In this document: piece after piece, positions 1 through 64,000 of the stretch | Numbering within the stretch: position 1 is the stretch's first letter | Layout of the letters: the number at the start of each line of letters is the position of its first letter | Origin: an uncultured Gammaproteobacteria bacterium | Lineage (GTDB): Bacteria > Patescibacteriota > Patescibacteriia > JACPL01 > CAZRYK01 | Direction of reading: 5' to 3' | DNA length: 64,000 bases | Assembly (NCBI GenBank): GCA_964604315.1 | Contig: CAZRYK010000002.1 | Coordinates: forward strand, 267-64,266 | The notes under the pieces: model-generated | Told to the model about the DNA's origin: nothing | Seen by the model: only the letters and a program-made list of their open reading frames with translations | Database searches by the model: none | Position numbers and translations under genes: made by a program

Positions 1-772
1 GCTCGATCGCGGTTTGGTATTTAAGCAACTGATTCCTTGACGTTTCGTTGTCTCCATAACGTTTTCGGCTGTAGCTTTTGACTTCATACGAATACGGCAG
101 GCCGTCCCGAGAGATGGGTACGTCAAAATCAATGGCGCTACTTTTTTCCTTATGTTGATGCGCCGCGTCAAATGTCGTTTCACCAGAAGCAAACCCGACA
201 TAATCAACAACAACATCATCCATGGCTTCGGAAAGATCAATGGATTCTCGGCCTTGCTCCACCACGAGAGTAATGCGCGACATTTCAAATGTGACGGCGC
301 GCAACGACGTGATCCGAGTCGCTTCCGAAGGCTTTGTATAAATATCTTTCAGGCGCTTAAGGTATGTCTCTTGCAATTTTTCAGGCAATGCGCCAAATGA
401 CTTGATGGCGCGCTGACGATCGCTCTCCGGAAAGAGGAGATCGTGTTGAAGAGTCTCAAAAAAAGGATCGGTTTTGAAGTCAGGTCGTGCTGTCTCCTGA
501 ACAGGAGCGTTCTCGCGCAATCGAGCGCGAAGCTCCCTTGTGCGTTCTACGGCTCTGGAATAATGAGGGTCAGAACGATCTATCGTACGCAAAAGTCGAA
601 TGTAACCATCGAGAAGCTGTTCCTCAAGCGCTCGATTTCCGCTTTCGAGCGCGAGCGCTTCTCGTTCCAGACGGTCAAATTCATTTTCCGGGGTTGATGA
701 TGGAGCAAGTTCTGCTGAAAAATCTTTTGCCTCATTTGGTTGTTCTTGCTCACTGGGTTCGCTGTTCGTCAT
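1..772 (-). CDS. hypothetical protein, truncated by the window start (C-terminus lies outside the window)
   Basis: ATG at 772 on the minus strand opens a frame that runs to the window edge without a stop (MTNSEPSEQEQPNEAKDF...). It is absent from the ORF track only because it has no stop within the window. The short plus-strand ORFs at 152-774 lie antisense to it. Confidence 0.45.
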   Translation of the reverse strand, partial: MTNSEPSEQEQPNEAKDFSAELAPSSTPENEFDRLEREALALESGNRALEEQLLDGYIRLLRTIDRSDPHYSRAVERTRELRARLRENAPVQETARPDFKTDPFFETLQHDLLFPESDRQRAIKSFGALPEKLQETYLKRLKDIYTKPSEATRITSLRAVTFEMSRITLVVEQGRESIDLSEAMDDVVVDYVGFASGETTFDAAHQHKEKSSAIDFDVPISRDGLPYSYEVKSYSRKRYGDNETSRNQLLKYQTAIE

Positions 773-945
773 AGATAAAAGAGGTGCTTGTGAATACATT
801 ATTACTTTATTAAGAATATCATGAAACTTGATGCTTTGTCCACACAACAAGGGATGGAAAACAGAGACCCCACAAGCTATGAATGAGAACTTTGCCCGCG
901 TCTTGTGATATAATATAAACCGCAATTAGTGGTCAGAAATAAATT

Positions 946-1869
946 ATGGATATTCCAAAAAAATCTGAATTACGCAGGGATTATATTCAAGAGAAGTATG
1001 TGATTATTGCGCCGCAACGAGCGCGACGTCCACACATTGGCACAACCGATGACCACGTGTGCTTTTTTTGTCGCGACACTTTGGATCCCAAAAAAATCCT
1101 TTCGTTCCGCGGTGCCAGTAAAAAAAATTGGGACATTGCGGTGATTCCTAATATTTACCCAGCCGTGACTCTGGAAAACCCCGCGGCATACGGGCAACAA
1201 GAAGTGGTTATTGAAGCGCCGGCGCATAAAATGTTTTTTGAAGATTTGTCTGTTGCACACATCAGCAATATTCTTTCAATCTACGCCGAGCGGACCAAGG
1301 CCATTACCAAAAATAAAAAAATTGAATACGTCCTCATTTTTAAAAATGAAGGCGACAGAGCTGGAGCCTCGATTATGCATGCGCATTCGCAAATTTTTGC
1401 TTCCTCTTTTTTGCCGCCGAACTTGTTGGACAAGTCGCAGAAAGTGCAGGAGTATAAACTGCGCCATGGCACCTGCGTCTATTGCGATACTATTACTCAT
1501 GAGCGAAAAGGCCCGCGCATGGTTTGGGAAGACACGCATATCATTGCCTTTACACCGTATGCGTCCATGCATCATTACGAAGTATGGATCATGCCTAAAC
1601 GCCACATCGACAATGTTCTGGATCTGACCGCCAAGGAGCGCATGTCTTTTGCCAAGATTCTCAAAAGATTGGTTCACAAAATTCACGGGCTCAATTTACC
1701 GTACAACTACTACTTCCATCAAGTGATCCACGACGAAGATCAACACTTATACATGAAAATCACGCCGCGGGGGAGTGTGTGGGCCGGCATAGAAATTGGA
1801 AGCGGCATTATCATCAACACCGTGAGCCCGGAATCCGCCGCAGAATATTACCGAGGGAAAAATCAATAA
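946..1869 (+). CDS. GalT-like HIT-superfamily nucleotidyltransferase (galactose-1-phosphate uridylyltransferase-like)
   Basis: N-terminal CFFC zinc-knuckle-like motif and an H-A-H-S-Q (HxHxQ) motif, characteristic of HIT branch III GalT/Ap4A phosphorylase. Length is 307 aa. Confidence 0.55.
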   Translation: MDIPKKSELRRDYIQEKYVIIAPQRARRPHIGTTDDHVCFFCRDTLDPKKILSFRGASKKNWDIAVIPNIYPAVTLENPAAYGQQEVVIEAPAHKMFFEDLSVAHISNILSIYAERTKAITKNKKIEYVLIFKNEGDRAGASIMHAHSQIFASSFLPPNLLDKSQKVQEYKLRHGTCVYCDTITHERKGPRMVWEDTHIIAFTPYASMHHYEVWIMPKRHIDNVLDLTAKERMSFAKILKRLVHKIHGLNLPYNYYFHQVIHDEDQHLYMKITPRGSVWAGIEIGSGIIINTVSPESAAEYYRGKNQ

Positions 1870-1994
1870 TTTCCATCTCTTACCGCCATCCTTTAACATA
1901 ACGTGTGCCAAAGCCGCGTCCACCAAAAGGTGAACACGGCCCAGGTGGGACGCCTTGTGATACTAAGACCCTTAAAGGTCTTACTCTATTAAGT

Positions 1995-2023
1995 TTGCAT
2001 AACATACAAATCTCTTCTATAAT
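1995..2023 (+). promoter_or_regulatory. sigma70-like promoter (TTGCAT, 17-nt spacer, TATAAT) upstream of the putative toxin-antitoxin pair
   Basis: Near-consensus -35 and -10 hexamers with a 17-nt spacer, read directly from the sequence about 25 nt upstream of the small ORF at 2049. Confidence 0.45.
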
Positions 2024-2048
2024 ATCTATATAAATAACTCTCAAATAT

Positions 2049-2195
2049 ATGCCCCCTAAACCTGCCCGTGAACAAATCTTGGACGATAAATGGCCTCAAG
2101 TTGATAAAAAACAGCAGGAGAGGATCATGAAAGCCCTTAAAAAGGCCTCAAAAGCTAGAATTTTTGACTACCCTCGCGAACACGTGACAGATTAA
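2049..2195 (+). CDS. small ORF (48 codons) immediately upstream of a PIN-domain gene; putative antitoxin
   Basis: ATG at 2049 (MPPKPAREQILDDKWPQVDKKQQERIMKALKKASKARIFDYPREHVTD), TAA stop at 2193-2195, 11 nt before the PIN gene start. It is below the ORF-track length cutoff. The operon position is typical of type II antitoxins. Confidence 0.4.
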   Translation: MPPKPAREQILDDKWPQVDKKQQERIMKALKKASKARIFDYPREHVTD

Positions 2196-2206
2196 CTCAA
2201 TCAGCA

Positions 2207-2716
2207 ATGGTATCGAGATCGCCCATTCTTTTAGATACCTGCATTCTTAATAATCTCCTAAGTAAGGAGAAAAGTTTAGCATCTCAAACCCTTGAACTTT
2301 TATACAAGCTTTCTAAAGAGGAAAATACCTTTTATTTTAGTGAGTTTACGCAGTATGAATTACTGCGTTGCGCGATGGAAGAAAAGAAGAAAGAAATAAA
2401 AGAGTGTTTAGATAACTTTACATTTATTCCTCATTCCAAAGAAAGATTAGAACGCTCAACGCGCCTCTATGAAGCTTACGCTAAGGAACCTTTAACGAAA
2501 AACATTCTTAGCGGTGTATCTGACTGCGACATCTTTATCGGCTCTCTCATCTTTACGAAAAACAAACCACTGCTTCTTACGGCAGATTACTCCGATTTCC
2601 CGCGCCCACTTTTTATTGAAAAAGATATCCACGCAATAGAATTCACGAAAAAGGGAAATAAAAAAACGTGCTTGTACTACTATCTACTCCAAGCAAATCT
2701 AGAAACCCTCTCCTAA
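2207..2716 (+). CDS. PIN-domain protein (VapC-like toxin)
   Basis: N-terminal ILLDTCIL (first conserved Asp) and C-terminal LLTADYSDF (T-x-D motif). Acidic residues are spaced as in the PIN fold. Confidence 0.6.
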   Translation: MVSRSPILLDTCILNNLLSKEKSLASQTLELLYKLSKEENTFYFSEFTQYELLRCAMEEKKKEIKECLDNFTFIPHSKERLERSTRLYEAYAKEPLTKNILSGVSDCDIFIGSLIFTKNKPLLLTADYSDFPRPLFIEKDIHAIEFTKKGNKKTCLYYYLLQANLETLS

Positions 2717-2816
2717 AAATCTTCAGGGATTCCTTTGTCAACTCACAAGACATCACGTTTGAATAACTACCAAGACGTCTTGAGGGGCTCGGAAAAACAA
2801 TAATATTTTCGTGCAC

Positions 2817-4010
2817 CTACGAGATTTTCAAAAACTTTCTCTTACCTACTTGAAGCACGTCTCCTTTTTGGGGAACAACATCCCAAGATGAGATTTTTTT
2901 ATCGTTGATCTTGGCGCCGCCTTGGGAAATAACGCGCTTGGCTTCGCTTTTGGATGCCAGTAACCCGCTATCGACTAAAAGATCAAGGACGTCTGCCTTC
3001 TTGGCATTGGCGAATGTCGGAATGACATCGGGTTTTTGTTTGTCTTTGAAAATATGGTTAAACTCATTGCCGGCTTTTTGCGCTTCCGCAACATTATAGT
3101 AAAACGTCACAATGGTTTTTGCCAGCTCAAATTTCACGTCGCGGGGATTGCGCTTTCCGGCTTTCATGTCTTTCATGGTCTTTTCAATATCTTCCATCGG
3201 AACATCGGTTGCCAGTTCAAAGTATTGCCCAATCAGATTATCGTTAATTGACATGATCTTCCCAAACATGTCTTTGGCCGTATCTTTCACCGCGACGATA
3301 TTGTTAAAGCTCTTGCTCATTTTCCGGCCATCGGTTCCTTCTAACATCTTAAACGTCATGACGATCTTTTCTTTGCCCAAAAGTTCGGACACCAGTGCGC
3401 GTCCGGCCAACATATTAAAAAGTTGATCCGAGCCGCCGACTTCCATATCGACCCCCATGGCAACCGAATCGTACCCTTGCATCAACGGATACAAAAATTC
3501 ATGCAAATGAATCGGCTTTCCGGCTTTCATACGTTCTTGATACATGTCGCGTTCCAAAAATTGCTGAACCGTAAAATGTGCCGCCATCTGAATCACTTCA
3601 CGAAAACTCATGTTGTCGAGCCACTCGGCATTGTAACGAAGCTCTGCCGGATTGCGCTTATCGGTGAAATCTAAAATTTTTGACGCCTGCTCTTTATACT
3701 TCTTCGCATTTGCCAACACCTCTGCGTGTGTTAAAGGTTTGCGCGTGGCGTCGCGGTCTGTGGGGTCGCCAATCCGGCCGGTGAAATCGCCGATCAGCAA
3801 AATGATTTTATGCCCCAAGTCTTGCAAGGCGCGAAGTTTACGCAAAGCGATAGCATGACCTAAATGAATGTCGGCGCCCGTTGGGTCCACGCCCAAATAC
3901 ACGATTAAGGGTTTTTTGCCGGACAGCCGCTCAACTAAAACCTTTTTCCCAATAATCTCACTTACACCCCGTGTCAGAATATCGTTTATTACGTTTTCAC
4001 TTGTTGCCAT
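2817..4010 (-). CDS. tyrS: tyrosine--tRNA ligase
   Basis: HLGH (HIGH) and KMSKS class-I motifs, GDFTGRIGDP, and a C-terminal S4-like domain (AKRVISQGGAKIN). Confidence 0.9.
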   Translation of the reverse strand: MATSENVINDILTRGVSEIIGKKVLVERLSGKKPLIVYLGVDPTGADIHLGHAIALRKLRALQDLGHKIILLIGDFTGRIGDPTDRDATRKPLTHAEVLANAKKYKEQASKILDFTDKRNPAELRYNAEWLDNMSFREVIQMAAHFTVQQFLERDMYQERMKAGKPIHLHEFLYPLMQGYDSVAMGVDMEVGGSDQLFNMLAGRALVSELLGKEKIVMTFKMLEGTDGRKMSKSFNNIVAVKDTAKDMFGKIMSINDNLIGQYFELATDVPMEDIEKTMKDMKAGKRNPRDVKFELAKTIVTFYYNVAEAQKAGNEFNHIFKDKQKPDVIPTFANAKKADVLDLLVDSGLLASKSEAKRVISQGGAKINDKKISSWDVVPQKGDVLQVGKRKFLKIS

Positions 4011-4070
4011 AAAAATCGTTTAAAATCATTGTAACTCTATCAAAATTTTTGCTATACTTCAAGCATGCAT

Positions 4071-4146
4071 GTACAGCAGTCAGCCGTCAGCTGACAGAAA
4101 ATAAAAAATGTTTTAAACACTGACCACTGTCTACTGACAGCTGATT
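4071..4146. repeat. intergenic palindrome-rich element, copy 1: GTCAGCTGAC blocks flanking AAAAATGTTTTAAA
   Basis: Contains ...cagcagtcagccGTCAGCTGACAgaaaatAAAAAATGTTTTAAAcactgaccactgtctaCTGACAGCTGa... Composition is shared with 18624-18700. It sits in the divergent tyrS/PBP promoter region. Confidence 0.45.
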
Positions 4147-4153
4147 CCCCCTT

Positions 4154-7036
4154 ATGCCCATTCCTTCTCTTAAAACCGTTCACCCGCATAAAAAGGCCGC
4201 GGGAAAGGACGAAAAAAAACCGCATCCTTCGGCGGAAAAACCCCACCATCCCCATAAAAAAAAGACGCGGGGAGTGAAACTTTGGTTTAAACGCCTGGCA
4301 AAAATCGCCGTTTTTGCAGGTGTTGCCGGCGTATTTGCGTTTGCCGCGGCATTGGCATGGTTTTCGCGCGATCTTCCAGACACGGAAAAACTCTTACAGC
4401 GCAATCTTGCCCAAAGCACAAAAATTTACGACCGCACGGGCGAACATCTTTTGTACGAAATTCATGGCGATGAAAAACGCACGGTCATTGAGCTTGACGA
4501 TATTTCCCAAGACGCCATTGAAGCGACACTGGCTTCCGAAGACCAAAAATTTTACCAGCATCACGGTTTTGACGTCAAAGGGATTACGCGATCCGCGCTG
4601 TCAAACTTTTTTGGCGGCGGCCGAGCGGGCGGTTCCACCATCACGCAACAGTTTGTCAAAAATTCCATTCTCACGCCAGAAAAAACCTATACCCGCAAAA
4701 TCAAAGAGCTCGCTATTTCTTGGCGTTTGGAAAGTCGGTATTCCAAAGACGAGATTCTGAAATTTTATTTAAACGAAATTCCGTATGGACGCAATGCGTA
4801 CGGCATTGAATCCGCGGCCTTTACCTATTTTAATAAATCGGCTAAAGATTTAACGCTCGCAGAATCTGCAACGCTTTCGTCGATGTTGCCAGCGCCCACA
4901 TATTATTTTAATAATGTCAGTGATCTTACCACGCGCAGAAATGCCGTGTTAAATGAAATGGTCGATTTGGGCTATGCCACGCCTGAAGAAGCGCAACAAG
5001 CCAAAGACTTGGTCATTACGTTTCAGCCGCCGAGGGAAAATATTACCGCGCCGCATTTTGTTTTTTATGTCCGCGAGCAATTAGAAGAATTATTTGGCGA
5101 TCAATTAGTGGAACAAGGGGGATTAAAAGTCATCACCAGTATCGATCTTCCTAAGCAAAAAATTGCCGAAGAGGCGGTTGCCGAAAATATTGCCAAAGTG
5201 GAAGCCCGTGGCGGCGATAATGCCTCGCTTGTTTCCATTGACACCAAAACCAAACAGATTGTCGCCATGGTTGGGTCGCGGGATTTCTTTGACGCAGACC
5301 ACGATGGCCAAGTCAATATTGCTACCACGCTCCAACAACCCGGTTCGTCACTAAAGCCTTTTGTGTATTTAACCGCGTTTTCATTGGGCTACCCGCCAGA
5401 GACGATTCTTTTTGATCTTGTCACGGATTTCCCCACCGCGTCCGGCAACTACACACCGCATAATTATAATGGCGGGGAACGCGGCCCGCTATCGATGCGT
5501 CGTGCTCTGCAGGGTTCGTTGAATATCCCGGCGGTCAAAACCTTGTACTTAGTGGGTTTTGAAAAAATGTACAATACCTTGGAGGCGTTTGGCTACACCA
5601 CCTTTGCCGGACGGCCCGAGAATTTATCGCTGGTGTTGGGCGGAAGCGACGTGAAATTATTAGAGCACACCTATGCCTATTCTAGCCTTGCGCGCGAAGG
5701 CGTGTCGCACCCGTTAACATCGGTTTTGAAAGTGACAGACAAAGACGGTAAAACGCTTTTAGAATGGAAAGAAACCGACGGAGAACGGATTTTTGACAAA
5801 AACGCGGTGCGTATTCTAAATAATGTCCTTACCGATGACGCGGCACGCAGTTACGTTTTTGGCCGCGGAAGTTTATTAACGCTTCCAGACCGACCCGTGG
5901 CAGTCAAAACCGGAACCACGCAAGATTACCGCGATGCCTGGACCGTAGGGTATACGCCGAGTATTGCCGCCGGCGTATGGGTTGGCACAACCGATAACAC
6001 CGAAATGAACCGTGGAGCTGACGGCAGTATTATTGCCGCGCCGATTTGGAACACCTACATGAAAAAAGTTCTGACCGGCACACCCGTGGAAACCTTTAAT
6101 GCCCCAGAAATCCCCAAGGTCGACAAACCCTTATTGAACGGCCAGATCGATGAACTTTCGGTGCATACCGTGGATCGCGTCACCGGAAAAATTATTCCGG
6201 ATGCGTGTCTAGATACCTACCCGGCAGAATTTAAAGAAGAGCGTCAGTTTAAAGAGACCCACACCCTTTTGCATTACGTAGACAAAAGCGATCCTTCCGG
6301 GGCTGTACCGACCAATCCAGAGACCGACCCCATGTATAAAGCGTGGGAAGACAAGGTTCAACGATGGGCGCGTGGGCAAAAGGGGTACTTGGTAAACGCT
6401 TTAGAATTTGCGGACTGTTCTTTGCGCAGTACGGAAAATCTGCCCACGGTTTCTGTCACGTCGCCGGCCAATGGTTCTACACAAACACCTGCGAGCTTTG
6501 CTATTACCGCGTCCATTACCCCTGGGACAAACCGCACGCTTACCAAAGTCGTGTATCAAATCGACAACGTGACTATTGACACCGAAACCACGGCGCCGTT
6601 TACCACCGACTATCAACCCACAAATCTGACGTTTGGAGCGCATACACTGACGGTCACGGCAACAAACGATCTTTCGAATACCGGCACTGCTTCCACGACC
6701 TTTACCTACGCAGAAGGGGGCAACGATGCGTCACAAGCATTGCTCTTTATGAGCCCAACACATAATGAACAATTGTATCTTTATCAAGAGCCGTTTACCG
6801 TTCAACTTTCCGTAACCGACGAAACGGTTATTCAAACCCTAGAAGTCTTTGAGCGGTCGGTTGGGCAAAACGGCAGTGTCTTTGCAACCTTAACCGCACC
6901 CATCAGTAAAACCCCCACGGTTTCATGGACGCCTACTTCAACTGGAACCTACGACCTCTACTTTAACGTTCATACATCGAGCGGGATTCAAACATCCGAC
7001 CGCATTACCGTGGATGTCTCTCAAGGACTACGATAA
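4154..7036 (+). CDS. penicillin-binding protein 1A (bifunctional transglycosylase/transpeptidase) with a C-terminal Ig-like extension
   Basis: GT51 motifs EDQKFYQHHGFD, GGSTITQQ and RKIKE. Transpeptidase motifs SSLKP (SxxK), SLN and KTGT. A Thr/Ser-rich beta-sandwich-like tail follows. Confidence 0.9.
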   Translation: MPIPSLKTVHPHKKAAGKDEKKPHPSAEKPHHPHKKKTRGVKLWFKRLAKIAVFAGVAGVFAFAAALAWFSRDLPDTEKLLQRNLAQSTKIYDRTGEHLLYEIHGDEKRTVIELDDISQDAIEATLASEDQKFYQHHGFDVKGITRSALSNFFGGGRAGGSTITQQFVKNSILTPEKTYTRKIKELAISWRLESRYSKDEILKFYLNEIPYGRNAYGIESAAFTYFNKSAKDLTLAESATLSSMLPAPTYYFNNVSDLTTRRNAVLNEMVDLGYATPEEAQQAKDLVITFQPPRENITAPHFVFYVREQLEELFGDQLVEQGGLKVITSIDLPKQKIAEEAVAENIAKVEARGGDNASLVSIDTKTKQIVAMVGSRDFFDADHDGQVNIATTLQQPGSSLKPFVYLTAFSLGYPPETILFDLVTDFPTASGNYTPHNYNGGERGPLSMRRALQGSLNIPAVKTLYLVGFEKMYNTLEAFGYTTFAGRPENLSLVLGGSDVKLLEHTYAYSSLAREGVSHPLTSVLKVTDKDGKTLLEWKETDGERIFDKNAVRILNNVLTDDAARSYVFGRGSLLTLPDRPVAVKTGTTQDYRDAWTVGYTPSIAAGVWVGTTDNTEMNRGADGSIIAAPIWNTYMKKVLTGTPVETFNAPEIPKVDKPLLNGQIDELSVHTVDRVTGKIIPDACLDTYPAEFKEERQFKETHTLLHYVDKSDPSGAVPTNPETDPMYKAWEDKVQRWARGQKGYLVNALEFADCSLRSTENLPTVSVTSPANGSTQTPASFAITASITPGTNRTLTKVVYQIDNVTIDTETTAPFTTDYQPTNLTFGAHTLTVTATNDLSNTGTASTTFTYAEGGNDASQALLFMSPTHNEQLYLYQEPFTVQLSVTDETVIQTLEVFERSVGQNGSVFATLTAPISKTPTVSWTPTSTGTYDLYFNVHTSSGIQTSDRITVDVSQGLR

Positions 7037-7321
7037 CTGCACACGAAGCCTCTGAATACCCGGATGCTGTTTTTGAATCTGCTCTAAAATCCGCCGCTCA
7101 CGCAGCCGGATTTCATTGGCCAAAACCGAGCTTTGGACTCGCACACAAAGCTCATCACCGCGCACATAGAGTGGAGTAATACGTTGTTGAAGCTCTGGGC
7201 CAAATAACTCCCGAAAAACTGTTGTGGCGCAATCTAGTGCGCTGGAAGCATGCACATGGCGCTGAATCCCTGCACGATTCAAAGCGCTCGGTAAAAGATC
7301 GGGAAGTTTAAGAAAAGACAT
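7028..7321 (-). CDS. small protein downstream of dnaN; DUF721/DciA-like candidate
   Basis: 97 aa in the dnaA-dnaN neighbourhood where DUF721 genes typically sit. The family assignment comes from context, not a strong motif. Confidence 0.4.
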   Translation of the reverse strand: MSFLKLPDLLPSALNRAGIQRHVHASSALDCATTVFRELFGPELQQRITPLYVRGDELCVRVQSSVLANEIRLRERRILEQIQKQHPGIQRLRVQLS

Positions 7322-7329
7322 GATGACTA

Positions 7330-7428
7330 GCTGTAAGTAGTAAGTAATAAGCGGTAAGTAAGGGGTAAGTAACCTTTAAGAAATACTTATTACTTACAGC
7401 TTACTACTTATTACTGCTTAATCGGCAT
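7330..7428. repeat. long imperfect hairpin built from GTAAGTA / TTACTTAC units (GTAAGTA-rich repeat family)
   Basis: gctgtaagtagtaagtaataagcggtaagtaaggggtaagtaacc ... tacttattacttacagcttactacttattactgctta. Arms are reverse-complementary with imperfections. Related copies occur at 19014-19110 and 60590-60660. Confidence 0.6.
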
Positions 7429-8517
7429 CACAATATATACATACCCTTCCGAGTCTACGGGTTTAATCAGGCCCGGGCTGGAATGATCGACAAATTGTAA
7501 CTGAATGTCGGAAGTGGGCATATTTAGCAAGCCATCCAATAAATAGCGATGGTTAAACACAATCGACAACGCCGCGCCGGTTATTTCTGGGTGGAGCGTA
7601 ATGGTATTTTCCCCAATTTGCGCATTGGACGATGAAACAATGCAGGTTTTGTTTTCCGGTTGTAAGTCCAACACCACGTCGTTAATTCCGGACTTCGAGA
7701 ACAAACTGGCGGTTTTAATGGTTTTTACTAATTCATCGCGCGAAATGGTCATGGTTGCTGTCGCATTTTTAGGAATAATTTGCTCATAATCCGGATAATG
7801 TCCTTCAATCAAGCGCGACACAAACTGAATATCGTCAACATAAAAGACAATTTGATTCTCTGTCACTTCCACACGCACGTCGTTCTCCGCCGCGTCGGGC
7901 AACAACCGCAATAACTCTTGCCATGCGCGCCCGGGCACAATCACTTTCCCTTCTTGGGCCGGACTTTGCGTAATGGCTATTTTGCGTTCCGCTAAACGGT
8001 AACTATCGGTTGCGGCACAAATAAGCTGATTGCCGGAAAACCGCAAAAAGACTCCGCTAATTTCTGGCCGGGTTTCATCAAAAGCCACAGCAAAAGCGGT
8101 TTCCGCAACAGCAGATTTTAACTCCCCGGCATTCAAATGGAATTGATTCCCGTTTTGCACATCGGGTAGAACCGGAAATTCTTCGGTGGGTTGGCCCTTT
8201 AACACGGTATGAAAATTTTCGCATTGAACTTTTAATTCTGAACCACTGGAGGACAAATCGACTTTTTGATGCGGAAGTAAAGTTACGTAATCACTTAAAA
8301 GCCGCGCTGGAACGGTAATTTCTCCTTCTTCCTCTACTTTGCCACGCACAAAACATTTGACGCCCATTTCTAAGTTCGTCGACAATAATTCACAACCCGA
8401 CGCTGTTGCACGTAACAATAAATTATTTAAAATCGGTAAGCTGGTATTCTTCCCCGCAAGATGTGATGTTAATTGAATACCTCGTGAAAGATTTTCTTGT
8501 GTGCAAGATAGTTTCAT
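7411..8517 (-). CDS. dnaN: DNA polymerase III beta sliding clamp
   Basis: 368 aa with a three-domain clamp-like profile, immediately downstream of dnaA. Confidence 0.9.
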   Translation of the reverse strand: MKLSCTQENLSRGIQLTSHLAGKNTSLPILNNLLLRATASGCELLSTNLEMGVKCFVRGKVEEEGEITVPARLLSDYVTLLPHQKVDLSSSGSELKVQCENFHTVLKGQPTEEFPVLPDVQNGNQFHLNAGELKSAVAETAFAVAFDETRPEISGVFLRFSGNQLICAATDSYRLAERKIAITQSPAQEGKVIVPGRAWQELLRLLPDAAENDVRVEVTENQIVFYVDDIQFVSRLIEGHYPDYEQIIPKNATATMTISRDELVKTIKTASLFSKSGINDVVLDLQPENKTCIVSSSNAQIGENTITLHPEITGAALSIVFNHRYLLDGLLNMPTSDIQLQFVDHSSPGLIKPVDSEGYVYIVMPIKQ

Positions 8518-8738
8518 AAGATATAAGAAAGGTCTTTTTAATTAGTAGTAGTAATAAGCCCTGTGGAAACGCGGGATAAGCCGTTTTTGCGTGCAATGTA
8601 AGAGGTCTTTTTTGGGAAAACTCCTGCGCATGGATTCCGTATAGTCTGGGGATGATTTTGGCTTGTGTTTTTGTGCTGTGGAGAACGGCTATTTTGTTCA
8701 CAACTTCGCACGCTGTTCTCCCTTCCTTTTCCGCAACC

Positions 8739-8758
8739 TTATACACACATTATCCCCG
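8739..8758. promoter_or_regulatory. DnaA-box-like sequences (TTATACACA, TTATCCCCG) in the dnaA-dnaN intergenic region
   Basis: 8/9 and 7/9 matches to TTATCCACA, read directly from the sequence. Confidence 0.35.
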
Positions 8759-8777
8759 AAAAAGCGTTCGCGAAGCA

Positions 8778-10166
8778 TTAAGAATGGTAAATTTTTTGAC
8801 GCAACGAGACAATGTCTTGTTTAATGCGCTCGTCTTTGTGAACGTATTCTTCCATTTTGGTGCATGCATGCATGGCGGTGGTATGATCGCGTCCGCCAAA
8901 CTCGCGGCCAATGCTGGGGTAACTGCTATTCATTTCCGCGCGCATTAAATACATGGCGATTTGCCGCGGAATCACCAATTCTTTTTTGCGGCTTCCTCCG
9001 GTGATCTCCTCAATAGTGATATCAAAAAACACCGACACCACTTCAATGATCCGTTTAGGTGTAATGGCGCCGCGTTGCCCGTTTTGCACCGCGCTTCCTA
9101 AGATTTCTTTGGCCTGCTCCAGGTCAATATTGATTCTTTTTAAGTCGCGAAAGGCCGAGAGCTTGTTCAGCGCGCCCTCTAGCTCGCGGATGTTGCTTTG
9201 GATATTTTCCGCAATATAATGCAAGACATCTTCCTGGAATTCTACGCCCCATTCTTGGCACTTTTTTTCAATAATCGCCATGCGGGTTTCGAATTCCGGA
9301 ACCGAAATGTCGGCGATCATGCCCCATTGGAATCGCGACACCAAACGATCTTCCAACGCCGGAATCGCCTTGGGCGGCCGGTCAGACGTTAAAATAATTT
9401 GTTTATCGGCTTGGTGCAGGGTATTAAACGTGTGGAAAAACTCTTCTTGCGTGCCTTCTTTTCCGGAAATAAACTGAATATCGTCAATTAAGAGCACGTC
9501 CACATTACGGTAGCGTTTTTTGAAATTTTCACTTTGCCCCTCTTGCACGGATTTAATAAATTCATTGGTGAATCGTTCGCTGGTAACATAGACCACGCGC
9601 GCTTTAGGGTAGTGGCGCTGAATTTCGTGGCCCACCGCTTGCATAATATGGGTTTTCCCCAACCCCACACCACCATAAATAAAAAGCGGGTTATACACTG
9701 TGCCCGGACTTTTAACAACCGCCATACACGCGGCCCGCGCCAATTCATTGTTTTTGCCCACAATAAAGTTGTCGAACGTGTATTTGGGGTTGAGGCCACC
9801 GGAAGACATTTGTGGAGCAATAATGGCATCCATAGAGGGCGAAGGTTGAGGGTTGAGTATTTGTTGTTGAATCGTTGCGGGGTTTTGCACAGGCGTGCGT
9901 GCCGCATCCACACTTTTTTTCGTTGCCACACGGTAGGTAATCTTCAAAACCGCTAATCCTGTCACACTTTGCAATGCTCGAGTGATCTCTTTATGGTATT
10001 TTTGCTCCAACCACGACATGGTAAAGGTGTTGGGGCAGGCAATGACCACGTTCGCGTCTTCGTGAACATCAACAAACGTGTTTTTAAACCACGTTGTGAA
10101 GTTCGCTTTACTCAAAGAGAGCTCCAGTTCGCCCAATACTGCTTGCCACAGTTGATCTCTTTCCAT
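8778..10166 (-). CDS. dnaA: chromosomal replication initiator DnaA
   Basis: AAA+ Walker A GVGLGKTH plus the domain IV DNA-binding region. The start is taken at the internal Met (MERDQLW, ATG at 10166). The longer track ORF would run over the DnaA boxes. Confidence 0.9.
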   Translation of the reverse strand: MERDQLWQAVLGELELSLSKANFTTWFKNTFVDVHEDANVVIACPNTFTMSWLEQKYHKEITRALQSVTGLAVLKITYRVATKKSVDAARTPVQNPATIQQQILNPQPSPSMDAIIAPQMSSGGLNPKYTFDNFIVGKNNELARAACMAVVKSPGTVYNPLFIYGGVGLGKTHIMQAVGHEIQRHYPKARVVYVTSERFTNEFIKSVQEGQSENFKKRYRNVDVLLIDDIQFISGKEGTQEEFFHTFNTLHQADKQIILTSDRPPKAIPALEDRLVSRFQWGMIADISVPEFETRMAIIEKKCQEWGVEFQEDVLHYIAENIQSNIRELEGALNKLSAFRDLKRINIDLEQAKEILGSAVQNGQRGAITPKRIIEVVSVFFDITIEEITGGSRKKELVIPRQIAMYLMRAEMNSSYPSIGREFGGRDHTTAMHACTKMEEYVHKDERIKQDIVSLRQKIYHS

Positions 10167-10221
10167 AGTTTCCTTAGTTTTTTTACCAAAGGAATTATTG
10201 CGTGGAACTATCATAGCACAA

Positions 10222-10278
10222 TTATCCACAGGTGGAAATTTTATACCCATTGTGGATTTGTGTACATCTTGTGGATAA
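10222..10278. promoter_or_regulatory. cluster of DnaA boxes; oriC candidate upstream of dnaA
   Basis: Perfect TTATCCACA at 10222-10230, TGTGGAT at 10251-10257, and perfect TGTGGATAA (reverse complement) at 10270-10278. Confidence 0.6.
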
Positions 10279-10350
10279 GCTGTGTTTATGTTCTTTGGGT
10301 GTTTTTTCTTAACCCTTATCCCTTAAACCTTACGCCTTAATTTTAATACA

Positions 10351-10379
10351 TTGACCACAAGACCATAAACTTGTATACT
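10351..10379 (+). promoter_or_regulatory. sigma70-like promoter (TTGACC, 17-nt spacer, TATACT) for the rpmH-rnpA-yidD-yidC operon
   Basis: Hexamers and spacing read directly from the sequence. Confidence 0.45.
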
Positions 10380-10532
10380 AAAAACCGCTTTACTCAATTT
10401 TTTCAGCACTTTTCGCATTTGAGTGCAATTCGAGGCGCAGACGAGGAACGAAGTAAGCTGTACAGGAACGTACAGCGTCGAGTACCACAGTCTGCAACGA
10501 AGAAGTGTGCCAAAGGCGAAAGTGCTCATTTT

Positions 10533-10670
10533 ATGCCAAAACGAACGTATCAGCCAAAAAAGCGTACAAAAAAACGCGAACATGGGTTTCGAAAGCGCAT
10601 GGCAACCAGTAATGGCCGACGTGTTTTACGGAAACGCCGATCCAAGGGCCGCAAACGCTTAACGAGTTAA
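10533..10670 (+). CDS. rpmH: 50S ribosomal protein L34
   Basis: [45 protein letters not shown], a canonical 45-aa L34. The ORF-track frame extends upstream spuriously. Confidence 0.95.
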
Positions 10671-10677
10671 TCTTTCC

Positions 10678-11004
10678 ATGTTGCCCCGCAAACATCGCTT
10701 AGCTAAAGTTCGCGATTTTGCGCACCTTAAAGAGACGGGTAAAACTCGACGGACGCGATTTTTCACCGTAAGGTATACAAAAACCGAGCAAAAGGATTCG
10801 CGTGTGGCAGTGATTGTCTCGGCTAAGGTTAGCAAAAAGGCTGTTGAGCGCAATAAACTTAAGCGACGGTTGCGAAACATTCTTTCCAAACGATTGCGGG
10901 ACTTGCCCAAACACACCGATGTGGCGTTTTATGCCCACGGTTCCGCAAGCAAAGCGACATTCTCGGACATTGAAGCAGATATTGAACAACTTTTGAACGG
11001 CTAG
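10678..11004 (+). CDS. rnpA: ribonuclease P protein component
   Basis: Basic 108-aa protein directly after rpmH, in the conserved gene order. Confidence 0.85.
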   Translation: MLPRKHRLAKVRDFAHLKETGKTRRTRFFTVRYTKTEQKDSRVAVIVSAKVSKKAVERNKLKRRLRNILSKRLRDLPKHTDVAFYAHGSASKATFSDIEADIEQLLNG

Positions 11005-11006
11005 AG

Positions 11007-11255
11007 ATGCGTTTTATTCTCCTCTATCTTATACGGGCCTACCAAAAAACCCTTTCCCCGGATCATTCTTGGGTTGCGTTTTACTATCCTTTTGGAGTCT
11101 GCGCTTTTCGGCCAACGTGCTCGGAATATAGCTATGACGCGATTCTTGCCCATGGCGTATGGAAGGGTCTAGCCATGACGGCACACCGCGTTTTGCGCTG
11201 TCACCCGGGGGTAAAACCCACCTATGATCCCGTCACTTTAACAAAAAAATCCTAA
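11007..11255 (+). CDS. yidD: membrane protein insertion efficiency factor YidD
   Basis: CAFRPTCSEY motif, in the conserved position between rnpA and yidC. Confidence 0.85.
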   Translation: MRFILLYLIRAYQKTLSPDHSWVAFYYPFGVCAFRPTCSEYSYDAILAHGVWKGLAMTAHRVLRCHPGVKPTYDPVTLTKKS

Positions 11256-11256
11256 T

Positions 11257-12042
11257 ATGGGCGAATTTTTCAACACTATTCTTTACGAGCCGCTTTTTAA
11301 TGCCCTCATCTTTTTTTACGACGTGATTCCGGGTACAGACATGGGTATTGCCATTATTCTTCTGACGCTCATTATTAAATTATTGCTGTTCCAGCCGTCG
11401 CTATCGTCTTTAAAAGCGCAAAAATCCTTGCAAGATTTACAGCCAAAATTGCGCGAAGTTCAGGAAAAATATAAGGACAATCGTGAAGAGTTAGGCAAAA
11501 AAACCATTGAAGTTTACCGCACGCATAAGGTCAATCCGTTTTCTTCGTGCCTCCCTATTTTAATACAACTGCCGATTTTGTGGGTCTTGTACCGCGTGTT
11601 TTTTAATGGCATCGAGCTAGACGCAACGAGCGGGCTTTTAATGCCCAACCAAGTCGAGCATCTTTATGGCTATTTGCAGGCAAAATATGCTACACAGCCG
11701 ATTGATTCCACGTTTTTAGGCCTGGTGGATTTATCGGCGACCGGTAATGTTGTTTTGGCCGTTCTAGCCGGGGCTTTGCAGTTTTGGCAAACACGCATGT
11801 TACAGAGAACGCGGCCAAAAGTGCAGACCAAAGGCTCAAAGGACGAGGATTTGATGGCTAATATGAACCGGCAGATGCTCTACGTGATGCCGATTATTAC
11901 GGTCATTTTTGGCTATCAGTTTCCGGCCGGCCTTGCTTTATATTGGACGGTCAACATTTTGTATAGCATTGCCCAGCAATGGTTTTTCTTAAGAAAAGGC
12001 CATATTTCTGGACCTCCGCAAGAAAAACCCCAGACACCATAA
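11257..12042 (+). CDS. yidC: YidC/Oxa1-family membrane protein insertase (short form)
   Basis: Multi-TM 261-aa protein after yidD, in the conserved operon. Confidence 0.8.
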   Translation: MGEFFNTILYEPLFNALIFFYDVIPGTDMGIAIILLTLIIKLLLFQPSLSSLKAQKSLQDLQPKLREVQEKYKDNREELGKKTIEVYRTHKVNPFSSCLPILIQLPILWVLYRVFFNGIELDATSGLLMPNQVEHLYGYLQAKYATQPIDSTFLGLVDLSATGNVVLAVLAGALQFWQTRMLQRTRPKVQTKGSKDEDLMANMNRQMLYVMPIITVIFGYQFPAGLALYWTVNILYSIAQQWFFLRKGHISGPPQEKPQTP

Positions 12043-12054
12043 AGCCTTGAGCGT

Positions 12055-12324
12055 ATGAAGATTGGGCTTAAAGATCTTCAACAACTGCCTGTAAAGACGC
12101 AAAGCGGCATTATGCTTGGCCGTATTGTGGGGATTGATTTTGATACCGAAGCGCATAGCGTGACAAAATACCATGTAGCGCGATTTCCGGTTGTGGATGA
12201 GCTACTGCGTCGTACGCTTCTGGTGGATCCCTCGCAAGTGATTTCTGTTACCAGCAAGGCTATTATTGTTGAAGACGCACTTTTACCCGATGCCACAAAG
12301 GCGCTGGGGATTAACATTGCCTAA
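12055..12324 (+). CDS. small PRC-barrel-like protein
   Basis: 89 aa. The LGRIVGIDFD...VVDELL pattern resembles PRC-barrel/YlmC-like proteins. The assignment is weak. Confidence 0.35.
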   Translation: MKIGLKDLQQLPVKTQSGIMLGRIVGIDFDTEAHSVTKYHVARFPVVDELLRRTLLVDPSQVISVTSKAIIVEDALLPDATKALGINIA

Positions 12325-12341
12325 TTATACGGGACTCCAGT

Positions 12342-12369
12342 GGATCCGACCCTTCCAAGGGTCGGATCC
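12342..12369. terminator. REP-family hairpin GGATCCGACCCT-TCCA-AGGGTCGGATCC, terminator-like, after the yidC operon
   Basis: Perfect 12-bp inverted repeat. It belongs to the GGATCCGACC family seen at six sites in the window. Confidence 0.6.
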
Positions 12370-12713
12370 TGATTAGTTTATTTGCAGACCACTGTTCTTC
12401 CGCTTGTTTACCTTCCGTCTTGAGCTTTTGTTATTGGACTGATATACTGCTTTTGCACTTAACTATTGTTTTATGGACATTGAAAACAATCAAGCCGTAT
12501 TGCGCCGGCATGTGGCTGGAACCTTAATCCTCACCACGCTTTTAATTGTTGGGCTTTTTGCTGTTTGGTACCTTGATCAAGGTAGTCAGACGGTCTCTAG
12601 TCCCATAGTGGAGTTCTATCGCTGGCTTCTATAGTTGTACGACGCTATAATATAGCTAATATTAGTTATAATATTCTGACACTCGCGTTTGACAGATACT
12701 TGTCTGGCGATCG

Positions 12714-12785
12714 GTCCCTATAGTTCAACGGATAGAACAAAGGACTCCTAAGCCTTAGATGCTGGTTCAATTCCCGCTAGGGACA
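12714..12785 (+). tRNA. tRNA-Arg (anticodon CCT)
   Basis: Hand-folded cloverleaf: acceptor GTCCCTA/TAGGGAC, D-stem GTTC/GAAC, anticodon loop CTCCTAA with U33 and A37, T-loop TTCAATT. There is one A-G mismatch at 31-39. Confidence 0.6.
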
Positions 12786-12812
12786 CACAAACTTTGCTCA
12801 CGCAAAGTTTGT

Positions 12813-12942
12813 GTAATGAGTAATTCGTAGTTGGCCTGCCCGCCATTGCCTGCGGCTTCAGGCCTTGGCAGGCGGGTACTTAGCGCAAGGTAAAATTTCC
12901 TTAAAATCATCTAAGCAAAGTTTACCCCCAACTACTCAATAC
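12813..12942. repeat. MITE-like element, copy 1 (TIR GTAATGAGTA...), carrying a nested 45-bp GC-rich A-type repeat
   Basis: The core TTAGCGCAAGGTAAAATTTCCTTAAAATCATCTAAGCAAAGTTTACCCCCAACTACTCAATAC is about 80% identical to 57331-57400. The inserted segment CCTGCCCGCCATTGCCTGCGGCTTCAGGCCTTGGCAGGCGGGTAC recurs at 13207-13251. Confidence 0.55.
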
Positions 12943-12954
12943 CCACACAAAGTA

Positions 12955-13030
12955 CAAAATGTTCCCCGTCCGCCATCGGCTCCGCCTTCAGGCGTGCCGG
13001 GCGGGCACATGGAACGTTTTGTACACTAAC
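12955..13030. repeat. B-type GC-rich repeat with terminal inverted repeats AAAATGTTCC / GGAACGTTTT, copy 1
   Basis: acaaaatgttccccgtccgccatcggctccgccttcaggcgtgccgggcgggcacatggaacgttttgt. Nearly identical to 13826-13895 and about 70% similar to the A-type repeat. Confidence 0.55.
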
Positions 13031-13083
13031 TAATGAATTCAATCAGTGATTGATACTAGGGTCGTAGCTTTACTGCGACAAGA

Positions 13084-13156
13084 GGGCCTGTAGCTCATCT
13101 GGTAGAGCGCGGCATTCGCATTGCCGAGGCAAGCGGTTCGAGTCCGCTCAGGTCCA
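13084..13156 (+). tRNA. tRNA-Ala (anticodon CGC)
   Basis: Cloverleaf with acceptor GGGCCTG/CAGGTCC including the G3:U70 alanine identity pair, anticodon loop TTCGCAT, and T-loop TTCGAGT. Confidence 0.8.
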
Positions 13157-13194
13157 CGTAAATTTTTGCTAGCGCAATAATTTGAGTCTCGCGT

Positions 13195-13290
13195 TGTTAG
13201 TAATTTGCCTGCCCGCCATTGCCTGCGGCTTCAGGCGTTGGCAGGCGGGTACTTTGCGCAATGAGTGTTCCACGTGGAACACTCCAGATA
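13195..13290. repeat. A-type GC-rich repeat, copy 2, followed by the perfect 18-bp palindrome GTGTTCCACGTGGAACAC
   Basis: CCTGCCCGCCATTGCCTGCGGCTTCAGGCGTTGGCAGGCGGGTAC matches 12835-12879 with one mismatch. The palindrome lies at 13269-13286. Confidence 0.55.
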
Positions 13291-13294
13291 AATT

Positions 13295-13669
13295 ATGGAT
13301 TACAGTATCGAAAAAATTCAGCAAATTGTTCGGGAATTTGCAAAGTCTAGAAATTGGGAAGATTACCCGAATATTGACAAATTCGACCATGTTCACGAGG
13401 AGCTTATTGAAGTAAGCCAGTATTTGCGGTATAAATCTCGTGAAGAAATGGAAGGATTTCTGTCTGACCCAAAGAATAAGGCGCTTATTGAGGAAGAAAT
13501 GGGCGATGTCCTATTTGTCTTTGCGCGCCTGGCTAATCAATTAAACATTGATTTGGGTAAAGGGTTTGAAACAACCGTAGCGAAAGTCCTAAAAAAGTTC
13601 CCTGAAACTGCAGGAAAAAGTGAGTACAATCCGGTTTGGAAAGGCGACAAGCCTGGAAATAAGGAATAA
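13295..13669 (+). CDS. MazG-like nucleotide pyrophosphohydrolase domain protein
   Basis: HEELIEV and EEEMGDVLF acidic EExxE motifs of the MazG/NTP-PPase fold. The gene is embedded in the tRNA/repeat cluster. Confidence 0.55.
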   Translation: MDYSIEKIQQIVREFAKSRNWEDYPNIDKFDHVHEELIEVSQYLRYKSREEMEGFLSDPKNKALIEEEMGDVLFVFARLANQLNIDLGKGFETTVAKVLKKFPETAGKSEYNPVWKGDKPGNKE

Positions 13670-13725
13670 GTTTCCAAAATGTTCCACCACGTACCATACG
13701 GTACATGGTTCCACGTGGAACATTT

Positions 13726-13799
13726 GGGCGGCTAGCTCAGCTGGTTAGAGCGTTGCATTCACATTGCAAAGGTCACAAGTTCGAATCTTGTGCCGCCCA
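13726..13799 (+). tRNA. tRNA-Val (anticodon CAC)
   Basis: Cloverleaf with acceptor GGGCGGC/GCCGCCC, anticodon stem-loop TTGCA-TTCACAT-TGCAA, and T-loop TTCGAAT. It is preceded by the palindrome GTTCCACGTGGAAC at 13709-13722. Confidence 0.8.
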
Positions 13800-13825
13800 C
13801 GTAAATTTTACTCACACAAATGACA

Positions 13826-13895
13826 AAATGTTCCCCGTCCGCCATCGGCTTCGCCTTCAGGCGTGCCGGGCGGGCACATGGAACATTTTATTGTA
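13826..13895. repeat. B-type GC-rich repeat, copy 2
   Basis: gacaaaatgttccccgtccgccatcggcttcgccttcaggcgtgccgggcgggcacatggaacatttta, near-identical to 12955-13030. Confidence 0.55.
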
Positions 13896-14214
13896 ATCAA
13901 ATATTTGTGTTTTCTGAAAACGTATATGTACAATAGGCTAGGACTCATTGTGCAAATACAAAAAAGCGGCCATATCCCAAAACGCTCGCCCTGCTAGAAT
14001 TTTTAAAAATGTTCTTTTGCGCCTTTGTTTGTGTTTGTATTTTTGTTTTACTTACAAAATAAGTATAGCATACTGCATGATTCGTGTCAAATATACCAGT
14101 ATTAGCACTATAAATGTGTCGTAAAATAATAGTGAATTGACACTATTGCGGTTCTCGACATTCTCTTTAGAGTGCGATATACTTATGTTTCCTATAACAA
14201 TTTATATTAAAATT

Positions 14215-14538
14215 ATGCCAGAAGTTACCTTAACGACGGCGAATTTCGATGCCGAAGTCAAACAATCCTCTGTGCCTGTTCTTGTAGATTTTTGGGCGCC
14301 CTGGTGTGGACCGTGCAAAATCTTGGGGCCGGTTATTGAAGAAATTGCCAAAGAATATGAAGGCAAGCCTGTCAAAATTGCAAAACTCAATGTCGATGAC
14401 AATCAAGAAATCGCACAACAGTATGGCGTCATGAGCATTCCCACATTAATGTTGTTCAAAAACGGCAATGTGGAAGATCAAATGATGGGCGCACAGCCGA
14501 AAGAAAAAATTGATCAACTCCTCCGTCAATATCTTTAA
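14215..14538 (+). CDS. trxA: thioredoxin
   Basis: WCGPC active site. Start taken at the internal Met (MPEVTLTT); the upstream part of the track ORF is unlikely to be coding. Confidence 0.9.
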   Translation: MPEVTLTTANFDAEVKQSSVPVLVDFWAPWCGPCKILGPVIEEIAKEYEGKPVKIAKLNVDDNQEIAQQYGVMSIPTLMLFKNGNVEDQMMGAQPKEKIDQLLRQYL

Positions 14539-14539
14539 A

Positions 14540-15508
14540 ATGTCTTCGCAAGCTGACTACGATGTGATTATTATTGGTGCCGCGGCGGCCGGTTTGACAG
14601 CTGGTATGTATTCAGCTCGCCGGACTCTGCGCACGCTTGTGATTAGTAAAGATATTGGTGGTCAGGCATCGCTTACCACGGAAATTGAAAATTATCCGGC
14701 CAAAGGCTTGGTGGACGGTTTTGCATTAATGACGGAATTCAAGGAGCAAGCAGAAAAATTTGGCGCAACGGTCACGCTAGATGAAGCGACAAAAATCCTT
14801 GTAAATGGGAAAACAGATTTTACGGTTCAGACATTAAGTAAAACCTATACCTGCCATGGCGTTATTTTGGCTTTTGGATTAACTCCCCGCGACCTTGGCG
14901 TGCAGGGTGAAGAAAAATTTAAAGGACGTGGTGTTTCGACGTGCGCCACATGCGATGCGCCGCTCTTTAAAGGTAAGACCGTTGCTGTTGCGGGCGTAGG
15001 CGATGCGGCGTTAGACGCTGTGGTGCTTTTAAGTCGTTTAGCAAAGCATGTTTATTATCTAAATCCCCGCGACACGCTTATTGGGCCAAAACATTTTGCT
15101 GACGATATTGCCCGCACGCCAAATATCACCACCTATTTTAAAACAAAAATCACCGAAGTGTACGGACAAAAAAAGTTAGAAGGTGTAAAATGTGATAACC
15201 CCGAGGTTCCCATGCTCGAAGTCGATGGGGTATTTGCAGAAATGGGGTACCGCGCAAAAGTCGATTGGATCAAAGACACAGTCACTATTAACGCGCGCAA
15301 TCAAATTGTCATTGACGATAAAAACATGACCTCTGTTCCGGGCGTCTTTGCCGCGGGGGATATTACCACCGTGTCCTATAAACAAGTGGTAGTCTCGGCG
15401 GGCGAAGGCGCAAAAGCGGCGTTGTCGTTATATCAATATTTGCAAAGCAACGGCGTGGTTTCCCGCGGCGCGGCGATCGACTGGGGCGTGGTGGAACAAA
15501 TGGGGTAG
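14540..15508 (+). CDS. trxB: thioredoxin-disulfide reductase
   Basis: FAD motif DVIIIGAAAAG, redox-active CATCD, and a second NAD(P)H Rossmann fold. Start taken at MSSQADYDV. Confidence 0.85.
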   Translation: MSSQADYDVIIIGAAAAGLTAGMYSARRTLRTLVISKDIGGQASLTTEIENYPAKGLVDGFALMTEFKEQAEKFGATVTLDEATKILVNGKTDFTVQTLSKTYTCHGVILAFGLTPRDLGVQGEEKFKGRGVSTCATCDAPLFKGKTVAVAGVGDAALDAVVLLSRLAKHVYYLNPRDTLIGPKHFADDIARTPNITTYFKTKITEVYGQKKLEGVKCDNPEVPMLEVDGVFAEMGYRAKVDWIKDTVTINARNQIVIDDKNMTSVPGVFAAGDITTVSYKQVVVSAGEGAKAALSLYQYLQSNGVVSRGAAIDWGVVEQMG

Positions 15509-15606
15509 GATCATGAGTTAAGGGTATATTTACACTCATGAAACTTTGAGGCAGTGTCTATTTGGAGCAATAATTTACTCATCTTTCAAGCTCTTAATGC
15601 TATCGT

Positions 15607-17256
15607 ATGGTCAATCTATCTTCACCTTCTCCGCAAATTCAAGAATTATCTCCGGCAAGCACACCGCCGCAAAATAAACCACGCGTTGTGTGGTGGTTTG
15701 TTCGTTTACTTATTGGACTCATGGGATTGATCGGCGGCGGGCTGTTATACTTAAACGAAGACTGGCGGACATTTGGGGGAGCTTCGATTATAATACTCAT
15801 CGGTTTGTCGATGCTCTTCCTTTTCTATACAGTTCTTCGTCGGTTTCTTTCTTCATGTCGCTTTATTCTTCTCGATCTTGTGGTTTTTATTGTTTGCGTT
15901 CTTGGCGCGGCCGTTTCGGTTTTTCGTCCGATAAGCACTCTTTTTGATAGTTGGTTTGTCTTCGGCATCGCGGCGCTTCTTGCGCTTGTCTATGACCTCG
16001 TGCGTCCTCACTTTCGACGAAGTGCGCTGGCGCTACTTGTTGTGTTGGTTATTATTTTTCTCATTTCGATTCCGTTTGGTTCGACGAAGCGTATTTCTCG
16101 TTCTGTCTACTCTCTTGTGCAAGCCGAACAACAAGAAAAAGTTACGCAAGGAACTGCGTCACAGCCGCTTGCGGATCTTGCCATGATCAGCGTGACGGGC
16201 GTGCATACACTTTTGTGGAACGAAGAGCAAAAGACGTATGAGGTCACAACCGATGAGATCGAAACAAAAAAAACCGAAGATCAATTTTACGAATACCGTC
16301 GACTTTTTGCTGATGTTGATTCTCTCTATATTGTGTACGACGATACTATCGAGAAGCGTCCGCGCAAGGGAGGTGAAGTCATTCAGTGGAAACGCCCAAT
16401 CGTAGGAACAGGACTTGATCTGACCTATTCGCACCGTATCGGGGCGGTGGAGTTTCACAATGGGCTGATGTATGTATCAGCCAATGGGAAGCTCTATGTG
16501 TTGAATAATAGCTTGCGCACTCTTGGGGAAGTTGAACTTGAGATTGGAGATGGTAAGAGCTCGTTCACAAAAAATGCTCACGATATTCTTTTTGTTGACG
16601 ATTATGCCCTCCTTTTAGATAATGTCGTCCAACCAATTTATATTTTCACCGTGGATATTCAAAGTTCGGAACAGCCGCGCGTTGTGAACCGCCGCGGAGG
16701 TTCTACAATCAATGGACATCTTAAGGCGCAGTGGCTTGACGATTTCAATAATTGGAATATTGTTCTTACTGATCAAACGGGATATGGCGGAACCGCGTCC
16801 GAAGAGCGCGTTCTTGAGTTGTCAAAGGCTGAATACACGACGCGTCTGAATCCTGAACAGTTTACTCCTTGGGGGAAAGAACATCCGTTGCCAAGAGGCG
16901 CTGTAATTGGCGGTCACGGAACATTTGCTCTCGCATCGGACGAACGAGAAGAATATGGGTATTCTATTCTCAAAGATCTGAATCGCGCAGATGACTATTT
17001 TCTAGTTCACGATCGAAAGACGCGTAATGTCCTCGTGACAAAAATCGATAGCAGTTCTCAACTTTTGAATCCCATCTCTCTTGATCGGTTTGAGGAGGTG
17101 CGCGCATCTTCGTTTCTTTCTGTAAGTGATGTTCTCTATATCACTATTCAAAACAAGCTGTATGTTGTTAATGTTGGGGGTAGTGAGCCCATTCTTGTGC
17201 ATTCCCAGACGCTTTCGACCAATATTCAGGACATTCAAACGCTTAACGAAGATTGA
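15607..17256 (+). CDS. hypothetical membrane protein (N-terminal TM helices plus a C-terminal beta-rich extracytoplasmic domain)
   Basis: Hydrophobic segments at residues 25-160, followed by about 380 aa with no recognisable catalytic motif. Confidence 0.4.
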   Translation: MVNLSSPSPQIQELSPASTPPQNKPRVVWWFVRLLIGLMGLIGGGLLYLNEDWRTFGGASIIILIGLSMLFLFYTVLRRFLSSCRFILLDLVVFIVCVLGAAVSVFRPISTLFDSWFVFGIAALLALVYDLVRPHFRRSALALLVVLVIIFLISIPFGSTKRISRSVYSLVQAEQQEKVTQGTASQPLADLAMISVTGVHTLLWNEEQKTYEVTTDEIETKKTEDQFYEYRRLFADVDSLYIVYDDTIEKRPRKGGEVIQWKRPIVGTGLDLTYSHRIGAVEFHNGLMYVSANGKLYVLNNSLRTLGEVELEIGDGKSSFTKNAHDILFVDDYALLLDNVVQPIYIFTVDIQSSEQPRVVNRRGGSTINGHLKAQWLDDFNNWNIVLTDQTGYGGTASEERVLELSKAEYTTRLNPEQFTPWGKEHPLPRGAVIGGHGTFALASDEREEYGYSILKDLNRADDYFLVHDRKTRNVLVTKIDSSSQLLNPISLDRFEEVRASSFLSVSDVLYITIQNKLYVVNVGGSEPILVHSQTLSTNIQDIQTLNED

Positions 17257-17349
17257 TGTGAGTGTTTTAGTTAAAAGTTGTTAAATTTAAAGAGACGTGA
17301 TGGCCCCTTGACCTTATTCCCTTAATTTTTATCCTTTATCCCTACGCTT

Positions 17350-18621
17350 ATGCCCAGCCTTTTTAAAAATGCGCTTAAGCAGTTACAAGATACGGCGAAA
17401 ATTATGGATCTTCACCCGAATGCGTTGGAGGTCTTAAGCAATCCGCAACGCATTTTTGACGTCGCTATTCCGGTTCGCATGGATGACGGGAAAATCAAAA
17501 TTTTTCGCGGGTATCGTGTGCAATATAATGATGCGCGCGGGCCGTTTAAGGGCGGCATTCGTTTTCATGAAGAAGTCGAGCTAGACGAAGTAAAGGCATT
17601 GGCGTTTTGGATGACCTTTAAAACCGCGGTCATGGACTTGCCGTACGGTGGCGCAAAAGGCGGTATTACCGTGGACCCTAAGAAACTTTCCTTGCGCGAG
17701 CTTGAACGCTTAACACGCGGCTATGTGCGTGCCATTAAAGAATACATTGGCCCTCTGCGTGATATTCCTGCGCCGGACGTGAATACCAATCCTACCATTA
17801 TGGGTTGGATGGAAGATGAATATTCGTTGTTAGAGGGTGTGAACACGCCGGGGTTTGTGACGGGAAAACCGTTAGAGCTTGGGGGTTCGCAAGGTCGCGA
17901 GGCGGCGACGGGGCAAGGCGGTCTGGTTGTTCTTAATCAGCTCATGAAGAAACTTGGCAAAAAACCCCAACAGACAACCGTCATTGTGCAAGGTTTTGGA
18001 AATGTCGGTTACCATTTTGCCCGATTAGCGCACAAAGCCGGGTATAAAATTATTGGCATCGCGGATTCGCAAGGCGGCATTTACGACAAACGTGAAAAAG
18101 GCATGGATCCGGACCATGTGATGGAAACAAAGCTAGCCCGTGGAACCATTGATGGCGTGTACTGCGCCGGCACGGTTTGCGATTATGAAAATTATTCTGC
18201 TGTGGATGCGCGAAAAATTTTGGAAAAACCGTGCGACGTGTTAGTACCCGCGGCTATTGAAAATCAACTGGCGAAAGATAATGCTGGCCGCATTAAAGCC
18301 AATATTATTCTGGAACTTGCCAATGGCCCCACCACTCCGGAAGCCGATGAGGTTTTTACAAAGAAAGAAAAAGTGCTTGTTCCCGATATTTTAGCTAATG
18401 CGGGCGGGGTTACGGTTTCGTATTTTGAGTGGATTCAAAATCGTGAGAATTTCTATTGGTCGGAAAAAGAAGTCATGGAACGATTAAATAGAATGATGGA
18501 AAAAAGTTTTGCCGATGTGTGGAAGATTCATCAAGAAAAAAAAGTTACACTTCGCATGGCGGCCTATATGTTAGCGGCCAAGCGCATTACCGGGAATCTT
18601 CAGGCCCGAGGGCAAGTATAA
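17350..18621 (+). CDS. gdhA: NAD(P)-dependent glutamate dehydrogenase
   Basis: KGGIRFH catalytic-lysine region and the dinucleotide fold GFGNVG of Glu/Leu/Phe/Val dehydrogenases. Confidence 0.9.
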
Positions 18622-18623
18622 GG

Positions 18624-18700
18624 AACAGCTGTCAGCAGACAGTTGTCAGGAATGCAAAAATATTTTAAATCCTGGCTGACTTACTGTCAGCTGACTGCTG
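18624..18700. repeat. intergenic palindrome-rich element, copy 2: ACAGCTGTCAGCAGACAG ... AAAAATATTTTAAA ... CTGTCAGCTGAC
   Basis: Same architecture as 4071-4146: CAGCTG / GTCAGCTGAC blocks around an AAAAATRTTTTAAA centre. It lies immediately upstream of cutA. Confidence 0.45.
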
Positions 18701-18710
18701 AAGTTTACAT

Positions 18711-19013
18711 ATGATTTTCATCGTCACCACCATTCAGACCAAAGAGCAAGCAGAGACGCTCATTAATTTGTTGTTAGAGAAAAAACTCGTTGCTTGCGCC
18801 GGGTATTTTCCCATTCAATCGCTCTACACCTGGAAAGGTGAAAAACATACGAACGATGAATACCGCATAGAGATGGAAACGCGGGACGAACTATATGATG
18901 ATGTAGAAAAAGTCCTGCGCGAGCATCACCCGTACGAAGAGCCGGTTATTTTGTCGTGGAGCGTGCGTACCGATGAAGGAACCGAAAAGTGGGTTGATGA
19001 CGTAACAGCGTGA
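18711..19013 (+). CDS. cutA: divalent-cation tolerance protein CutA
   Basis: 100-aa CutA1-like sequence (VTTIQTKEQAE...KLVACAG...YEEPV). Confidence 0.75.
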   Translation: MIFIVTTIQTKEQAETLINLLLEKKLVACAGYFPIQSLYTWKGEKHTNDEYRIEMETRDELYDDVEKVLREHHPYEEPVILSWSVRTDEGTEKWVDDVTA

Positions 19014-19110
19014 AAGTAGCAGTAAGCGGTAAGTAATAAGTAGTAACTAAGATTTATAAATTTTATTTCTACTACTTACTGCTTACAGCTTATTACTTAC
19101 TGCTAATTCA
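19014..19110. repeat. GTAAGTA-rich long hairpin (AGTAGCAGTAAGCGGTAAGTAATAAGTAGTAA ... TACTACTTACTGCTTACAGCTTATTACTTACTGCT)
   Basis: Imperfect inverted repeat about 35 bp per arm with an AT-rich loop. Same family as 7330-7428. Confidence 0.6.
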
Positions 19111-19455
19111 ATGCCCCACAACTTCTACGATCTTATTTACGAGAATATTAAGAGGATTCCACGAGGGAAGGTGGCGACGTACGGCCAAATTGCGGCGCTT
19201 TGCGGCAACCCCATGGGCGCGCGTTTGGTCGGTTGGGCGTTGAATGCTTTAAATAATGTGGGGCCGTCAACCACAGTTCCGTGGCAACGCGTTATTAATC
19301 GCGAGGGCCGAATTTCGATTGTGAATAAAAATGCAAGCAAAGATTTACAGGCAGATATCTTGCGCAACGAAGGCATAGACGTACAATTCCGTGATGGCAA
19401 TTATTGGGTTGATCTGTCGCGGTATTTGTGGCGTCCTTATAATGGCAAGAGCTAA
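19111..19455 (+). CDS. alkyltransferase-like (ATL) protein: MGMT-fold DNA-binding domain lacking the acceptor cysteine
   Basis: ATYGQIA...VPWQRVIN aligns to the O6-alkylguanine-DNA alkyltransferase PCHRV motif with Trp replacing Cys, the ATL hallmark. Single-domain, 114 aa. Confidence 0.65.
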   Translation: MPHNFYDLIYENIKRIPRGKVATYGQIAALCGNPMGARLVGWALNALNNVGPSTTVPWQRVINREGRISIVNKNASKDLQADILRNEGIDVQFRDGNYWVDLSRYLWRPYNGKS

Positions 19456-19461
19456 GCTCTT
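19441..19461 (+). terminator. hairpin GGCAAGAGC-TAA-GCTCTTGCC spanning the ATL stop codon
   Basis: Perfect 9-bp stem, read directly. Same family as the hairpins at 49484-49527 and 55318-55338. Confidence 0.5.
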
Positions 19462-19610
19462 GCCATAAGATTGATGCTTTCGCGCAATCGGAAAATACGC
19501 TATACTATATCTTATGGAGAAAAAGGAGGCAGTGTTACTTCCCCGCGACGTAATGTATAACAGTATGTTGTTTTCTTCATTTTAAAAAATTATTTTTTAA
19601 GCAAAACTTT

Positions 19611-22600
19611 ATGCGCAAGATCATTCAACGCGTAGCACAAAAAAGCCTGGCAGTATTTGGTCTTTTGGCCATGCTGTCGTGGCTGGTGCCTGCGTCTATT
19701 TGGGTTTCTCCGGCCTTTGCCGCCAACGTCACCGTTGCTCAAGGAACGGTGAAAGATAGTGCCGGTGCGGCTGTTGCCAATGTCCGGGTTGAGCTTCATA
19801 CCCCGGATGGTGTGTTTAACAAAGACACCACATCCAATAGCAGTGGCGCTTACTCATTCGTAGTCAGCGACACGGAGTTAACCAATAACATGAGCCTGGT
19901 CTTAGAGGTTCGGCCGCCAACCGGGTACAATTCGCCAACGAATAGCCCTACAAACTTTACGTATACCACGACCAGCTTTACAACGCAGACGGTAAACTTT
20001 GTCATGGTTTCAGCGCCTAAAACCATCACCGGGTTTGTGCGGTATGCCAATGGAACCGCAGCGCCATCCACCGACGTGATTGCCATTCCAGATACCCAGG
20101 GCCGCACACAAGCATCCACCACAACGCAAACCGATGGTTCGTATACAATGACAGTTGCGCCAGGAAAATGGATTGTGTCTGCGGACATTAACTTAAGTAA
20201 TCACGGCACAACGCATCTCATTGATGACACGGCGAAAGAAGTGACATTTAATGAGACAAGTTCATCAGAAACGCAGTCTGGCGTGAACTTTAATGCTATA
20301 GCAACAACCGCAACCATTAGCGCACGCTTTCTAGACGCGGATGGCGCCATTCTGACTGGCAACTCTTTCCGAGCGGACATCAGTATTCGTCGCGATGACG
20401 GCTTGGGCACAACGCGAAAAGTTAGCGAAACGAGCCGCCTAGTGAATATTGGCTTAACTCCTGGCGTGTATCGCATTAAGGGTCACCACCCGCAATTATC
20501 CGGTCAGTATTTTGATCCGGTGGCAACAACCGTTGTGGTCAAGGCCGGTGACACTCTTAATCTTGGTGACATTCAAGCATCGCGTTTCGGTTCAAGTATT
20601 GCGGGGACAGTCACGAATGTATGGAGTCAGAATAAAGTTGGAAGTCAAACCGTGACAGCAGAAAATATTGAAACGGGAGATCGCATCGAAGACGCAACAG
20701 ATTCTAATGGTGCGTTTTCCTTTAGCGTCGGCACGGGCACATGGGTGTTGGGTGTTCAGGTAGGCGCATCTAATGCACATCGTTTGCGAAACAATACAAC
20801 CGTTATTGTTCCCAATAATAGTACAACAATCACCGGTGTCCAGATTCTGGCTGAACCCATGAATCAAGTGATCTCCGGGACATTACAAGATACATCGGGC
20901 TCGGCAATAACAAACTTTATTGGAACGGTTTTTGCAGAAGACCCAGATACCAATCAAGTGTTTAGTGCACCGGTTGATAGCGACGGTACGTATAGTTTGC
21001 TTCTCCCGCAAAGCCTTGATGTAGAACCTGTTCAAGTGGGCGTCCGCGCAAATGCCGGAGAATCCTATGGTTTAACAAGTTTAGCTACGGTCATTGTGGA
21101 TGAATCGGTAACGAAGAATTTGACGCTCACCGCGGATTCCGCAACCATTTCGGGTGAATTAAAAAATGCCGCAGGAACGGTCATTACACCCGCAGAAAAC
21201 GACATTGTGGTAGTTGCAGTGAACTCTATGGGGGACATTGAAAAATCCGTTGTTGGAACAAATGGAACATATAGCTTAAGCGTGGTGCCGGGTGAATGGA
21301 GCGTAAGTTTTCAAGTGCAAGATGAAACCGCAGATTATGTGAATCCGGTGACGATTGGCGAGCAAGTTACCACAACAGCCAGCACAACAACAGATTTTGA
21401 CTTTACCGTGAAAGAAGAAAATGCGGTGGTTTCTGGAACGATCACGAATAATGCCGGAGCCGCAGTTGCTTTAGCCCCGGTGGTGATTACCAACAAGCCG
21501 CAATTAGAAGCCGAAGGAAACTTTAACCCGGAAGATATTGTGCATGTGGTCGCCACAGCGGATGCGAATGGAAATTACTCGGCCGATGTTCCGGCTGGTG
21601 ACTACACGGTGTATACTGGTATTACGCCCAATGTCAGTAGTTTAATTGAACCAGAGGCCAAGACCGTCACCGTTGCCGCATCCGGAACAGCCGATGCCGA
21701 TCTTGCTTTTACAGCGACAGATGCGACGCTTACCGGGACAGTGAAAGATGCCGATGGCGCAACCCTCACTTCGGGAATTGTGGCAGCGTTTACTGACTCG
21801 GGAAAATTTATTCAAGGAACAATTTCCTCTATAGGAATGTATTCGTTGGAGGTGGATAAAAGCGAAACATGGCAAGTGATGGCGACGTCCCTAGATGATG
21901 CCAATCTTCTAAAGAATTTGCCACTGGAAGTTGAGATTGTTACAAGCTCGAATACTCAAAATCTTACCCTGGTCGACAGCGGTATTAACGTGCCTGGCCC
22001 GGTAACGAAAACGTTTGACTCTGCCGCAACAGCAAGTATTACGCTCCCAGATGGCGGATCGGTTTTGCTACCGCCGTATGCTGTGGACACGGCCGGGGAT
22101 ATTACCGTCAGCGTGACCCCGAGCATTGAATTGAAACCTTCCATTTCTGGTGATCCGGTGTCGTTAACATATAATGTGAAAGCCGAAAACAGCGATGGTG
22201 TGGAAGTCAAAAAATTAAATTCCCCAGCCGCGATTACGGTTCCGTTTGACACAGCCGCTGTGGGCGATGATGGCGCCGCGTATGTGCAGTTCTTTGGAGA
22301 AAACAGCGACGTGTGGCAAGGCTCGGGTATGGCAGGCATTCTCAATGAAGATAATGGCACACTAACGGCCTATTCCAGTCACTTTACGCCGTTTGCTGTT
22401 AATGGTGTTGCGGGTACATCTACCACAACAACAGCGGTAATCGAAGAACACGTCGTAGTCACGCCGAATAATGACGGCGGCCCGCAAACGCGTGTCTTTG
22501 AAGAAGACGGCACTGTTGTGGCTAGCTGGTTCAGTTATGCCACGGATCTTCGTGGTCACTTTGAAGCTGTCTCGGCAGATATTGATGCCGACGGTGTAGA

Positions 22601-23564
22601 AGAATATGTGACGGTTCCGGGCGTGGGCTTTGGCGCGCAAGTTCGCGCGTTTGAAGAAAATGGGGCGTTAAAGAATCAATTCTTCGCCTATGACACGGGT
22701 TACCGCGGGGGATTAAAAATTGCGGCCGCAGACCTTGATGCGGACGGCGATGAAGATATTATTGTGGGTCCGGCCAAAGATGGCAGTGCAATGAATACTC
22801 GCGCTTATACGTGGAATACCACTACGGGACAATTTGATCTATTAGATTGGTTTTGGTTTGGGGGAACCGACAACACGGGCGTTGCGCACTTAACCACGGG
22901 CGATGTCGATGCCGATGGAACGCCGGAAATTATTGGTACCGATGGCGGAGCAGAGGTGTATGTGTATGACTACACCACTGCCGGAGGCTTTGCCAACTTC
23001 GGTGACAATGCGGCAACCGCAACAGAAAGTTTTGTGCCGTACGATGCCAATGCCAAAGCGCATGTGGCAACCGGCGATCTTGACGGTGATGGGGATGATG
23101 AAATTATCACAGCGGTTTTAGAAAAAGGCGGCCCGAATGTGCGCGCGTATCGCTGGAGCGGAACCAGTTTTGATCTTGTCGATTGGGTGATGACGCATCA
23201 AGAAGGATTCCACGGAGGGCTGAACCTTGCGGTTGGCGATGTCGATGGTGACGCCCGAGCCGAAGTGACGGTGGCGCCGCGTGGGGAGGGTGGCCCGAAT
23301 GTGCGTACCTATTATTTGAGCGCAACAACTGGGGAATTAACACTCAAAGATTGGCAGTTTGCCTTTCAAGAAGGCTATAAGGGTGGCGTAAACGTTGCCA
23401 TGCGTGATGTTGATGCGGACGGAGATAAAGAAGTGGTGTTGGTGCCAAGTGGCGGCACACCGAACACGCGCGTCTACAATTACGTCAACGGAACGCGAAC
23501 ATTCGTGGACTGGTGGTGGAGTTATACCCCGACCTTTGACGGCGGTGTCTACCTTGGTAACTAA
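19611..23564 (+). CDS. large secreted/cell-surface protein with CarboxypepD_reg-like beta-sandwich repeats and C-terminal FG-GAP/VCBS-like Dx[DN]xDG repeats
   Basis: 1317 aa, N-terminal signal peptide, repeated GTVxDxxGxAVAN-type modules, then repeated DIDADGVEE/DLDADGDED calcium-binding loops. Confidence 0.7.
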   Translation: MRKIIQRVAQKSLAVFGLLAMLSWLVPASIWVSPAFAANVTVAQGTVKDSAGAAVANVRVELHTPDGVFNKDTTSNSSGAYSFVVSDTELTNNMSLVLEVRPPTGYNSPTNSPTNFTYTTTSFTTQTVNFVMVSAPKTITGFVRYANGTAAPSTDVIAIPDTQGRTQASTTTQTDGSYTMTVAPGKWIVSADINLSNHGTTHLIDDTAKEVTFNETSSSETQSGVNFNAIATTATISARFLDADGAILTGNSFRADISIRRDDGLGTTRKVSETSRLVNIGLTPGVYRIKGHHPQLSGQYFDPVATTVVVKAGDTLNLGDIQASRFGSSIAGTVTNVWSQNKVGSQTVTAENIETGDRIEDATDSNGAFSFSVGTGTWVLGVQVGASNAHRLRNNTTVIVPNNSTTITGVQILAEPMNQVISGTLQDTSGSAITNFIGTVFAEDPDTNQVFSAPVDSDGTYSLLLPQSLDVEPVQVGVRANAGESYGLTSLATVIVDESVTKNLTLTADSATISGELKNAAGTVITPAENDIVVVAVNSMGDIEKSVVGTNGTYSLSVVPGEWSVSFQVQDETADYVNPVTIGEQVTTTASTTTDFDFTVKEENAVVSGTITNNAGAAVALAPVVITNKPQLEAEGNFNPEDIVHVVATADANGNYSADVPAGDYTVYTGITPNVSSLIEPEAKTVTVAASGTADADLAFTATDATLTGTVKDADGATLTSGIVAAFTDSGKFIQGTISSIGMYSLEVDKSETWQVMATSLDDANLLKNLPLEVEIVTSSNTQNLTLVDSGINVPGPVTKTFDSAATASITLPDGGSVLLPPYAVDTAGDITVSVTPSIELKPSISGDPVSLTYNVKAENSDGVEVKKLNSPAAITVPFDTAAVGDDGAAYVQFFGENSDVWQGSGMAGILNEDNGTLTAYSSHFTPFAVNGVAGTSTTTTAVIEEHVVVTPNNDGGPQTRVFEEDGTVVASWFSYATDLRGHFEAVSADIDADGVEEYVTVPGVGFGAQVRAFEENGALKNQFFAYDTGYRGGLKIAAADLDADGDEDIIVGPAKDGSAMNTRAYTWNTTTGQFDLLDWFWFGGTDNTGVAHLTTGDVDADGTPEIIGTDGGAEVYVYDYTTAGGFANFGDNAATATESFVPYDANAKAHVATGDLDGDGDDEIITAVLEKGGPNVRAYRWSGTSFDLVDWVMTHQEGFHGGLNLAVGDVDGDARAEVTVAPRGEGGPNVRTYYLSATTGELTLKDWQFAFQEGYKGGVNVAMRDVDADGDKEVVLVPSGGTPNTRVYNYVNGTRTFVDWWWSYTPTFDGGVYLGN

Positions 23565-23584
23565 TAATAAAGTAAACGAACAAA

Positions 23585-23612
23585 GGGATCCGACCTCTGG
23601 AGGTCGGATCCC
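23585..23612 (+). terminator. REP-family hairpin GGGATCCGACCTC...GAGGTCGGATCCC after the large surface-protein gene
   Basis: Perfect inverted repeat containing GGATCCGACC, 20 nt after the stop codon. Confidence 0.6.
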
Positions 23613-23656
23613 TTCGCGAGATGCGTTGGCGTCTCGTTTTGTGGTATAATTGATAC

Positions 23657-24211
23657 ATGAAAAAAGTTCCAGGAGGCAATGAACTTCTAAATGCCGAAAG
23701 ATTGTTGCAAGACGTGGGGTTAGGCCCGCGGCAGATTGTGGCAGATTTAGGTTGCGGCAGTGCCGGCTATTTTGTCTTGCAGGCCGCGCGGCTGGTGGGC
23801 GAAAAAGGTTTGGTCTATGCTGTAGATATTTTAAAGTCCGCTTTGCAAAGCGTGGAGTCCCGCGCCAAGGTTCAGGGGTTTAGCAATATTCAAACCATTT
23901 GGTCAGATTTAGAAGTGTACCGCGCAACCCAGATTCCGGACAAAACCTTAGACCATGCCTTACTTATTAATACGCTGTTTCAATCCAAAAAGCATGAAGA
24001 AATTGTGCGGGAGTCGCATCGTATGTTAAAAAGCGGCGGCAAACTGACCGTGGTGGATTGGGGCCATACCAAAACGCCGTTTGGGCCTTCCATGGGCGAT
24101 CGCGTGCCTGCGCCAAATATACGCGCCATGATGGAACGCCTAGGCATGCGCGATATTGAACCCATTACCGCCGGGCCGTTCCATTTTGGGTTGATGGCGA
24201 TCAAAGTTTAG
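23657..24211 (+). CDS. class I SAM-dependent methyltransferase
   Basis: Motif I VADLGCGSAGY, acidic motif II (YAVDI), and motif post-II. Confidence 0.7.
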   Translation: MKKVPGGNELLNAERLLQDVGLGPRQIVADLGCGSAGYFVLQAARLVGEKGLVYAVDILKSALQSVESRAKVQGFSNIQTIWSDLEVYRATQIPDKTLDHALLINTLFQSKKHEEIVRESHRMLKSGGKLTVVDWGHTKTPFGPSMGDRVPAPNIRAMMERLGMRDIEPITAGPFHFGLMAIKV

Positions 24212-24251
24212 AACATTTTAACAACTTCATGGGCGAATAACCTGTGATTTT

Positions 24252-24614
24252 ATGTATGACAAAAAATCCATTGGCCGCTTAGGCGAAGAATTGGCAGAAC
24301 GCTTTTTGCAACGCAAGGGCTACACGATTATAGAAAAAAACTTTCACACGCGGTTTGGAGAAATCGATATTGTGGCGCGCCAAAATTCTGCATTTATTTT
24401 TGTCGAGGTGAAAACGCGGACATCAACGTTCTTTGGTTCGCCGGAGGAATCCATTACGCCGTATAAACAAGAACGGTGGAAGAAAAGTGTCTGGGTCTAT
24501 TGCCAAACAAAAAACCTTCACCACAAACATTTGCAATTCGACGTGATTGCCATTTTACTCAACCGCGCAACCCGCACCGCCACTCTGCGACATTTTAAGA
24601 ATATTGAGATATGA
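24252..24614 (+). CDS. yraN: YraN-family (UPF0102) endonuclease
   Basis: GEELAERFLQRKGY...GEIDIVA...VEVKTR signature. The last 18 codons lie in a 52-bp sequence duplicated at 25830-25884. Confidence 0.8.
   Translation: MYDKKSIGRLGEELAERFLQRKGYTIIEKNFHTRFGEIDIVARQNSAFIFVEVKTRTSTFFGSPEESITPYKQERWKKSVWVYCQTKNLHHKHLQFDVIAILLNRATRTATLRHFKNIEI
24560..24614 (+). repeat. direct repeat copy 1 (AACCGCGCAACCCGCACCGCCACTCTGCGACATTTTAAGAATATTGAGATAT)
   Basis: 52-bp stretch identical to 25833-25884. A partial third copy (GACATTTTAAGAATATTGA) is at 30378-30396. Confidence 0.8.
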
Positions 24615-24701
24615 GAACCCTGCGTCTTTGTTTAGCATATTGACGTGTTCATCTAAATAGTATATAATTAGGGTAGTTAAATCACCTTATTAAATAAAAA
24701 T

Positions 24702-25826
24702 ATGGTTATTAAACGAGAAATTTACCCACGTATTCAAAAGGCGCTCTTTCGCAAGAAGGCCATTATCCTGTATGGAGCGCGGCAAGTCGGAAAAACCACA
24801 CTTCTTCGTGAAATAGAAAAACAGTACGGAGCGCGATCGCTTTACCTCAACTGCGATGAGCCGGATATTCGTTCACGACTCACCGAGAAAACATCGACCG
24901 AACTCAAAGCGTTTTTTGGCAAAGCTCGGCTCGTCTTAATTGATGAAGCGCAACGCGTGCGCGATATTGGCCTGACCATTAAACTGATTGTAGACACGCT
25001 TCCAGAGTATCAAATTGTTGCGAGCGGATCATCATCGTTTGAACTTTCCAATCGGGTGTCCGAGCCGCTTACGGGTCGTGCCTATGAGTTCCATTTGTAT
25101 CCTTTTTCGCTTTCCGAACTTCTCGCCGCTTCGAGTGATCTTGATGTTTTGCGTCTGCTCGAGCGGCGGATGATTGTTGGCATGTATCCCGAGATTGTTG
25201 TGAATGACCGGGCCGCTGAAAATCATCTTGCTTCCATCGCACAAAGTTATTTGTATAAGGATGTCCTTGAATATCACCAGATTAAAAAACCTGAAGCGTT
25301 GGAAAAATTATTGCAGGCGCTTGCGCTTCAAATCGGCTCAGAGGTTTCCTACTCCGAACTGGCAATGCTGGTTGGTGTGGAGAAACAAACCATTCAGCAG
25401 TACATTCATCTTCTTGAGCAAGCGTTTATTCTTTTTCGCCTCCCGCCATTCCGGCGTAATCTGCGAACCGAACTTCGAAAGTTACGAAAAATCTATTTTG
25501 TTGATGTTGGGGTGCGCAATGCGATTATCAAGAACATGAATCCGCTCAACATCAGGCAAGATGTTGGGGCGTTGTGGGAGAATTTCATTATGAGTGAACG
25601 CATGAAACGGAACGCAAATCGTGGCCGTTTTGTTAATGCGTACTTTTGGAGAACGCATGCGCAACAAGAGCTGGATTACCTTGAAGAAGAAGGCGGAGAA
25701 CTCCGCGCTTTCGAATTCAAATGGTCATCATCAAAGGTCCGAATTCCAAAAGCGTTTCGCGAGGCCTATCCGCAAAGCTCTGTTGACGTGGTCACAAAGG
25801 AGAATATTCTTGATTTTGTTCGTTAA
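24702..25826 (+). CDS. AAA+ ATPase (DUF4143-type C-terminal domain)
   Basis: Walker A GARQVGKTT, Walker B LVLIDEAQ, C-terminal region typical of the ATPase/DUF4143 family. The whole gene lies between 52-bp direct repeats. Confidence 0.75.
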   Translation: MVIKREIYPRIQKALFRKKAIILYGARQVGKTTLLREIEKQYGARSLYLNCDEPDIRSRLTEKTSTELKAFFGKARLVLIDEAQRVRDIGLTIKLIVDTLPEYQIVASGSSSFELSNRVSEPLTGRAYEFHLYPFSLSELLAASSDLDVLRLLERRMIVGMYPEIVVNDRAAENHLASIAQSYLYKDVLEYHQIKKPEALEKLLQALALQIGSEVSYSELAMLVGVEKQTIQQYIHLLEQAFILFRLPPFRRNLRTELRKLRKIYFVDVGVRNAIIKNMNPLNIRQDVGALWENFIMSERMKRNANRGRFVNAYFWRTHAQQELDYLEEEGGELRAFEFKWSSSKVRIPKAFREAYPQSSVDVVTKENILDFVR

Positions 25827-25829
25827 TCC

Positions 25830-25884
25830 CAACCGCGCAACCCGCACCGCCACTCTGCGACATTTTAAGAATATTGAGATATAA
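25830..25884 (+). repeat. direct repeat copy 2 (duplicate of the yraN 3' end)
   Basis: Identical 52 bp, including a pseudo C-terminal coding sequence ...NRATRTATLRHFKNIEI. Confidence 0.8.
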
Positions 25885-25889
25885 AGATT

Positions 25890-26627
25890 TCATGTCTTTT
25901 TCACTCCGTCCCATACCATTTCAAACACATAGCGGAACGTTTGGCTAAGGAGGTCACTCGTAATAACCGTTCCAAAAATCGGTTCTTTGAGCGTGATGAG
26001 CGCAATGTTGTTGTTCCAGACAAGAATATCTGTCGGAAAATCAGAATATTTTTCGGGGATAAGGCGAAAGTCATAAAGACCTTTCAGAATTTGTTGCGTT
26101 TGTTGTGTTCCCACTTGTTGCGATGGATTCGTAATCAAGTCTTGCAAAACCACATTCTTTTCTTTCATGGCCTTCTCCCATGCCAAAAAAAATTTAGGAT
26201 CGTTGTCTGTGAGATGTTTGGTGGACCCAAGTGCGAGAAGTTTTTCCGTGTTTGTGGCTTGCCAATAAATTTCCTTCACTTGTTCAAAACCGTCGTAAAA
26301 ACGAATTTTCGGTTTGTTTTTTTGTACAGTATAAAGCGCGCGCAAATCCGGCAGAATCCGCTCAACAGCTTCTTTCTTCTTTTGGACTGCGCGAAGTAGC
26401 GATTCAGGGTCGCTTGCAATATAGGCCTTGCGTTTGCCCTTTTCTTGTTCCTCAATTAGGCCGCCATTTTTCAGTGCATCGAGGATATTGTAGCAATTGG
26501 TGCGGGCAATACCAGTCCCGCGGGCAATTTGAGGGGGCGTGGAAAGCCCTTGTTCAAGAAGGTAAAGGTATACCTTAATCTCGGATTTGGTGAGGTTCAG
26601 TTCTTTTAATTGTTCCTCGATCGTCAT
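25890..26627 (-). CDS. TrmB-family transcriptional regulator (paralog 1)
   Basis: N-terminal wHTH (LTKSEIKVYLYLLEQGLSTPPQIARGTGIARTNCYNILDALKNGGLIEE) plus a C-terminal TrmB-like effector domain. Start at MTIEEQL. Confidence 0.75.
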   Translation of the reverse strand: MTIEEQLKELNLTKSEIKVYLYLLEQGLSTPPQIARGTGIARTNCYNILDALKNGGLIEEQEKGKRKAYIASDPESLLRAVQKKKEAVERILPDLRALYTVQKNKPKIRFYDGFEQVKEIYWQATNTEKLLALGSTKHLTDNDPKFFLAWEKAMKEKNVVLQDLITNPSQQVGTQQTQQILKGLYDFRLIPEKYSDFPTDILVWNNNIALITLKEPIFGTVITSDLLSQTFRYVFEMVWDGVKKT

Positions 26628-26926
26628 AAATAGTATGAATGTCAATTAGAAGTATATCATTAGATGACTAAGCAGTCAATAGATACTGCAAATAATATAG
26701 AAATATGATATATACACTATTGACTATTTGTCAAATGTATGGCATATTTTGCTACTCAAGATCGTGTGCTCGGCCGATGATGGACAACAAGCGCCCTTTG
26801 ACAACGTGGCAGAAGAGGAAGAGTACCGATTCAATCATCGGAAAGGCAATTTATTCAAACTGTTTGCGAACGCCTATTTTGGTTAGGCTTCGCTCTAATT
26901 ATCAAATTAATGATTAAGAAAAATCT

Positions 26927-27925
26927 ATGAATAAAAATTTGCTAATAGGAATTATCGTAGTTGTTATTGTGTTGAGTATTGGCGGGTATGCCATCTCGAG
27001 CAAAAAATTCAGCCAGCAAAGCGCAGAGCTTCCGAAAGTTACAATTGCAATGGTCACTTTCCCCGGGTATGCGCCGCTTTATGTGGCTAAAGAAAAGGGA
27101 TTTTTTGAGGGAGTTGACGTCGAACTTACAAGAATTGAATCCATAGGTGATATTCGTGCGGCAATGCGAAGTGGCGATGTCAATATGTACGCCGCGACTT
27201 ATGATATTTATCAATCCGTGAAAGATGTTGCGCCAAGTGGTGTTGGTTTCTTAGTGGTTGATGAATCACACGGCGCTGATGGTGTAGCGACCATGGCTGA
27301 CATAAACTCCATAAAGGATTTACGGGGAAAGAAAGTTGGCGCCGAGCCTGGATTTCCGCCTTATCTTGTTCTTCAATATTTGCTAGCTAAAGAAGGCATG
27401 ACGTTAGAGGATTTAGATTTTCAAGATATGCCGACAACCGATGCAGGTAACGCATTCGCCGCTGGGAAACTTGTTGCGGCTGGAATTTGGGAACCTACAT
27501 TATCGGCCAGCGTTAACGCGCGCCCAGGCTCTAAAGTTTTCGCGTCAAGTGCTGATATTCCGGGTTTAGTCCAAGATTTAATTTTCGCTAATGAAGATCT
27601 TGCGAAAGAACACCCAGAGGCGTTAGAGAAAGTGGCGCTAGGATATTTCAGGGCTCTCGACTATATCGATTCCAATCGCGATGACGCGTATCAAATAATG
27701 GCAAAAGCCTTTGGCGTTTCCGTTCAAGAAATGGAGGATTTCAAGACCGGAGTAAGCTGGATTAGCAAAGAAGAAAATAAGAAATTATTCGACAAGAGTA
27801 ATAATGTGAATGTCTATAAAACCTATGATCTTGTTTGTAGCATTCTCAAAAAGAACGGCGATACCAATATCTGCCTAAAAGCTGATGATAAACTTACTGA
27901 TGAAATCATTAAAAAATTCAAATAA
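26927..27925 (+). CDS. ABC transporter substrate-binding protein, NMT1/THI5-like (NitT/TauT SsuA/TauA/ThiY family)
   Basis: N-terminal lipo/TM anchor and a periplasmic binding fold with VTIAMVTFPGYAPLYVAKEKGFF typical of the family. Confidence 0.7.
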   Translation: MNKNLLIGIIVVVIVLSIGGYAISSKKFSQQSAELPKVTIAMVTFPGYAPLYVAKEKGFFEGVDVELTRIESIGDIRAAMRSGDVNMYAATYDIYQSVKDVAPSGVGFLVVDESHGADGVATMADINSIKDLRGKKVGAEPGFPPYLVLQYLLAKEGMTLEDLDFQDMPTTDAGNAFAAGKLVAAGIWEPTLSASVNARPGSKVFASSADIPGLVQDLIFANEDLAKEHPEALEKVALGYFRALDYIDSNRDDAYQIMAKAFGVSVQEMEDFKTGVSWISKEENKKLFDKSNNVNVYKTYDLVCSILKKNGDTNICLKADDKLTDEIIKKFK

Positions 27926-28691
27926 TGTGGCAGTTCACCCAACAAAAACAGCACGGGCTTACTGGCCAGTGATAGTATCAGTGTTGTTTTTGTTGGGTTT
28001 ATGGTATTTCGTCACCGAGCACACCAGCTTGATCAATCCGCTATTTTTACCGTCGCCGATCAAGATTATTGCTTCTGCAATTTCATTAGCTACGGGTAGC
28101 TTAGCGATTGATATTTTTGCTACCGTGGCTCGTGTAATGATGGCTTTTTTTTTTTTTTTCATTGCGGATTTAGCGCTAGACTTCTTATTGACTGAGTCGA
28201 AATTTTTTACGAAGTTTCTCACCCCATATATAGATTTTGTTAGATATATTCCCGTTCCAGTTTTAATACCTCTTACCATTCTTTTTTTTGGAATCGGAGA
28301 GGAAACAAAAATCGCATTGCTTTTTATTGGGACATTTTTTCAAATAGTCCTTTTGTTTGATAGCAATTTAATGAATGTGCCAAAGGATTATTTTGATTTG
28401 GCGTATTCGCTTAATTTTACGACATTCCAACGGTTAAAAATGAAACTACAAGCCGCACTTCCTGAAATGTACGACAATATGCGGATTTCTTTGGGGCTTA
28501 GCTGGTCATATGTGATTATCGTAGAATTAGTGGCCGCTCAAACAGGTATTGGCCATATGATTAAAGAAGCCCAAAGATTCTCTCTTACTTCAAATGTTTA
28601 CGTTGGAATATTGTTGATGGGTATAATCGGGTTTATTTCCGATTATTCTTTTAGGAAAAGCTATATGAAGTTTTTCCCTTACAAAAAATAA
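27885..28691 (+). CDS. ABC transporter permease (NitT/TauT family). The start is uncertain; GTG at 27927 would avoid a 41-nt overlap.
   Basis: Six-TM permease with an EAA-like loop. It contains a T15 homopolymer at 28145-28159 that encodes FFFFF. Confidence 0.7.
   Translation: MINLLMKSLKNSNNVAVHPTKTARAYWPVIVSVLFLLGLWYFVTEHTSLINPLFLPSPIKIIASAISLATGSLAIDIFATVARVMMAFFFFFIADLALDFLLTESKFFTKFLTPYIDFVRYIPVPVLIPLTILFFGIGEETKIALLFIGTFFQIVLLFDSNLMNVPKDYFDLAYSLNFTTFQRLKMKLQAALPEMYDNMRISLGLSWSYVIIVELVAAQTGIGHMIKEAQRFSLTSNVYVGILLMGIIGFISDYSFRKSYMKFFPYKK
28145..28159 (+). repeat. 15-nt poly(T) homopolymer inside the permease coding sequence
   Basis: Counted directly: ggcTTTTTTTTTTTTTTTcattgcg. It is the longest homopolymer seen in the window. 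Confidence 0.9.
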
Positions 28692-28693
28692 TT

Positions 28694-30265
28694 ATGGCCA
28701 ATATTGAAGTGCAAAAAATTTACAAATCGTTTGATAATAGAAGGGTGTTAGACAACATCTCTTTTGATGTTAAAGAAGGCGAAATTATTTCCATACTTGG
28801 TCCGTCTGGTTGCGGAAAAACAACATTGCTAAAATGCATTTTAGGTCTAGAGTCTCCCGATAACGGCAGTATTTTTATAGATTCAGAAGAACAACTCGAA
28901 TGGTTAAATAATAAGCGCATTGCTTATGTCCCCCAAAAATACGCTAACTTCAATCATTTAACCATTGAGCAAAATATTTTAACGGCGTTGCACAATTCAA
29001 CACAAAATAAAAATCAAAAAATAGATCATATTTTAAAAAGTGTCGGGTTGGATAAGCATAAAAAAATGTATCCCGGCTGGCTTTCTGGTGGAATGCAACA
29101 GAGATTAGCTCTTGCACGCGCTTTAGCTCAAGATACAGATATTATTGCTTTTGACGAATCGCTTAATGCGTTAGATGTTGAAACTCGCCACCAAATGCAG
29201 GAATTGATTTTGGAATTATGGGCGGAGGGTAAAAAAACAATATTATTCGTTACTCACGACATTGAGGAGGCACTATTTTTATCTAAAAGAATTGTAGTAA
29301 TGGGAACGAAACCCGGAATTGTCAGAGAAATTTTGGATATTCCTTTTGCTTATCCTCGCAAATCAACGCTTCGTTTTGATGAGGAATTTCAAAAAATCCG
29401 TCGTGCCCTGTCTTACATTGTTCGTTCAGAAACGATCAAGAGTAAACTTTCCGAAGGAGAGCCAATAGAAAGTTCAGCGTTTAAGATTGGGCTTTATTAC
29501 TGGCCTGGCAATAGTCCATTTTTTTATGCTCAAGACAAAGGATTATTTGACAAATACTCGCTTCCAGTTGAGCTGATTTCTTTTAATGATAACCGTCAAA
29601 AAATTGATTATTGGAAATCAGATAAAATAGATATTTTGAATGTTACCGTGGATACGGCGCTTCGCCTGAAAAAAGAAATGCCGGATGTAGAAATTATCGC
29701 CGGACTTAATATTTCGCATGGCGGCGATGCTTTAATAAGCCGTGAAAACATTGAGCCCTTTAAAAAAATAAAGGGAAAAAAAATTGCGTTAGAAAAAGGA
29801 GAAATTAGTGAATTCTTTTTGAAATATATTTTGTATAAAAACGGATTAAAATTTGACGATGTTATCATTAAAGATATGAAAGGCGATGAAATTGGCACTG
29901 CGCTCATTAACGGAAGTGTTGACGCCGCTGTGCTGTGGGAACCGTGGCTTTCAAAAGCGATTGAACTATCACGAGCGAATGTCGTTGCCACCAGTAAAGA
30001 TTATTCCGTATTCGCCGATGTTTTAATTGCTAAAAAAAGTTTTGTAAAAAAATATACAGAAGAGATAAAAAAGCTAAAAAATATCTGGAAAGAATCTATT
30101 GAATTTTATTTAAAAAATGGCAAAGATTTTATTCGTTCGATAGCTCCAATTGTAGGATTAAGTAGCCAAGAGCTTACACAACAATTGGAAAAGATTGAAT
30201 TTTTTGACGGGTCGACTGATGAGATAATCAAGATAGGTAGAGAAATAAAAGATGTAATAGAATAA
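28694..30265 (+). CDS. ABC transporter ATP-binding protein fused to a C-terminal NMT1/SsuA-like substrate-binding-type domain
   Basis: Walker A GPSGCGKTT, signature LSGGMQQR, and Walker B DIIAFDE. Roughly 270 residues follow, resembling periplasmic NMT1-like binding proteins (IGLYYWPGNSPFFYAQDKG...). Confidence 0.75.
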   Translation: MANIEVQKIYKSFDNRRVLDNISFDVKEGEIISILGPSGCGKTTLLKCILGLESPDNGSIFIDSEEQLEWLNNKRIAYVPQKYANFNHLTIEQNILTALHNSTQNKNQKIDHILKSVGLDKHKKMYPGWLSGGMQQRLALARALAQDTDIIAFDESLNALDVETRHQMQELILELWAEGKKTILFVTHDIEEALFLSKRIVVMGTKPGIVREILDIPFAYPRKSTLRFDEEFQKIRRALSYIVRSETIKSKLSEGEPIESSAFKIGLYYWPGNSPFFYAQDKGLFDKYSLPVELISFNDNRQKIDYWKSDKIDILNVTVDTALRLKKEMPDVEIIAGLNISHGGDALISRENIEPFKKIKGKKIALEKGEISEFFLKYILYKNGLKFDDVIIKDMKGDEIGTALINGSVDAAVLWEPWLSKAIELSRANVVATSKDYSVFADVLIAKKSFVKKYTEEIKKLKNIWKESIEFYLKNGKDFIRSIAPIVGLSSQELTQQLEKIEFFDGSTDEIIKIGREIKDVIE

Positions 30266-30408
30266 AAATCTAAAAAGGTGGAGCGCCAGTTTTATTGGCA
30301 CGAAATTTGGCGGCAAAGGGTGCGCGAGCGGAATTGTGTAATTCCACGATGGTAACATGGAGGGAACCCCTACCGCCGTGACATTTTAAGAATATTGAAA
30401 TTAGATTA

Positions 30409-31143
30409 CTACGGCAAAGGCTTGGCTGATTTCCATGCCGCGTCAAAAAGCGCGCGCATTGTTCCGGTGATTGTGGCGTCTTCAATACGCACAACAAAAA
30501 GATTCCATTCATGAACACGGAAGAGGGCGACAACATTGCCATAGACGGCGTTGTCATTGAGAATATCGCCATTCAAGATTCGAGCTTCGTACGTTCGCCC
30601 AGCGGACAACGCAAAACGCTTGACACTGCGCTTCACGTCTGGGCGATTCGGCACTAACTCTACCGTACGAACCTGATTATGGCGAATCGCCTCTGCCATA
30701 CTCTGAATTTCTTTGGGGAAGATTTTTTCAATATCCGAGAGAGCAGACCAAAAACGCACCGCCGATGCCCGTTCGATTTCTTTATAAATCTGGCGCAAAC
30801 CCCCGCGGCCTTCAAAAACCGTAATGGATGGTTTTCCGGCTGTTTGATCGCGCAACCGAGACATTTCTTTTAGGGATTCTTGAAAGTCTGTGAGCTGGTC
30901 GCGCAACTTTTGCTCAATGCGGGTGGGGTCGCAAGCTTGATAATAGGTTCTTTTGCCAATAGGGACTTTTTCCAGCAGACCACAGGAAAGGAGCTCGTCG
31001 ATATGTTCATACACCGAGGATCGTTTTATGCCGCTTGCCGAGGCAATTTTTTGTATAGAGGCGATTCCTAGGGGGAGAGTTGCAAGATAAAGAGAGGCCG
31101 CGCGTTTACTCACCCCCAAGGATTGGATTATTTCATTGTGCAT
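30409..31143 (-). CDS. TrmB-family transcriptional regulator (paralog 2)
   Basis: wHTH LGVSKRAASLYLATLPLGIASIQKIASASGIKRSSVYEHIDELLSCGLLEK plus a TrmB-type C-terminal domain. Confidence 0.75.
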   Translation of the reverse strand: MHNEIIQSLGVSKRAASLYLATLPLGIASIQKIASASGIKRSSVYEHIDELLSCGLLEKVPIGKRTYYQACDPTRIEQKLRDQLTDFQESLKEMSRLRDQTAGKPSITVFEGRGGLRQIYKEIERASAVRFWSALSDIEKIFPKEIQSMAEAIRHNQVRTVELVPNRPDVKRSVKRFALSAGRTYEARILNGDILNDNAVYGNVVALFRVHEWNLFVVRIEDATITGTMRALFDAAWKSAKPLP

Positions 31144-31317
31144 AATCTGTCGGAGAATTCGACACTTTTAAGATTATTATACTCAAGAAGTCTAATAAAA
31201 TCAATAGTCTATTTAAAATGATCAAAACAAGATAGATATTTTCTCGGCAATATCATACGATAACGCGTCTTTTCGTTGTGAAAGTCACAGCGAAAAAGGC
31301 GCTGATACGGAGGTAGT

Positions 31318-31533
31318 ATGAGGTATGTATTTCTGGCCATCCGAACCAAGGGCGGGCAGTGTTACCCGTACTTTCGGGTACTGGAGGAAGTCGAAGCGGT
31401 GAAAGATGAAGTTCTTTTTCGATTCGACTTCGACGTCGAATGTTCAGAAGATTATGAGCGCGCAATAGTAAGAGCGCGCACAGAAGCCGAGAGGCGGGGA
31501 ATCCGCCTCGAGGGTATCGACAACCTCCCTTAG
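31318..31533 (+). CDS. small GC-rich ORF, family member A (hypothetical)
   Basis: GGAGGT Shine-Dalgarno 5 nt before the ATG. The segment DFDVECSEDYERAIVRA...RRGIR resembles NVDASEEEISAIGES...LRGMR of the ORF at 37440-37631. It lies in a local GC-rich islet and overlaps a minus-strand ORF, so the coding strand is not certain. Confidence 0.35.
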   Translation: MRYVFLAIRTKGGQCYPYFRVLEEVEAVKDEVLFRFDFDVECSEDYERAIVRARTEAERRGIRLEGIDNLP

Positions 31534-31922
31534 GCCTTGGGCTTCCCGCTCTGTCGGTAAAACGCAGATGCGCGGAAGCCCTTTGCGGCGGATCACAAGA
31601 TGGTCCGCCGCGTTGGAATTTAGGGCTTGTCCATAAATAACGTTTTCAAGTTCGCTCATATTTGTGCCAGATTTGTCAGAATAAAATCTGAAGAATAGCG
31701 AGCTATTGTGAAGATTTTTTCTGATCAAAGATGGCATAAAGATGAGATGAAATTGGGAAGGTTATTTATGGACAAGGCCTTAGCGCGCGAACATCTTTTA
31801 ATGGGGAAAATATCGCTTTCTTTTATTTGACGGTAAGCCCGTTTTTTGCTAACCTAAAAAGGCTTTGCGTTGAGGAGGAAACAAAAAGAAGAGAAAAGAA
31901 AGATCACTAAAAGAACATCACG

Positions 31923-33089
31923 ATGCGATTTCTTTCTTCGGGGCAAGCAAAGAGATCATGGCAGCGCGTAGTCGCCAGCGCTGTTTGTGTTTCTTTTGCA
32001 TTTGGTTTTGCCACCCCGGTGTCGTTTGCAGACACAACAATGGTTGTGCCGACACCAACCCTCAATGCCCCAGCACAGGGTACGGTGGTGCCTGACGGTA
32101 GTCCGGTGATTACCGGTTGGGTCACAAGTGGATTATTGGTCGAGATCCATATTGACGGTAGCTTCAATGGATGGGCAACCGTCCAAGAGAGTGATTCGGT
32201 AACGGACAGTTTTTATTACACGCCGTTTTTACCGTTAACTCCTGGTGGGCATTCCTACCACGCACGGGCAAAGGATCCGGAAACGGGTGAGCGCAGCATG
32301 CCGACGCAAGAAATCGCATTTCTTGTGGCGGAAAAATTGCCAGCGCCAACCGTTCTGACGCCTGTTGTACGTGCCTCACAATCGCTTCAGCCTCTTGTTG
32401 TAGGGTTAACCTACGGCAATACGACGGTAGAAGTGTTTGTTGATGGAATGTCCCAAGGAAAAGTGACGGTACAAGGCGACCCTGTAAAAGTGGATGATTT
32501 TGCCCTGCAAACCGCGGCGCTTTCCGAAGGCACGCACATGGTTTATGCAGTGGCCACAGACTCTCTTGGTCGAACAAGCATGCATTCGGACGATGTAGAC
32601 TTTACGGTTTCCAAGCCGAAAGTGAGCACAGCAAACACGACGACGTCCGAAGGCGCGCAAAAACCATCGGAAACAGCAAACGAATCTTCGCAAGATGAAA
32701 CCACGGAAAGCGCAAACGACGATGCAGTGGTGTTAGGCGAAGAAGATGATACAGCAGACGATTCCGATGATGTTGCGCCAACCGACGAAGATGACAACGC
32801 CACAGAAGATACGGATGAAGAAACCAATACCAATGAAGAAGCCACAACAACCGACGACGCGGACGATGACAACAATGATCGTTCCGCGCTCGTGACGTGG
32901 ATTGTGGTGATTGCGGTATTGGTGATTATCTTGGCGTTACGCCTGCGCGGAAATTCCGGCGGGAAAACAGGAACAGATGGTACAGCACGCTCCGTGTTTA
33001 CCGGCGACCATTCTTCGAATCCGACAACGGAAACGAAGGATGATGTTCCCCCACCCCCACCTCCGCCACCGTCAAGTTCTTCGTATTAG
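31923..33089 (+). CDS. cell-surface protein: signal peptide, Ig-like domains, acidic low-complexity stalk, C-terminal TM anchor and poly-Pro tail
   Basis: N-terminal hydrophobic signal, repeated beta-sandwich-like modules, a D/E/T-rich region, then a VIAVLVIILAL helix and PPPPPPPPSSSSY. Confidence 0.5.
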   Translation: MRFLSSGQAKRSWQRVVASAVCVSFAFGFATPVSFADTTMVVPTPTLNAPAQGTVVPDGSPVITGWVTSGLLVEIHIDGSFNGWATVQESDSVTDSFYYTPFLPLTPGGHSYHARAKDPETGERSMPTQEIAFLVAEKLPAPTVLTPVVRASQSLQPLVVGLTYGNTTVEVFVDGMSQGKVTVQGDPVKVDDFALQTAALSEGTHMVYAVATDSLGRTSMHSDDVDFTVSKPKVSTANTTTSEGAQKPSETANESSQDETTESANDDAVVLGEEDDTADDSDDVAPTDEDDNATEDTDEETNTNEEATTTDDADDDNNDRSALVTWIVVIAVLVIILALRLRGNSGGKTGTDGTARSVFTGDHSSNPTTETKDDVPPPPPPPPSSSSY

Positions 33090-33264
33090 TTCCGACTTTC
33101 AAAACATCCCTGGGCGTCCCCCGGGGATGTTTGTTGTTACGGGTTCCGAACCTGTACAAGTTCGAAACCTGTAAATGGAAAACTTGACAGGCGGCGGCGG
33201 GTTTTCTATACTAGACACAAGTATCCTTCATAGGATGCTCTTTTTTTCACTCTAAAAAAACATT

Positions 33265-34611
33265 ATGTCAACCGATATCCAAAAAGCCATTCAACAAATT
33301 GCGGAAGAAAAAAATCTTTCTGTCGAGTCGATTATCGAAACCATCGAAGCGGCGTTGGCTGTTGCCTACCGCAAAGATTTTGGCGAAAAAAACCAAAACA
33401 TTGTGGTCGAGTTTGAACCTGCAACAGGGCAGTCTCAAGTGTTCGATGAAAAAACCGTGACCGACAAAATTCCCGAACCTGAAGAAGAGATAAAGGAAGG
33501 CGAAGAGCCCAAAGAGATGATGAGACCTTTTGAGAAAAAAGACGAGCGCGGTGAAATAGTGGAGCTCTCGGAAGAAGAGCGTCCTTTTGATCCCCGTCGG
33601 GAAGTCACCGTAGAGGATGCCAAAAAGTTGAAAGCCGATGCTGTGGTAGGCGATGTGATTCGCACCGAATTAGAAGTGCCGGCGGCGTATGGTCGCATGG
33701 CGGCACAAACCGCCAAACAAGTGATTATTCAAAAATTGCGCGAGGCAGAACGCCAAATGGTCTACGAGGAATTTAAAGATAAGCAAGGAACCTTAATTAC
33801 CGGAAACGTGCAACGCCAAGAAGGCCGTTTGGTGATTGTGGACTTAGGTCGTGCAACAGGTTTAGTGCCACCTAAAGAAACCATTTATGGCGAACGCTTA
33901 AGCCCGGGTCAACGGTTAAAGTTTTATATTGTGGCCGTGAATCAAACGCCCAAAGGCCCAGAGATTTTATTGTCGCGCTCGCATCCGGACATGGTTAAAG
34001 TTTTGTTCACGATGGAAGTGCCAGAGGTTGAATCCGGCACCGTGGAAATTAAAGCAGTGGCGCGTGAAGCGGGAATACGCTCCAAGATTGCGGTGGTGAG
34101 CCACGATTCCAGCATTGACCCGGTGGGAAGTTGCGTGGGCCAACGGGGTACGCGCGTGCAAACTGTGATTTCGGAATTGGGCGGAGAAAAAATCGACATC
34201 ATCGAGCATAACGACGACCCGGTGAAGTTTATTGTAAACGCCCTGTCCCCTGCCAAAGTCCTGTCCGTAAAGTTGTACCCCGAAGAAAAACGCGCCGAGG
34301 CCGAAGTGAAAGAAGATCAGTTATCGTTGGCGATTGGTAAAAGCGGACAGAATGTGCGGCTTTCGGCAAAACTCACGGGGTGGAAGATTGACATCTTAAA
34401 AGAAGATGGTACGTCGGCCGCCGCGCCTAAAGAAGAGAAAGAAACCGAAGCGTCGGTTGATGAAAAAATTGAACAGCCTGAAGAAAAAACTGCCGAAAGT
34501 GAAACCGCGGTAGAAGCAGTAGAAACGGTTGCAGAAAAACCCGAAGAAAAGGCCGAAGAAAAGTCTGCGGAACAATCCGACGACAAACAACCTTCAAACG
34601 ATCAACAATAA
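33265..34611 (+). CDS. nusA: transcription termination/antitermination factor NusA (with a K/E-rich C-terminal extension)
   Basis: NusA N-terminal domain, S1 and tandem KH regions (GKSGQNVRLSAKLTGWKIDI), followed by a low-complexity EK-rich tail. Confidence 0.85.
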   Translation: MSTDIQKAIQQIAEEKNLSVESIIETIEAALAVAYRKDFGEKNQNIVVEFEPATGQSQVFDEKTVTDKIPEPEEEIKEGEEPKEMMRPFEKKDERGEIVELSEEERPFDPRREVTVEDAKKLKADAVVGDVIRTELEVPAAYGRMAAQTAKQVIIQKLREAERQMVYEEFKDKQGTLITGNVQRQEGRLVIVDLGRATGLVPPKETIYGERLSPGQRLKFYIVAVNQTPKGPEILLSRSHPDMVKVLFTMEVPEVESGTVEIKAVAREAGIRSKIAVVSHDSSIDPVGSCVGQRGTRVQTVISELGGEKIDIIEHNDDPVKFIVNALSPAKVLSVKLYPEEKRAEAEVKEDQLSLAIGKSGQNVRLSAKLTGWKIDILKEDGTSAAAPKEEKETEASVDEKIEQPEEKTAESETAVEAVETVAEKPEEKAEEKSAEQSDDKQPSNDQQ

Positions 34612-34632
34612 ATTCATCCTTAATTTGTTTTT

Positions 34633-36627
34633 ATGGATACCTTCTTAAGCTTTGCCATCATCGCGGGCGTCATTGCGCTTGTGTATGGTGTTATTTTGAT
34701 TCGCATGGTCTTAACGCTTCCGGAAGGCGATGAGAAAATGCGAAAAATTGCATCGGCGATTCAAATGGGCGCGAAAGCGTATTTGAACCGTCAAACGCGA
34801 ACCGTGGCCGTGGTTGCGGTGATTTTATTTTTACTCATTTGGTGGCAATTGAATATTCAAACAGCCGGTGGATTTTTGGTTGGCGCGGTGCTTTCTGCTG
34901 TCGCCGGTTACATTGGTATGTTAACGTCGGTGCGCGCCAATGTGCGGACCGCGGAGGCTGCTAAAGGCGGTTTAGAAAAAGCGTTGAAAGTTGCAGTGCG
35001 CGGCGGTACGGTAACAGGTTTATTGGTGGTGGGTTTGGCGTTAATTGGTGTTTCCGGCTACTATGCCATCACCAAAGACATTACCGCTCTTATTGGTTTG
35101 GGTTTTGGCGGCAGTTTAATTTCCATTTTTGCTCGCTTGGGTGGCGGGATTTATACCAAGGCCGCAGATGTGGGCGCGGATCTTGTGGGGAAGGTGGAAG
35201 CCGGAATCCCTGAAGATGACCCGCGCAACCCCGCAGTGATTGCCGATAATGTTGGTGACAATGTTGGTGATTGCGCAGGAATGGCCGCGGATCTTTTTGA
35301 GACCTACGCGGTGTCGGCTGTTGCCGCCATGTTATTTGGTTCGCTGATTTTTCCGGATTTTGACAAAGCCGTTTTGTTCCCATTGGTTTTGGGTGGCGTT
35401 GCGATTTTTGCCAGCATCATTGGAACGTGGTTCATTCGCTTGGGTAAATCCCAAAACATTATGGGCGCGCTGTATAAGGGGTTGGCGGTTGCCGGAATTT
35501 TATCGGCCGTTGCATTCTACCCCGTAACCAATAGCGTCATGGCTGACAACGGTTTGTACAGCACCAATGAACTTTTTGGTTCGGCGTTAGTCGGCTTGGT
35601 GGTGACAGCGTTATTGATCATGATTACCGAATATTACACCGCAACAAAATATAAACCCGTGCAGGCGATTGCCAAAGCCTCGGAAACAGGCCACGGCACC
35701 AACGTGATTGCGGGTTTAGGCGTGTCCATGAAAGCCACCGCCTTGCCCGTGTTGGTGATCGCGGCCGGCATTTTAGCAACCTACCAGTTGGCAGATATTT
35801 ATGGTGTAGCGATTGCGGTCATGTCCATGCTTTCCATGGCAGGGATTGTGGTCACCATCGATGCCTATGGCCCAATCACCGACAACGCCGGTGGAATTGC
35901 CGAAATGGCTGGGCTACCCGAAAGCGTACGGAATGTTACTGATCCGTTGGACGCTGTGGGCAATACCACGAAAGCCGTGACCAAGGGGTATGCCATTGGT
36001 TCCGCAGGGTTAGCCGCCGTGGTATTATTTGCAAGTTACTTAGAAGAATTTTCTGCACGCGGGCAAGATTTGATTTTCGAACTTTCGGACCCGCTAGTTT
36101 TAGTGGGGTTGTTAATTGGTGGCCTGCTTCCGTATTTGTTTGGTGCTATGGCCATGGAAGCGGTGGGGCAAACCGCCGGAGCTGTGGTGAAAGAAGTGCG
36201 CCGACAGTTTTCCGAAAACAAAGGCATTATGGATGGAACCTCGGAACCGGATTATGGACGCACCGTGGATTTGGTTACCAAAGCCGCGATTATGAAAATG
36301 ATTGTTCCGGCGTTGTTACCCGTGGTGATTCCTATTTTGGTGGGCTGGATCCTCGGGCCCGTAGCCTTAGGCGGTTTATTGATTGGTTCCATTGTGACCG
36401 GATTGTTTGTAGCCATTTCTATGACAACGGGTGGCGGCGCATGGGATAATGCCAAAAAATATATTGAAGCCGGGCACCACGGCGGCAAAGGTTCTTTGGC
36501 ACACGCCGCGGCCGTCACAGGCGACACAGTTGGTGACCCCTACAAAGACACCGCCGGCCCTGCCATTAACCCGATGATTAAGATTATCAACATTGTCGCC
36601 TTACTTCTGGTGACCCTGTTGATTTAA
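34633..36627 (+). CDS. hppA: membrane-bound proton/sodium-translocating pyrophosphatase
   Basis: [19 protein letters not shown] and DNVGDNVGD motifs of the H+-PPase family, with about 15 TM helices. Confidence 0.95.
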
Positions 36628-36634
36628 TTTAAAA

Positions 36635-36677
36635 GGGATCCGACCTCTAGAGATCCGACCCCTCTGGGGGTCGGATC
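36635..36677. repeat. REP-family element flanking the transposase 3' end: GGGATCCGACC-TCTAGA-GATCCGACCCC-TCTG-GGGGTCGGATC
   Basis: Direct repeat of GATCCGACC plus an 11-bp perfect hairpin. The RAYT stop codon and last 9 codons lie inside it. Confidence 0.7.
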
Positions 36678-37267
36678 TTGTTTTTGGCATTTTGAAAAAA
36701 GTGAAGATAATCAGGTGGCTCATCGGCCGCAGTATAACGCGACAAAATATCAAAGATTATTTTTGTCTCTATCCATGGTTGTTGCTCGTGAATGTACGCA
36801 TGAATACTTGAATAGGGGTAGGTTAATGGATCCGCGCCAATGTCACGAGGGTTGAGATGAATGTATCGTGTTAAATGAAGAAGATATTCATCTGACGGGA
36901 CAAGAATTGCCTTATATTTCTTTCCGAAGAGCGAGCCATCATGTTGATATTTTTTCTTATAATAAATCGTGTAAGCAGAAATCAAAGATTGCATAAAATG
37001 TGGGAGTGCGCGTTCTTGAGTTTGTTGTAGGGCTATATGATAGTGATTTGGCATCAGAGAAAGACTAATAATTTTAATGAGTCCAAAAAAGTTTTTTCTG
37101 TAGAGCATGGCGTCTGGCTCTGGTTGTGTTACAGCAGATTTTAGGAGATGGTAAAACATTCGGAAATCTTCTTCGTCGCGACAGATGTCATTTTTATCGT
37201 AACCGCGATTAAAAACATGGTAATAGCCATCTTTAACAAATGATCGAATATGGTATTTACTTGGCAT
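36647..37267 (-). mobile_element. IS200-like Y1 HUH transposase gene (PF01797 fold), resembling REP-associated tyrosine transposases (RAYT)
   Basis: 206 aa with YHVFNRG near the N-terminus, the HUH motif in MPNHYHIAL, and the catalytic-Tyr region LTRYIHLNP. A single gene with no tnpB, bracketed by REP hairpins. Confidence 0.7.
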
Positions 37268-37333
37268 ATAAAAATAGGGCGTGTTCGTAGAACGCCCATA
37301 AAACTATATTAGCATGAAAGAATATTTGGTACA

Positions 37334-37361
37334 AGGGATCCGACCTCCAGAGGTCGGATCC
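37334..37361. repeat. REP-family hairpin GGGATCCGACCT-CCAG-AGGTCGGATCCC flanking the transposase 5' side
   Basis: Perfect 12-bp inverted repeat, 67 nt upstream of the RAYT start. Confidence 0.7.
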
Positions 37362-37439
37362 CTCTGGGATTTGTTTTTGGCCGCGGGGCGGGGGTTGGTA
37401 GGATTTCTCCACCTTCCCCCTCCCCGCGTTGCGGGCCGT

Positions 37440-37631
37440 TCATCGGGCGGCGTACTCCTGTGCGGTCCGAAGACCGCGGAGAAACCACTCGATAAACGCA
37501 CGGCTCATGTCATCGGGTCGCATCCCGCGCAACGGGAGCGACTCGCCGATCGCCGAGATCTCCTCTTCGGAGGCATCGACGTTTAGTGACACGAGCCGAC
37601 GTTGCACGGCCAAGAAATTCGACGGGTACAT
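37440..37631 (-). CDS. small GC-rich ORF, family member B (hypothetical)
   Basis: GGAG Shine-Dalgarno 8 nt upstream. It sits in a roughly 500-bp GC-rich islet (37370-37900) and is followed by a GC hairpin CGCGGGGAGGGGG...CCCCCGCCCCGCG. Paralogous to the ORFs at 31318 and 54985. Confidence 0.35.
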   Translation of the reverse strand: MYPSNFLAVQRRLVSLNVDASEEEISAIGESLPLRGMRPDDMSRAFIEWFLRGLRTAQEYAAR

Positions 37632-37955
37632 GTCGTTTCTCCGAAACGAAAAAGGCCTCTTGCTCCCGCACGCGGGAACAACAAGCCTTTTGTGAAGCTT
37701 TAATTCTCCAGTAATGCCGACTGTCGGCTCCGGAGCGCATCCCCGCGGGGGACTTCTTTTACCACCTTACCGCTTCACTATGCGGGCAGGTTGGCGGGAC
37801 GTCACTGGGCGAAGTAGCCCTACGTCCTCTCTTAATGCTGTCTTTTCGAAGATCTAAAGACATCTTAACCAACCCCCCTTCTTTTGTCAAACATTGTTCG
37901 CCGCTGGAAGAATTGATAGAATAAAGTAGTAAATAAATATTTTGTAGCGATCGGA

Positions 37956-38678
37956 TTGCTGTTAAGGAATGAATCGCCGGAGGATCCAATGCTTCATTCC
38001 GTACAGCAAGCCGATCGCTATCTGATACTGCTTCTACCTATGGCTTATCCTTTAATGCGACGAACATTCTTTGACCTTTTTAGTCGCCGCTTCGACCGCC
38101 ACGTTTCTGGCTGGCAGAACCTTCCACCGTCGGGCGCGTACATTATTGCCGCCAACCACGTGAGCTATTTAGACCCCATGATTTTGTTTTCCATTTTTGT
38201 TCGCAAGACGCATTGTAAAATCTTTTTCTTAACCAAAGACGATGTTACGCGTCCGTTGGGCGATAGACTCTCCAACTACTTAGGCATGATTCCGGTGGAG
38301 CTTCACGGCGATAAATCCAAAGCCCTAGACCCGGCCATTCAAAAACTCAAACGTGGCAACGTTATTGGTATTTTTCCTGAAGGCCAGCGCAATACCGAAA
38401 AGGAATTACAAAAAGGCAAAACCGGTGCTGTGCGTTTGGCATTAGCTTCTGGTGTTCCGATTATTCCCACAGGTTTTTTTGGGCCGCCAGGATGGACAAA
38501 ACGCGAAACCGCCAAAAATTATGTGTTGCGCGGCAATGAGGTCGCGGTAAAATTTGGCCCGGCTTTAGATTTTTCCCAACACCGCAACAAAACCGTGACG
38601 CATGACCTTCTGACAACGTTAACCCGTGAGCTCATGCTAAAAATCAGTGAGCTCTGCGACAAACCGTATTCCTATTAA
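37956..38678 (+). CDS. plsC: 1-acyl-sn-glycerol-3-phosphate acyltransferase (PlsC family)
   Basis: HX4D motif NHVSYLD, the FPEGQRN motif, and a PlsC-like length. Confidence 0.75.
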   Translation: MLLRNESPEDPMLHSVQQADRYLILLLPMAYPLMRRTFFDLFSRRFDRHVSGWQNLPPSGAYIIAANHVSYLDPMILFSIFVRKTHCKIFFLTKDDVTRPLGDRLSNYLGMIPVELHGDKSKALDPAIQKLKRGNVIGIFPEGQRNTEKELQKGKTGAVRLALASGVPIIPTGFFGPPGWTKRETAKNYVLRGNEVAVKFGPALDFSQHRNKTVTHDLLTTLTRELMLKISELCDKPYSY

Positions 38679-38680
38679 CT

Positions 38681-39388
38681 ATGCCCTATATTTTTTCCCG
38701 CAACTCGCTTTTAAAACTCCCCGAGCATCGCTTTACGGGCAGTATTAAGGGTATGGAAAATCTTCCAAAGAATCGTCCGTATATTATTGTGGCCAATCAC
38801 GACAACAGCATTGACGCGTATATCTTAATGGCTCCGCTCACACGACGGCTAAATAAAAAGATTCATGTGTTTTCCAACCCCGTGAATCGCGGCGGTCGGC
38901 TCATGCAACTCTTTTTTAAATCGCTGGCCATTTGGTGGGCGGAAGTGATTGTGGTAGACAGAACAAACCGATCACGCAGTTTAGAGGTCGCAAAAAAGTT
39001 TTTAGACAAAGGCGAGCTAGTTGGCATCTTTCCGGAGACCATCGACACAGACGAAAAATATCTGGCCCGTGGTAAGACCGGCATGGTGCGTTTAGCGTTA
39101 GCGGCTAAAGTGCCAATTGTGCCCATTGGCATGTATGGTGGGCCAAACATGGAAGGCATTCGCGAAAACATCAAATATTTTCTGAAGCGAAAAGAAGTGC
39201 GCCAACACATTCGCATCGGGGAACCGATAGAGTTTACAAAGTATGACGGCAGAGTCGCAAATTATGAACTGCTCGCAGATGTGACCATAGAGGTCATGCA
39301 AGCTATTGCCAAATTGTGCGGCAAAGAGTATGTTTATACCAAACGTCAGTGGATGGAGGAATACCGACAACATTATAAGGGGGATTGA
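38681..39388 (+). CDS. second PlsC-family lysophospholipid acyltransferase
   Basis: HDNSID (HX4D) and FPET motifs. It is translationally coupled to the upstream paralog. Confidence 0.7.
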   Translation: MPYIFSRNSLLKLPEHRFTGSIKGMENLPKNRPYIIVANHDNSIDAYILMAPLTRRLNKKIHVFSNPVNRGGRLMQLFFKSLAIWWAEVIVVDRTNRSRSLEVAKKFLDKGELVGIFPETIDTDEKYLARGKTGMVRLALAAKVPIVPIGMYGGPNMEGIRENIKYFLKRKEVRQHIRIGEPIEFTKYDGRVANYELLADVTIEVMQAIAKLCGKEYVYTKRQWMEEYRQHYKGD

Positions 39389-39404
39389 TTCTAACGAAGC
39401 GCTT

Positions 39405-40859
39405 ATGTGGGATCCCTGGCAGCATGTCTCGCATCTATCCAAACAGGAAATTGGAAGTTTACAAAATAAAAAGCTGGCGTCATTCATGCGCCATCAAGCC
39501 CCGTATATTCCGTATTATCGGAAGCTTTTTCGCAACCAGGGATTGCGTTTTGCCGACATTCGAACCACAGAGGATTTAGTCAAAATTCCGTTTACCTTTA
39601 AAGAGGATATTGCCCCCACAGACACCGAGCCTGGCCGCCCGCGCGATTTTATTTTGCAGCCCGACGAAAAGTTAATTCGTAAGATTGCGCCCAAGCGCGA
39701 GCTTATAAAAATCTTGGCAAAAAAGTTGGCGCAAAGAGATGTGCGAAAAGATCTTGAATGGGAATACAAACCCATTCACACGCATTTTACAACAGGCCGT
39801 TCTGCGGCGCCGACAGCATTTACGTATTCCGCGCGCGATTTGGAATTTTTGAAAGAAAGTGGCAGCCGCATGTTTGGCGTCACGGGTTTAACGCGTGATC
39901 AGATTGCGATTAACGGTTTTCCGTACGCTCCGCACTTAGCGTTTTGGTTAGCGTACCACGCGTTAGAAAAAGTTGGCATGACCAGCTTGCAAACCGGTGG
40001 CGGAAAATCGATGGGAACGCAAAAGATTATTAACGCCATTGAGCGCACCAAAGCCAATGCGTTAATCTTCATGCCGGGCTATGCGTATTATTTGTTGCGG
40101 GAAGCCGTGCAACAAGGCAAAGATTTTTCGCGCGTTTCGCATATTATTTTTGGCGGCGAACGGTTAAGTCCGGGGTTGCGGGAAAAGGTGCGGGAACTCA
40201 TGCGTCAATTAGGCGCGCCGGAAGTAAAGATTTTAGCTACCTATGCTTTTACCGAAGGCAAAACCGCATGGATTCAATGCGCGGAAAATTCCGGCTATCA
40301 TTTGTATCCGGATATAGAGTTCATTGAATTGGTGGACAAAAACGGCAATCGGGTGGGTGAAGATGAAGAAGGCGAAATTGTGTATACGGGTTTAGATTGG
40401 CGTGGCTCGACCGTTATTCGTTACCGCACCGGCGATATAACCAAAGGGATCACATATCGGCCGTGCCCGTATTGTGGCCGCACGGTGCCGCGCATTCACC
40501 CGGACATTCAGCGCAAAAGCGAGGTGAAAGAATTCCACTTAACGAAAGTGAAGGGGCAGTTGGTGAATTTGAATAATTTTTATCCTGTGCTTTCGGGCAT
40601 GAAAGACATTGAAGAATGGCAAGTGGAAATTCGCAAAAAAGACAACGATGCGTTTGGTTTAGATGAAGTGGTGATTTATGTTGCGCCAAAATCCGGAGTT
40701 GATGAAAATTTGTTAACCCAGCAGATTCAGCAAGCGGTGTACCAAGAAGCAGAAGTGACGCCGCTAGTTTTTATGCGTTCACTGCCAGAACTTTTGACCC
40801 AGTTGGGCATGGAAACAGAATTAAAAGAACTGCGCATCGTGGACAAACGACCCAAATAG
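39405..40859 (+). CDS. adenylate-forming enzyme of the ANL superfamily, PaaK/coenzyme-F390-synthetase-like (putative acyl-CoA ligase)
   Basis: P-loop-like TTGRSAAPT, the YRTGD motif in IRYRTGDITKG, and a CPYCGR zinc knuckle. Start taken at MWDPWQH after the upstream stop. Confidence 0.65.
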   Translation: MWDPWQHVSHLSKQEIGSLQNKKLASFMRHQAPYIPYYRKLFRNQGLRFADIRTTEDLVKIPFTFKEDIAPTDTEPGRPRDFILQPDEKLIRKIAPKRELIKILAKKLAQRDVRKDLEWEYKPIHTHFTTGRSAAPTAFTYSARDLEFLKESGSRMFGVTGLTRDQIAINGFPYAPHLAFWLAYHALEKVGMTSLQTGGGKSMGTQKIINAIERTKANALIFMPGYAYYLLREAVQQGKDFSRVSHIIFGGERLSPGLREKVRELMRQLGAPEVKILATYAFTEGKTAWIQCAENSGYHLYPDIEFIELVDKNGNRVGEDEEGEIVYTGLDWRGSTVIRYRTGDITKGITYRPCPYCGRTVPRIHPDIQRKSEVKEFHLTKVKGQLVNLNNFYPVLSGMKDIEEWQVEIRKKDNDAFGLDEVVIYVAPKSGVDENLLTQQIQQAVYQEAEVTPLVFMRSLPELLTQLGMETELKELRIVDKRPK

Positions 40860-40886
40860 AAGAAGTTAGCAGATGGTAGATAGTAG

Positions 40887-42197
40887 TTAGTAGACAGTAA
40901 AAGTTTCATGTAGTGGGTCTGGGGTATAATGCAACCGCGGGCCGTTTTGGATAATGTTTTTTAAGGCGTTAGTGAGCGCGTCAATATCTTGTTGCGTGTT
41001 ATGACAGCCAATACTTGCGCGAACAATTCCGTACGACGCTAATCTGTCGCCGTGTTTCATTTTTTCTTCGATCATTTCTTGCTCTGAATCTGAAATATTC
41101 AGCCAGCGCCGCACAAGCCGATGATTACAAATAGTTCCAGCGCGGGTTTCAATGTGGTATTCATGGTCAAGAATAGCCGACACCAGCGCATGATGATATC
41201 CAGAAAGATTGAACGCAAAAGTTCCTATGCGATCTTCGGCAATAGATTTTTGCGAATCAACATACAGCGTAATTTCTGGAATGGCGCGCAATGCTTCGGC
41301 CGTATACCGCACAAGTTTTTTTTCGTGTTCCTGAATCGCCGTAAAGTTTTGCGTCAATATGTCACAGCTTTTGGCCAAAGCGATGATGCCAGTGGCATTC
41401 CATGTTCCGCTTTGATGGCGTTCTTCTGCTGGTGACCAGACAAGATTATAAGAGGAGAGCATATCAATAGAACCGCCTGCGGGGTCGACCGGGGGCTGAT
41501 GCAGAAGATTTTTTGGGAGCGCTAAAACCCCAATTCCAAAAGGTGCATAGACTTTATGTGCAGAAAAAGCCAAGGCGTCAATACCATCGCGTTGCATGTT
41601 GATGCGTCGATGCGGTGCAAGTTGCGCCGCGTCAATAAACAAAAGCGCGTCATTACGATGAGCGATATCGGATAAACGTCGTAAGTCTGGAATATAACCC
41701 GTCAGGTTTGATGCGCCGGTAATAGCAATCAGTTTCAACCGGCCATAATATTGCCGTGCAAGTTGCTCGCAATGAGCCATGTCTAACGCGCCGGAGGCAT
41801 TTGTGCGAACCTCCACGATTTCTGCATCGGTATTGTACCGCCATGGCAAATTGTTGGACGTATGCTCAATCGAAGAGGTTATGACGACGTCACCTTTGGA
41901 AAGGCATAACATGCGAGCAAACACATTAATGGCGCAACTGGTATTGTGCGTGAACAATAATTCCTGCTCGGCATCAACATGCAGAAAATCTTTGATGGTT
42001 TGGATTGCTTGCGCCACGGCATGGGATGTCTTGTCCGCATACGGTCCGGCGCCACGATGCAACGCTCCATAGGTTTGTAAAAATTCCGTGACTTCGGCAA
42101 CGGTTTCTGCAAATGGCGGGGTTGTGGCCGCATTATTTAACCGTACAACTTTTTGCATTGCCTCGAGTGATGGAATTATTTTAGGTAAAGGGTTCAT
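40887..42197 (-). CDS. class V aminotransferase / cysteine desulfurase-like PLP enzyme
   Basis: PLP-lysine SAHKVYAPFGIGVL, the GDVVITSSIEHTSNNLPW region, and a length and fold typical of SufS/CsdA/kynureninase-type enzymes. Confidence 0.7.
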   Translation of the reverse strand: MNPLPKIIPSLEAMQKVVRLNNAATTPPFAETVAEVTEFLQTYGALHRGAGPYADKTSHAVAQAIQTIKDFLHVDAEQELLFTHNTSCAINVFARMLCLSKGDVVITSSIEHTSNNLPWRYNTDAEIVEVRTNASGALDMAHCEQLARQYYGRLKLIAITGASNLTGYIPDLRRLSDIAHRNDALLFIDAAQLAPHRRINMQRDGIDALAFSAHKVYAPFGIGVLALPKNLLHQPPVDPAGGSIDMLSSYNLVWSPAEERHQSGTWNATGIIALAKSCDILTQNFTAIQEHEKKLVRYTAEALRAIPEITLYVDSQKSIAEDRIGTFAFNLSGYHHALVSAILDHEYHIETRAGTICNHRLVRRWLNISDSEQEMIEEKMKHGDRLASYGIVRASIGCHNTQQDIDALTNALKNIIQNGPRLHYTPDPLHETFTVY

Positions 42198-42315
42198 AGG
42201 AGGAAATACTAATCTAAAGCTATACTGAAATATCTGACTTAGTTATTCAAACATCTTTAACAATGTGAGTTGACTTTTTAGCTAAAGTAATATAAAGATA
42301 GAGAGAGATAATAGA

Positions 42316-43083
42316 ATGTCGAAAGATTTTGACACATTTATGCCCACCAATGCAAAAACCTTAGAACCATTAGGGCTTTCGGCCCAAGAAGCACAGGTAT
42401 ATTTGGCGTTGCTGAAAATCGGCGGAGCGCGGGCTAGCCGCATTGCGCGTGAAACCGGTTTTAAACGCACGACCGCCTATGCAATCTTAAAAAATCTTTC
42501 GCGCAAAGGCTTTGTCACGCTCTATTATCGTAAAAGTCAACAGTTTTATTATGCAGTAAAGCCTGCGCGGGTCGCGACGCTTTTTGAAAAAAAACTTAAC
42601 GCATTTACCACGCTTATTCCCACATTAGAATCCTTGGCTAAAAAAGAAACGCGCGATATGGGCTTGCGGTTTATTGAAACCAAACAAGAGCTCGAGGAAT
42701 TTTACCGTGGCGTTTTACAGGATTATCATAATCGTGCTTACCGGATTATTGGATCCGCGGCGGGTTGGGAAGGTTTAGATCCGGATTTCTTTATTCAGTT
42801 TCGTAAAGATCGCGCGGCGCATCGTATTCGAACCCGTCTCCTGCTCACCGCTGATTCTAAAAGCGTGAGCCCTAAAGCCAAAATTTTAAAACGCGATGTG
42901 CGATTCTTGTCGGAAAAATACCCTTTTCGTAGCACCATGGATATTTACGATGACAAAGTTTTAATTGTCAGCGCCGAGCTTTCCTCTCTTGCTGTGGTCA
43001 TCGAGATCCCTGCCATGGTCGACGTGTTTCAATCGATTTTCGAAATGCTCTGGGACGCAACACCTTCTAAAATTACGCGTTGA
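42316..43083 (+). CDS. TrmB-family transcriptional regulator (paralog 3)
   Basis: wHTH LSAQEAQVYLALLKIGGARASRIARETGFKRTTAYAILKNLSRKGFV plus a C-terminal TrmB-type domain. Confidence 0.75.
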   Translation: MSKDFDTFMPTNAKTLEPLGLSAQEAQVYLALLKIGGARASRIARETGFKRTTAYAILKNLSRKGFVTLYYRKSQQFYYAVKPARVATLFEKKLNAFTTLIPTLESLAKKETRDMGLRFIETKQELEEFYRGVLQDYHNRAYRIIGSAAGWEGLDPDFFIQFRKDRAAHRIRTRLLLTADSKSVSPKAKILKRDVRFLSEKYPFRSTMDIYDDKVLIVSAELSSLAVVIEIPAMVDVFQSIFEMLWDATPSKITR

Positions 43084-43155
43084 CAAAAAGAAGTTTTTAC
43101 GGTATAAATCCTCTGCTAAAGAACGGTTTTATTATTTTCGAAAGCTTTATTTTCT

Positions 43156-44469
43156 ATGATTCACGTCACGAAAAAAGAACTACCCCAGGGTTTGGTAGAA
43201 TTAGAAATCACCGTGCCCAAAGAGGATTTGGTGCAATTTTTGAGCAAAGCCGCACTGCGCATTTCGCAAAATATCAATATCAAAGGCTTTCGCAAAGGCC
43301 GCGCCCCCTATGCGGTTGTGAAACAACAGGTTGGCGAGGAGGGCATTTTAGAAGAAGCATCCAAAGAAATTATTTCGCAGACGTTTTATGATGCGGTGAC
43401 GCAAGAAAAGTTAGAAACGGTTGCCCAGCCGGAAATTGAAATCAAAAAGATTGCGCCCAATAACGATTTAATCTATACCGCCAAAGTTGCGCTGTTGCCG
43501 CAGGTGACGCTTGGCGACATGACCAAAATAGTTGTTGAAAAAGAAAACGCCGCCGTCACAGACAAAGAGGTTGACGACGTCATTGTGGATTTGCGCAAAA
43601 AACGCGCGACGGAAAAAGAAGTGTTGCGCCCGGCAAAAATGGGCGACCGCGTGTCTTTAGATTTTAATGTGTTTCAAGCCAATGTGCCGATTGAAGGCGG
43701 GCAGTCGAGCGACCACGCTGTGGATTTAGGCGCGGGCATGATGATTCCTGGCTTTGAAGAGCAAGTGGTGGGGCTTTCGGCCGGAGAGAACCGGGAGTTT
43801 ACCTTAAATTTTCCCGCGGAATACCATGAAAAAAGTTTGGCAGGCAAGCCGGCGGATTTTAAAATTACTGTGAAGAAAGTGTTAGAAATGGCGACGCCCG
43901 AATTAACCGATGACTTTGCCAAAAGCGTTGGGAAGTTTCAAAATACGCAAGAGTTAAAAGATCAAATCAAAAATAATCTTCAGAAAGAGCGGGAGCAAAA
44001 AACCAGAGAGCGTCAAGAAATCGACGCTATGAAGCAATTGGTTGCGCTAACAACTTTTTCTGACATTCCCGAAATGTTGATTAAATCCGAAGTTGAGGAA
44101 ATGATTCAAGAATTAAAAAGCAATGCGTCGCGCCGCGGCATGGAATTTGGTGATTACTTAAAACACTTAAAGAAAACCGAAGAAGAGCTGGCCACAGAGT
44201 TTCGTGAGCAAGCTGAGCAGCGGGTAAAATCGTCGTTGGTTGCGCGCGCCGTAACAAAACAAGAAAACTTAACCGTTGCGGATGATGAAGTCGAAAAGGA
44301 AGTTGCAAAAATATTGGACGCGTACAAAGAATACCCGGATTTGCAAAAACAATTTGACAACGATCATTACCGGCAATATACGCGCAATATGATATTGTAT
44401 CGGAAAGTTTTTACATCGCTTCTTTCGCATGCTACGGAAAAAGAAAAAACGCCCGAACCCCAAAAATAG
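43156..44469 (+). CDS. tig: trigger factor
   Basis: N-terminal ribosome-binding domain (GFRKGRAPYAVV), a central PPIase-like domain, and a C-terminal arm. Confidence 0.9.
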   Translation: MIHVTKKELPQGLVELEITVPKEDLVQFLSKAALRISQNINIKGFRKGRAPYAVVKQQVGEEGILEEASKEIISQTFYDAVTQEKLETVAQPEIEIKKIAPNNDLIYTAKVALLPQVTLGDMTKIVVEKENAAVTDKEVDDVIVDLRKKRATEKEVLRPAKMGDRVSLDFNVFQANVPIEGGQSSDHAVDLGAGMMIPGFEEQVVGLSAGENREFTLNFPAEYHEKSLAGKPADFKITVKKVLEMATPELTDDFAKSVGKFQNTQELKDQIKNNLQKEREQKTRERQEIDAMKQLVALTTFSDIPEMLIKSEVEEMIQELKSNASRRGMEFGDYLKHLKKTEEELATEFREQAEQRVKSSLVARAVTKQENLTVADDEVEKEVAKILDAYKEYPDLQKQFDNDHYRQYTRNMILYRKVFTSLLSHATEKEKTPEPQK

Positions 44470-44501
44470 TCCAAAGACTTATTCTTTGGTATACTACGGT
44501 T

Positions 44502-45281
44502 ATGCTTGATAAGCGCGAAATACGTATAGCAACCAAAGCGGTTTTGGTTGCGGGCAAATATGTGGCAAAGCACTACGGCAAATTGGAAGCCGTGGATTTT
44601 ACCATGAAGAAAAAAAACGAGCGTGTCACCAAAATCGATATCGATTCCAACAATATGATTATTCGGGAATTGGTTAAGCACTTTCCTAACGACGACATTC
44701 TTTCCGAAGAAAGTCCGCTTTCCGATAAACCGGGTGTCAGGCGTTGGGTTATAGACCCCATAGATGGCACCAGCAACTTTATTGCGCATATTCCCCTGTT
44801 TGCGGTTTCGCTCGCGCTTTTTGAGGACACCGACATTGTGTGGAGCATGACGTATGCGCCGATTCTGAATGAAAAATTTATTGCGGCCGCAGGGCGAGGC
44901 GTAACATTGAATGGAAAATCCATGCATGTTTCGGGGCGGCAAACGGTTTCCGGTTCTATGTTGGCGTATGGGTATTCGCATGAACCCACCTCTAAAAAGA
45001 AATCGTTTCATGCCATGGAGCGTTTCAGCGATCATGCCTCGAGCATGCGGCATTTGGGTTCGGCGTCGCTAGAGCTTGCCTACGTTGCCTGCGGCCGATT
45101 TGACGCCAGCATCTTTTTTGCGCCATTGAATCTTTGGGACGTTGCCGCGGGTGTGTTGCAGGTAAAAGAGGCGGGTGGCGCCATAACGCAGCACAATGGA
45201 AAACTTTGGACACCCGAAAGCACAACGTTGGTTGCGTCTAACAAAAAAATGCACGTTGAGCTTTTGCAGAAATTAGATTAG
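44502..45281 (+). CDS. suhB: inositol monophosphatase family protein (SuhB-like)
   Basis: EE...WVIDPIDGTSNF metal-binding motif and a C-terminal WD..AG motif. Confidence 0.8.
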   Translation: MLDKREIRIATKAVLVAGKYVAKHYGKLEAVDFTMKKKNERVTKIDIDSNNMIIRELVKHFPNDDILSEESPLSDKPGVRRWVIDPIDGTSNFIAHIPLFAVSLALFEDTDIVWSMTYAPILNEKFIAAAGRGVTLNGKSMHVSGRQTVSGSMLAYGYSHEPTSKKKSFHAMERFSDHASSMRHLGSASLELAYVACGRFDASIFFAPLNLWDVAAGVLQVKEAGGAITQHNGKLWTPESTTLVASNKKMHVELLQKLD

Positions 45282-45393
45282 AAACTTCGACCAGATATTG
45301 ACATACGGAATAGAAGCTACTATTATTACGAATCGAGCCAACAAAGAAAAGATTGTTGCTTGGGTAGAAGAGTTTAGAAATGAATCATTTAAT

Positions 45394-45465
45394 GCGGGAG
45401 TAGCTCAGTGGTAGAGCGTAACATTGCCAATGTTAAGGTCGCGGGTTCGATCCCCGTTTCCCGCT
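45394..45465 (+). tRNA. tRNA-Gly (anticodon GCC)
   Basis: Cloverleaf with acceptor GCGGGAG/TTCCCGC, D-arm AGCTCAGTGGTAGAGC, anticodon loop TTGCCAA, and T-loop TTCGATC. Confidence 0.85.
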
Positions 45466-45508
45466 CTCGCGCCGAAATCACGACTTCAACCTGCGAAGGT
45501 CCCGATTT

Positions 45509-45535
45509 TCATCGGGGCTTTTTCGGTCTTCGTCT
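45509..45535 (+). terminator. hairpin CCCGAT-TTTC-ATCGGG followed by GCTTTTTCGG
   Basis: Rho-independent-terminator-like structure about 45 nt after tRNA-Gly. Confidence 0.45.
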
Positions 45536-45657
45536 TATGAGAATAGAGTTCCGCAACGTCGTCTGGTTTTAGTATAGATTCCATTTGAATAATGTAAGGC
45601 AATCTTACATTTAAGACATTTTTTTCATCCGGATGTCAAATTTCTATTAAAAGAGAC

Positions 45658-45686
45658 TTGATATTTATCACCCTTTTCTTTATACT
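45658..45686 (+). promoter_or_regulatory. sigma70-like promoter (TTGATA, 17-nt spacer, TATACT) upstream of the intron-containing tRNA-Leu
   Basis: Hexamers read directly. The -10 ends about 19 nt before the tRNA 5' end. Confidence 0.45.
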
Positions 45687-45704
45687 AGGCGGTAGCTTAT
45701 TTAA

Positions 45705-46016
45705 GCCGGGGTGGTGAAATTGGTATACACGAGGGACTTTAACAATATGAGCACCGGTTGCGGAAACGCTCCGTGTGAATGAGGTCAAATTCGGGGAAGC
45801 CCTGACGTCACGTCGAGGTAATCCCGAGCCAATCCCCGTACCGTACGGTGCAGGGCAGGTGTAGAGACTTAACGGCCTCCTCCTACGTGTCACAAGCATA
45901 TGGAGAAGAGAGAGTCCAGACTACGAACCACGTAAAAAGCGTGGGCGATGAAAATCGAAGTAGTATGAAAATCCCTTGGGAGCAATCCCGTGCGGGTTCG
46001 AGTCCCGCCCTCGGCA
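45705..46016 (+). tRNA. tRNA-Leu (anticodon UAA) interrupted by a 228-nt group I intron between U34 and A35
   Basis: 5' exon GCCGGGGTGGTGAAATTGGTATACACGAGGGACTT (3-bp D-stem and long D-loop typical of type II tRNAs). 3' exon AAAATCCCT + TGGGAGCAATCCCGT (long variable arm) + GCGGGTTCGAGTCCCGC + CCTCGGC + A. The exons only form a cloverleaf once 45740-45967 is removed. Confidence 0.8.
45740..45967 (+). ncRNA. group I self-splicing intron in the tRNA-Leu(UAA) anticodon loop
   Basis: Inserted at the canonical U34/A35 site used by cyanobacterial/plastid tRNA-Leu(UAA) introns. It follows an exon U, ends in G (omega-G), and contains the P7-like CAGACTACG and GGGAAGCCCTGACG core-like segments. Confidence 0.7.
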
Positions 46017-46141
46017 CATCTTAAAATAACCCAGCGACCGGAATCCAACAAAAAACTTACTAGCATCTCCATTCTCACTAAAGATATTTGTATAAATTTG
46101 TACAGAGAAAATCAATATAAATTTGTTTATCATAATATTTT

Positions 46142-46537
46142 ATGCTCCTAGTAAAAACTAAAATTGGGCAAAGCAAAATAAACGGCATTGGACTTTTCGC
46201 CGACCAATTTATTAAAAAAGGAACAATAATTTGGAAATTTCAGACAGGTTTTGACCTTCGAGTTGGTAAAGACGAACTTGGTAACCTCTCCGAGTCGGCG
46301 AAAGAACAATTTTTAAAATACGCATATTTGAATCCTCGTACCCAAAAATATATTTTGTGCTTTGATGACGCTCGTTTCTTTAATCACTCGGACGAACCAA
46401 ACTCTATAGATGTGGATTCTCCCGACGACGAAGAAGGACTTGATGTTGCAGATAGAGATATAGAAAAAGGAGAAGAGCTGACCTGCAACTATAAAGATTT
46501 TGACGCGGATTTTGATTACAAGATGAGTATTCATTGA
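46142..46537 (+). CDS. SET-domain protein (putative protein lysine methyltransferase)
   Basis: GIGLFA, RFFNHSDEPN (the NHSCxPN-type motif) and ELTCNY (the ELTxxY motif) of the SET fold. 131 aa. Confidence 0.8.
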   Translation: MLLVKTKIGQSKINGIGLFADQFIKKGTIIWKFQTGFDLRVGKDELGNLSESAKEQFLKYAYLNPRTQKYILCFDDARFFNHSDEPNSIDVDSPDDEEGLDVADRDIEKGEELTCNYKDFDADFDYKMSIH

Positions 46538-46983
46538 TTTTTTGTTATTATTAGTGGCGTGCGCTTTGCGCACCCGAATTAGTTGCCGCCAAAGAAAAAC
46601 TTGAAATTGTCAGCGGTGCGGCTCCGTCGCCTTTCCGAATTTTCGCGGGGGGGGTTCCTCGCCGCCGCAGGCGGCGAAATGCGTTCGGACTAATTCAAGA
46701 ATACTGCACAAAGATTTTCTAGAGCTCATCTCAAAAATAGCTTTCTTGGTATTTCAGATGCCCTTTGCGCCGAAACACTTGAAGGATGAGGAGGAATGGT
46801 GGGACTATTTCGACGAGTCCTGAATGTGTTGCAGGCCAAAGGGCGTGTTATTCGGCCGGAAGATTATTTTTAAGATGAGTTCTAGCAAAAGTAGCCCTTT
46901 CTTGCTACCATAAAGTTATGGTTATTTTTATTGCAGGGTTAATTGGTGTTTAGGGAGTAATTTAGCAAGATTAAAACTCGCAC

Positions 46984-48078
46984 ATGAACTCCACCCAAAA
47001 AATTCTTTTTTCCGCGGCTTTTTTGGTGCTTGCCAGTGGACTTCTGGTTGCGGCTTTGTGGTATACATCGCAACGGACGGTAACGAACGTGGTGGAGAAT
47101 GAGACAAATTCCAACGTGAATAATAGTGAGACAGAATCTAACACAATCCCTCTAGACACTTTCCCCGAATCAGAAACGGTTGCACCACCGATTTCGATTC
47201 TTGCGGTTGGCGATATTATGCTCGGCCGTTATGTGCAAACATTGATGGAGAAAAATGGCGAAGACTATCCGTTCGCAAAAATTGGTGATTTGTTTGACAG
47301 TCACGACGTCGTGCTTGCCAATCTTGAAGGGCCGATTCAAGACGGGCCAAGAACACCAGATGATTCTCTTGTTTTCCGGTTCCCCGAATATACTGCACCA
47401 CTTTTAGCGCGTCAGGGTATTACGCATGTTTCGCTTGCAAATAATCACACGCTGAATCAAGGTCAGGCAGGTTTAGATAATACACGATCCGTCCTCGCAC
47501 AAAATCGCATCTCATTTTTTGGCGATCCGGTGCAGGATGGCGAGCAGGTGTTAGCAGAAGAAATCGAAGGAATGCCGATAACATGGATTGGTGCCAATGC
47601 CGCGGTGCGCAGTCTTGATGCTGATGCCATAACGCGCGAAATTCAAAAAAATAGCAACGGTAATGTGATAGTATTTGTGCATTGGGGAAACGAATATGTG
47701 CATACGCCATCAAGCTTACAACGCGAACTTGCGCATGAATGGGTAGATGCGGGCGCCGATGTGGTTATTGGTCATCACCCGCATGTGATTCAAACTGTGG
47801 AACTGTACAATGACCATATGATTTTTTATTCCCTCGGCAATTTTATTTTTGATCAATATTTTTCGCGCGACACCCAAGAGATGTTGGCGGTAAATCTTTT
47901 GTTAGAAGAAGAGACTGTAACGGCAAAACTCATTCCGTTAACGTCTACGCGCAGCCAGCCACAAATTGCCGACGAAACACAAAAAAACGAAATCTTAAAA
48001 AAGATCGCAGATTGGAGCGACCCTTCCATCCGCGCCGCCATTCTGAAAGGCGAATTCATTTTAAAACGGACAGACTAG
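46984..48078 (+). CDS. capA: CapA-family protein (poly-gamma-glutamate biosynthesis / metallophosphoesterase-like)
   Basis: ILAVGDIMLGR, ANLEGP, ANNHTLNQG, HWGNEY and GHHPHV motifs of the PGA_cap/CapA family, with an N-terminal TM anchor. Confidence 0.8.
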   Translation: MNSTQKILFSAAFLVLASGLLVAALWYTSQRTVTNVVENETNSNVNNSETESNTIPLDTFPESETVAPPISILAVGDIMLGRYVQTLMEKNGEDYPFAKIGDLFDSHDVVLANLEGPIQDGPRTPDDSLVFRFPEYTAPLLARQGITHVSLANNHTLNQGQAGLDNTRSVLAQNRISFFGDPVQDGEQVLAEEIEGMPITWIGANAAVRSLDADAITREIQKNSNGNVIVFVHWGNEYVHTPSSLQRELAHEWVDAGADVVIGHHPHVIQTVELYNDHMIFYSLGNFIFDQYFSRDTQEMLAVNLLLEEETVTAKLIPLTSTRSQPQIADETQKNEILKKIADWSDPSIRAAILKGEFILKRTD

Positions 48079-48148
48079 CATTCATACAAATGTAAATGAA
48101 AAAGAGCCGGACGACGCCGACTCTTTTTGTGCAGTTTTTGTGCTTCAA

Positions 48149-49468
48149 TTAAAACGTCAACTTATACATATCGGCTGTGCCGTGATAGGTATAGGGTTTT
48201 GAGTACACCCAAAACATGCGGTGTTGCGCGTCAACGGTAAATGTCTGATACGGCCCGTACGCGTTGTAGTCAACTCGTGTTCCCATAGTGAACGTGCCAT
48301 TCGCATCAACATCCGCAGAAGAAAAATAGACGTTCTTCCAACCAATGCGTGCGCGATTTGGATCTGTTGGACTCTTTATGATCGTTGCTCGATATTTCGC
48401 GTCTGTTGCCAGCGTAGCGACTGGTTCGGTAAATGTGCCGTCGGTGTTTACGCGGAACGTCATAACATTGCCAACATTATTACTCACCTGCTCTTTGAGA
48501 GCAACAAGCGTATGGCTACCATCAAAAGAAACGGCATCCAACGTGTTTACCGAAATCCAAAAGTAATCAAGCGGTCTTTCGTAGAAGAGCGTTCGGTCTG
48601 TGGTGACGTTTCCGGCCGTATCGTATTGCTTCAGATAAAATCCGTCATATTCGTTCCATAAGACCGTTAGCCGCCCGGCTTGCGGATCGAACGTTGCGGC
48701 AAGATCAGAACCAAATGGAACCGCAGAGGCCACCGTCACCGGATCGCCAAGAGGCGTGCCGTTCATGGCAATACGCTGATACGTTATATCTCGTGAAAAC
48801 GGTTCGGCTACGGGTTCTTCGAAAACCACGATCATTTCATTTTCGTTCATAGGAAGCAGGAAATACTCATTAAACACTTTGTCGTAGCTTGGATCGTCGC
48901 GCTCAACGAGCGTCACGGGGTTTCCAAGTTTCTGCCCATCCAAAGTATACCGCTGTCCTTTGATATATGTTTTTCCGGAAAGTTGCGGCCGCATCACATA
49001 GGTTTGCAAGATCTCACGATCCCCGCCGTTGGTTAAAAGAAGAAGTGGCATAACTTGTGGAGTGCCGAATCCAAATTTGCAGCAGAACGACGACCATCGC
49101 ACAGCGCCGGTTGTGGCATTCAGTGCCGTTAGCATCACCCCGTTGGTGTCCCTGCTCGTTGACGCGGAATTAATATACAAAGTGTCATCAACAACCAGAA
49201 GGCCGGAGTCCACCACTTTTTGCGTCAGCGGGTTCTCTCTTGTCCACGCCGGTTCCAATATTTCTGACGCCGCGGCTTGCTTTATGCGGTCTGTCGGAAA
49301 TCCTGCAATACTGAAAATAGTAACAACTGCCACACTTACGCCCAATGCGAGCGATTTTAAAATATTGCCCTTCACACTGAACCAAAAACTTTTTATATGT
49401 ACGTTTCTCATAGAGAAAAAAGTTAGGATGAATACGCTGAAACTATACCTAATTGTGTGGCGTGTCAA
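48149..49468 (-). CDS. hypothetical secreted beta-rich protein
   Basis: Signal-peptide-like N-terminus (KSLALGVSVAVVTIFSIAG), then about 380 aa of beta-strand-rich sequence with no catalytic motif. Confidence 0.4.
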   Translation of the reverse strand: MTRHTIRYSFSVFILTFFSMRNVHIKSFWFSVKGNILKSLALGVSVAVVTIFSIAGFPTDRIKQAAASEILEPAWTRENPLTQKVVDSGLLVVDDTLYINSASTSRDTNGVMLTALNATTGAVRWSSFCCKFGFGTPQVMPLLLLTNGGDREILQTYVMRPQLSGKTYIKGQRYTLDGQKLGNPVTLVERDDPSYDKVFNEYFLLPMNENEMIVVFEEPVAEPFSRDITYQRIAMNGTPLGDPVTVASAVPFGSDLAATFDPQAGRLTVLWNEYDGFYLKQYDTAGNVTTDRTLFYERPLDYFWISVNTLDAVSFDGSHTLVALKEQVSNNVGNVMTFRVNTDGTFTEPVATLATDAKYRATIIKSPTDPNRARIGWKNVYFSSADVDANGTFTMGTRVDYNAYGPYQTFTVDAQHRMFWVYSKPYTYHGTADMYKLTF

Positions 49469-49483
49469 GCGGCTGTGAGCGAT

Positions 49484-49527
49484 TTGGCAAGAGCTTAGCT
49501 CTTGCCTAAATACGGCAAAAGCTTAGC
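49484..49527. terminator. tandem hairpins GGCAAGAGCTTAGCTCTTGCC and GGCAAAAGCTTAGCTTTGGCC
   Basis: Two adjacent 9-bp-stem hairpins between convergent or serial minus-strand genes. Same family as 19441-19461 and 55318-55338. Confidence 0.5.
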
Positions 49528-49544
49528 TTTGGCCAAAAAATGCC

Positions 49545-50333
49545 TTAAGGCTTCGACACCTGCCACAGTGCCTGAAACCAGACACGGTAGCTGTCGGCAA
49601 GAGCGCGGCTACGCAACACAAAGAACACGGCGTTGTCATCGATACGCAAAATGCGACAACCGGTATAGGTGACCACGTAATCACCAAAGACATTGATAAT
49701 GGAATCGGTGGAATATTGTTGTGGCAAAACACGATATTCTAATTCGCCCAGAAAATGTTTGGGGAAGTTGGGAATCTTTTGTACCGCTTCATAATTAAAA
49801 AGTTCAATAAACTTCATTTTCTTGCGGTTCGCCTCTTTAAAAAAGGATTTTGCTGATGTTTCCATGCGCGGGTCAAACCACGCCGCGTTTGCCCCTACCG
49901 CATAAACCGTTTCTTCCACACGTAAACAATCGCGCCACACATTTTTTTGCCCCTCCAACCCGCGGTAAATATACGCCTCTTCTGGTGACTGCTGTTTTTG
50001 GTATTTGGATTCCAGCTCGGGCATAATGCCTTGAATTTTCTGTTGCTTTTCTCCTAGGATTTCTAACAACTTTCCCGGATCTACTGGGCTGTATTTATTG
50101 TCTTTGCTGGAAAAAATAGGGAAGCATAACCCCTTGGCCACTAAACGCTCAATGGTGTCATAGGCGTTGCGTCGATTAATGCCGGTTTTAATCGAAATTT
50201 GGGGGACACTGGATTCGCCCAAATTCAATAATGCCTCATAGATTTTTGCTTCATTTGGGCTAAGACCAGCGGATTGTAAGATTTCTTGATACATATATGG
50301 TGGTGAATAACCATCAGTGGTTGCCTTTGCCAC
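49545..50333 (-). CDS. TrmB-family transcriptional regulator (paralog 4)
   Basis: wHTH LSPNEAKIYEALLNLGESSVPQISIKTGINRRNAYDTIERLVAKGL plus a TrmB-type C-terminal domain. Confidence 0.75.
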   Translation of the reverse strand: MAKATTDGYSPPYMYQEILQSAGLSPNEAKIYEALLNLGESSVPQISIKTGINRRNAYDTIERLVAKGLCFPIFSSKDNKYSPVDPGKLLEILGEKQQKIQGIMPELESKYQKQQSPEEAYIYRGLEGQKNVWRDCLRVEETVYAVGANAAWFDPRMETSAKSFFKEANRKKMKFIELFNYEAVQKIPNFPKHFLGELEYRVLPQQYSTDSIINVFGDYVVTYTGCRILRIDDNAVFFVLRSRALADSYRVWFQALWQVSKP

Positions 50334-50385
50334 TCAACATGAATAATATACCATGATCGGAAATTAATCAATAGCTCAAAATAGT

Positions 50386-51396
50386 ATGAAAACCAACTTT
50401 ATTCTTTTTATTGCGCTTGCAGTTGTTGTGGCCGCCGGCGCGTGGAAATTCTATCTTTCACCAGAATCATTGCCAAAAGAAGCAGAAGTTTTAGAAACAA
50501 CAACCGTGAAGATTGCAAACTTGCCCGTTGTGCAGGGGTTGCCGTTATATCTTGCTATAGAGAAAGGCTATTTTAAAGAAGCGGGTCTGAATGTGGAAAT
50601 GGTAAAGTTCGAAGCGCCGAATCAAATCATCGACGCCTTGCTTCAAGGACAGGTAGATTTTTCCTCGCCAAGTGGCGCCATGGGAATCACCGGAATCGCG
50701 GATTTTAAAAATCCCGGAAAATTAAAAATTTATGCGGCTGGCGGAGGCACAAGCCTCATTCAAAACGATGCGATTTTGGTAAAAAACGACAGCATGATTC
50801 GTTCGTTTGAAGATTTGCAGGGAAAGAAATTAGGCATTGTTGCCGGAAGCATTCAATGGCGAACCATTGCGCGTGATATTTTGGCGAAAAATAATTTAAT
50901 CGCGGATCAAGATGTTACGCTTGTGGAAATTGCCTTAAGTTTGCAGGCAGAAAGTTTGGCAATAGGCCAAGTAGATGCGTTATTAGGCATTGAACCCATC
51001 CCGACGATTGTGAAGTCAAAAAATATCGGGAAAGAAATTGTTGACCATGTGACAACGCGCTATATTGCTGACCCCTTTTACGCCGGCGCAGGAATTGTGC
51101 GTGAAGATTTTGCTGCACAAAACCCAAACACCACAAAAAAAGTTTTAGACGTTTTTGAACAAACTATTAACGAAATAAACGCCGATCCCGATGCCGCGCG
51201 TCTGTATCTTAAAGGTTATACCGCTCTTGATGATGTTGCGATTGCGAAAGTACCTATTTCCACTTTCACGTTTTATAGCGATTTCACTCAAGAAGATATT
51301 GACGCGGTGCAGAAATTTTATGACATCTTCACGACCTTTGGCGTTGTTGGCGGGCGCATAGATTTTGAAAAACTTTTGTATTCGTCTTCGCAATAA
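50386..51396 (+). CDS. ABC transporter substrate-binding protein, NMT1/SsuA-like (second operon)
   Basis: N-terminal anchor and a periplasmic binding fold (VKIANLPVVQGLPLYLAIEKGYFKEAGL) homologous to 26927-27925. Confidence 0.7.
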   Translation: MKTNFILFIALAVVVAAGAWKFYLSPESLPKEAEVLETTTVKIANLPVVQGLPLYLAIEKGYFKEAGLNVEMVKFEAPNQIIDALLQGQVDFSSPSGAMGITGIADFKNPGKLKIYAAGGGTSLIQNDAILVKNDSMIRSFEDLQGKKLGIVAGSIQWRTIARDILAKNNLIADQDVTLVEIALSLQAESLAIGQVDALLGIEPIPTIVKSKNIGKEIVDHVTTRYIADPFYAGAGIVREDFAAQNPNTTKKVLDVFEQTINEINADPDAARLYLKGYTALDDVAIAKVPISTFTFYSDFTQEDIDAVQKFYDIFTTFGVVGGRIDFEKLLYSSSQ

Positions 51397-51401
51397 GATT
51401 T

Positions 51402-52130
51402 ATGCTTAACAACCAACAACAAAAACAAGTACAGCGGCAGATTGCGGCTTATGAAAAACGGAAAGGTGTTGATCGTATTGCTATTCCTATTGATCAAGAA
51501 AGATTTGTTATTGAGATCGATCCTTTTGTTGCAAATCCAAGAATGATGAATTCCGGTTTGCAGATGGTGCAGTATTTATTAGAACGACCACAGCTTGTTT
51601 ATGACAAAGTTGTTGTGGATATGGGAACAGGTTGTGGGATCTTGGGTATTGTTGCCGGATTATTGGGAGCAAAAAAGGTTTTGATGATGGATGTGGACCA
51701 AAAAGCGGTTGCAAATGCCAAGCGAAATATTCAAAGGCTGGGACTTAGCGCAATATGCGAAGCGTTCTGTAGTGATTTGTTTAAGAACTATGGTGACCGC
51801 CCGAAAGCTGATGTGCTCATTTTTAATCATCCCTTCTTTGCCGCACGCGCTCTTTATGGAAAACCATGGACGCGGATGATGCTCGGCGGAACCACTCTTA
51901 TTGCAAATTTTTTAGCACAAGCGCCACGCTTCTCCTATGAGGATTCATTGTACATTCTGCTATTTATGAACATGGCGGGTTACCGTGACAGCCGAATCGA
52001 TAACGATCCGGGGAAAAGATCTCAAGCTTATGGTTTTGAAATAGTAAACATCACAGAACAAAAAGCCGTGAAAAGCGGATTACAGCGTACGAAATTTAAG
52101 ATTTACGAATTGAGACATACCGGCAAATGA
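51402..52130 (+). CDS. SAM-dependent methyltransferase (MTS/HemK-RsmC-like, with an NHPF motif) embedded in the ABC operon
   Basis: Motif I VVDMGTGCGILG and a motif IV-like VLIFNHPF, which is an NPPY/NPPF variant. Confidence 0.6.
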   Translation: MLNNQQQKQVQRQIAAYEKRKGVDRIAIPIDQERFVIEIDPFVANPRMMNSGLQMVQYLLERPQLVYDKVVVDMGTGCGILGIVAGLLGAKKVLMMDVDQKAVANAKRNIQRLGLSAICEAFCSDLFKNYGDRPKADVLIFNHPFFAARALYGKPWTRMMLGGTTLIANFLAQAPRFSYEDSLYILLFMNMAGYRDSRIDNDPGKRSQAYGFEIVNITEQKAVKSGLQRTKFKIYELRHTGK

Positions 52131-52870
52131 GTATTTCTATTCAAAACCTAAAAAAATCCTTTAGCGGCGCTGAAGTCTTTCAAAATTTCAGTGCGGATTT
52201 TGAAGAGGGAATCATTACCGCGATTGTTGGGCCAAATGGTTCGGGGAAAAGTACGCTATTAAATATTTTGTCGGGAATTCTTCCAAAAGATAGCGGTGAA
52301 TTTTCCATAAAAGAATTCCATCCGTTCCATTTTAGTTACATTTTCCAAAATTACCGCGAGTCGTTGTTGCCATGGCAAACGAATGCCGAAAACATTGCGT
52401 TGCCGCTTCAGATTCAAAAATATAGCAAAGAACAGATTCAACGCCACATTCACGATCTGCTTACCTTTACGGGATTACCCATAAACTTACAGCAATATCC
52501 GTATGAGCTAAGTGGTGGGCAGCAGCAAATGCTAGCTTTTTGCCGCGCACTTATAACACGGCCGAGTCTTCTTTTTATTGATGAACCTTTCTCGGCGCTG
52601 GATTACGAAAATAATTTACGTCTACGCGGGGTTTTGCAAAAATATTATATCGCTTTTAAACCAACCATTACTTTAATAACGCATAATATTGAAGAAGCGG
52701 TGCATCTGGCTCAAAAGATTGTCGTCTTTTCCCAAAAACCTACACAAGTTGTTGCGGTTATTGATAACCCCTTGCCTTTCCCGCGAACGATTGAATCGCT
52801 AAAATCGTCGGAGTTCGATGATTTGAAGGATAAGGTGCTTTCAATTTTTCAAAAAGTCGCCCACGTATGA
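52127..52870 (+). CDS. ABC transporter ATP-binding protein
   Basis: Walker A GPNGSGKSTL, signature LSGGQQQ, Walker B LLFIDEP. Its start overlaps the upstream stop (ATGA). Confidence 0.85.
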   Translation: MSISIQNLKKSFSGAEVFQNFSADFEEGIITAIVGPNGSGKSTLLNILSGILPKDSGEFSIKEFHPFHFSYIFQNYRESLLPWQTNAENIALPLQIQKYSKEQIQRHIHDLLTFTGLPINLQQYPYELSGGQQQMLAFCRALITRPSLLFIDEPFSALDYENNLRLRGVLQKYYIAFKPTITLITHNIEEAVHLAQKIVVFSQKPTQVVAVIDNPLPFPRTIESLKSSEFDDLKDKVLSIFQKVAHV

Positions 52871-53610
52871 AACGCGCCTACCTTATTGGCCCGGTTTTTT
52901 TCATTGCGCTATGGGCCTTTGTTACAAGAGTTCAGCTTGTTGATACTTTTTTCTTACCCAGCCCTTTTTTAACCATAAGAAAATTAGTAGAGCTTTTCCA
53001 ATATGGTGGCATGACAAACGATTTTTTTGCAACCGTGAAACGTGTTGGTTTAGCTTTTGGGATTGCCTCCCTTATTGGTGTGCCATTGGGGCTTGTGCTA
53101 GGTAGTAAAGAAAAGGTTTACCGCAGTGTGGAGTTTATGATTGATTTTTTTCGCTCTACGCCAGCAACTGCGCTTTTCCCGCTTTTTCTTTTACTCTTTG
53201 GCATCACCGATAAATCAAAAATTGCCGTGGCCGCGTTTACCTCGGTTCTGGTAATTGTTTTTAACACGGCGTATGGCGTGATGCATACAAAGAAATCGCG
53301 ATTATTGGCAGCTCAGTTGATGGGCGCAGGAAAAACGCAAATCTTCCGCTGGATTTTATTCTGGGAAAGTTTACCGCAAACAGTTGTGGGTTTGCGAAGC
53401 GCCGTGAGTCTCTCGTTGATCGTCATTATTGTCACGGAAATGTTTATTGGGACAACCGTTGGGCTAGGGCGAAGAATTATTGATGCCCAAATCACCTATG
53501 AAATCCCGGCTATGTATGCCACTATTCTGCTAACAGGAATTTTAGGTTATCTTCTAAACCTGCTTTTTGTTGTTATAGAAAAACGCTTCTTACACTGGAG
53601 CGGCAAGTGA
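52867..53610 (+). CDS. ABC transporter permease (NitT/TauT family)
   Basis: Six TM segments with an EAA-like loop. Its start overlaps the ATPase stop. Confidence 0.8.
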   Translation: MKRAYLIGPVFFIALWAFVTRVQLVDTFFLPSPFLTIRKLVELFQYGGMTNDFFATVKRVGLAFGIASLIGVPLGLVLGSKEKVYRSVEFMIDFFRSTPATALFPLFLLLFGITDKSKIAVAAFTSVLVIVFNTAYGVMHTKKSRLLAAQLMGAGKTQIFRWILFWESLPQTVVGLRSAVSLSLIVIIVTEMFIGTTVGLGRRIIDAQITYEIPAMYATILLTGILGYLLNLLFVVIEKRFLHWSGK

Positions 53611-54076
53611 CTTTTGTTAATCTTCGCATTTAAACCATATCGAAGGTTGTACAAGTAGCAAACTTGAATCCTTATTATTGGCAAATTATGAGGATTCGCT
53701 CTACTAGAAATTGATCAATTTTAAGGATATATGGAAATGCCTCGCTCAATCTGGCAAACACTAAAGTGTTGGACAGTTTTTGTGCTTGACAGAGAAAAGA
53801 GATGGAGTGCAGTTAAAGTGTTGAGGCAGTGACGTGCCGGGGCGTCATCTTAGCTTGGCTCGCGCCTAATGGCGAGCCGCCGGCCGAGCCGGTAAAACGG
53901 ATCCCTCTGCGGAGACGGGTCCGGCCCCCAATCGTCTAGCTTCAACAGGGAGGGCGGTAGCCTTTGTGCCGCCCTCCCACCACTCCCATTTTTGAAATCA
54001 GCATAAGAAACAGACTCGAGCGCTAGATACCAAACACTTGGTGCTTGGTATTGTATTCTTAAACACGACAATGGGT

Positions 54077-54835
54077 TTATTTTCCCAATCGATCCCACAA
54101 AAGCTGGAAAATAATTTTTTGTAAATCCGCGAATTCTTTGGATTCAATAATCACGGCCATTTTTTCTTTCCATGACGCAATCAACATTTTATCGTTATAG
54201 ATTTTTACTTCTGGTGAAAAGGTGAGGGTTGGATCTGGTAAAAATTTTGTCTCGCGTAGTGCGTGGCGCTCCAGGGTGGCGCGCGCACGCGACACTTCGT
54301 TTTGTACAAAGATAGCGCGAATGGGAATTTTCTTTTTCGCTCGACGTTGAAAATACTCGGGGAAAAAGTTGGGTAATGTTTCGAGCATGGTTTGGACATT
54401 GGTATACGCTAACATTTTCCCTTTGCATGTTAGGGAGTCTTCATAAGCTTCACGCAAGCCCTTTTCTCCCTCATAGAATTGAACTTTTGGCCGTGTGGTG
54501 TGGAAGTTTTGCAAAGATAAAAATTCTGGCAGCACATTTTCCATTAATTTTTTCTGCTTTTGGAAGCTGCGCTCTTTTTCGCGTGCCTCGCGCTCTAAAT
54601 AATGAATGAGCTCTCGCGGATCAAGCGCTTGAAAATGCGTTTTTGCGCCTTTTTTGTATTTACTCACCACACCCCGATGGATAAGAGATTCAAGAATATC
54701 ATAGACAGTTGCGCGGATATATTGCGTGTGTTTGGCAAGTTGTGCCGCGGTGGCATCGCCTAAAGTAATAAGGGCAAGGTAGATGTTGGATTCTTTATCC
54801 GAGAACCCAATAGCTCGAAGTGTTTGGTGAAGCAT
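54077..54835 (-). CDS. TrmB-family transcriptional regulator (paralog 5)
   Basis: wHTH FSDKESNIYLALITLGDATAAQLAKHTQYIRATVYDILESLIHRGVV plus a TrmB-type C-terminal domain. Confidence 0.75.
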   Translation of the reverse strand: MLHQTLRAIGFSDKESNIYLALITLGDATAAQLAKHTQYIRATVYDILESLIHRGVVSKYKKGAKTHFQALDPRELIHYLEREAREKERSFQKQKKLMENVLPEFLSLQNFHTTRPKVQFYEGEKGLREAYEDSLTCKGKMLAYTNVQTMLETLPNFFPEYFQRRAKKKIPIRAIFVQNEVSRARATLERHALRETKFLPDPTLTFSPEVKIYNDKMLIASWKEKMAVIIESKEFADLQKIIFQLLWDRLGK

Positions 54836-54984
54836 AAAGTTGTAGAAAATATCTCGACAGATTTACTATATAATATTAGCGAATAATTAGCAATATATAA
54901 AGGGATATTCGGTAGTATATTGGCGATATCTACAGTTTTTGTACAGTCAAAGAAGGTTGCCTCGTGAAACACAAGGAGGAAGCG

Positions 54985-55266
54985 ATGGCTGAAAGCACGC
55001 CAGATGGGCTTACGCCAGAGGACCTCGAAGACATCATGCGTCTCATCGAGGAGTTCGCACAGGAGGAAGGGGACCCGCAGTTGGTAGAGCGGATGAGAAA
55101 GGCGTTTCAGCGCGGATATGAGGGGCCGCCACTGACGCCAGAGGAGGCAGAGAACGAGGGACGCAAGCTCCTCGCCGCGATAGCTCACCGTGCTGATATC
55201 GTCTTTGCTCGTTTGAGCCTGACCGATGTCGTCGAAGAGTGGGTGAAGCGCATGACGCGCAAGTAA
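54985..55266 (+). CDS. small GC-rich ORF, family member C (acidic hypothetical protein)
   Basis: AAGGAGGAAG Shine-Dalgarno directly upstream of the ATG. Very high GC at third codon positions. TPEDLEDIMRLIEEF...MRKAFQRG resembles the family A/B segments. It is divergent from a TrmB paralog, as A is. Confidence 0.45.
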   Translation: MAESTPDGLTPEDLEDIMRLIEEFAQEEGDPQLVERMRKAFQRGYEGPPLTPEEAENEGRKLLAAIAHRADIVFARLSLTDVVEEWVKRMTRK

Positions 55267-55317
55267 CCAAATCGGCCCCATCTAAGCAATTAGGTGGGGC
55301 CGGGAGATTTAGAATTT

Positions 55318-55365
55318 GGCAAAAGCTTAGTTTTGGCCAATTGTCAAACACCGAGTGTTTGACAA
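55318..55365. terminator. convergent terminator pair: GGCAAAAGCTTAGTTTTGGCC and TTGTCAAACAC-CGA-GTGTTTGACAA
   Basis: Two perfect hairpins between the plus-strand small ORF and the minus-strand RNase J gene. Confidence 0.55.
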
Positions 55366-55371
55366 TGCGCT

Positions 55372-57141
55372 TTAAACTTCAATAAACACCGGGAGGATCA
55401 TGGGGCGGCGTTCGGTTTTTTCGAACAAGAATAATCCAATGTCATCGCGCAGTTTGTTTTTTAGGTATACGTCACTACCTGACGATTTCTGCCCGTCGGT
55501 TCGCAAAATGTCTTCCACGCGTTTGCGGGTTTCGTCTATTAAATCTTTGCTGGATTTCATGTACACAAATCCGCGCGAAAGAATATCTGGCGAGCCCACC
55601 AATTTTCCGTTTTCATCAATGGAAGCAATAATCACGACCATGCCTTCTTTGGCCATCTGCTGACGATCGCGCAATACCACGTTCGACACATCGCCGACGC
55701 CCAAGCCGTCCACAAACACATAATCCCATGGAACGCGCTTGTCGGTTAACGTCACATGGCCTTTCACCATTTCCATTACTTGGCCGTTCAGCGTGATTAA
55801 CACTTGCTCCGGATTCCAGCCCAACTCTAATGCGGCTTTTTCTGCAGAGCGCAACATATGGTGTTCACCCATAATTGGCGCAATAAAATGCGGGTCCACC
55901 AAGTTGAATAACAATTTCACATCTTCGTATTGCATGTGACCGCCCGCGTGAATGTCCATCATCTGGTAATGGAACACATGGGCTCCGCGCTTCAGTAAGT
56001 TATCTTGAACTCGCACCACACTGCGTTCATTACCCGGAACAACAGACGAAGAAAACACCACCGTGTCACCTTTTTCCACTTTCCAAAAGCGATGCTCGCC
56101 ATTGGCAATGCGCATTAACGCGGCCCGGTCTTCGCCTTGTGCGCCGGTTGCCAAAATAATAATTTTTTCCGGCGGCATTTTTAACGCTTGTTGCGCGGAA
56201 ACCAACGTGCGGGGTTTAACGTCTAAATATTGCAACTCTTTGGCAATCTCCACATTGCTACGCATGCTGTAACCTTCCACAACGACTTTGCGGTCTAACT
56301 GTTCGGCAAACCACAAAATTTGTTGCACGCGGGAAAGGAGCGAGGCAAACGTCCCAATAATAATGCGCCCTTCGGCTTCTTCAAAAACACGGAATAATTC
56401 TTTGCCAATGGCGCGTTCGGACAATTGATGCCCGGCTTTCATGGCATTGGTCGAATCAGAGAGCAATAAGTCTACGCCCTGCTCGCCCAAGCGCGCCATT
56501 TTCCCCAGCTCGGCGGGTTTGTCCATGACCGGCGTATGATCGAACTTCATGTCACCCGTGTGCATAATACTACCGTCGGGTGTATGAATAACCATGCCCA
56601 CGCAATCCGGAATGTTATGGTTCACGCGGAAAAAATCAATGGTCAGGTGGCCGAGGGTTAAAGATTTGTCCGGGTCAATTTCACGCAACGTAATGTCGCC
56701 GTATTCTTGAAAATCGGTTTGGCGTTTGGCAATAATGGCGTTGGTGAGCCGTGTGCCGTAAATTGGCGGGTTCAACAACCGACGCGTAATATGCGGCAGG
56801 CCGCCAATGTGATCGTAGTGCCCGTGCGTAATAATCATGCCGCGGATTTTTTTCTCTTTACCGCGCAAATACGAAATGTTTGGAATGACGTAATCCACGC
56901 CCGGCATATCTTCTTCGGGAAATTGCAAACCGCAGTCAACAATCACGATATCGTCGCGGGTTTCGATAACGGTCATATTGCGGCCCACTTCTTCGGCGCC
57001 GCCCAACACAATAATCCGCGTGCCTTTGGGGTCTGGCAGTTCTGTTACCGGCCGTGTTTCTTGAAACACACTCTTAAATCGTCGTTCCCGAAAGCGTTCT
57101 TTTGATGGCCTTTTGCCATGGGGTCTTTTAGTTGTCATCAT
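55372..57141 (-). CDS. rnj: ribonuclease J
   Basis: Metallo-beta-lactamase motif ITHGHYDHIGG, a beta-CASP domain, and the C-terminal RNase J domain. 589 aa. Confidence 0.9.
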   Translation of the reverse strand: MMTTKRPHGKRPSKERFRERRFKSVFQETRPVTELPDPKGTRIIVLGGAEEVGRNMTVIETRDDIVIVDCGLQFPEEDMPGVDYVIPNISYLRGKEKKIRGMIITHGHYDHIGGLPHITRRLLNPPIYGTRLTNAIIAKRQTDFQEYGDITLREIDPDKSLTLGHLTIDFFRVNHNIPDCVGMVIHTPDGSIMHTGDMKFDHTPVMDKPAELGKMARLGEQGVDLLLSDSTNAMKAGHQLSERAIGKELFRVFEEAEGRIIIGTFASLLSRVQQILWFAEQLDRKVVVEGYSMRSNVEIAKELQYLDVKPRTLVSAQQALKMPPEKIIILATGAQGEDRAALMRIANGEHRFWKVEKGDTVVFSSSVVPGNERSVVRVQDNLLKRGAHVFHYQMMDIHAGGHMQYEDVKLLFNLVDPHFIAPIMGEHHMLRSAEKAALELGWNPEQVLITLNGQVMEMVKGHVTLTDKRVPWDYVFVDGLGVGDVSNVVLRDRQQMAKEGMVVIIASIDENGKLVGSPDILSRGFVYMKSSKDLIDETRKRVEDILRTDGQKSSGSDVYLKNKLRDDIGLFLFEKTERRPMILPVFIEV

Positions 57142-57200
57142 AAAATATACTCCGTTATTTTTTTAAATAAGGCGGCCATACGGCGCGCTTGAAATAGTTG

Positions 57201-57284
57201 TGGGGATGGGGAGATTTGAACTCCCACGAGGTTGCCCTCACTAGCTCCTGAAGCTAGCGTGTATGCCAGTTTCACCACATCCCC
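57201..57284 (-). tRNA. tRNA-Leu (anticodon CAG)
   Basis: Reverse complement folds as GGGGATG-TG-GTG-AAACTGGCATA-CAC-G-CTAGC-TTCAGGA-GCTAG-TGAGGGCAACCTCGT-GGGAG-TTCAAAT-CTCCC-CATCCCC-A. It is a type II tRNA with a long variable arm. Confidence 0.85.
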
Positions 57285-57322
57285 GTAAACTTTGCTTCGC
57301 AAAGTTTGAGTCTTGAGTATTT

Positions 57323-57417
57323 AGTAATGAGTACTTAGCGCAAGGTAGAATTTTTTAAAATCATCTAGCAAAGTTTTCCCCAAACTACCAACTACTAATT
57401 ACGAACTACTCATTACT
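57323..57417. repeat. MITE-like element, copy 2, with terminal inverted repeats AGTAATGAGTA / TACTCATTACT
   Basis: Core about 80% identical to 12880-12942. Like copy 1 it abuts a tRNA gene and an AAACTTTGC...GCAAAGTTT hairpin. Confidence 0.55.
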
Positions 57418-59206
57418 GATTCCATTCCCAGTGACGCGACGTTTCAATATACCAATCGCCGATGGTCGAGAACCGATCGGACAAAATATTAATCGACCCG
57501 CCATCGATCCCTTTCACCTCGTTGTGAACAGGGTAGGTGTACGTTGGATTATAAAGGAAGATTGCCGGAAGTTCGTCAGCCAAAATATTTTGGAAGTGCA
57601 GGTACTTTAATTGGCGTTGTTCCGCGTTGTCGGTTTGGCGTGCTTCTTCCAACAACTGATCGACTTGCTTGTTGAAAAACACGGCCAAGTTCAACCCCGG
57701 GTCGCGGTTCTGCGACGAATGCCAGAATGGGTAGGGGTCCGGGTCGGCGCCGACAATTTCTCCAAACAGTAACGCTTCATACTGGCGCGGGGCAATGACC
57801 TTTTTTTGAATATCCTTTGCCGAATAGATTTTTAATTCCACGCGCACGCCGACAGCTTCCCAATATTTTTTAATAAGTTCCACGGACGACACATATTCTT
57901 CTTGATCCAAAGTAGATAAAGAAAGCGCAAGTTCCACACCATCTTTTTGCCGCACCGGTTGCGCCGGTGGTTCGCTTCCTTTAGCAACGGCCGGAAACAC
58001 CCAACCTTTATCGTTCAAGAAATTACTAGCAAGCGTGGGGTCGTAGTTGTATTTGCGTACCTCTGGGTTATAACCAATCGAGCCGGGTAAAATAGGCGCA
58101 TGGATAATCTGACCCTCATGGTTCAGCGCTTGGTTAAGGATCTCTTCTTTGTTAATGGCCAGGGCTAAAGCCTCGCGCACCTCGGCGTTTTTGAGCAAGG
58201 AGTTGGTTTGGTTAAAAAAGATGGCGGTATATTGCGGCAGGCTGAAGGTATGGAAGTTCACGTCCGAACGTTGTTCTTCAATGGCCGCGCGGTTCGACGC
58301 TGAAATAAAACTTAAACCTTCAATATTTTTGTCTTGCAGAGCCATAACCGCGGTGTCGAGGTCGGGGTAAAATTTGAGCGTGAGTTCTTCAATATGCGGT
58401 TTGGCGCCATAGTATTGTGCATGCGGTATTAACGTGACGGATTTAATAAAACCCGATGGGTCTTTTTTTAACTCTTTGAACGCATACGGGCCAGAGCCAA
58501 TGGGCTTAAGGTTTAATTCCACCAGCCGGGCGTTTTCTGGCAAAACGTCTATCCACAAATATTCCGGCAAAATGCCGAACGTGAGGTTGTTCAAAAACGG
58601 GGCGTAGGGTTCTTTAAGCGTAAAGCTGATGGTAAAATCGTCCACGCGTTGAACATCGACTTCGGAAAAATTGCTGCGCAACGGGCTTGCGTATAACGGA
58701 TCTTGAATGAGCCCAACGGTAAAAAGGACATCGTCTGCGGTGAGTTGCTGCGGTTCGCTATCGTCGCTCATGCGGTGGAAGAAAACTCCTTGACGCATTT
58801 TAATGGTATACGTTTTTTTGTCTTCGGAAATGGTATGGCTTTCGGCAATGTCGGGTGTTAAGCCTTCTTGCGCATCTTCTTCAAACAGCCGTGAGTACAC
58901 CAACGTGACCATGTCTTGGTCTGCATCGTTGGTTGCGGCATAGAGCGGGTTCATCCACTTGGGCGTGCCAATAATGCCTTCGGTGTATTTTCCGCCATCG
59001 GCCGGAGTGTAAGTAATATGGCCTTGGTACGCGCGAACCAGAGTTGCGCCAAGCGAAAGCAGGAACACCGCAAAAAACACTCGGAACAGTAAGCGCTCCT
59101 TCTTGGAAAGATAATCGTTCACATAGCGGATTTGTTGAAGGCGGGGTATGCGGCGACTGCGTTGGTGTTGGGGGGTGAGAATGCGAGAATGATTATTGAT
59201 TTGCAC
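57413..59206 (-). CDS. ABC-type oligopeptide/dipeptide substrate-binding protein (family 5, OppA/DppA-like)
   Basis: 597 aa with an N-terminal TM anchor. Size and periplasmic fold are typical of SBP family 5. Confidence 0.7.
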   Translation of the reverse strand: MQINNHSRILTPQHQRSRRIPRLQQIRYVNDYLSKKERLLFRVFFAVFLLSLGATLVRAYQGHITYTPADGGKYTEGIIGTPKWMNPLYAATNDADQDMVTLVYSRLFEEDAQEGLTPDIAESHTISEDKKTYTIKMRQGVFFHRMSDDSEPQQLTADDVLFTVGLIQDPLYASPLRSNFSEVDVQRVDDFTISFTLKEPYAPFLNNLTFGILPEYLWIDVLPENARLVELNLKPIGSGPYAFKELKKDPSGFIKSVTLIPHAQYYGAKPHIEELTLKFYPDLDTAVMALQDKNIEGLSFISASNRAAIEEQRSDVNFHTFSLPQYTAIFFNQTNSLLKNAEVREALALAINKEEILNQALNHEGQIIHAPILPGSIGYNPEVRKYNYDPTLASNFLNDKGWVFPAVAKGSEPPAQPVRQKDGVELALSLSTLDQEEYVSSVELIKKYWEAVGVRVELKIYSAKDIQKKVIAPRQYEALLFGEIVGADPDPYPFWHSSQNRDPGLNLAVFFNKQVDQLLEEARQTDNAEQRQLKYLHFQNILADELPAIFLYNPTYTYPVHNEVKGIDGGSINILSDRFSTIGDWYIETSRHWEWNQ

Positions 59207-59253
59207 AAAGTTGACGATACTATCCTGCCATAGCGCAGGGACAATATCTTAAT

Positions 59254-59469
59254 TTAGAAGAAAAGATCGACGAAAGAGCTACCGAGGAAAACGATGGCAA
59301 GGACAATCGTTGCCAAAAAGATGGTGCGTTCTGCGCCGCGGCGGACGTTATAGGTATTGCCGGTTCCGCCAAAGGCCGCGCCTAAGCCCGAGCCGCGGTT
59401 TTGGAGCAGAATGGCGCCAACAAGCAAAACGGCCGAGACGATCTCTATAATATTGAGGGTAAGTTGCAT
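59254..59469 (-). CDS. secG: preprotein translocase subunit SecG
   Basis: 71 aa with two TM helices and the ILLQNRGSGLGAAFGG motif. Confidence 0.75.
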   Translation of the reverse strand: MQLTLNIIEIVSAVLLVGAILLQNRGSGLGAAFGGTGNTYNVRRGAERTIFLATIVLAIVFLGSSFVDLFF

Positions 59470-59554
59470 AGTTTCAGTAAGTTCGAGAAAACGAATCGAT
59501 CGTTATGCTACCATATTTCCCCGCAAGCGTCAATCGCACGGCCAGCGATGTACC

Positions 59555-59588
59555 GGATCCGACCCTGGCACGTATTTGGGTCGGATCC
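59555..59588. repeat. REP-family hairpin GGATCCGACCC-(12 nt)-GGGTCGGATCC
   Basis: Perfect 11-bp inverted repeat downstream of secG. Confidence 0.6.
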
Positions 59589-59688
59589 TGATTGCTGGTT
59601 TATTCTTCAATTGCCCCCGGGGCAACATTTGAAAAAAATGCACATAGGTATATAATTCCTTCAGATTATACTTCTTTGTAATCACTGC

Positions 59689-60480
59689 ATGTCTCGTCTT
59701 CAACTTCAAACACAGGTCAAGCCTGCCACGCGTATTGCGCAAGGAATAAATATCATCACTAGAGGGGTAGCAGGGCTTTCTATTCCGCTTGTTGCCCAAG
59801 CATCGCTTGCGCCAGCTTCAATAGCGATGGCGACGCGCTTCGCGTACGTTTTACAAGTATTTGCGATTCTGCTGTTTCTCGCCTCTCTTTTTCTTCTTAT
59901 TCGGATCATCATCAAAAGAAACGGTCTCGTTAAAAAGGTTCATCGCTCCTGGGTGATTGTCATGGTCGCTGCATTCATAGGATCGCTTCTTTTTTATGGA
60001 ATACCTATGACGGATTTCTATTGGAATTTGTTTGAAAAGATTTATCTCGATAGGAGTGAGCAAAGGAATCAAGAAGAGACACAAACGCAGAAAATAAATC
60101 TTGAACAAATGTCAAAAAATATTCCAGAAGGTTGGAATTATGCTATTGATGACACAGATGTGGTAGATTATTGTGATCAAAAAGCGAGTTTCTCTGTTCA
60201 GTTTCGATATCCAAAGATAGAATGCACAACACAGGAAAAATCTGGCCCATGGACTCATCACCCCCTATTCACGCTCTACTATTACGACAAGTTTAGCGCG
60301 CAAGATTGGGAGAAACATAATGATTGCGCCAAAAATTTGCGCAAGTTCCCAATCGCGGCTGCCGCGCCAATACCATTTGCGGAATCCGATGAATACACAA
60401 TCATGTCGTATTCGGGCAACCCTTGTTCAGAAAAAGATACCTCTGAAATCGAAGAGTATCTTCAAAAATATTACCAGTGA
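59689..60480 (+). CDS. hypothetical membrane protein
   Basis: Two or three TM helices, then a Cys-containing soluble domain. No recognisable motif. Confidence 0.4.
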   Translation: MSRLQLQTQVKPATRIAQGINIITRGVAGLSIPLVAQASLAPASIAMATRFAYVLQVFAILLFLASLFLLIRIIIKRNGLVKKVHRSWVIVMVAAFIGSLLFYGIPMTDFYWNLFEKIYLDRSEQRNQEETQTQKINLEQMSKNIPEGWNYAIDDTDVVDYCDQKASFSVQFRYPKIECTTQEKSGPWTHHPLFTLYYYDKFSAQDWEKHNDCAKNLRKFPIAAAAPIPFAESDEYTIMSYSGNPCSEKDTSEIEEYLQKYYQ

Positions 60481-60563
60481 AGCGAGATGTTCGAAACCGA
60501 GTTTCGAACAAAGAAACAACGGTTGGCCGGGCTCCCTCCCGCTATTTGATGATCGCTTGTGTT

Positions 60564-60589
60564 TGTGCCAAGCTAAGCTTAGAACAAGA
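60564..60589 (+). repeat. 26-bp direct repeat TGTGCCAAGCTAAGCTTAGAACAAGA, left copy
   Basis: Identical to 61765-61790. Together the copies bracket the two-gene module at 60723-61777. Confidence 0.8.
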
Positions 60590-60722
60590 CTCGGGTCAGT
60601 TGTAAGTAATAAGGGTTAAGGGGTAAGTATTTTCTCCTATCTCACGTATCTTATCCCTTAAACCTTACTGCCCGTTGACAAAGGAAATTATATAGTATAT
60701 AATTCATACTATATTATATACT

Positions 60723-61487
60723 ATGAAATCTGATACCTTACAGTGCTTAAAAGGCCTGATTCAAGAAACGCCAGGAATCCGGCCGAAAGACATTCTCCAA
60801 CATTTTAGCTTTCAGCCAACGGGTATTTTTAAGCATCTCAAGCATCTACAGACAGAGCGCGTGATTTATAAAATTGGCAGACCGCCAGAAGTACGATACT
60901 ATACCTATGCCTCTATGGAAAATGTTTCTCATCTGCTTAACAACGCCATCAATTGGGCAATGTCTGGAGACGAACGTTGGGCGCCGCCCGACGCGCTTTC
61001 CTCTACACGAGACGTGTTTCAGGCGCGGGCTGACCATCTTGTGTATGAGCTTCAACAGCGTCTGAATAATCAAGATGTTGCCTTTTTGATTGTTGCTGTC
61101 GTGGGAGAAATTGGGAACAATTCGTTCGATCACAACCTTGGTCATTGGCGTGATACAACGGGGGTTTATTTTCACAACGATAGCGCCACACGCGAAATCG
61201 TCTTGGCAGACCGTGGCCAAGGTGTTTTTGCGACGATTAAACGCGTTAAGCCAGAGGTAAAAAACGATGCCGATGCGCTACGTGTCGCGTTTACAGAAAG
61301 AATCTCTGGCCGCGCGCCAGAAAAACGCGGGAATGGTTTAAAGTTCGTTAAAAAGGTCATCACCGAACAGAGTCTTTGTTTGCATTATTATACGGGTGAC
61401 GCGATGGCGGAAATTTCAGCATCAAAATTCACCATCAAGCCATCACCCATTAACGTTCCCGGAACAGTTGCTTATCTTAAATTTTAA
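60723..61487 (+). CDS. wHTH-fused GHKL (histidine-kinase-like) ATPase; RsbW/SpoIIAB-like ATP-binding core with an N-terminal DNA-binding domain
   Basis: N-terminal wHTH (PKDILQHFSFQPTGIFKHLKHLQTERVIYKIG). GHKL N-box VGEIGNNSFDHN, G1 ADRGQGV, G2 GNGLKFV. Confidence 0.6.
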   Translation: MKSDTLQCLKGLIQETPGIRPKDILQHFSFQPTGIFKHLKHLQTERVIYKIGRPPEVRYYTYASMENVSHLLNNAINWAMSGDERWAPPDALSSTRDVFQARADHLVYELQQRLNNQDVAFLIVAVVGEIGNNSFDHNLGHWRDTTGVYFHNDSATREIVLADRGQGVFATIKRVKPEVKNDADALRVAFTERISGRAPEKRGNGLKFVKKVITEQSLCLHYYTGDAMAEISASKFTIKPSPINVPGTVAYLKF

Positions 61488-61489
61488 TT

Positions 61490-61777
61490 ATGAAAATTGA
61501 ACTCAAAAAATTCGGCACCATGCTTACTTCGCGCCCGGCGGGTAAGGAAGCTTATCTCGCGGCGAAAGCCTACAGTTTGCCGAAAGAAAAAAATGAAGTG
61601 ATTGAAGTGGATTTTTCTGGGGTCGATGTCTTGGCGCCTTCTTGGGCCGACGAATTTTTAACGCCACTTTTTTCCGAATATCCCGGAAGGGTTATACTGT
61701 TGTCGTTCAAAAACGCGACGGTAAAGGCAACCTTAGAGGTCATCGGTCTTCCTAAGACGCTACCTGTGCCAAGCTAA
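61490..61777 (+). CDS. small STAS-like protein (DUF4325-like; anti-sigma-antagonist-fold candidate), partner of the GHKL ATPase
   Basis: 95 aa with VIEVDFSGVDVLAPSWADEFLTPLF, typical of STAS-like small domains. Its start is 3 nt after the upstream stop. The right direct-repeat copy lies in its last codons. Confidence 0.5.
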   Translation: MKIELKKFGTMLTSRPAGKEAYLAAKAYSLPKEKNEVIEVDFSGVDVLAPSWADEFLTPLFSEYPGRVILLSFKNATVKATLEVIGLPKTLPVPS

Positions 61778-61790
61778 GCTTAGAACAAGA
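61765..61790 (+). repeat. 26-bp direct repeat TGTGCCAAGCTAAGCTTAGAACAAGA, right copy
   Basis: Exact duplicate of 60564-60589. Confidence 0.8.
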
Positions 61791-61860
61791 TAAAGTCCTC
61801 ATGTTCTCTGATCGCTGAATTTTTGTTTCCTCCCTTTGCTCTATGGTATGATGACGTCCT

Positions 61861-63930
61861 ATGACTTTTTTGAGTGAACTCAATCCTAAACAACAAGAGG
61901 CGGTGAAGGCAACGGACGGGCCGGTTTTGATTCTTGCCGGCGCGGGCTCGGGCAAAACGCGCACCATTGTGTACCGCATTGCGTATTTGATTTCAGGCAA
62001 AAAAATCAAGCCGTGGAATATTCTGGCCGTGACCTTTACCAACAAAGCGGCGCAAGAAATGAAACAGCGGGTTGTGCAATTACTTTCGCGCATGAACTTT
62101 CCCCGCGACGTCTTGCCGTTTATGGGAACGTTCCATGCCATATGTGTGCAAATCTTGCGTCGGGAAATTGAGCTTTTGGGGTATAAGCGCCATTTTGCTA
62201 TTTATGATACGTCAGACCAAGAAGCGTTGGTGAAAGAATCCATGTGGTCGTTGGGCGTGAACCCCAAAGACCTTGCTCCGCGCACTTTGCTTTACCAAAT
62301 ATCGAATGCCAAGAACAAAATGTTGATGCCGAGCCAGATGACGAACGAAACCGATAGTCCGTTGTTTGAAACCGTGGTGAATGTGTATAAGGAATATCAA
62401 AAGCGGTTGAAGAACAATAACGCGTTGGATTTTGACGACCTTATTATGATGACGGTGCAGATTTTTGAAAAATATCCGGAGGTGCTGGCAAAATACCAAA
62501 AACAATTTCAGTACATTTTGGTGGATGAATACCAAGACACCAACCATGCGCAATATGAATTGATCCGATTACTCGCGTTGGCGCATCATAATTTGTGTGT
62601 TGTGGGCGATGATTTTCAAGGCATTTATTCGTGGCGTGGCGCATCCATTCAGAACATTTTAGATTTTGAAAAAGATTACCCGGAAGCGCAGGTGGTGTTG
62701 CTGGAACAGAATTATCGCTCCACGCATACCATTGTCACGGCGGGGAATACGATCATCGCCGCGAACACCATGCAAAAAAAGAAAAAATTGTGGACCGAAA
62801 ATCCGCCCGGCGAAAAAATTCACGTTGTGGAGGTGTATGACGAACGCAAAGAAGGGGAATATGTTGCCCAGCGCGTTTTGGGTTTAAAGCAAAGCCAACA
62901 AATTTTGGAAGATCTTTCGGATGATGATGTTGTCTATGAAGCCGACGAGCAAACCAACAGTATTTTGGATCGCGTCATGCAAAATCCGCGGTTCCGGAAG
63001 AGCCACCAAAAAGAAAAAAAGCGTTTTGTGAACCACGATATTGATTTTCAGCGATTTGCGATTTTGTACCGCACCAACGCCCAGTCGCGCGCGATTGAAG
63101 AAGTGTTTTTGCATTACAGCATTCCGTATGAAATCATTGGCGGGTTGAAGTTTTATGAGCGCAGAGAAATCAAAGACGTGTTGGCTTATGTGCGGGCGAT
63201 AGCGAACCCCGAAGACCGTTTAAGTGTGCGACGGATTATAAACGTTCCGGCGCGCGGCATTGGCGACAAAACGTGGGAAGGACTTTTTCAGCATGCGGAA
63301 AAACACGGAAAGTCGATTGTAGATGCAAGTTTAGAAGCCGGGGCTATTGCCGTATTAACCGAGCGCGCGGCCAAAGCTGTGGAAGGTTTTGGCGAGCTCA
63401 TGCAAGACATTGCGGTTAACGGCGAGGGTTTATTGCCCAGTGAGATTATTGATTTCATTTCCAAACGCACCGGGTACAAAGAAACGATTTTAGATGGCAC
63501 GACCGAGGGCGAATCGCGGTGGGAAAATATTCAAGAGTTAAAAACAGTGGCGCAAAAGTACGATTCACAAAAAGGGTTCGAGGGCATTCGCGCGTTTTTG
63601 GAAGAAGTCGCCCTGCTGTCCGACATTGATACCAAGCGCGATGATCGCAATCAAGTGACCATGATGACGGTGCATGCGGCCAAAGGGTTAGAGTTTCCCG
63701 AAGTGTTTTTGGTGGGCATGGAAGAAGGCATTTTCCCGCATGCGCAGAGCATGTTTGACCCACGAGAACTAGAAGAAGAGCGGCGATTAGCATATGTGGC
63801 GATTACCCGCGCGCAAAAAAAATTGCACATTACTCACGCGGCGCAACGCACCATGTTTGGTTCCACGCAAATAAACGCCCCATCACGCTTCATTGACGAA
63901 CTGCCAGTTGATCTTATTGAGCGGGTATAA
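61861..63930 (+). CDS. uvrD: ATP-dependent DNA helicase UvrD/PcrA family
   Basis: Walker A AGAGSGKTRT, motifs TFTNKAA, VDEYQDTN and YRSTHTIV, and C-terminal domain 2A/2B regions. 689 aa. Confidence 0.9.
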   Translation: MTFLSELNPKQQEAVKATDGPVLILAGAGSGKTRTIVYRIAYLISGKKIKPWNILAVTFTNKAAQEMKQRVVQLLSRMNFPRDVLPFMGTFHAICVQILRREIELLGYKRHFAIYDTSDQEALVKESMWSLGVNPKDLAPRTLLYQISNAKNKMLMPSQMTNETDSPLFETVVNVYKEYQKRLKNNNALDFDDLIMMTVQIFEKYPEVLAKYQKQFQYILVDEYQDTNHAQYELIRLLALAHHNLCVVGDDFQGIYSWRGASIQNILDFEKDYPEAQVVLLEQNYRSTHTIVTAGNTIIAANTMQKKKKLWTENPPGEKIHVVEVYDERKEGEYVAQRVLGLKQSQQILEDLSDDDVVYEADEQTNSILDRVMQNPRFRKSHQKEKKRFVNHDIDFQRFAILYRTNAQSRAIEEVFLHYSIPYEIIGGLKFYERREIKDVLAYVRAIANPEDRLSVRRIINVPARGIGDKTWEGLFQHAEKHGKSIVDASLEAGAIAVLTERAAKAVEGFGELMQDIAVNGEGLLPSEIIDFISKRTGYKETILDGTTEGESRWENIQELKTVAQKYDSQKGFEGIRAFLEEVALLSDIDTKRDDRNQVTMMTVHAAKGLEFPEVFLVGMEEGIFPHAQSMFDPRELEEERRLAYVAITRAQKKLHITHAAQRTMFGSTQINAPSRFIDELPVDLIERV

Positions 63931-64000
63931 CTCGACATTTTTAAGGTAGACAAATAAGATTTTTGAGCTTTCTGTCCTTTGTCGGGCACAGCAGTTCTCG

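Follow-up and report, generated by a model that had tools for sequence, protein, structure and literature searches.

A GC-rich imperfect palindrome of 41-43 nt, present in four copies among the tRNA genes of a bacterial chromosome, is probably a non-autonomous selfish mini-palindrome, similar to REP and Rickettsia palindromic elements (RPE), that is mobilised in trans. In the mechanism proposed here, this unit (hereafter the core) would encode nothing, end sharply on both sides, and be copied from place to place, in many cases with a short duplication at its flanks. Positions at which it is known include intergenic DNA, parS palindromes, the loops of further copies, and essential genes, where it forms an exact 42-nt, 14-codon unit. 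The core would move as DNA via a trans-acting enzyme, for which a single-strand, hairpin-recognising activity of the HUH/tyrosine type is the leading guess. A bolder formulation is offered tentatively and with rather less than even confidence, namely that the core could be an undescribed, ultra-small mobile DNA, spreading actively or recently across at least three phyla (Desulfobacterota, Patescibacteria, and Elusimicrobia), entering hairpins, parS sites, and essential genes (CPR dnaX, gatB, nusA, and nusB), and mobilised by a horizontally transferred trans-acting activity.

Organisation of the tRNA cluster

The locus is an origin-proximal tRNA cluster of a Patescibacteria (CPR) chromosome with a parS cluster and a MazG-like gene, and it was analysed within a window of 64 kb (the whole stretch of DNA under study). 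Both ARAGORN and Rfam located, on the plus strand, tRNA-Arg(CCT) at 12714-12786 (Rfam tRNA score of 60.4 bits), tRNA-Ala(CGC) at 13084-13157, and tRNA-Val(CAC) at 13726-13800; a tRNA-Leu(CAG) was placed by ARAGORN at 57200-57284 on the minus strand. The ORF at 13295-13669 (plus strand) encodes a MazG-like nucleotide pyrophosphohydrolase of 124 amino acids (Pfam MazG PF03819, E=1.4e-6), is bracketed by two intact parS sites, and gave no record in an exact look-up of its protein sequence. The three tRNAs, this ORF, two A and two B repeats, the palindromes, and the element beside tRNA-Leu had all been listed in the first-pass annotation; all are present and none are chance matches.

Three nucleotides past tRNA-Arg, a hairpin with a 9-bp stem (AAACTTTGC-TCAC-GCAAAGTTT) occupies 12789-12810, and a pattern search for AAACTTTGC..GCAAAGTTT hairpins returned two matches (12789-12810 and 57287-57307) against none expected; AAAATGTTCC occurs four times against 0.39 expected. 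Alignment and repeat analysis delimited, at 12811-12945 on the plus strand, a host element with 7-nt-periodic arms (TAATGAG TAATTCG TAGTTGG ... CCAACTAC), into which the A1 core is inserted and which is homologous to 57308-57417. The empty-site paralogue at 57285-57417 (plus strand) carries the same hairpin and 7-nt-periodic arms, and it aligns with 12787-12945 except for a gap of exactly the 42-nt A core, so that A1 is missing from the paralogous site at 57323. As had been proposed, a larger element encloses one of the A copies, and alignment bears this out, the second copy of that element being without the A core. Hairpins had also been placed after tRNA genes at both loci; this is correct for tRNA-Arg, but tRNA-Leu(CAG) lies on the minus strand, and the paralogue with its hairpin is positioned 5' of the gene.

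All four cores lie on the plus strand. A1, at 12835-12876, is a 42-nt GC-rich imperfect palindrome (CCTGCCCGCC...GGCAGGCGGG; cmsearch 55.4 bits, fold -31.6 kcal/mol), and A2, at 13208-13249, is likewise 42 nt and one nucleotide off A1 (60.7 bits, fold z=-4.3), with flanks (13181-13261) that repeat analysis found to be homologous to those of A1. The B copies are composites. B1, at 12956-13020, consists of a parS-like site (TGTTC|CACATGGAACG) with A/T-run flanks around a 41-nt core that the covariance model recognised at 12965-13005 (fold -46.1 kcal/mol, z=-7.75), and B2, at 13825-13889, of a parS-like site (TGTTC|CACATGGAACA) around a 41-nt core at 13834-13874 (cmsearch 64.8 bits, fold -37.5 kcal/mol, z=-5.5). 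Both B1 and B2 fold into a long hairpin with TTTT after it, whereas A1 and A2 have no T-run. The A and B cores nevertheless fit one covariance model at 55-65 bits, share the 24-mer CCGCCATYGSCTNCGSCTTCAGGC (four matches in the window against none expected), and differ at 9 of 42 columns, which is near the similarity of about 70% estimated at first reading and agrees with the suggestion that they form one diverging repeat family. No further core copies were found within the 64-kb window. All four copies have one orientation and fall within 1.1 kb, where parS sites are interleaved with them at about 3 kb from dnaA. Similarity between A1 and A2, and likewise between B1 and B2, continues past the core into the flanks (81-nt repeats, 85-94% identity), and given these common flanks they may have arisen by segmental duplication instead of four separate insertions.

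parS sites and the replication origin

The perfect palindrome GTTCCACGTGGAAC, found at 13267-13280 and 13708-13721, had been noted previously, although its identity was missed: judged by sequence match, these palindromes are chromosomal centromere parS sites by oriC. The intact site TGTTCCACGTGGAACA at 13266-13281, 13 nt upstream of the MazG start codon, is identical at 16/16 positions to parS2/3 of P. aeruginosa, and this sequence is an experimentally studied parS of both P. aeruginosa and M. xanthus (PMC4368675, PMC3899335). The 16-bp palindromes fit the TGTTNCACGTGAAACA-type parS consensus, and the parS palindrome recurs across many different biomes, in more than 120 stretches of metagenome DNA. 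The site at 13707-13722 matches TGTTCCACGTGGAACA at 15/16 positions and belongs to a locus (13680-13722) that sequence comparison resolved into TGTTCCAC, a 20-nt hairpin (13688-13707), and GTTCCACGTGGAACA; here, another small hairpin appears to have inserted into a parS with a 7-nt duplication, leaving the 15/16 site behind.

The genes dnaN and dnaA lie at 7.4-10.3 kb (dnaA at 8778-10250), perfect DnaA boxes are found at 10222 and 10270, and cumulative GC skew reaches its minimum at 10-12 kb. Origin-proximal clustering is typical of parS, and the sites in the window form one cluster no more than about 3.5 kb away from dnaA and from the skew minimum. A reading of the palindrome as a DnaA box was rejected, the canonical TTATCCACA boxes being elsewhere in the window and the palindrome being an exact parS match. 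Neither a ParB (GERRxRA) nor a ParA Walker motif was detected within the 64 kb.

With the core taken out, the B flanks read TGTTCCACATGGAACA/G. B1 and B2 are, as far as their letters tell, parS-like sites split by the core after TGTTC, and the "TIRs" by which B had been described as a bounded element are the two halves of this site with the core between them. We know of no earlier description of parS-like sites interrupted after TGTTC by a 41-nt hairpin. The split sites would be expected to have lost ParB binding. Under the selfish-element explanation, the tRNA/parS cluster would have been invaded by the core, A1 and A2 lying in a larger hairpin element whose arms have a 7-nt period, whereas the B1 and B2 cores would have entered parS-like sites after TGTTC, splitting them and creating very stable hairpins with T-runs. 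The B hairpins with their T-runs probably also serve as terminators for tRNA transcripts, and such a secondary role is compatible with a selfish element.

Distribution and boundaries of the core family

The consensus of the core is CCTGCCCGCC-ATYGSCTNCGSCTTCAGGCG-N1-4-GGCRGGCGGG, which describes a GC-rich imperfect palindrome of 41-43 nt, in which 90.5% of stem cells are paired and a conserved 20-nt interior contains a second small stem. Its spread was assessed by a scan for the exact 24-mer with one genome per species, other genomes being seen as 8-kb pieces and the source genome over 64 kb (four copies). At least 115 stretches were returned, with at least about 107-113 complete hairpins in distinct flanks, depending on the filter used, so that copies exist at more than 100 places elsewhere and the repeats are by no means unique to this locus; the refuting condition attached to the first-pass annotation, uniqueness of the repeats, therefore does not apply. 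The apparent conservation of the core is partly imposed by the search, because the scan pattern fixes 24 nt of its 5' half. Most of the listed outside copies belong to Desulfobacterota, including the closed chromosomes CP070735, CP070843, and CP070660, and the matches listed extend to about ten Patescibacteria MAGs, to Elusimicrobia, and to others. Desulfobacterota genomes or MAGs hold many to dozens of copies each, in unrelated contexts; outside copies are mostly single per 8 kb and form no arrays, many of those in other MAGs are near contig ends, and two loci are on viral contigs.

Divergence across these hosts is slight. A 2-nt indel is the sole difference between B2 of the window and a Syntrophobacteria copy (L017), and a single nucleotide separates A2 from those in L005 and L096. 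Among the matches listed, a 100% identical 41-mer occurs in 71 distinct flank contexts, over which conservation falls abruptly at both ends (5' CCTGC..., 3' ...GCGGG) and the flank bias is limited to G|core|TC. Near-identity across phyla could alternatively be the mark of a conserved binding site, as is the case for parS. A literature search for the core DNA, its 14-mers, and its peptides returned nothing relevant, and that for heptanucleotide repeats and palindromic elements yielded background only.

Insertion behaviour

Presence and absence of the core can be followed at a second kind of site, as in-frame copies occur in DnaX, GatB, NusA, NusB, a Clp ATPase, Fmt, and others, with DnaX, GatB, NusA, and NusB being the Patescibacteria cases. 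The DnaX protein P0121 contains TCPPLPAASGAGRR (14 codons), and orthologues at 90-92% identity lack exactly those codons; comparison of the DNA puts the difference between the filled and the empty site at exactly 42 nt, with no clear duplication. In GatB, alignment to solved structures shows the core segment as an extra loop. Copies are otherwise mostly extragenic, the genic Patescibacteria copies being the exception, and crude ORF calls gave neighbour-gene layouts that were tandem in 42 cases, convergent in 7, and divergent in 3.

The flanks are enriched in direct repeats, with a mean of 4.01 for the longest shared word against 3.16 (sd 0.09), and 37 of the listed copies share a flank word of at least 5 nt against about 10 expected; this enrichment overstates the number of independent events because many such copies are paralogues of the same larger composite. 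Nesting is likewise frequent: in 15 of the 107 copies listed, another arm lies no more than 60 nt away, where the background is about 1%. Palindrome centres as a general insertion target were considered and rejected (flank complementarity of 4.88 against a null of 4.86), while the nesting in copies and in parS is still real. Within 1.5 kb of the copies, no enriched gene family or transposase was found in the 8-kb pieces among the matches listed.

Relatives of the source genome are partly informative. In the syntenic relative L126, this tRNA cluster is present and zero core copies accompany it, and in three further YidC relatives the region downstream of yidC is not syntenic and contains no core copies. 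A 95%-identical relative says nothing about the repeats because its contig stops 26 nt past tRNA-Arg.

Alternative explanations

It is unlikely that the hairpins are a functional RNA of the tRNA operon, be it terminators or 3'-end, processing, or stabilising structures, with A and B as versions under RNA-structure selection. A core hairpin does follow every tRNA within 25-50 nt and in the orientation of the tRNA, the very stable B hairpins (-37 to -46 kcal/mol, z -5.5 to -7.8) lead into UUUU, and REP elements can act as RNA stabilisers or terminators (PMC3733652). The A copies, however, have no U-run, and a consensus terminator scan flagged none of A1, A2, B1, and B2. Only 2 of the 118 outside copies listed are within 500 bp of a tRNA and the tRNA cluster of L126 is free of copies, and so the earlier claim that the family targets tRNA-flanking DNA is unsupported. 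Nor was there a preference for gene orientation among the copies listed (17 sense, 25 antisense), and the copies within ORFs keep the reading frame. The structured RNA with compensatory changes that had also been envisaged finds no footing either: covariation analysis gave zero pairs changed on both sides, and Rfam searches over the cores, at both gathering and E<=10 thresholds, returned noise only (mir-214 and mir-938, E about 1), the true matches being the tRNAs. Decidedly improbable, too, is a core that acts as the conserved chromosomal binding or loading site of a widespread DNA-binding protein, parS-like, with a meaningful position by parS near oriC. The near-identity across phyla, unpaired loop bases included, and the four copies in 1.1 kb, in one orientation among parS sites about 3 kb from dnaA, would suit such a site, yet the core is missing from the syntenic relative and three other relatives, occurs in dozens of copies in unrelated contexts per Desulfobacterota genome, is present or absent as exactly 42 nt in DnaX among close orthologues, and shows nested copies and enriched flank duplications, and two of the copies disrupt parS instead of adjoining it.

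Integron-associated MazG cassettes exist, and the same palindrome stands on either side of MazG here, while at the equivalent place in L126 this palindrome pair encloses another small gene, one with a PCC domain; MazG could in principle be a mobile gene cassette between recombination-site palindromes, integron attC-like or Xer/dif-like, with A and B as degenerate sites. We regard this as very improbable, since the bracketing palindrome is a characterised parS at 16/16 positions that recurs in over 120 metagenome stretches from many biomes. The core sites of attC read RYYYAAC...GTTRRRY, whereas the palindrome has the opposite order (GTT...AAC) and the core ends are CCTGCC/GGCGGG; site order and parS identity are the grounds on which an attC/integron cassette was rejected. 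There is also no recombinase-like gene in the 11-16 kb ORF list or in the gene tables of two syntenic relatives (Pfam was applied to four window ORFs), and cores elsewhere are mostly single per 8 kb, not in arrays. An origin that is local or artefactual, through tandem segmental duplications unique to this locus or through assembly or adapter artefacts, is scarcely tenable and has been largely refuted. The A pair and the B pair do have flanks that are alike past the core, and contig ends are close to many of the copies in other MAGs, but more than 100 copies have unrelated flanks, closed chromosomes included, and the variants differ while the hairpin is kept and the genic copies preserve the reading frame. 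To our knowledge, the core matches no sequencing adapter.

Relationship to known elements

A selfish mini-palindrome mobilised in trans has its closest analogues in REP/REPIN and RPE. In being a short GC-rich imperfect palindrome (20-40 bp in REP, 41-43 nt in the core) with conserved mismatches and many dispersed copies, mostly intergenic, rare between divergent genes, clustered, and nested, the core resembles REP/REPIN, and REP elements also have occasional copies inside genes, replication genes included (PMC3733652). It differs in having no GTAG or CGTC end tag over the 71 contexts and in the second small stem of its conserved 20-nt interior. REP/REPIN are mobilised by RAYT tyrosine (HUH) transposases, whereas no RAYT-like gene adjoined the core copies in the 8-kb pieces among the matches listed; and REP families are species-specific, whereas the core is near-identical in Desulfobacterota, Patescibacteria, and Elusimicrobia.

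RPE are selfish palindromes that sit in-frame in essential genes, where they are tolerated as an extra surface peptide, as well as in intergenic and RNA-gene contexts, and in-frame insertion of this type was found for the core in DnaX, where close orthologues lack it, and as the extra loop of GatB relative to solved structures. RPE are, however, 100-150 bp in length and confined to Rickettsia, whereas the core has 41-43 nt and cross-phylum hosts (Patescibacteria and Desulfobacterota); the two are not known to be related in sequence. The core thus works like an RPE and is not classed as a member. The GC clusters and double-hairpin elements of fungal mitochondria are also tiny GC-rich hairpins in a genome of lower G+C content, residing in intergenic DNA, in each other, and in coding or RNA genes, and we know of no enzyme that mobilises the GC clusters. 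These are organellar and of another sequence, whereas the core inhabits free-living or episymbiotic bacteria of several phyla.

Resemblance to MITEs extends to the non-coding nature of the core, its 10-nt arms as terminal inverted repeats, the direct repeats at many copies, and the filled and empty sites, but typical MITEs of about 80-500 bp are far larger, the duplication at the core varies from 0 to 10 nt, and a parent insertion sequence is not known. As for chromosomal parS, the likeness is that of the origin-proximal sites at 13266-13281 (16/16) and 13707-13722 (15/16); B1 and B2 depart from it as parS-like sites interrupted by a 41-nt hairpin, and no parB was found in the 64 kb.

Implications

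REP, RPE, and comparable small palindromic repeats are normally confined to one lineage. A hairpin that is near-unchanged across phyla would imply either selfish DNA moving between very different cells that share sediments or groundwater, or a common mobilising enzyme that constrains the sequence. The in-frame copies indicate that reduced CPR genomes tolerate selfish insertions in genes of replication, transcription, and translation, and they supply natural pairs of filled and empty sites for the study of the mechanism. To judge from the split parS sites by the origin, elements of this kind may be able to erode or remodel the centromeres of bacteria. For annotation, perfect palindromes near origins would be better read as parS sites than as transposon ends.

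The tRNA Cluster and a Single Repeated Core

The features reported in the first-pass annotation (tRNAs, MazG, A and B repeats, palindromes, and hairpins) were all found to be present, none being a chance expectation. tRNA-Arg(CCT) (12714-12786), tRNA-Ala(CGC) (13084-13157), and tRNA-Val(CAC) (13726-13800) were called on the plus strand by ARAGORN and Rfam, and an ORF at 13295-13669 carries a MazG domain (Pfam E=1.4e-6). The AAACTTTGC..GCAAAGTTT hairpins, described as lying right after tRNA genes at both loci, do occur at 12789 and 57287; since tRNA-Leu(CAG) (57200-57284) is on the minus strand, the latter is in fact upstream of its gene.

The A and B repeats, previously thought to be related, are one element, a GC-rich imperfect palindrome (the core) with an invariant 24-mer, CCGCCATYGSCTNCGSCTTCAGGC, common to all four window copies upon alignment. 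A covariance model built on 34 distinct core copies and run with filters off recovered exactly four copies in the 64-kb window, all on the plus strand: 12835-12876 (A1), 13208-13249 (A2), and, within the B repeats at 12956-13020 and 13825-13889, 12965-13005 (B1) and 13834-13874 (B2). The A pair shares common flanks, as does the B pair, so some of the local copies may stem from duplication of the composites. Each copy was folded into a two-step GC-rich hairpin, consisting of a 10-bp outer stem with conserved U·G and C·A mismatches and an inner stem of 4-6 bp, separated by a conserved asymmetric interior. The alternative of a structured RNA with compensatory changes was not borne out: the stems are 90.5% paired, no Rfam family matches the core, and no pair is changed on both sides of a stem. 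The A/B difference is actually a switch of two alternative 5' strands on the same 3' strand, confined to one subfamily.

Filled and Empty Sites

Several observations point to the core as an insertion unit. One A repeat, here A1, was said to be nested in a MITE-like element with a second copy beside tRNA-Leu. That second copy does align (57278-57430 against 12780-12965), with the single exception of a gap exactly equal to the 42-nt core, which it lacks. In Patescibacteria loci, the core was found in frame within long ORFs for DnaX, GatB, NusA, NusB, a Clp ATPase, Fmt, a CCG-domain oxidoreductase, and a glycosyltransferase. The reading frame is the same in five of these and gives ..PEGEA(D/N)GGQA.. 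The core-encoded segment of GatB is an extra loop when aligned to solved GatB structures. For one DnaX protein (P0121), orthologues at 90-92% identity lack exactly 14 residues, TCPPLPAASGAGRR; at the DNA level, the difference between a filled dnaX site (L096) and two empty ones (L252, L253) is exactly 42 nt, with no clear flanking duplication. The syntenic relative L126 (YidC 64% identical), ordered yidC, tRNA-Arg(CCT), tRNA-Val(CAC), tRNA-Ala, trxA, and trxB, has neither a core copy nor MazG at this locus.

Among the matches listed, nested or adjacent copies make up 15 of 107, against ~1% by chance. Flanking direct repeats are enriched in the same set (mean longest shared word 4.01 vs 3.16, sd 0.09), although many such copies are paralogous composites, so that independent events are overstated. 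Other, unrelated GC-rich hairpins were observed within core copies or adjoining the core in fmt (L063 2397-2441, L058 321-361, L094 ~395-560); several small-hairpin families thus seem to nest mutually.

parS Sites near the Origin and Their Interruption

The perfect palindromes of the window (13265-13282 and 13708-13721) are, judged by sequence match, parS sites. TGTTCCACGTGGAACA (13266-13281) has the same sequence as P. aeruginosa parS2/3 (PMC4368675) and is at most one base from the M. xanthus parS consensus, for which ParB binding was demonstrated (PMC3899335), and the site at 13707-13722 matches parS in 15 of 16 positions. With dnaN (7411-8517) and dnaA (8778-10250) on the minus strand, perfect DnaA boxes at 10222 and 10270, rnpA-yidD-yidC at 10678-12042, and the cumulative GC-skew minimum at 10-12 kb, the cluster is placed 2.5-3.6 kb from the origin. 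The vicinity of the origin is where parS sites are expected. No ParA/ParB motifs were detected within the 64-kb window.

Once the core is removed, the B flanks read TGTTCCACATGGAACG (B1) and TGTTCCACATGGAACA (B2). The supposed terminal inverted repeats of B are thus parS halves, and the core divides two of the cluster's four parS-like sites after TGTTC. The layout at 13680-13722, TGTTCCAC followed by a 20-nt hairpin and GTTCCACGTGGAACA, looks like a putative parS site into which a different small hairpin would have inserted with a 7-nt duplication. General insertion into palindrome centres was ruled out as a rule, since flank complementarity around the copies, among the matches listed, equals that of a shuffled control. 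The B composites form long hairpins followed by T-runs, past tRNA-Arg/A1 and past tRNA-Val, and probably serve secondarily as terminators; a simple terminator scan flagged neither of them.

Over 120 metagenome stretches, drawn from many biomes, contain the parS 18-mer ATGTTCCACGTGGAACAT. It occurs twice in L126, flanking a PCC-domain gene where the window has MazG. The parS pair surrounds one small gene at an equivalent place in the window (13266-13722) and in L126 (7825-8301), and the slot between seems to be variable. In the tRNA-Arg/tRNA-Val spacer of L126 (7080-7140) lie two adjacent canonical DnaA boxes (GTGGATAAGTGGATAAC); the origin of L126 may be partly inside the tRNA cluster. In the metagenome loci (L132-L251), ATGTTCCACGTGGAACAT often forms the end of a longer hairpin's loop side, its tip (compare window 12956-13020, 13676-13725, and 13825-13889), the flanks lengthening the palindrome by at least 5 bp in 17 of 126 distinct sites vs 0.12 expected, and several such hairpins precede T-runs in the manner of intrinsic terminators (L201, L203, L221).

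Distribution and Proposed Mobilisation of the Core

Copies beyond the locus, the check put forward with the initial annotation, are plentiful: a scan of one genome per species found the 24-mer in at least 115 stretches. Among the matches listed, L010, L013, L049, and L077 are chance matches (GC-rich coding DNA, 3' arm missing), the remainder being complete hairpins with unrelated flanks. Desulfobacterota MAGs, in which copies are numerous per genome, and three closed chromosomes account for the majority of those listed; further hosts include ten Patescibacteria MAGs, Elusimicrobia, a UBA9087 MAG, and Aminicenantes, and two distinct viral-contig loci also carry the core. Window B2 differs from a Syntrophobacteria-type copy solely by a 2-nt indel, and A2 is 1 nt from the copies in L005 and L096. 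The notion that the family targets tRNA-flanking DNA fails, as only 2 of 118 outside copies among the matches listed have a tRNA within 500 bp. Within that same set, the commonest 41-mer is seen with 71 different flanks, no gene family is over-represented next to the copies, orientation relative to genes in tandem contexts is unbiased (17 sense vs 25 antisense), and copies between divergent genes are rare. The flank profile shows conservation dropping steeply at either end of the core, with a residual bias only for G before it and TC after it.

We consider it fairly probable that the core is a selfish palindrome, non-autonomous and mobilised in trans. Its folded single strand would be what is recognised, as the conserved mismatches, unpaired conserved interior, and sharp ends suggest, which is the mode of recognition in REP/RAYT and IS200/IS605 systems. 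The GTAG or CGTC tags of REP superfamilies are absent from the core, as are attC-type core sites, and no mobilising enzyme was found beside the copies. REP-like/RPE-like palindromic selfish DNA and parS are already known kinds. Full-text searches with the DNA, 14-mers, and peptides of the core returned nothing; its near-identity between phyla, its insertion as exactly 14 codons into essential CPR genes, and the parS sites interrupted by it appear to be without description in the searchable literature.

Other Repeats and RNAs in the Window

Long hairpins with tandem 7-nt-periodic arms (AGTAAGT/ATAAGCG, CTGACAG) occur at 4080-4143, 7328-7415, 12811-12834, 18626-18701, 19003-19108, 57308-57417, and 60597-60631, the period giving stop codons in all three frames. 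Similar arrays flank the core in many other phyla, including ATTGTTG on both sides (L116) and CTAGTGC arrays in Syntrophobacterales. A second GC-rich palindrome family, (A)AGGGATCCGACC-NNNN-GGTCGGATCCCTT, is present five or six times in the 64 kb (12343-12374, 23580-23618, 36630-36683, 37330-37368, 59562-59593). A terminator score was obtained for the copy at 12342-12369, and the family may consist of repeats of the terminator type or be one more small mobile palindrome. Four copies of a third, TGGCAAGAGCTNAGCTCTTGCCA, two of them adjacent, are at 19439-19466, 49481-49536, and 55313-55340. The two copies of a perfect 53-nt direct repeat (24560-24612 and 25830-25882) lie 1270 nt from each other, and the final 22 nt (GACATTTTAAGAATATTGAGAT) occur a third time, at 30380-30401, with 95% identity. 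A SAM-I/IV riboswitch at 37690-37843 on the minus strand scores 43.0 bits, barely over the Rfam gathering score of 41.1. Lastly, a tRNA-Leu(UAA)-like gene at ~45706-46030 on the plus strand, for which ARAGORN made no call, has visible exon halves, GCCGGGGTGGTGAAATTGGTA...GACTTTAA and AATCCCTTGGGAGC...GGGTTCG, and a group I intron in its anticodon loop (Rfam Intron_gpI, 45729-45935, 50.9 bits).

Follow-up and report, generated by a model that had tools for sequence, protein, structure and literature searches.

The 64,000-nt window that we analysed (the whole stretch of DNA) has the character of a Patescibacteria-like genome and contains three small ORFs. These are best explained overall as three unrelated, lineage-restricted small-gene units, each with its own expression signals (probability roughly 0.55). 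Of the elements found, the most interesting is a riboswitch that combines features in an unusual way and would gate a strain-variable small ORF (ORF2). ORF3 is a real gene and the conserved partner of a TrmB regulator, and ORF1, which runs divergent from a distant paralogue of that regulator, TrmB1, is probably one more orphan small gene.

Three small ORFs and their composition

We found the three ORFs where an earlier note on this DNA had placed them, each preceded by a Shine-Dalgarno (SD) sequence:

31309..31533, plus strand: SD GGAGG (4 nt before the ATG) and ORF1 (31318-31533, 71 aa), an orphan in palindrome-rich DNA
37440..37642, minus strand: SD GGAG (37642-39, 7 nt before the ATG) and ORF2 (37631-37440, 63 aa), the variable slot
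54985..55266, plus strand: ORF3, gene for a 93-aa acidic helical protein (homologue P0004; codon-phase GC), with SD AAGGAGG (54973-79) 5 nt before the start codon

The GC contrast that the note had described for all three was clear for ORF2 (GC 0.61, GC3 0.73) and ORF3 (0.59, 0.68) and only marginal for ORF1 (0.52, 0.57), the reference being the genes of the window (mean GC3 0.47, sd 0.065; credible genes never above 0.56). GC1 and GC3 were raised in all three ORFs, all of them short, and GC varied significantly by codon position in each ORF's own phase (p = 0.003 for ORF1, p = 0.006 for ORF2 and p = 1.6e-5 for ORF3). Long overlapping ORFs were present on the opposite strand, as reported before. 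The description of the three peptides as acidic applied to ORF3 only (net charge −8) and not to ORF1 (−3) or ORF2 (−1).

Searches of Pfam, NCBIfam and PHROGs with the ORFs and their overlapping frames gave nothing meaningful, and neither did the PDB by sequence, where ORF3 matched designed helical repeats only. The AlphaFold single-sequence models of ORF2 and ORF3 were moderate (pLDDT 68.6 and 64.7), and their Foldseek matches against the PDB had E above 4. In a word-indexed set of 5.8 billion proteins all three ORFs matched only themselves, which is weak evidence of absence because the same search missed a true homologue of ORF3. A genome scan with the H+-pyrophosphatase (HPPase) recovered GTDB representatives that keep only the NusA-HPPase synteny, and was uninformative on the islets.

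A riboswitch of the SAM-I clan precedes ORF2

The region upstream of ORF2, read on the minus strand, comprises the following features, of which the riboswitch (37843-37690) was absent from the earlier note:

37862..37890, minus strand: sigma-70-type promoter TTGACA-17-TAAGAT (10/12 matches; TTGACA kept in a close relative, L087)
37690..37843, minus strand: SAM-clan riboswitch aptamer (RF01725, 43.0 bits against a cut-off of 41.1)
37838-35 with 37740-37, minus strand: aptamer helix P1
37644..37691, minus strand: intrinsic terminator, 18-bp stem and UUUUUCGUUU, the expression platform (kept in L087 with wobble-compatible changes)
37382..37428, minus strand: conserved GC hairpin at the 3' edge of the slot (92% identical to L087 566-618; unique in the window)

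The promoter runs divergent from an acyltransferase gene at 37956. The aptamer passed the gathering cut-off of RF01725 with E = 0.0012 over the whole window, and its layout is a split P2 followed by P3, P4 and P5 (37735-06). It resembles the SAM-I/IV riboswitch (RF01725; clan CL00012) in its SAM-I-type core (GCAUyAAGAG, CCAACC, AAGGUGG, GAUGC), in a P5 hairpin, in its intrinsic-terminator platform and in a short P4 (CCCC-CGC-GGGG, 37751-41) that aligns with the canonical CCCCGCAAGGGG of L091-L093. We also found PK-2, a SAM-I/IV feature that links the P3 loop to the 3' tail beyond P5 (PMC6890682): GUGAA(G) at 37778-73 has its complement in (C)UUCAC at 37697-92, both identical in L087. By our own estimate such a match would arise by chance with a probability of about 0.01-0.05, and the pseudoknot is not scored by the covariance model.

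Other features depart from SAM-I/IV, which is described as having neither a split P2 nor PK-1 (PMC6890682). Here P2 is interrupted by an internal loop, a trait shared with SAM-I and SAM-IV, carries a P2b hairpin and aligns to the P2a/kink-turn/P2b region of SAM-I; the P2b loop (ACUUC) and J3/4 (GAAGU) are complementary and form a candidate PK-1. There are also insertions in P2 and P5, and the score is barely above the cut-off. The L087 aptamer falls below every Rfam cut-off, with SAM-I as its best clan match (31.8 against 44.4 bits). Given the split P2 and the possible PK-1, we therefore class the element under the SAM-I clan, as a variant; its mixture of SAM-I, SAM-IV and SAM-I/IV features bears on how this clan diversified.

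Over a core stretch of about 75 nt the aptamer matches that of L087 exactly, the neighbouring acyltransferase genes being about 84% identical. The substitutions in aptamer and terminator comprise one compensatory pair and three wobble-compatible changes, all with the pairs kept, and the helix model was 98.4% paired in both relatives, against 39-51% when partners were slid. Aptamer, terminator and SD are thus conserved beyond the neighbouring coding genes and with pairing-preserving changes, which argues that the riboswitch is still in use. A metagenome scan with the riboswitch-core pattern returned three unrelated canonical SAM-I/IV riboswitches only.

Promoter, aptamer, terminator and SD-ORF2 would together form a SAM-off unit: with SAM plentiful, transcription would end at the terminator, and with SAM low, it would continue and yield a highly structured mRNA that encodes a small protein. 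Folding of truncated transcripts gave no convincing alternative helix for an anti-terminator. By inspection only, the 3' strands of P4 and P1 could pair with the 5' strand of the terminator.

The usual partners of SAM riboswitches are sulfur and methionine genes. Here, unlike in SAM-I/IV, what lies downstream is an orphan small ORF that varies between strains, and no methionine or SAM gene follows; neither of the ORFs found there (63 aa in the window, 79 aa in L087) has a family match. A riboswitch kept more tightly than its neighbours, yet fronting interchangeable orphan ORFs, points to SAM control outside metabolism, in a host group (Patescibacteria-like) whose regulation is almost unknown.

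ORF2 occupies an exchangeable slot

L087 keeps the promoter, the aptamer, the terminator, the SD and the downstream GC hairpin, with flanks about 84% identical, and carries a non-homologous 79-codon ORF in place of ORF2. Homology ends just past the SD and returns 10-17 nt beyond the stop codon, and no similarity between the two inserts was detected by blastn, tblastx or Smith-Waterman. Each insert opens with an ATG placed 7 nt beyond the conserved SD and has a frame that closes near the insert end. The body of ORF2 thus appears to be an exchangeable allele between conserved flanks.

The earlier note had placed ORF2 beside a RAYT gene, which we confirmed as a Y1/IS200-like transposase gene (PF01797) with REP palindromes on its flanks:

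36647..37267, minus strand: RAYT / IS200-like Y1 transposase gene (PF01797, 29.1 bits against 23)
37333..37363: REP palindrome GGGATCCGACC..., one of at least five copies in the window, flanking RAYT

Further REP copies are located at 36633-36678, and upstream of RAYT there is a terminator-like hairpin (37277-37297). The motif GGATCCGACC had 13 matches against 2.6 expected, both RAYT flanks included. As in known REP/RAYT systems, a Y1_Tnp gene sits between GC-rich palindromes with copies dispersed intergenically; unlike in those systems, it is here a mere neighbour of ORF2, whose slot is bounded by the terminator/SD and by a unique GC hairpin instead of REP copies. In the relative the HPPase-acyltransferase interval has been rearranged, with a different gene following an N-terminal stub of RAYT, and the ORF2 locus may be a rearrangement-prone stretch beside RAYT and its palindromes.

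Several known systems were considered for the slot. A type II antitoxin (RHH, AbrB) was rejected for ORF2 and the L087 ORF: no profile matched (Pfam E up to 0.1 for ORF2; E up to 1 for NCBIfam and for Pfam with L087), and no toxin gene lies downstream. A diversity-generating retroelement (the inserts are unalignable and of unequal length) and a retron were both dismissed by reasoning alone. With an integron-type gene cassette in mind, no integrase was noticed among the neighbouring genes examined, and the slot-edge GC hairpin occurs only once in the window.

The slot could instead be untranslated and encode a SAM-controlled structured non-coding RNA, its ORFs being by-products of GC-rich sequence, a possibility to which we give a modest chance. 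Both inserts fold strongly on the sense strand only (fold z, sense against antisense: −5.1 against −2.8 for ORF2 and −5.8 against −0.7 for the L087 insert), beyond all GC-rich control windows (mean −0.47, sd 1.23, minimum −3.8), which would also fit a non-coding RNA. At the given composition the frame would stay open by chance with a probability of 0.17 for ORF2 and 0.24 for the L087 ORF, and five overlapping ORFs cover the ORF2 region. No protein homologue of ORF1, ORF2 or the L087 ORF was found in Pfam, NCBIfam, PHROGs, the PDB, plasmids (by tblastn), scanned viral contigs or the word-indexed set, and the AlphaFold model of ORF2 (three helices) had no Foldseek match. Against an untranslated slot, each of two non-homologous inserts has an SD-spaced ATG and a frame closing near its end, and GC varies by codon position in the ORF phase, very strongly in L087 (0.78 / 0.45 / 0.86, p = 5e-9). 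Rfam scans at permissive settings, run on all islets and on the slot in L087, moreover gave chance microRNA or viral matches only, neither insert matching an Rfam family.

A more specific reading of the unit is speculative and quite unlikely: a SAM riboswitch of a hybrid build not described before (SAM-I-like split P2 and PK-1, with P4, P5 and PK-2) would gate an exchangeable cassette in ultrasmall (CPR) bacteria, namely strain-specific structured small-ORF RNAs made only at low SAM. If this were true, the cassette could be a low-SAM alarm effector, for example against SAM-degrading phages or during host starvation, or alternatively a regulatory RNA under SAM control; the turnover of alleles would then be due to diversifying selection.

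ORF1 and TrmB1

ORF1 is flanked by a regulator gene and by palindromic DNA:

30409..31143, minus strand: TrmB1, TrmB-family regulator (PF01978, 40.0 bits against 25.6)
31539..31611, plus strand: two GC-rich hairpins past the ORF1 stop codon, most of the local GC peak

At ORF1 the rise in GC is only marginal, and these hairpins beyond the stop codon contribute most of it. A 27-nt palindrome precedes the ORF (31270-31296), and TrmB1 has a promoter-like site at 31204-31176. A metagenome scan with TrmB1 found nothing.

We consider it unlikely that ORF1 and ORF2 are meaningless frames in palindromic, REP-like DNA or in captured foreign DNA next to a RAYT, with the riboswitch a relic whose original gene was lost. 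The DNA of ORF1 is palindrome-rich on both strands (fold z −4.0 and −5.5) and several palindrome families are dispersed in the genome, all of which such a reading would accommodate, as it would the rearranged HPPase-acyltransferase interval and the lack of a SAM-related gene downstream of the aptamer. It is at odds with the codon-phase GC signal of ORF1 and ORF2 and with the strong, well-spaced SD of each, and a relic would hardly outdo neighbouring coding genes in conservation with its pairing preserved.

TrmB2 and ORF3 form a conserved pair

ORF3 adjoins the following features:

54077..54835, minus strand: TrmB2, TrmB-family regulator (PF01978, 52.4 bits against 25.6; L085 orthologue 80% identical)
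54836..54984: TrmB2-ORF3 divergent control region, 149 bp, with conserved blocks (alignment with L085)
55274..55301, plus strand: ORF3 terminator-like hairpin GGCCCC..CTAAGCAATTAGG..GGGGCC, the loop also conserved in L085

The homologue P0004 was recovered among 1.84 billion representatives (E 8.8e-7, 45% identity over 65 aa) and keeps the C-terminal TRK-stop. In L085, which comes from another metagenome, this homologue divergently adjoins the 80%-identical TrmB, with the intergenic region and the hairpin conserved. The pairing with TrmB that had been proposed earlier is functionally credible for ORF3. The pair is present or absent together among relatives: in the closer relative L086 both TrmB2 and ORF3 are gone, and all that is left is a stub of 44 nt from the 3' end of TrmB2. 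The control region contains a promoter candidate for ORF3 (TTGGCG at 54920-25, 16 nt, TACAGT at 54942-47) and a promoter-like site for TrmB2 (54893-54865). The RNA fold z of ORF3 was about 0.

In L085 the ORF3 homologue has a GC3 of 0.71, against 0.45 for the adjacent TrmB, and 90 of the 157 third codon positions compared in TrmB differ between the window and L085. The GC3 excess of ORF3 therefore outlasts saturated synonymous divergence and marks an unexplained constraint on the composition of a small gene. The earlier suggestion of horizontally acquired or specially maintained small genes is supported in modified form, by this GC3 and the co-inheritance of ORF3 together with the slot of ORF2.

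ORF3 is predicted to code for a small acidic four-helix protein and to form with the divergent TrmB2 a conserved two-gene accessory module, in which TrmB2 most likely binds the conserved boxes of the intergenic region and controls both genes. The module resembles other TrmB regulators with divergent targets in its winged-helix TrmB N-terminal domain, its short control region with conserved blocks and its co-inheritance. Unlike in those systems, TrmB2 is partnered by an acidic helical protein of 78-93 aa and not by a sugar transporter or enzyme, and its binding is putative. Small acidic DNA-mimic or anti-repressor proteins occur beside transcription factors, e.g. DMP19 with NHTF in Neisseria. 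ORF3 is likewise small, helical, strongly acidic and genetically tied to a DNA-binding regulator; no sequence or fold match was found for it (Foldseek against the PDB, E above 4). TrmB2-ORF3 offers a concrete, testable pair of regulator and small protein.

The three units are unrelated

The earlier note had seen a segment common to the three peptides. BLASTP gave either no alignment or E = 7.2, the pairwise Smith-Waterman scores were equalled by 45%, 75% and 25% of shuffles, and hhalign of a profile of ORF3 and P0004 against ORF1 and ORF2 gave probabilities of 0.13% and 0.19%; peptide similarity, one half of what that proposal rested on, is absent.

It is very improbable that the three represent one family of small acidic proteins that has diverged and is linked to TrmB regulators. 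Two of the three ORFs do lie divergent from TrmB-family genes at similar distances (175 bp for ORF1 and 150 bp for ORF3, as had been noted), the other lying behind a riboswitch, and all are short, SD-bearing and raised in GC1 and GC3. Against this reading, neither pairwise nor profile similarity was found, P0004 resembles neither ORF1 nor ORF2, the net charges differ, TrmB1 and TrmB2 share only 23-27% identity, and beside a third TrmB paralogue, in L089, no small divergent ORF was called.

Within a single genome, quite different causes can thus lie behind GC-rich islets that carry small ORFs. The islets were also considered as carriers of common DNA repeats, and no repeat family was shared among them. 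Finally, we observed a fourth GC islet, absent from the earlier note, at 53786-53995.

The three small ORFs and their supposed kinship

The earlier note had described three small acidic ORFs of one family, lying in GC-rich islets, two of them paired with TrmB-family regulators and one near a RAYT transposase. We found all three ORFs in place, each behind a Shine-Dalgarno sequence (SD) at good spacing. The TrmB-family genes lie on the opposite strand, with starts 175 bp (ORF1) and 150 bp (ORF3) away, and an IS200-like Y1 transposase (RAYT) lies near ORF2, with REP palindromes on both flanks.

31318-31533 (+), ORF1
30409-31143 (-), TrmB1, divergent from ORF1
37631-37440 (-), ORF2
36647-37267 (-), RAYT
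54985-55266 (+), ORF3
54077-54835 (-), TrmB2, divergent from ORF3
12342-12369, 23581-23614, 36633-36678, 37333-37363 and 59555-59588, REP-type palindromes (AAGGGATCCGACCTCnnGAGGTCGGATCCCTT)

The shared segment was not borne out: BLASTP among the three peptides gave no match, Smith-Waterman scores were ordinary (p = 0.45, 0.75 and 0.25; 1000 shuffles), and a profile built from ORF3 together with its single homologue recognised neither ORF1 nor ORF2. Marked acidity was confined to ORF3 and did not extend to ORF1 and ORF2. Raised GC3 held for ORF2 (0.73) and ORF3 (0.68), clear outliers against a baseline of 0.47 +/- 0.065 for the window genes with no credible gene above 0.56, and did not hold for ORF1 (0.57). 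The local GC peak near ORF1 (31451-31650) comes mainly from two hairpins past its stop codon. The observation was partly right and its unifying interpretation wrong; in its place we infer a mixed-architecture riboswitch gating a strain-variable small ORF, together with a conserved module of a TrmB regulator and a small acidic protein.

The REP core AAGGGATCCGACCTCnnGAGGTCGGATCCCTT had 13 matches in the window against 2.6 expected; the family is dispersed over intergenic regions and occurs on both flanks of RAYT.

A mixed-architecture riboswitch upstream of ORF2

37843-37690 (-), SAM-I/IV aptamer (Rfam 43.0 bits, cut-off 41.1)
upstream of the aptamer (-), promoter TTGACA-17-TAAGAT
directly downstream of the aptamer (-), terminator with an 18-bp stem and a U-run

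The terminator is followed by GGAG and, 7 nt further on, by the ATG of ORF2. By comparison with canonical SAM-I/IV examples (74 bits), the stretch that Rfam scored as an insertion is a short P4 helix. PK-2, the defining feature of SAM-IV and SAM-I/IV (PMC6890682), is represented by complementarity between the P3 loop GUGAA(G) and the 3' tail (C)UUCAC. The aptamer differs, however, from the described SAM-I/IV architecture (PMC6890682) in its split P2, which aligns to the P2a / kink / P2b region of SAM-I, and in a candidate PK-1, where the P2 loop ACUUC is able to pair with GAAGU of J3/4. The full structure model was 98.4% paired in both the window and L087, a contig of a close relative (GCA_040960375.1), against 39-51% with slid partners; with two sequences, significance of covariation is out of reach.

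L087 aligns with the window at 84% identity from the acyltransferase genes down to 37639, and the alignment resumes at 92% identity at the GC hairpin 37428-37376. About 75 nt of the aptamer core are identical, and changes from the window to L087 preserve pairing in P5 (GCCG/CGGC to GCCC/GGGC) and P1 (U.G to C-G), as do wobble swaps in the terminator. The slot between SD and hairpin measures 211 nt (ORF2) in the window and 265 nt in L087, and similarity between the two inserts was not detectable in any frame. The L087 insert carries a 79-codon ORF that starts 7 nt past the SD and has a GC of 0.70 (0.78, 0.45 and 0.86 by codon position).

The two inserts are far more stably folded than their dinucleotide shuffles, and on the sense strand only (z of -5.1 for ORF2 and -5.8 for L087; antisense -2.8 and -0.7), while 64 control windows taken at loci with more than 62% GC had a mean z of -0.47 (sd 1.23, minimum -3.8). 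The slot contents are therefore structured mRNAs encoding small proteins, or else structured RNAs. An open frame is by itself no argument for translation, since 17-24% of shuffles stay open as well; what favours translation is the codon-phase signal (GC differing by codon position in the phase of the ORF) together with the SD-ATG geometry, which is conserved.

Beyond the GC hairpin, L087 (279-620) has another palindrome (AAGTACGGTACTT...AAGTACGGAACTT) where the window has its REP copy, and RAYT is reduced to an N-terminal stub of about 20 codons, with which a gene encoding a signal-peptide protein overlaps. The whole interval around the slot and RAYT is rearrangement-prone.

The TrmB2-ORF3 module

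When 1.84 billion representatives were scanned in full with HMMER, one homologue of ORF3 emerged, P0004 (E = 8.8e-7); the two proteins share 45% identity over 65 residues and the same TRK-stop ending. Its gene, on contig L085, lies 143 bp from a divergent TrmB gene 80% identical to TrmB2, and conservation extends to the SD, the intergenic blocks and, loop included, the post-stop hairpin. The GC contrast recurs there (GC3 of 0.71 for the small ORF and 0.45 for TrmB), and 90 of 157 third codon positions already differ between the two TrmB genes, so the contrast at ORF3 is maintained. Where the islets had been suggested to be horizontally acquired or specially maintained, this comparison supports maintenance for ORF3 and speaks against recent import. 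The ORF3 RNA had no unusual structure (z between 0.4 and -1.4), and the AlphaFold single-sequence model has four helices (pLDDT 65). Judged by these comparisons, ORF3 is a real gene tied to TrmB2.

In L086, a closer relative (~91% nucleotide identity to the window), 390 bp separate the permease gene from the RNase J gene, and all that is left of TrmB2 and ORF3 is a stub, 44 nt from the 3' end of TrmB2. The pair behaves as a single accessory module.

A second palindrome family (TGGCAAAAGCTTAGCTTTGGCCA) occurs at 19439-19466, 49481-49536 and 55313-55340 in the window and at about 5270-5400 in L086. Because its copies flank the TrmB2 stub there, it may have mediated the deletion or a rearrangement in the relative.

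A fourth GC-rich islet (53786-53995, +; peak GC 0.61; fold z -5.65) separates the permease gene from the 3' end of TrmB2 and terminates in a GC hairpin and U-run. Its counterpart in L086, located on the other side of the stub, is 76% identical with 5 compensatory pairs. The islet had no match in Rfam and looks like a conserved structured RNA.

ORF1

ORF1 has a strong SD, only 4.9% of shuffles keep its frame open, and its codon-phase GC signal is significant (p = 0.003). Palindromes are dense in its DNA, and either strand folds well. Neither a homologue nor an orthologous locus was found, the relative's contig beginning only at window position 31938. We consider ORF1 a probable orphan gene, with moderate confidence, on its SD and codon-phase signal.

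Between ORF1 and the next gene, a MITE-like, AT-rich hairpin of ~160 nt (31619-31782) has 32-nt arms that are 84% complementary, with additional internal pairing. Rfam matches to plant microRNAs at this place are spurious and produced by the hairpin.

Genome setting and other elements

The window, part of a 73-kb NCBI contig, has a GC of 45.6%. Among homologues in Patescibacteria / Paceibacteria-type MAGs, none exceeds 71% identity to its H+-pyrophosphatase, and synteny with these MAGs is limited to the NusA-HPPase pair. Pieces identical to the window are present in the Logan assemblies of SRR12113385, SRR12113420 and SRR12113422.

ABC-transporter-like genes upstream of TrmB1 (26927-30265) have an unusually low GC (0.35-0.42) and, in contrast to many other window genes, no cluster mates at >=90% identity; they may form a further accessory segment. 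A perfect 53-nt direct repeat (24560-24612 and 25830-25882) surrounds a 374-aa gene (24702-25826). The 1.27-kb segment between the copies looks like an insertion in the window's genome, because two relatives (L089 and L090) run straight across, joining ~24612 directly to sequence matching 25830-25884.

GC-rich palindromic repeats of 81 nt, belonging to two families (12808-12888 / 13181-13261 and 12940-13020 / 13809-13889; 85-94% identical), adjoin tRNA-Arg, tRNA-Ala and tRNA-Val genes. Finally, a group I intron match just at the cut-off (45729-45935, +; 50.9 bits against 50) lies ~260 nt downstream of tRNA-Gly(GCC); the surrounding 860 bp contain no long ORF.

Follow-up and report, generated by a model that had tools for sequence, protein, structure and literature searches.

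In a window of 64 kb, the whole stretch of DNA that was analysed here, a gene for an HUH/Y1 transposase lies between copies of a hairpin that recurs elsewhere in the same stretch, and an earlier note had read this as a REP/RAYT (REPIN-like) arrangement in a CPR-type genome. To our knowledge, work on REP/RAYT systems has dealt almost entirely with Proteobacteria, and to some extent with Cyanobacteria and Bacteroidetes. The locus raises the question of what this enzyme is and how the hairpins around it are related to it. The host is a CPR organism by homology and synteny: the nearest homologs of the transposase, as well as the syntenic contigs, belong to Kerfeldbacteria/Patescibacteria.

The transposase gene and its class

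The gene is one intact ORF of 206 aa at 36647-37267 on the minus strand (ORF list, Pfam), and its product scores 29.1 bits with Pfam Y1_Tnp (PF01797), for which the cutoff is 23. Its motifs are YHVFNRG, LMPNHYH (the HUH motif, H75-Y-H77) and RYIHLNP, which holds the predicted catalytic Tyr135; YH..NRG, LMPNHxH, RYIHLNP, SS and W are invariant in 40 homologs, and LMPNH[FY]H, LFQG, RYIHLNP and YPYSS are conserved in the alignment of homologs. The protein cluster of the transposase has one member. Neither a TnpB-like neighbour nor a second transposase copy was found in the 64-kb window, and the description of a single HUH-Y1 gene without a TnpB partner was therefore correct. The GC content of the gene is 38.8%, compared to 48.8% in the flanks. 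A scan for promoters on the minus strand upstream of the gene found none. On a reading of the sequence, TTGTAC (37334-29) is a possible weak -35 element that abuts the upstream hairpin, and TTGTAC-17-TAATAT as a promoter is offered as a suggestion, because the promoter scan was empty on that strand. By the same kind of reading, GGGCG..CGCCC hairpins resembling the one in the presumed 5' leader (Table 1) also precede the ATG in loci L112, L114 and L198.

Motif, profile and fold together place the enzyme in the RAYT/TnpA_REP class and not with IS200, as judged by model and structure comparisons. The signature of class 2 is an HuH motif with a single catalytic Tyr in Y---NP (PMC6006769). The sole NCBIfam match of the protein at E<=0.1 is NF047646 (REP_Tyr_transpos, equivalog), with 29.7 bits and hence below the 80-bit cutoff; the same model matches 40/40 family members, with a score above the equivalog cutoff shown for none, and the IS200 model NF033573 matches one of the 40 (E 0.005). 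In a Foldseek search with the AF2 model (pLDDT 91), the top PDB match was 4ER8_A (E 2.1e-6, 158 aligned columns, TMt 0.64), which is E. coli TnpA_REP in complex with a REP hairpin, whereas the alignment to IS200-type transposases (ISDra2 TnpA) covered about 124 columns. A PDB search by sequence alone returned weak ISDra2 matches, with 4ER8 at E 0.28. The comparison of RAYT with IS200 TnpA that the earlier note had called for thus came out on the RAYT side.

The closest well-studied relatives differ from the window enzyme in several respects. Like E. coli TnpA_REP (RAYT, TnpA_Y1 subclass 2.2), which is also its best structural match, it combines HUH with one Tyr in Y...NP, has one gene copy (here within 64 kb) and a palindrome family specific to the gene; however, sequence identity is about 13%, and NHYH, FQ and YIHLNP stand where E. 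coli TnpA_REP has DHLH, WE and YIHYNP (PMC6006769). By motifs only, the protein would be assigned to subclass 2.1 (NH[YF]H, FQ, Y[IV]HLNP and a downstream SS; Table 1 of PMC6006769), with which it also shares a low copy number. Subclass 2.1 (Quentin et al. 2018) corresponds to the Group 1 RAYTs, described as having the widest distribution and the closest likeness to IS among RAYT groups (Bertels et al. 2017), and to the 'TIRYT' of Di Nocera et al. (2013). Published surveys report no REPs adjacent to subclass 2.1 genes, which have long TIRs instead, many with GGGGWSAS, and encode proteins with a C-terminal HTH-like domain and a median of 238 aa (PMC6006769). Unlike these, most loci of the present family have short hairpin repeats flanking the gene, and the window protein is shorter (206 aa), with no HTH domain detected in the Pfam search; no GGGGWSAS was seen when the flanks of the window gene were read.

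IS200, IS608 and ISDra2 (TnpA_Y1 subclass 1.1) share the HUH/Y1 fold, the placing of a single small gene between a pair of similar subterminal hairpins of the same strand, an ORF that may extend into an end hairpin, and AT-richness relative to the host. The locus could accordingly be an autonomous IS200-like insertion sequence, a transposon made up of hairpin-gene-hairpin (~36628-37384) and ended left and right by the two hairpins of one strand; we regard this as possible but improbable. The protein itself speaks against it: IS200-type enzymes carry Y[IV]ENQ (Y...Q) and DH[VI]H in a core-only protein of about 150 aa, whereas the window enzyme has Y...NP, NHYH and 206 aa, and both profile and fold are nearer TnpA_REP. 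IS200-type elements also occur in multiple near-identical copies, often with a tnpB partner, and neither was seen in the window.

The hairpin repeats of the window

The exact 10-mer GGATCCGACC occurs 10 times in the window and 13 times when one mismatch is allowed, compared to 2.6 +/- 1.45 in shuffled sequence, where 0/100 shuffles reached 13. Hairpins with this stem form five loci in the 64 kb, not the six sites counted before, with two flanking the transposase gene and three solo (Table 1). Folded as ssDNA, the five have stems of 11-14 bp and z-scores of -4.2 to -6.1, and 0/200 shuffles were as stable. They make up 5 of the 12 perfect hairpins of at least 10 bp in the window; the other strong hairpins are unrelated to GGATCCGACC in sequence. 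The lower stem is invariant, with compensatory changes at the stem ends.

Table 1. Position of the repeats, hairpins and neighbouring genes in the window.
Feature	Position	Strand	Details
H+/Na+-PPase gene	34633-36627		left neighbour of transposase gene
Repeat on the PPase side (transposase 3' end)	36634-36688	+	half arm 36636-45, full hairpin 36651-78, tail TTGTTTTTGG
Small hairpin, putative 5' leader of transposase gene	37277-37297	-	
Repeat upstream of transposase gene	37332-37381	+	hairpin 37334-63, tail TTGTTTTTGG at 37371-80
Small ORF, riboswitch, acyltransferases			right side of transposase gene
Solo hairpin	12342-12369	+	18 nt past stop of 89-aa PRC-like ORF (yidC operon end)
Solo hairpin	23583-23614	-	19-22 nt after 1317-aa ORF
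Solo hairpin, 12-nt loop	59555-59588	+	divergent intergenic: secG-like ORF (-) / ORF 59689 (+)
Degraded remnant of a hairpin of related type (GGTTCCGAACCTGTACAAGTTCGAAACCTG)	33142-33171	+	upstream of nusA; alignment with L199

The gene is framed by direct repeats of about 55 nt, the second aligning to the first in the same orientation, and each repeat holds one hairpin of 12-14 bp with the stem GGATCCGACC. The hairpin at the 3' end of the gene (arms AGATCCGACC) reads AGATCCGACCCC-TCTG-GGGGTCGGATCT, and the upstream one reads AGGGATCCGACCTC-CA-GAGGTCGGATCCCT. The last ten codons of the ORF (KIRPPEGSDL) are encoded by the former. Both the bracketing of the gene by hairpins and the position of its 3' end inside the left repeat were thus confirmed. 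Among the solo copies, 23583-23614 is an inverted counterpart of 37333-66 with 97% identity, and the sites at 12342 and 59555 have a 3' tail, TGATT..GTTTATT, in common. Both intergenic gaps adjoining the gene hold a hairpin, for which we estimate p ~0.005 if 5 sites were placed at random in ~65 gaps.

The three solo hairpins had been described as terminator-like structures after operons, and the extreme form of that reading would be that all five hairpins are plain intrinsic terminators of similar sequence, with the transposase gene landed between two of them by accident. On the sense strand, the terminator scan accepts only two hairpins, at 36650 and 12342, both 9-18 nt past a stop codon; the PPase-side repeat is terminator-like for the PPase gene, site 12342 is so on the plus strand, and both hairpins probably also serve as terminators. 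The hairpin at 23586 passes on the antisense strand only, and the next hairpin, 23616-37, is likely the real terminator there; the site at 59555 is not terminator-like and lies between divergent promoters. Of the three sites so described, the reading therefore fits 12342 but not 23586 and 59555, and a terminator role fits at most 2/5 hairpin sites overall. An identical 10-mer stem at five loci far exceeds chance, the other strong hairpins of the window are unrelated to it, and a private hairpin is common to both gene flanks across the family (see below). These data contradict the plain-terminator reading already, and we give it next to no credence; the hairpins are one repeat family, concentrated around the gene.

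As in the E. coli REPtron and its REP/BIME sequences, a short palindrome brackets the gene and recurs elsewhere between genes. The canonical criterion for a REP is a 5' GT[AG]G tetranucleotide at the hairpin foot (PMC6006769). This foot is absent at the five hairpins, whose 5' flanks are CCAGT, CAAAG, AAAAG, ACAAG and GTACC, and no REPIN doublets were found, all five loci being single palindromes (at 36636-78, one hairpin with an additional half arm). Unlike E. coli REPs, the window hairpins thus lack the GT[AG]G guide, bulged long stems and REPIN/BIME doublets, and there are five loci in 64 kb compared to more than 100 copies per genome in classical REP cases. The REP/RAYT reading accordingly stands for the RAYT-class protein, the framed gene and the dispersed copies, but its REPIN-like part does not.

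Private hairpins and their turnover among relatives

The association of gene and hairpin was examined in 81 homologous loci, mostly from Patescibacteria, by the longest exact word common to both gene flanks. The flanks share a word of at least 14 nt in 57/81 loci, compared to 0/162 control pairs. The hairpin types differ among the family members P0001, P0005/6, P0008, P0009, P0002/3 and P0004, and paralogs within one genome or contig carry distinct hairpins (L170; GCA_964578475.1 with P0004 and P0009). P0002 and P0004, whose protein tails (..EGSDL and ..GSDP) resemble that of the window protein, were considered as sharing the window hairpin and rejected, as their flanks carry the GGGTTGAACCC and GGGGTCCGACCC types. 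A mini-palindrome of the form GGxy-N-y'x'CC is about 9-fold enriched in gene flanks, and solo hairpin sites number 24 in 470 kb of related loci, or about 1 per 20 kb, where our rough chance expectation is ~0.1 per locus. Among the matches listed in a scan of genome contigs for the hairpin pattern, which came mainly from high-GC genomes, the same 10-mer stem occurs in repeats that Stenotrophomonas and an Acidimicrobiia MAG have of their own, and relevance was confined to a Kerfeldbacteria MAG (L025, L089) and a single Patescibacteria contig (L046). Together, these data show that each gene or paralog of the family is paired with its own hairpin. The Pseudomonas REPIN-RAYT systems (subclass 2.5 / Group 3) likewise have divergent paralogs per genome with private repeats; however, Pseudomonas REPINs are doublets with GTAG feet, present in hundreds and vertically stable for long, whereas singlets in far smaller numbers were seen here.

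The locus next to the PPase gene holds a transposase homolog in five genomes, those of the window and four others. In the close relatives L113 and L199, the flanking DNA is 83-90% identical to that of the window and PPase is 96-97% identical at the amino acid level; however, with neighbours 80-97% identical, their transposase is 44-47% identical to the window's and carries another hairpin, AAGTACGGAACTT, and homology to the window breaks exactly at the cassette ends. In one Kerfeldbacteria genome (L201/L202) the PPase-adjacent site is empty and has no transposase gene. Furthermore, at two orthologous intergenic sites a relative bears a hairpin variant different from the window's, and the site orthologous to 33142-33171 in the 90%-identical relative L199 holds L199's own hairpin type. 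Searches of the window with exact words from the hairpin types of relatives gave no relics, and three-mismatch searches were at chance level; the relic at 33142-71 came to light only in the alignment with L199. These data indicate that the cassette turns over fast between close relatives, unlike the Pseudomonas pairs and the stably inherited RAYT of the E. coli type, and it looks mobile or replaceable and not long domesticated. In an NJ tree of the PPase-site genes, built to separate orthology from replacement, bootstraps were 40-59, and on this tree replacement is therefore not separable from very fast co-evolution in situ.

Part of this pattern suits the autonomous IS200-like element raised above. 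Its ends would be same-strand direct repeats, as in IS608; the gene lies 10 GC points under its flanks, and family genes are AT-richer than their surroundings in 50/52 loci; the L201 site is empty, while a different unit occupies the same spot in the 83-90% identical relatives; the whole hairpin-gene-hairpin unit is duplicated in L127; and close homologs are also found after rplT in other genomes. Yet the 64 kb hold a single copy, and near-identical copies were not found in the family, with clusters of one member and paralogs only 40-79% identical; at least five genomes carry a gene of the family at the PPase-adjacent locus; and solo hairpins outnumber genes. For the latter, an IS would have to have left decayed ends or MITE-like derivatives, a supposition to which we give about as little weight as to the IS itself. 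A scan of viral contigs gave one weak relative, so that the family is not phage-borne, and its near absence from viral contigs also counts against an IS.

The turnover also bears on whether the protein has been recruited by the host to bind or nick hairpins, for instance to regulate its own gene or to take part in replication-linked or mRNA 3'-end processing, with the hairpins as immobile operator or binding sites. The catalytic core is kept in 40/40 homologs, 3/5 hairpin sites lie at operon ends, and the upstream hairpin abuts the possible weak -35, with hairpins 4-70 nt from the ATG in other loci; however, the scan gave no minus-strand promoter, and for a fixed host function one would expect neither the turnover of hairpins and genes among close relatives nor a Kerfeldbacteria genome without the gene at the locus. 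We therefore consider a host factor unlikely, more so than an IS.

Proposed mechanism and significance

The reading that we favour, on analogy with known systems and with some reserve, is that the locus is a REPtron-like cassette, in which a class-2 HUH/Y1 ssDNA transposase would disperse its cognate hairpin. The two ~55-nt direct repeats would each bear that hairpin, and spread of the hairpin into further intergenic regions would have given rise to the solo copies. On the model of E. coli TnpA_REP and of IS608/ISDra2 TnpA, the enzyme may bind the hairpin when the DNA is single-stranded, as on the lagging-strand template, and cut and rejoin beside the hairpin foot, with His75/His77 holding the metal and Tyr135 forming a 5'-phosphotyrosine link. 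Hairpins would as a result be copied or moved to new sites, and the whole hairpin-gene-hairpin cassette could be moved or exchanged in the same way. Binding, cleavage, the strand used, the position of the cut and what is moved by which enzyme are all inferred from these analogies. The cassette appears more mobile than the domesticated proteobacterial RAYTs; because the genes are AT-rich and the cassette is swapped between relatives, a selfish mobile element fits better than a domesticated RAYT.

More tentatively, the transposase-hairpin pairs of Patescibacteria might be fast-evolving, swappable cassettes in which a new pair, either acquired by the genome or evolved within it, overwrites the resident solo hairpins at fixed intergenic sites with its own cognate type. 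Such overwriting would explain the different variants at orthologous sites in genomes 76-90% identical, and would explain 33142-71 as a decaying relic of an older type.

Large genomes are reported to have non-IS tnpA_Y1 genes more often (PMC6006769), and in the collection of literature searched no paper linking RAYT/REP to CPR was found. Here, a large, undescribed Patescibacteria family with thousands of homologs, in genomes of the ~1 Mb class where E. coli TnpA_REP has a proteobacterial host, carries a gene and a private hairpin in most loci, without the GTAG guide, and widens the range of REP-type systems in both phylogeny and sequence. The hairpins also matter in practice, since they break short-read assemblies of CPR genomes (Logan contig L001 stops at the upstream hairpin) and give annotated ORFs spurious C-terminal tails. 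The many natural enzyme-hairpin pairs could aid in working out recognition rules, and where close relatives have different pairs at the same locus, the turnover of repeat families could be observed. If in-place overwriting is true, it would be direct comparative evidence of a RAYT-class enzyme rewriting its repeat population, and would set apart a branch of REP systems, specific to CPR and without GTAG, in ~1 Mb genomes.

The transposase gene and its hairpins

The window (45.6% G+C) encodes a 206-aa Y1 transposase that matches Pfam Y1_Tnp at 29.1 bits (cutoff 23) and, as its sole NCBIfam match, REP_Tyr_transpos at 29.7 bits, under the 80-bit equivalog cutoff. The gene has 38.8% GC vs 48.8% in its surroundings and is convergent with a membrane pyrophosphatase (PPase) gene on its left; a small ORF, a SAM-I/IV riboswitch and two PlsC-type acyltransferases lie on its right. 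TnpB was absent among these neighbours, as the earlier note had stated, and its picture of a RAYT-like transposase framed by hairpins was borne out.

The 10-mer GGATCCGACC occurs exactly 10 times in the window (13 with one mismatch; shuffles 2.6 +/- 1.45), and the occurrences group into five hairpin loci, rather than the six sites counted before. The window holds 12 perfect hairpins of 10 bp or longer, five of them at these loci; as single-stranded DNA, all five form stems of 11-14 bp (z = -4.2 to -6.1). Nine stem pairs are invariant across the copies; the stem base, stem top (variants include CTT/AAG, TC/GA and CC/GG) and loop differ, with complementarity mostly retained. The two gene-flanking copies are ~55-nt direct repeats on the plus strand (AAGGGATCCGACCTC...TTGTTTTTGGC), and the final ten codons of the transposase ORF come from the left copy, which agrees with the earlier reading of its 3' end. 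The canonical GT[AG]G foot is missing from the five loci, and REPIN doublets, which the note had proposed looking for, were not found among them.

Features of the window by position
Feature	Position	Strand	Remarks
PPase gene	34633-36627		left of transposase gene, convergent
Y1 transposase ORF	36647-37267	-	206 aa
GGATCCGACC hairpin	12342-69		
GGATCCGACC hairpin	23583-614		
GGATCCGACC hairpin	36651-78		arms AGATCCGACC; extra half arm ahead at 36636-45
GGATCCGACC hairpin	37334-63		
GGATCCGACC hairpin	59555-88		
Small GGGCG...CGCCC hairpin	37277-37297	-	equivalents in loci L112, L114, L198 of other genomes
SAM-I/IV riboswitch	37690-37843	-	43 bits, gathering score 41.1
Terminator-like hairpin	~37645-37690		follows riboswitch
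Small ORF	37440-37631	-	follows riboswitch; 63 aa, 62% GC
Palindromic family GGCAAGAGCTTAGCTCTTGCC	19439-66, 49481-536, 55313-40		
GTAAGTAATAAG-rich inverted repeats	7328-7415, 19003-19108, 60597-631		palindromic family
CTGTCAGC-rich arms	4080-4143, 18626-18701		palindromic family
Group I intron match	45729-45935	+	50.9 bits, gathering score 50; ~260 nt downstream of tRNA-Gly (45394-45466)
81-nt direct repeats, two pairs	12808-13889		85% and 94% identical; GC-rich hairpins; interleaved with tRNA-Arg, tRNA-Ala, tRNA-Val genes
Perfect 53-nt direct repeat	24560-24612, 25830-25882		1270 nt apart, bracketing ORF 24702-25826; third, partial copy (95% identical) at 30380-30401

The three hairpins away from the gene had also been described as terminator-like structures after operons. 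Among all five copies, two look like terminators on the sense strand: the one at 12342 and the one at 36650, which would serve the PPase gene. Site 23586 passes as a terminator solely on the antisense strand and is followed by a likelier one at 23616-37, and site 59555 lies between divergent promoters. These data indicate that termination is a secondary role at most, and it is highly improbable that the hairpins are mere terminators.

In several relatives, the small GGGCG...CGCCC hairpin stands 9-15 nt ahead of the transposase start codon, where it might act in translation or as a leader element. The three other palindromic families of the window may belong, as cognate repeats, to further Y1 genes outside this stretch of the genome.

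Class of the protein

In an alignment of 40 transposase homologs, Y16-H17..N20-R21-G22, the HUH motif L-M-P-N-H75-x-H77, R-Y135-I-H-L-N-P, and S153-S154 with W165 are invariant. A Y...NP signature characterises class 2 (TnpA_REP-like) of the TnpA_Y1 superfamily, and Y...Q with DH[VI]H characterises IS200 transposases (PMC6006769). The RAYT-versus-IS200 comparison suggested earlier came out on the RAYT side: all 40 members match the NCBIfam RAYT model, and one matches the IS200 model, weakly. The best PDB match of the AlphaFold model (pLDDT 91) is 4ER8, E. coli TnpA_REP with a REP hairpin (E 2e-6, 158 aligned columns), with the ISDra2, IS608 and IS200 transposases ranking after it (~124 columns). 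The combination NH[YF]H / FQ / Y[IV]HLNP / SS defines subclass 2.1 (Table 1 of PMC6006769), in which the window family would be placed by these motifs alone. Subclass 2.1 corresponds to Group 1 of Bertels, which has been called the most IS-like group, and probably to the 'TIRYT' of PMC3733652; surveys in print report no REPs for it (PMC6006769).

Flanking hairpins across the family

A search for homologs yielded 4,699 proteins; those that carry a taxon name come from Patescibacteria (Kerfeldbacteria, CPR2, Levybacteria, Curtissbacteria). A further 87 homologous loci were gathered, and in the 81 with both flanks, 160 nt upstream were compared with 205 nt around and after the stop codon for the longest exact word in either orientation. 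In 57 of 81 loci this word was 14 nt or longer, and in 69 of 81 it beat the maximum of 30 shuffles; among control window pairs from the same contigs, 0 of 162 reached 14 nt. The shared words are hairpins, different at each locus (e.g., AAGTACGGAACTT, GAGATCCGTTCTC, AAGGGACCGTCCCTT, GATTCAACCTTGTACAAGGTTGAATC, AAAGGTCTGACCTTT, CCTGCAGGGCCAGGCCCTGCAGG). A mini-palindrome GGxy-N-y'x'CC, frequently GGTCCGACC, GGCCAGGCC or GGTTCAACC, occurs in 43 of 81 loci, ~9x the random-window rate. Paralogs have separate hairpins. Within GCA_964578475.1, one homolog (P0009) follows the PPase gene with hairpin GGGACCGTCCC and another (P0004) follows rplT with GGGGTCCGACCC; locus L170 holds two genes, 40% identical, with differing hairpins. 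The two tandem units of locus L127 (79% identical) have a single hairpin type in common, indicating that the whole unit was duplicated. Solo copies away from the gene number 24 sites in 470 kb of fetched loci (exact 11-mers), against a rough chance expectation of ~0.1 per locus, and in 50 of 52 loci the family gene has a higher AT content than the DNA around it (median -7 GC points).

Similar arms were also seen elsewhere. Kerfeldbacteria MAG GCA_016182525.1 carries BIME-like clusters of 3-4 GGTCGGATC/GGATCCGACC arms with A/T-rich linkers (L025 4294-4352, L089 4711-4794), with no Y1 gene inside either 8-kb locus; its PPase-site transposase (P0005) is flanked by another hairpin, GATCCGTTCTC. 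Two unrelated groups have multi-copy repeats of their own on a GGATCCGACC...GGTCGGATCC stem: Acidimicrobiia MAG OY760694.1 (L004, L063, L066, L069, L104), whose copies have ~60 nt of identical context in common, and, among the matches listed, many Stenotrophomonas loci (e.g., L005-L008, L015, L016); these probably reflect convergence or independent REP-like families.

Turnover at the PPase locus and proposed function

A homolog is convergent with the same PPase gene in four other genomes (L112/L198, L113, L114, L199). Of these, L113 and L199 are closely related to the window genome. PPase is 95.6% (L113) and 97% (L199) identical to the window's at the amino acid level, L113 has two acyltransferases and an AMP-binding protein that are 80-89% identical to their counterparts, and L199 has 90% nucleotide identity over 4.7 kb. 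The L113/L199 transposase, in contrast, shares only 44-47% identity with that of the window and has hairpin AAGTACGGAACTT. Homology between the window and L113 ends at the PPase stop codon (36627) and restarts at a GC-rich hairpin (37383-37427), indicating that the hairpin-gene-hairpin unit (~36628-37384) is the variable block. On the Kerfeldbacteria contig L201 (complete-looking, 1.1 Mb; also L202), 24 nt separate nusA-PPase from the two acyltransferases that come next, so the site is empty. Because bootstraps in the transposase protein tree are 40-59, replacement of a P0008-like (L113/L199-type) gene and very fast in-place divergence are not told apart.

Two orthologous solo sites were open to comparison. 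The GGATCCGACC hairpin that follows a PRC-like ORF in the window (12342) has as its counterpart AGGTTCGGAAC-CTGTACAA-GTTCCGAACCT in L204, whose YidC is 95% identical. Upstream of nusA, between flanks 93-100% identical, several hairpins of the L199 type are clustered in L199, and the window has a degenerate GGTTCCGAACC...GTTCGAAACC relic (33142-71). Across the clade the arms grade into one another, (G/A)G(A/T/G)(T/A)CCG(A/T)(A/C/T)C, suggesting that they share descent and diverged along with the enzymes.

L113 also conserves the GC-rich hairpin (GCGGGGCGGGGG...CCCCCTCCCCGC), an island with a variable block on either side: the small ORF and the transposase cassette. The riboswitch is ~90% conserved with L113, where an unrelated 78-aa ORF follows it; the window's 63-aa ORF has no Pfam match, and in L112 the corresponding position is taken by a homocysteine S-methyltransferase gene. 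These short ORFs could be remnants or another variable cassette.

Taken together, the locus is probably a REPtron-like unit, working in the manner of a RAYT gene with its REPs. By analogy with characterised relatives, and judging from fold, motifs and genomic pattern, the enzyme most likely would recognise the hairpin while the DNA is single-stranded, then use its Tyr to cleave and rejoin the DNA next to it, which would spread hairpins and permit cassette movement or exchange. An autonomous IS200-like element would share most of this evidence; however, with one copy in the window, motifs of class 2 and one locus that stays occupied, it is a distinctly weaker candidate, and a fixed host function is less probable still. 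The domain, motif, fold, flanking repeat and private repeat are those of a RAYT/REPtron, although the lack of foot and doublets and the sub-cutoff score set the system apart from canonical REP/RAYT.

A literature search of incomplete coverage yielded no account of RAYT or REP in CPR or Patescibacteria. The arrangement is unsurprising in principle, and it widens the range of REP-type systems to include reduced CPR genomes. In contrast to the surveys of subclass 2.1 / Group 1, the window family, with the same motifs, has flanking hairpins, which contradicts the 'no REP' description of the subclass that its motifs point to. Many natural enzyme-hairpin pairs are available in the family, along with what looks like a case of rapid turnover of such pairs.

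Follow-up and report, generated by a model that had tools for sequence, protein, structure and literature searches.

The locus studied here raises the question of what splits its tRNA-Leu(UAA) gene, and whether a gene so divided still supplies the cell with a tRNA. The window, i.e., the whole 64,000-nt stretch of DNA that was analyzed, contains a 35-nt 5′ exon at 45705-45739 (GCCGGGGUGGUGAAAUUGGUAUACACGAGGGACUU, ending GGGACUU) and a 49-nt 3′ exon at 45968-46016 (AAAAUCCCUUGGGAGCAAUCCCGUGCGGGUUCGAGUCCCGCCCUCGGCA, with AAAAUCCC as its first bases), separated by 228 nt at 45740-45967 that start with UAACAAUAUGAGC and end with GUAGUAUG. These segments, and all elements of the intron described below, lie on the plus strand. 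Both exons were delimited by reading the sequence and by ARAGORN, the 5′ exon on spliced and unspliced sequence alike. The 5′ exon comprises the 5′ strand of the acceptor stem, the D arm, the 5′ strand of the anticodon stem and C32, U33 and U34, and the 3′ exon comprises A35, A36, A37 and A38, the 3′ strand of the anticodon stem, the long variable arm, the T arm and the 3′ strand of the acceptor stem, with A as the discriminator and no encoded CCA. ARAGORN identified the joined exons as a tRNA-Leu(taa) of 85 nt, a flawless cloverleaf with the anticodon loop CUUAAAA, an acceptor stem of 7 bp and a long variable arm. A sequence-only reading of this DNA had proposed a tRNA-Leu(UAA) split at exactly these coordinates that forms a cloverleaf only once the 228 nt are removed, and ARAGORN bore this out. 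The restored loop likewise upholds its placing of the insertion at the site known from cyanobacteria and plastids; the intron is inserted between U34 and A35.

Only one choice of boundaries, 45740-45967, gives U at position -1, a final intron G and a 7-nt anticodon loop, and a shift of one base in either direction loses the terminal G. The junctions described in the earlier reading, an exon U before the intron and a G at its end, correspond to U at 45739 and to omega G at 45967 (intron position 228, at the 3′ splice site); the latter is invariant in 74/74 homologues (G236 in the first row of alignment A1, described below). When the unspliced sequence was searched for introns, ARAGORN found both exons and a 228-nt intron, but placed the boundary one base earlier and applied the label Phe(GAA), because the intron begins with U. 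A Phe(GAA) gene interrupted at 33/34 was rejected, as the long variable arm is unlike tRNA-Phe and the intron would end in U. The same miscall was made by the intron search at two other loci (L028 and L046). In the window, the tRNA-Leu gene was missed by ARAGORN without intron search and by the Rfam tRNA model, and ARAGORN found no second tRNA-Leu(UAA) within the 64 kb. Default tRNA finders miss this essential tRNA-Leu(UAA), and annotations of the organism will therefore seem to lack it.

The insertion had been read as a group I intron, and a scan with the Rfam covariance model Intron_gpI (RF00028) indeed found a group I core at 45729-45935, with 50.9 bits (E 5.6e-10 for the whole 64-kb window) against a gathering score of 50. 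Such a match is well outside what chance would produce. Because this margin is thin and the match stops in P9, an independent family model was built. Two sequence patterns were used to gather homologues from public genome and metagenome data, and the exons of these homologues were verified by ARAGORN. The resulting covariance model, R1, combines the proposed structure with 34 tRNA-Leu(UAA) introns of other organisms (alignment A2, from which the window was excluded). Its single match in the 64 kb, at 45732-45975, scores 186.7 bits (E 5e-50) and covers the full model (positions 1-228 of 228). True members held out of R1 score 110-198 bits, and the window intron therefore ranks towards the top of the scores of bona fide tRNA-Leu(UAA) introns.

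Covariation was assessed by projecting the structure onto alignment A1, which holds 74 tRNA-Leu(UAA) introns. Paired cells amounted to 90.7%, vs. 31-43% after the 3′ partners were slid by 1-3 columns, and double-sided changes occurred at 50/69 pairs. The covariation score was 0.449, compared with at most 0.10 in the slid controls and at most 0.15 in shuffled alignments, 0/500 of which scored as high. The most informative helices were P2, P3, P6, P8, P9a, and P9b. P7 and the three exon-IGS pairs never varied, although the invariance of P7 in A1 is partly forced by the search patterns that collected the homologues. Further positions that are invariant or nearly so in the homologues include U-1.G, omega G, J8/7, and both GAAA loops, in addition to the P7 strands. 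In agreement with the alignment, folding the intron by itself to its MFE recovers P2, P3, P4, P5, P6, P8, and P9 (z = -2.6). An intron-encoded protein was rejected, as the sole ORF (45636-45899, minus strand, 87 aa) runs across the structured core and is without support. Together, these data demonstrate the exon/intron boundaries, the family membership and a secondary structure supported by covariation; 45740-45967 is a group I intron without an ORF.

Structural elements were assigned by hand, with the Rfam alignment and the established features of IC3 introns as guides (intron numbering plus 45739 gives window coordinates). In the window copy, every proposed pair is standard apart from a two-pair extension of P1 and one U.U in P2. 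P1 (45737-45751) joins exon C32-U33-U34 (45737-45739) to the guide G10-A11-G12 (45749-45751), with U34.G10 as the wobble at the 5′ splice site; the three pairs are C-G in 74/74, U-A in 73/74, and U.G in 74/74 of the homologues. The P1 extension is mismatched here (U.U, A.A) and is A-U, A-U in most homologues; an alternative register with U1-A8 and A2-U7 is possible. P10 consists of 1-2 pairs at best. The P2 hairpin (45755-45773, intron 16-34) carries the GAAA tetraloop L2 at 45763-45766. Its pairs changed on both sides in 7/7 cases in A1, and the loop (G32 A33 A34 A35 in the first row) is invariant or nearly so. The 5′ strand of P3, GAGGUC (45781-45786, intron 42-47), pairs with GGCCUC (45874-45879, intron 135-140), which is preceded by J7/3 (UAAC), in a P3/P7 pseudoknot; 99.5% of P3 cells in A1 are paired, with double changes at 5/6 pairs. 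J3/4 (45787-45789) reads AAA. P4 (45790-45796 with 45822-45828, intron 51-57/83-89) encloses J4/5 (AA) and P5/P5a (45799-45819, intron 60-80); this whole element (45790-45828) is seen both in A1 and in the MFE fold. In the P6/P6a/P6b hairpin (45829-45859, intron 90-120), P6a and P6b covary, and the second P6 pair in A1 occurs as C-G (36), U-A (24), and G-C (11).

The 5′ strand of P7 is GAGACU (45864-45869, intron 125-130), with A126 bulged, and its 3′ strand is AGUCC (45913-45917, intron 174-178), which together with the preceding J8/7 (AAGAGAG) spans 45906-45917. The helix is 100% paired and invariant in A1. This corrects the earlier reading, which had taken CAGACTACG (45917-45925) to be P7-like; its first C alone is in P7, and the remainder forms J7/9 and the 5′ strand of P9. 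We presume that G127 (45866) and C177 (45916) form the guanosine-binding pair, by assumed analogy with solved IC3 structures. P8 (45880-45905, intron 141-166) contains an 11-nt-receptor-like motif, CCUACG ... UAUGG, whose bases C144, U145, A161, and G163 vary little or not at all in A1. The motif is likely to be the docking site of the L2 GAAA loop, presumably in the same manner as in Azoarcus-type IC3 introns. At the 3′ end, a three-way junction (45920-45964, intron 181-225) is built from P9 (ACUAC/GUAGU), P9a (45928-45944), and P9b with its GAAA loop (45946-45957); P9a and P9b show double changes in every pair and recur in the MFE fold. P2.1, P5abc, and P7.1/7.2 are absent from the structure. 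The core P3-P4-P5-P6-P7-P8 with its P3/P7 pseudoknot is therefore present, with P3, P4, P6, and P8 documented by compensatory changes and P7 invariant. As modeled, with P2, the GAAA loops L2 and L9, and receptors in P8 and P5, the architecture is that of a compact IC3 intron. The labeled sequences most similar to the intron all carry the subgroup label IC3 in Table S5 of Nakagawa et al. (2026; PMC13011429).

Judged from its sequence, the locus is very probably a functional Patescibacteria tRNA-Leu(UAA) gene, interrupted at 34/35 by an IC3-type group I intron that is compact, has no ORF and belongs to the 'Leu.3Ug' family, one of four classical types of IC3 introns that jointly make up 65% of them (Williams, 2020). 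From this assignment we infer both catalysis and tertiary contacts. The gene would be transcribed as its own unit, and in the precursor C32-U33-U34 would pair with the intron guide GAG as P1, with the U.G wobble at the splice site. The core would fold by joining P4-P6 and P3-P8 through the P3/P7 pseudoknot, and it would be braced by docking of the L2 GAAA loop on the P8 receptor and of the L9 GAAA loop on P5. A free guanosine at G127-C177 of P7 would then attack after U34, following which the terminal G228 would occupy the guanosine pocket. Finally, the 3′-OH of U34 would attack after G228, which would ligate the two exons and re-form the 7-nt loop CUUAAAA, and the tRNA would be finished by RNase P, 3′ trimming and CCA addition. 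Since UUA accounts for 25% of the leucine codons in 17 window ORFs, tRNA-Leu(UAA) is needed, and the intron is therefore expected to splice.

Alternatively, the gene could be a relic, either as a tRNA pseudogene or as a host to an intron that needs a protein helper, with UUA being decoded by another gene copy. Land-plant trnL introns, for example, need such a helper for splicing. A mismatched P1 extension, a weak P10 and a marginal Rfam score would suit decay of this kind, but the core helices are all intact, none of the conserved junction nucleotides is missing, and the R1 score of 186.7 bits is high within the member range. Moreover, the exons fold as a flawless cloverleaf for a frequently used codon, and duplicate tRNA genes are uncommon in the reduced genomes of Patescibacteria. 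We consider a relic of either kind very improbable on these grounds, and retain the reading of a working gene with a splicing intron.

The surroundings of the gene identify its host. The best named relatives of the trigger factor (43156-44469), DnaA (8778-10250) and a SET-domain protein encoded 125 bp downstream of tRNA-Leu (46142-46537) are all Patescibacteria, and include Magasanik-, Buchanan-, Kerfeld-, and Komeilibacteria as well as 'Patescibacteria group bacterium'. A Patescibacteria-type inositol monophosphatase gene lies 420 bp upstream of tRNA-Leu, with the trigger factor gene further upstream. The tRNA-Leu gene itself is placed between a tRNA-Gly(GCC) gene (45394-45466), 238 nt upstream, and the SET gene. 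A hairpin followed by a T-run (CCCGAUUUUCAUCGGGGCUUUUU, 45501-45523) 3′ of tRNA-Gly(GCC) reads like an intrinsic terminator; the two tRNA genes are probably separate transcription units because of it. A Gly(GCC)-Cys-Leu(UAA) cluster recurs in five proteobacterial loci (L016, L020, L047, L161, and L242). The sigma70-like promoter claimed for the gene exists as a site, namely TTGATA (-35), a 17-nt spacer and TATACT (-10) at 45658-45686 on the plus strand, ending 18 nt before the mature 5′ end of the tRNA and matching the consensus at 10/12 positions. As evidence of a promoter the site is weak, as such sites are no more frequent in the window than in shuffled sequence (2 found vs. 1.6 expected).

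An exact look-up of the window trigger factor returned no record, and none of the loci fetched proved syntenic in a tblastn search with all ORFs of the window. Two relatives with 83% identity by trigger factor (L001 and L002) are on contigs that end at or before tRNA-Gly. One of these (L002:8187-9065) has an extra ORF of 162 aa, without a Pfam match, between the inositol monophosphatase gene and tRNA-Gly that is absent from the window. Contigs with SET-domain genes of 97% and 79-81% identity have other flanks and no tRNA-Leu. Thus, the same intron-bearing locus was not found in a close relative among the contigs fetched. Elsewhere in the window, an Rfam match to the SAM-I/IV riboswitch (37690-37843, minus strand; 43 bits vs. 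a threshold of 41.1) sits in a GC-rich, ORF-poor stretch of ~550 nt (37300-37850). On the same strand, the gene that follows (36647-37267, 206 aa) is, by eye, Y1/IS200-type transposase-like, an odd partner for a SAM riboswitch.

A 673-bp segment containing the SET gene (46040-46712) is ~95% identical in DNA sequence to at least six short metagenome contigs (L243-L248) from other metagenomes, at least one of them from groundwater, and their flanks differ. Three of the contigs (L243, L245, and L248) have an inverted copy of ~98 nt, corresponding to 46612-46709 of the window, upstream of the SET gene, and a direct copy lies downstream of the gene where a contig reaches that far. In the window, similarity to these contigs starts 24 nt past the 3′ end of tRNA-Leu. 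The segment 46040-46712 may be a small mobile cassette.

A second alternative is that the tRNA and its intron are foreign to this host, through a chimeric assembly or a mis-binned contig, and that the host assignment is wrong. The closest introns among the homologues retrieved are from Proteobacteria, Acidobacteriota and unassigned metagenome contigs, no further Patescibacteria locus with the intron was among the matches listed, and the abrupt shift in DNA similarity to other contigs 24 nt past the tRNA could be taken as a seam. Yet the tRNA is internal to one NCBI contig of 73 kb, with Patescibacteria-type genes 420 bp upstream and 125 bp downstream, and DnaA, 35 kb away, is also Patescibacteria-like. 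Neither is there a break in GC content beyond that expected for a structured RNA, nor a candidate donor, since none of the homologues retrieved exceeds ~70% identity to the intron in core columns. A chimeric origin of the tRNA-intron segment is accordingly unlikely, and we regard a wrong host assignment as highly improbable. That two tRNA-like halves met a spurious covariance-model match by chance has nothing but the marginal Rfam score in its favor and a practically negligible probability, as it is refuted both by the independent family model (E 5e-50, with exact boundaries) and by the strong covariation.

An intron in a Patescibacteria tRNA-Leu(UAA) gene, our preferred reading, adds a member to a family already recorded from many bacterial phyla. 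The statement in the sequence-only reading that such introns are rare outside cyanobacteria and plastids does not stand. Our genome scan found interrupted tRNA-Leu(UAA) genes in at least 65 species-representative genomes, after ~55 of the 120 loci listed were recognized as chance matches (by our own estimate, ~400 chance matches are expected for the pattern in 596 Gb). The hosts were Alpha-, Beta-, and Gammaproteobacteria, Acidobacteriota, Bdellovibrionota, a Chloroherpetonaceae MAG and a 'Prevotellaceae' MAG, and the metagenome scan added 45 further interrupted loci. Three loci from Patescibacteria/Saccharibacteria (L045, L048, and L060) were rejected because they match the 17-mer by chance and contain neither a tRNA nor an intron. 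Among the metagenome contigs, those whose introns are closest to the window intron are not Patescibacteria-like: one (L220) carries SleB-like and G5/3D-domain genes, and the proteobacterial Gly-Cys-Leu tRNA cluster is present on two others (L161 and L242). Surveys in the literature likewise put the number of tRNA introns in the hundreds to thousands. Nakagawa et al. (2026; PMC13011429) list 333 in 4,934 complete genomes of 18 phyla, call position 34/35 of tRNA-Leu well-characterised, and include IC3 Leu(UAA) introns in Acidobacteriota and elsewhere.

Several of the retrieved loci deserve mention in their own right. In L018 (Achromobacter), L063 (a betaproteobacterial MAG), and L107 (Kerstersia), the tRNA-Leu intron follows C rather than U at -1, and ARAGORN gives the anticodon caa; this pattern matches 'Leu.3Cg', flagged as needing a splicing test (Williams, 2020). 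Another group (L009, L012, L013, L016, L020 and ~25 gamma- and betaproteobacterial loci) has P9 and the 3′ junction in common with the window intron, without the G[UC]AGAGACU motif that served as our first filter on homologues. Loci L009, L012, L016, and L018 score 160-180 bits with R1. The intron at L028:4482-4748, in a MAG labeled Prevotellaceae (RUG14644), starts with UAAC and ends with GUAGUAUG like that of the window. It has the lowest R1 score (110 bits) and an aberrant P3/P4 region, with CCCUAACAAACAG in place of GUCAAAUUCGGGG, and it may be degenerate or a variant.

This kind of element is thoroughly known and catalogued in many bacterial phyla, and the finding, while correct, is an ordinary one that leaves our knowledge of how such introns work unchanged. 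Its modest novelty lies in the host phylum and in the divergence of the sequence. In 95 complete Patescibacteria genomes, Nakagawa et al. (PMC13011429) recorded 22-25 tRNA introns (in Asn, Asp, Met, Phe, Tyr, and Thr), none of them in tRNA-Leu and none assigned to subgroup IC. With its site at 34/35 in tRNA-Leu and no helix between P3′ and P8, the window intron does not fit the IA-type description of introns at 35/36 of tRNA-Asn and tRNA-Asp. By its architecture, it is a counter-example to the absence of IC tRNA introns from Patescibacteria; it adds tRNA-Leu to the interrupted tRNAs of the phylum, and it contributes a divergent sequence to a family that figures in discussions of how old group I introns are. 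It might also be an early glimpse of a lineage of IC3 tRNA-Leu(UAA) introns that is resident in Patescibacteria and was missed by complete-genome surveys, although we think this unlikely. If such a lineage were widespread and vertically inherited within a CPR class (with Kerfeld-, Magasanik-, and Buchananbacteria-like relatives), the origin of the Leu(UAA) 34/35 intron would lie before that of the cyanobacteria, deep in bacterial history. If it were instead nested in a clade of introns from the phylum of its host bacteria, it would record a transfer of genes from those bacteria to an episymbiont.

Among known systems, we take the IC3 intron of the Azoarcus pre-tRNA-Ile(CAU) as the structural archetype. 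It likewise has a GAAA loop on P2, an 11-nt-type receptor in P8, a GAAA loop on P9, a bulged A in P7 and AAA in J3/4, and likewise lacks P2.1 and P5abc. It differs in its tRNA and insertion site, and in having a simple P9 hairpin instead of the three-way junction seen here. The IA introns of Patescibacteria, at 35/36 of tRNA-Asn and tRNA-Asp and in tRNA-Met, -Phe, -Tyr, and -Thr (Nakagawa et al., 2026), come from the same phylum and are also short, ORF-less and in anticodon loops, with core motifs in common. However, they occupy other tRNAs and sites and have extra helices between P3′ and P8, of which the window intron has none; those of tRNA-Asp, -Met, and -Phe are 46-54% identical to it.

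The trnL(UAA) intron of Nostoc PCC 7120 (249 nt) and of plastids shares the tRNA, the 34/35 site, U-1.G, omega G, and the IC3 core motifs AAUCCYGAGCCAA, AGGUGYAGAGACU, and AAAGAGAGAGUCC; at this site, the Nostoc intron self-splices in vitro (PMC13011429). The resemblance to the start of the Anabaena intron that had been noted in the earlier reading is real (AAAUAAUUGAGCC in Nostoc PCC 7120, Table S4 of PMC13011429, vs. UAACAAUAUGAGC here), and is due to the shared UGAG being the internal guide sequence. In contrast, the Nostoc intron has a long P6b and another P9 and 3′ end (…GGGAGAAUG). Identity to it, the one cyanobacterial sequence compared, is 55%, vs. 60-70% to proteobacterial, acidobacterial and metagenomic copies, and neighbor-joining places the window intron on a long branch. 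By sequence, it appears to group with the non-cyanobacterial set, so that direct descent from the cyanobacterial lineage would be no more than a possibility. The non-cyanobacterial Leu(UAA) introns, such as those of the acidobacterium GCF_000022565.1 and its relatives (IC3 in Table S5 of PMC13011429), are found in the same tRNA at the same site with the internal guide sequence UGAG. They also have in common with the window intron the GAAA loop on P2, the P3-P8 core, J8/7, the P9 three-way junction with its GAAA-capped P9b, and the 3′ junction GURGUAxG|AAAAUCC, at a core identity of 60-70%. What sets the window copy apart from them is its Patescibacteria host, its own P5a and P6b extensions, U as its first base, the mismatched P1 extension and the CCUACG variant of the P8 receptor.
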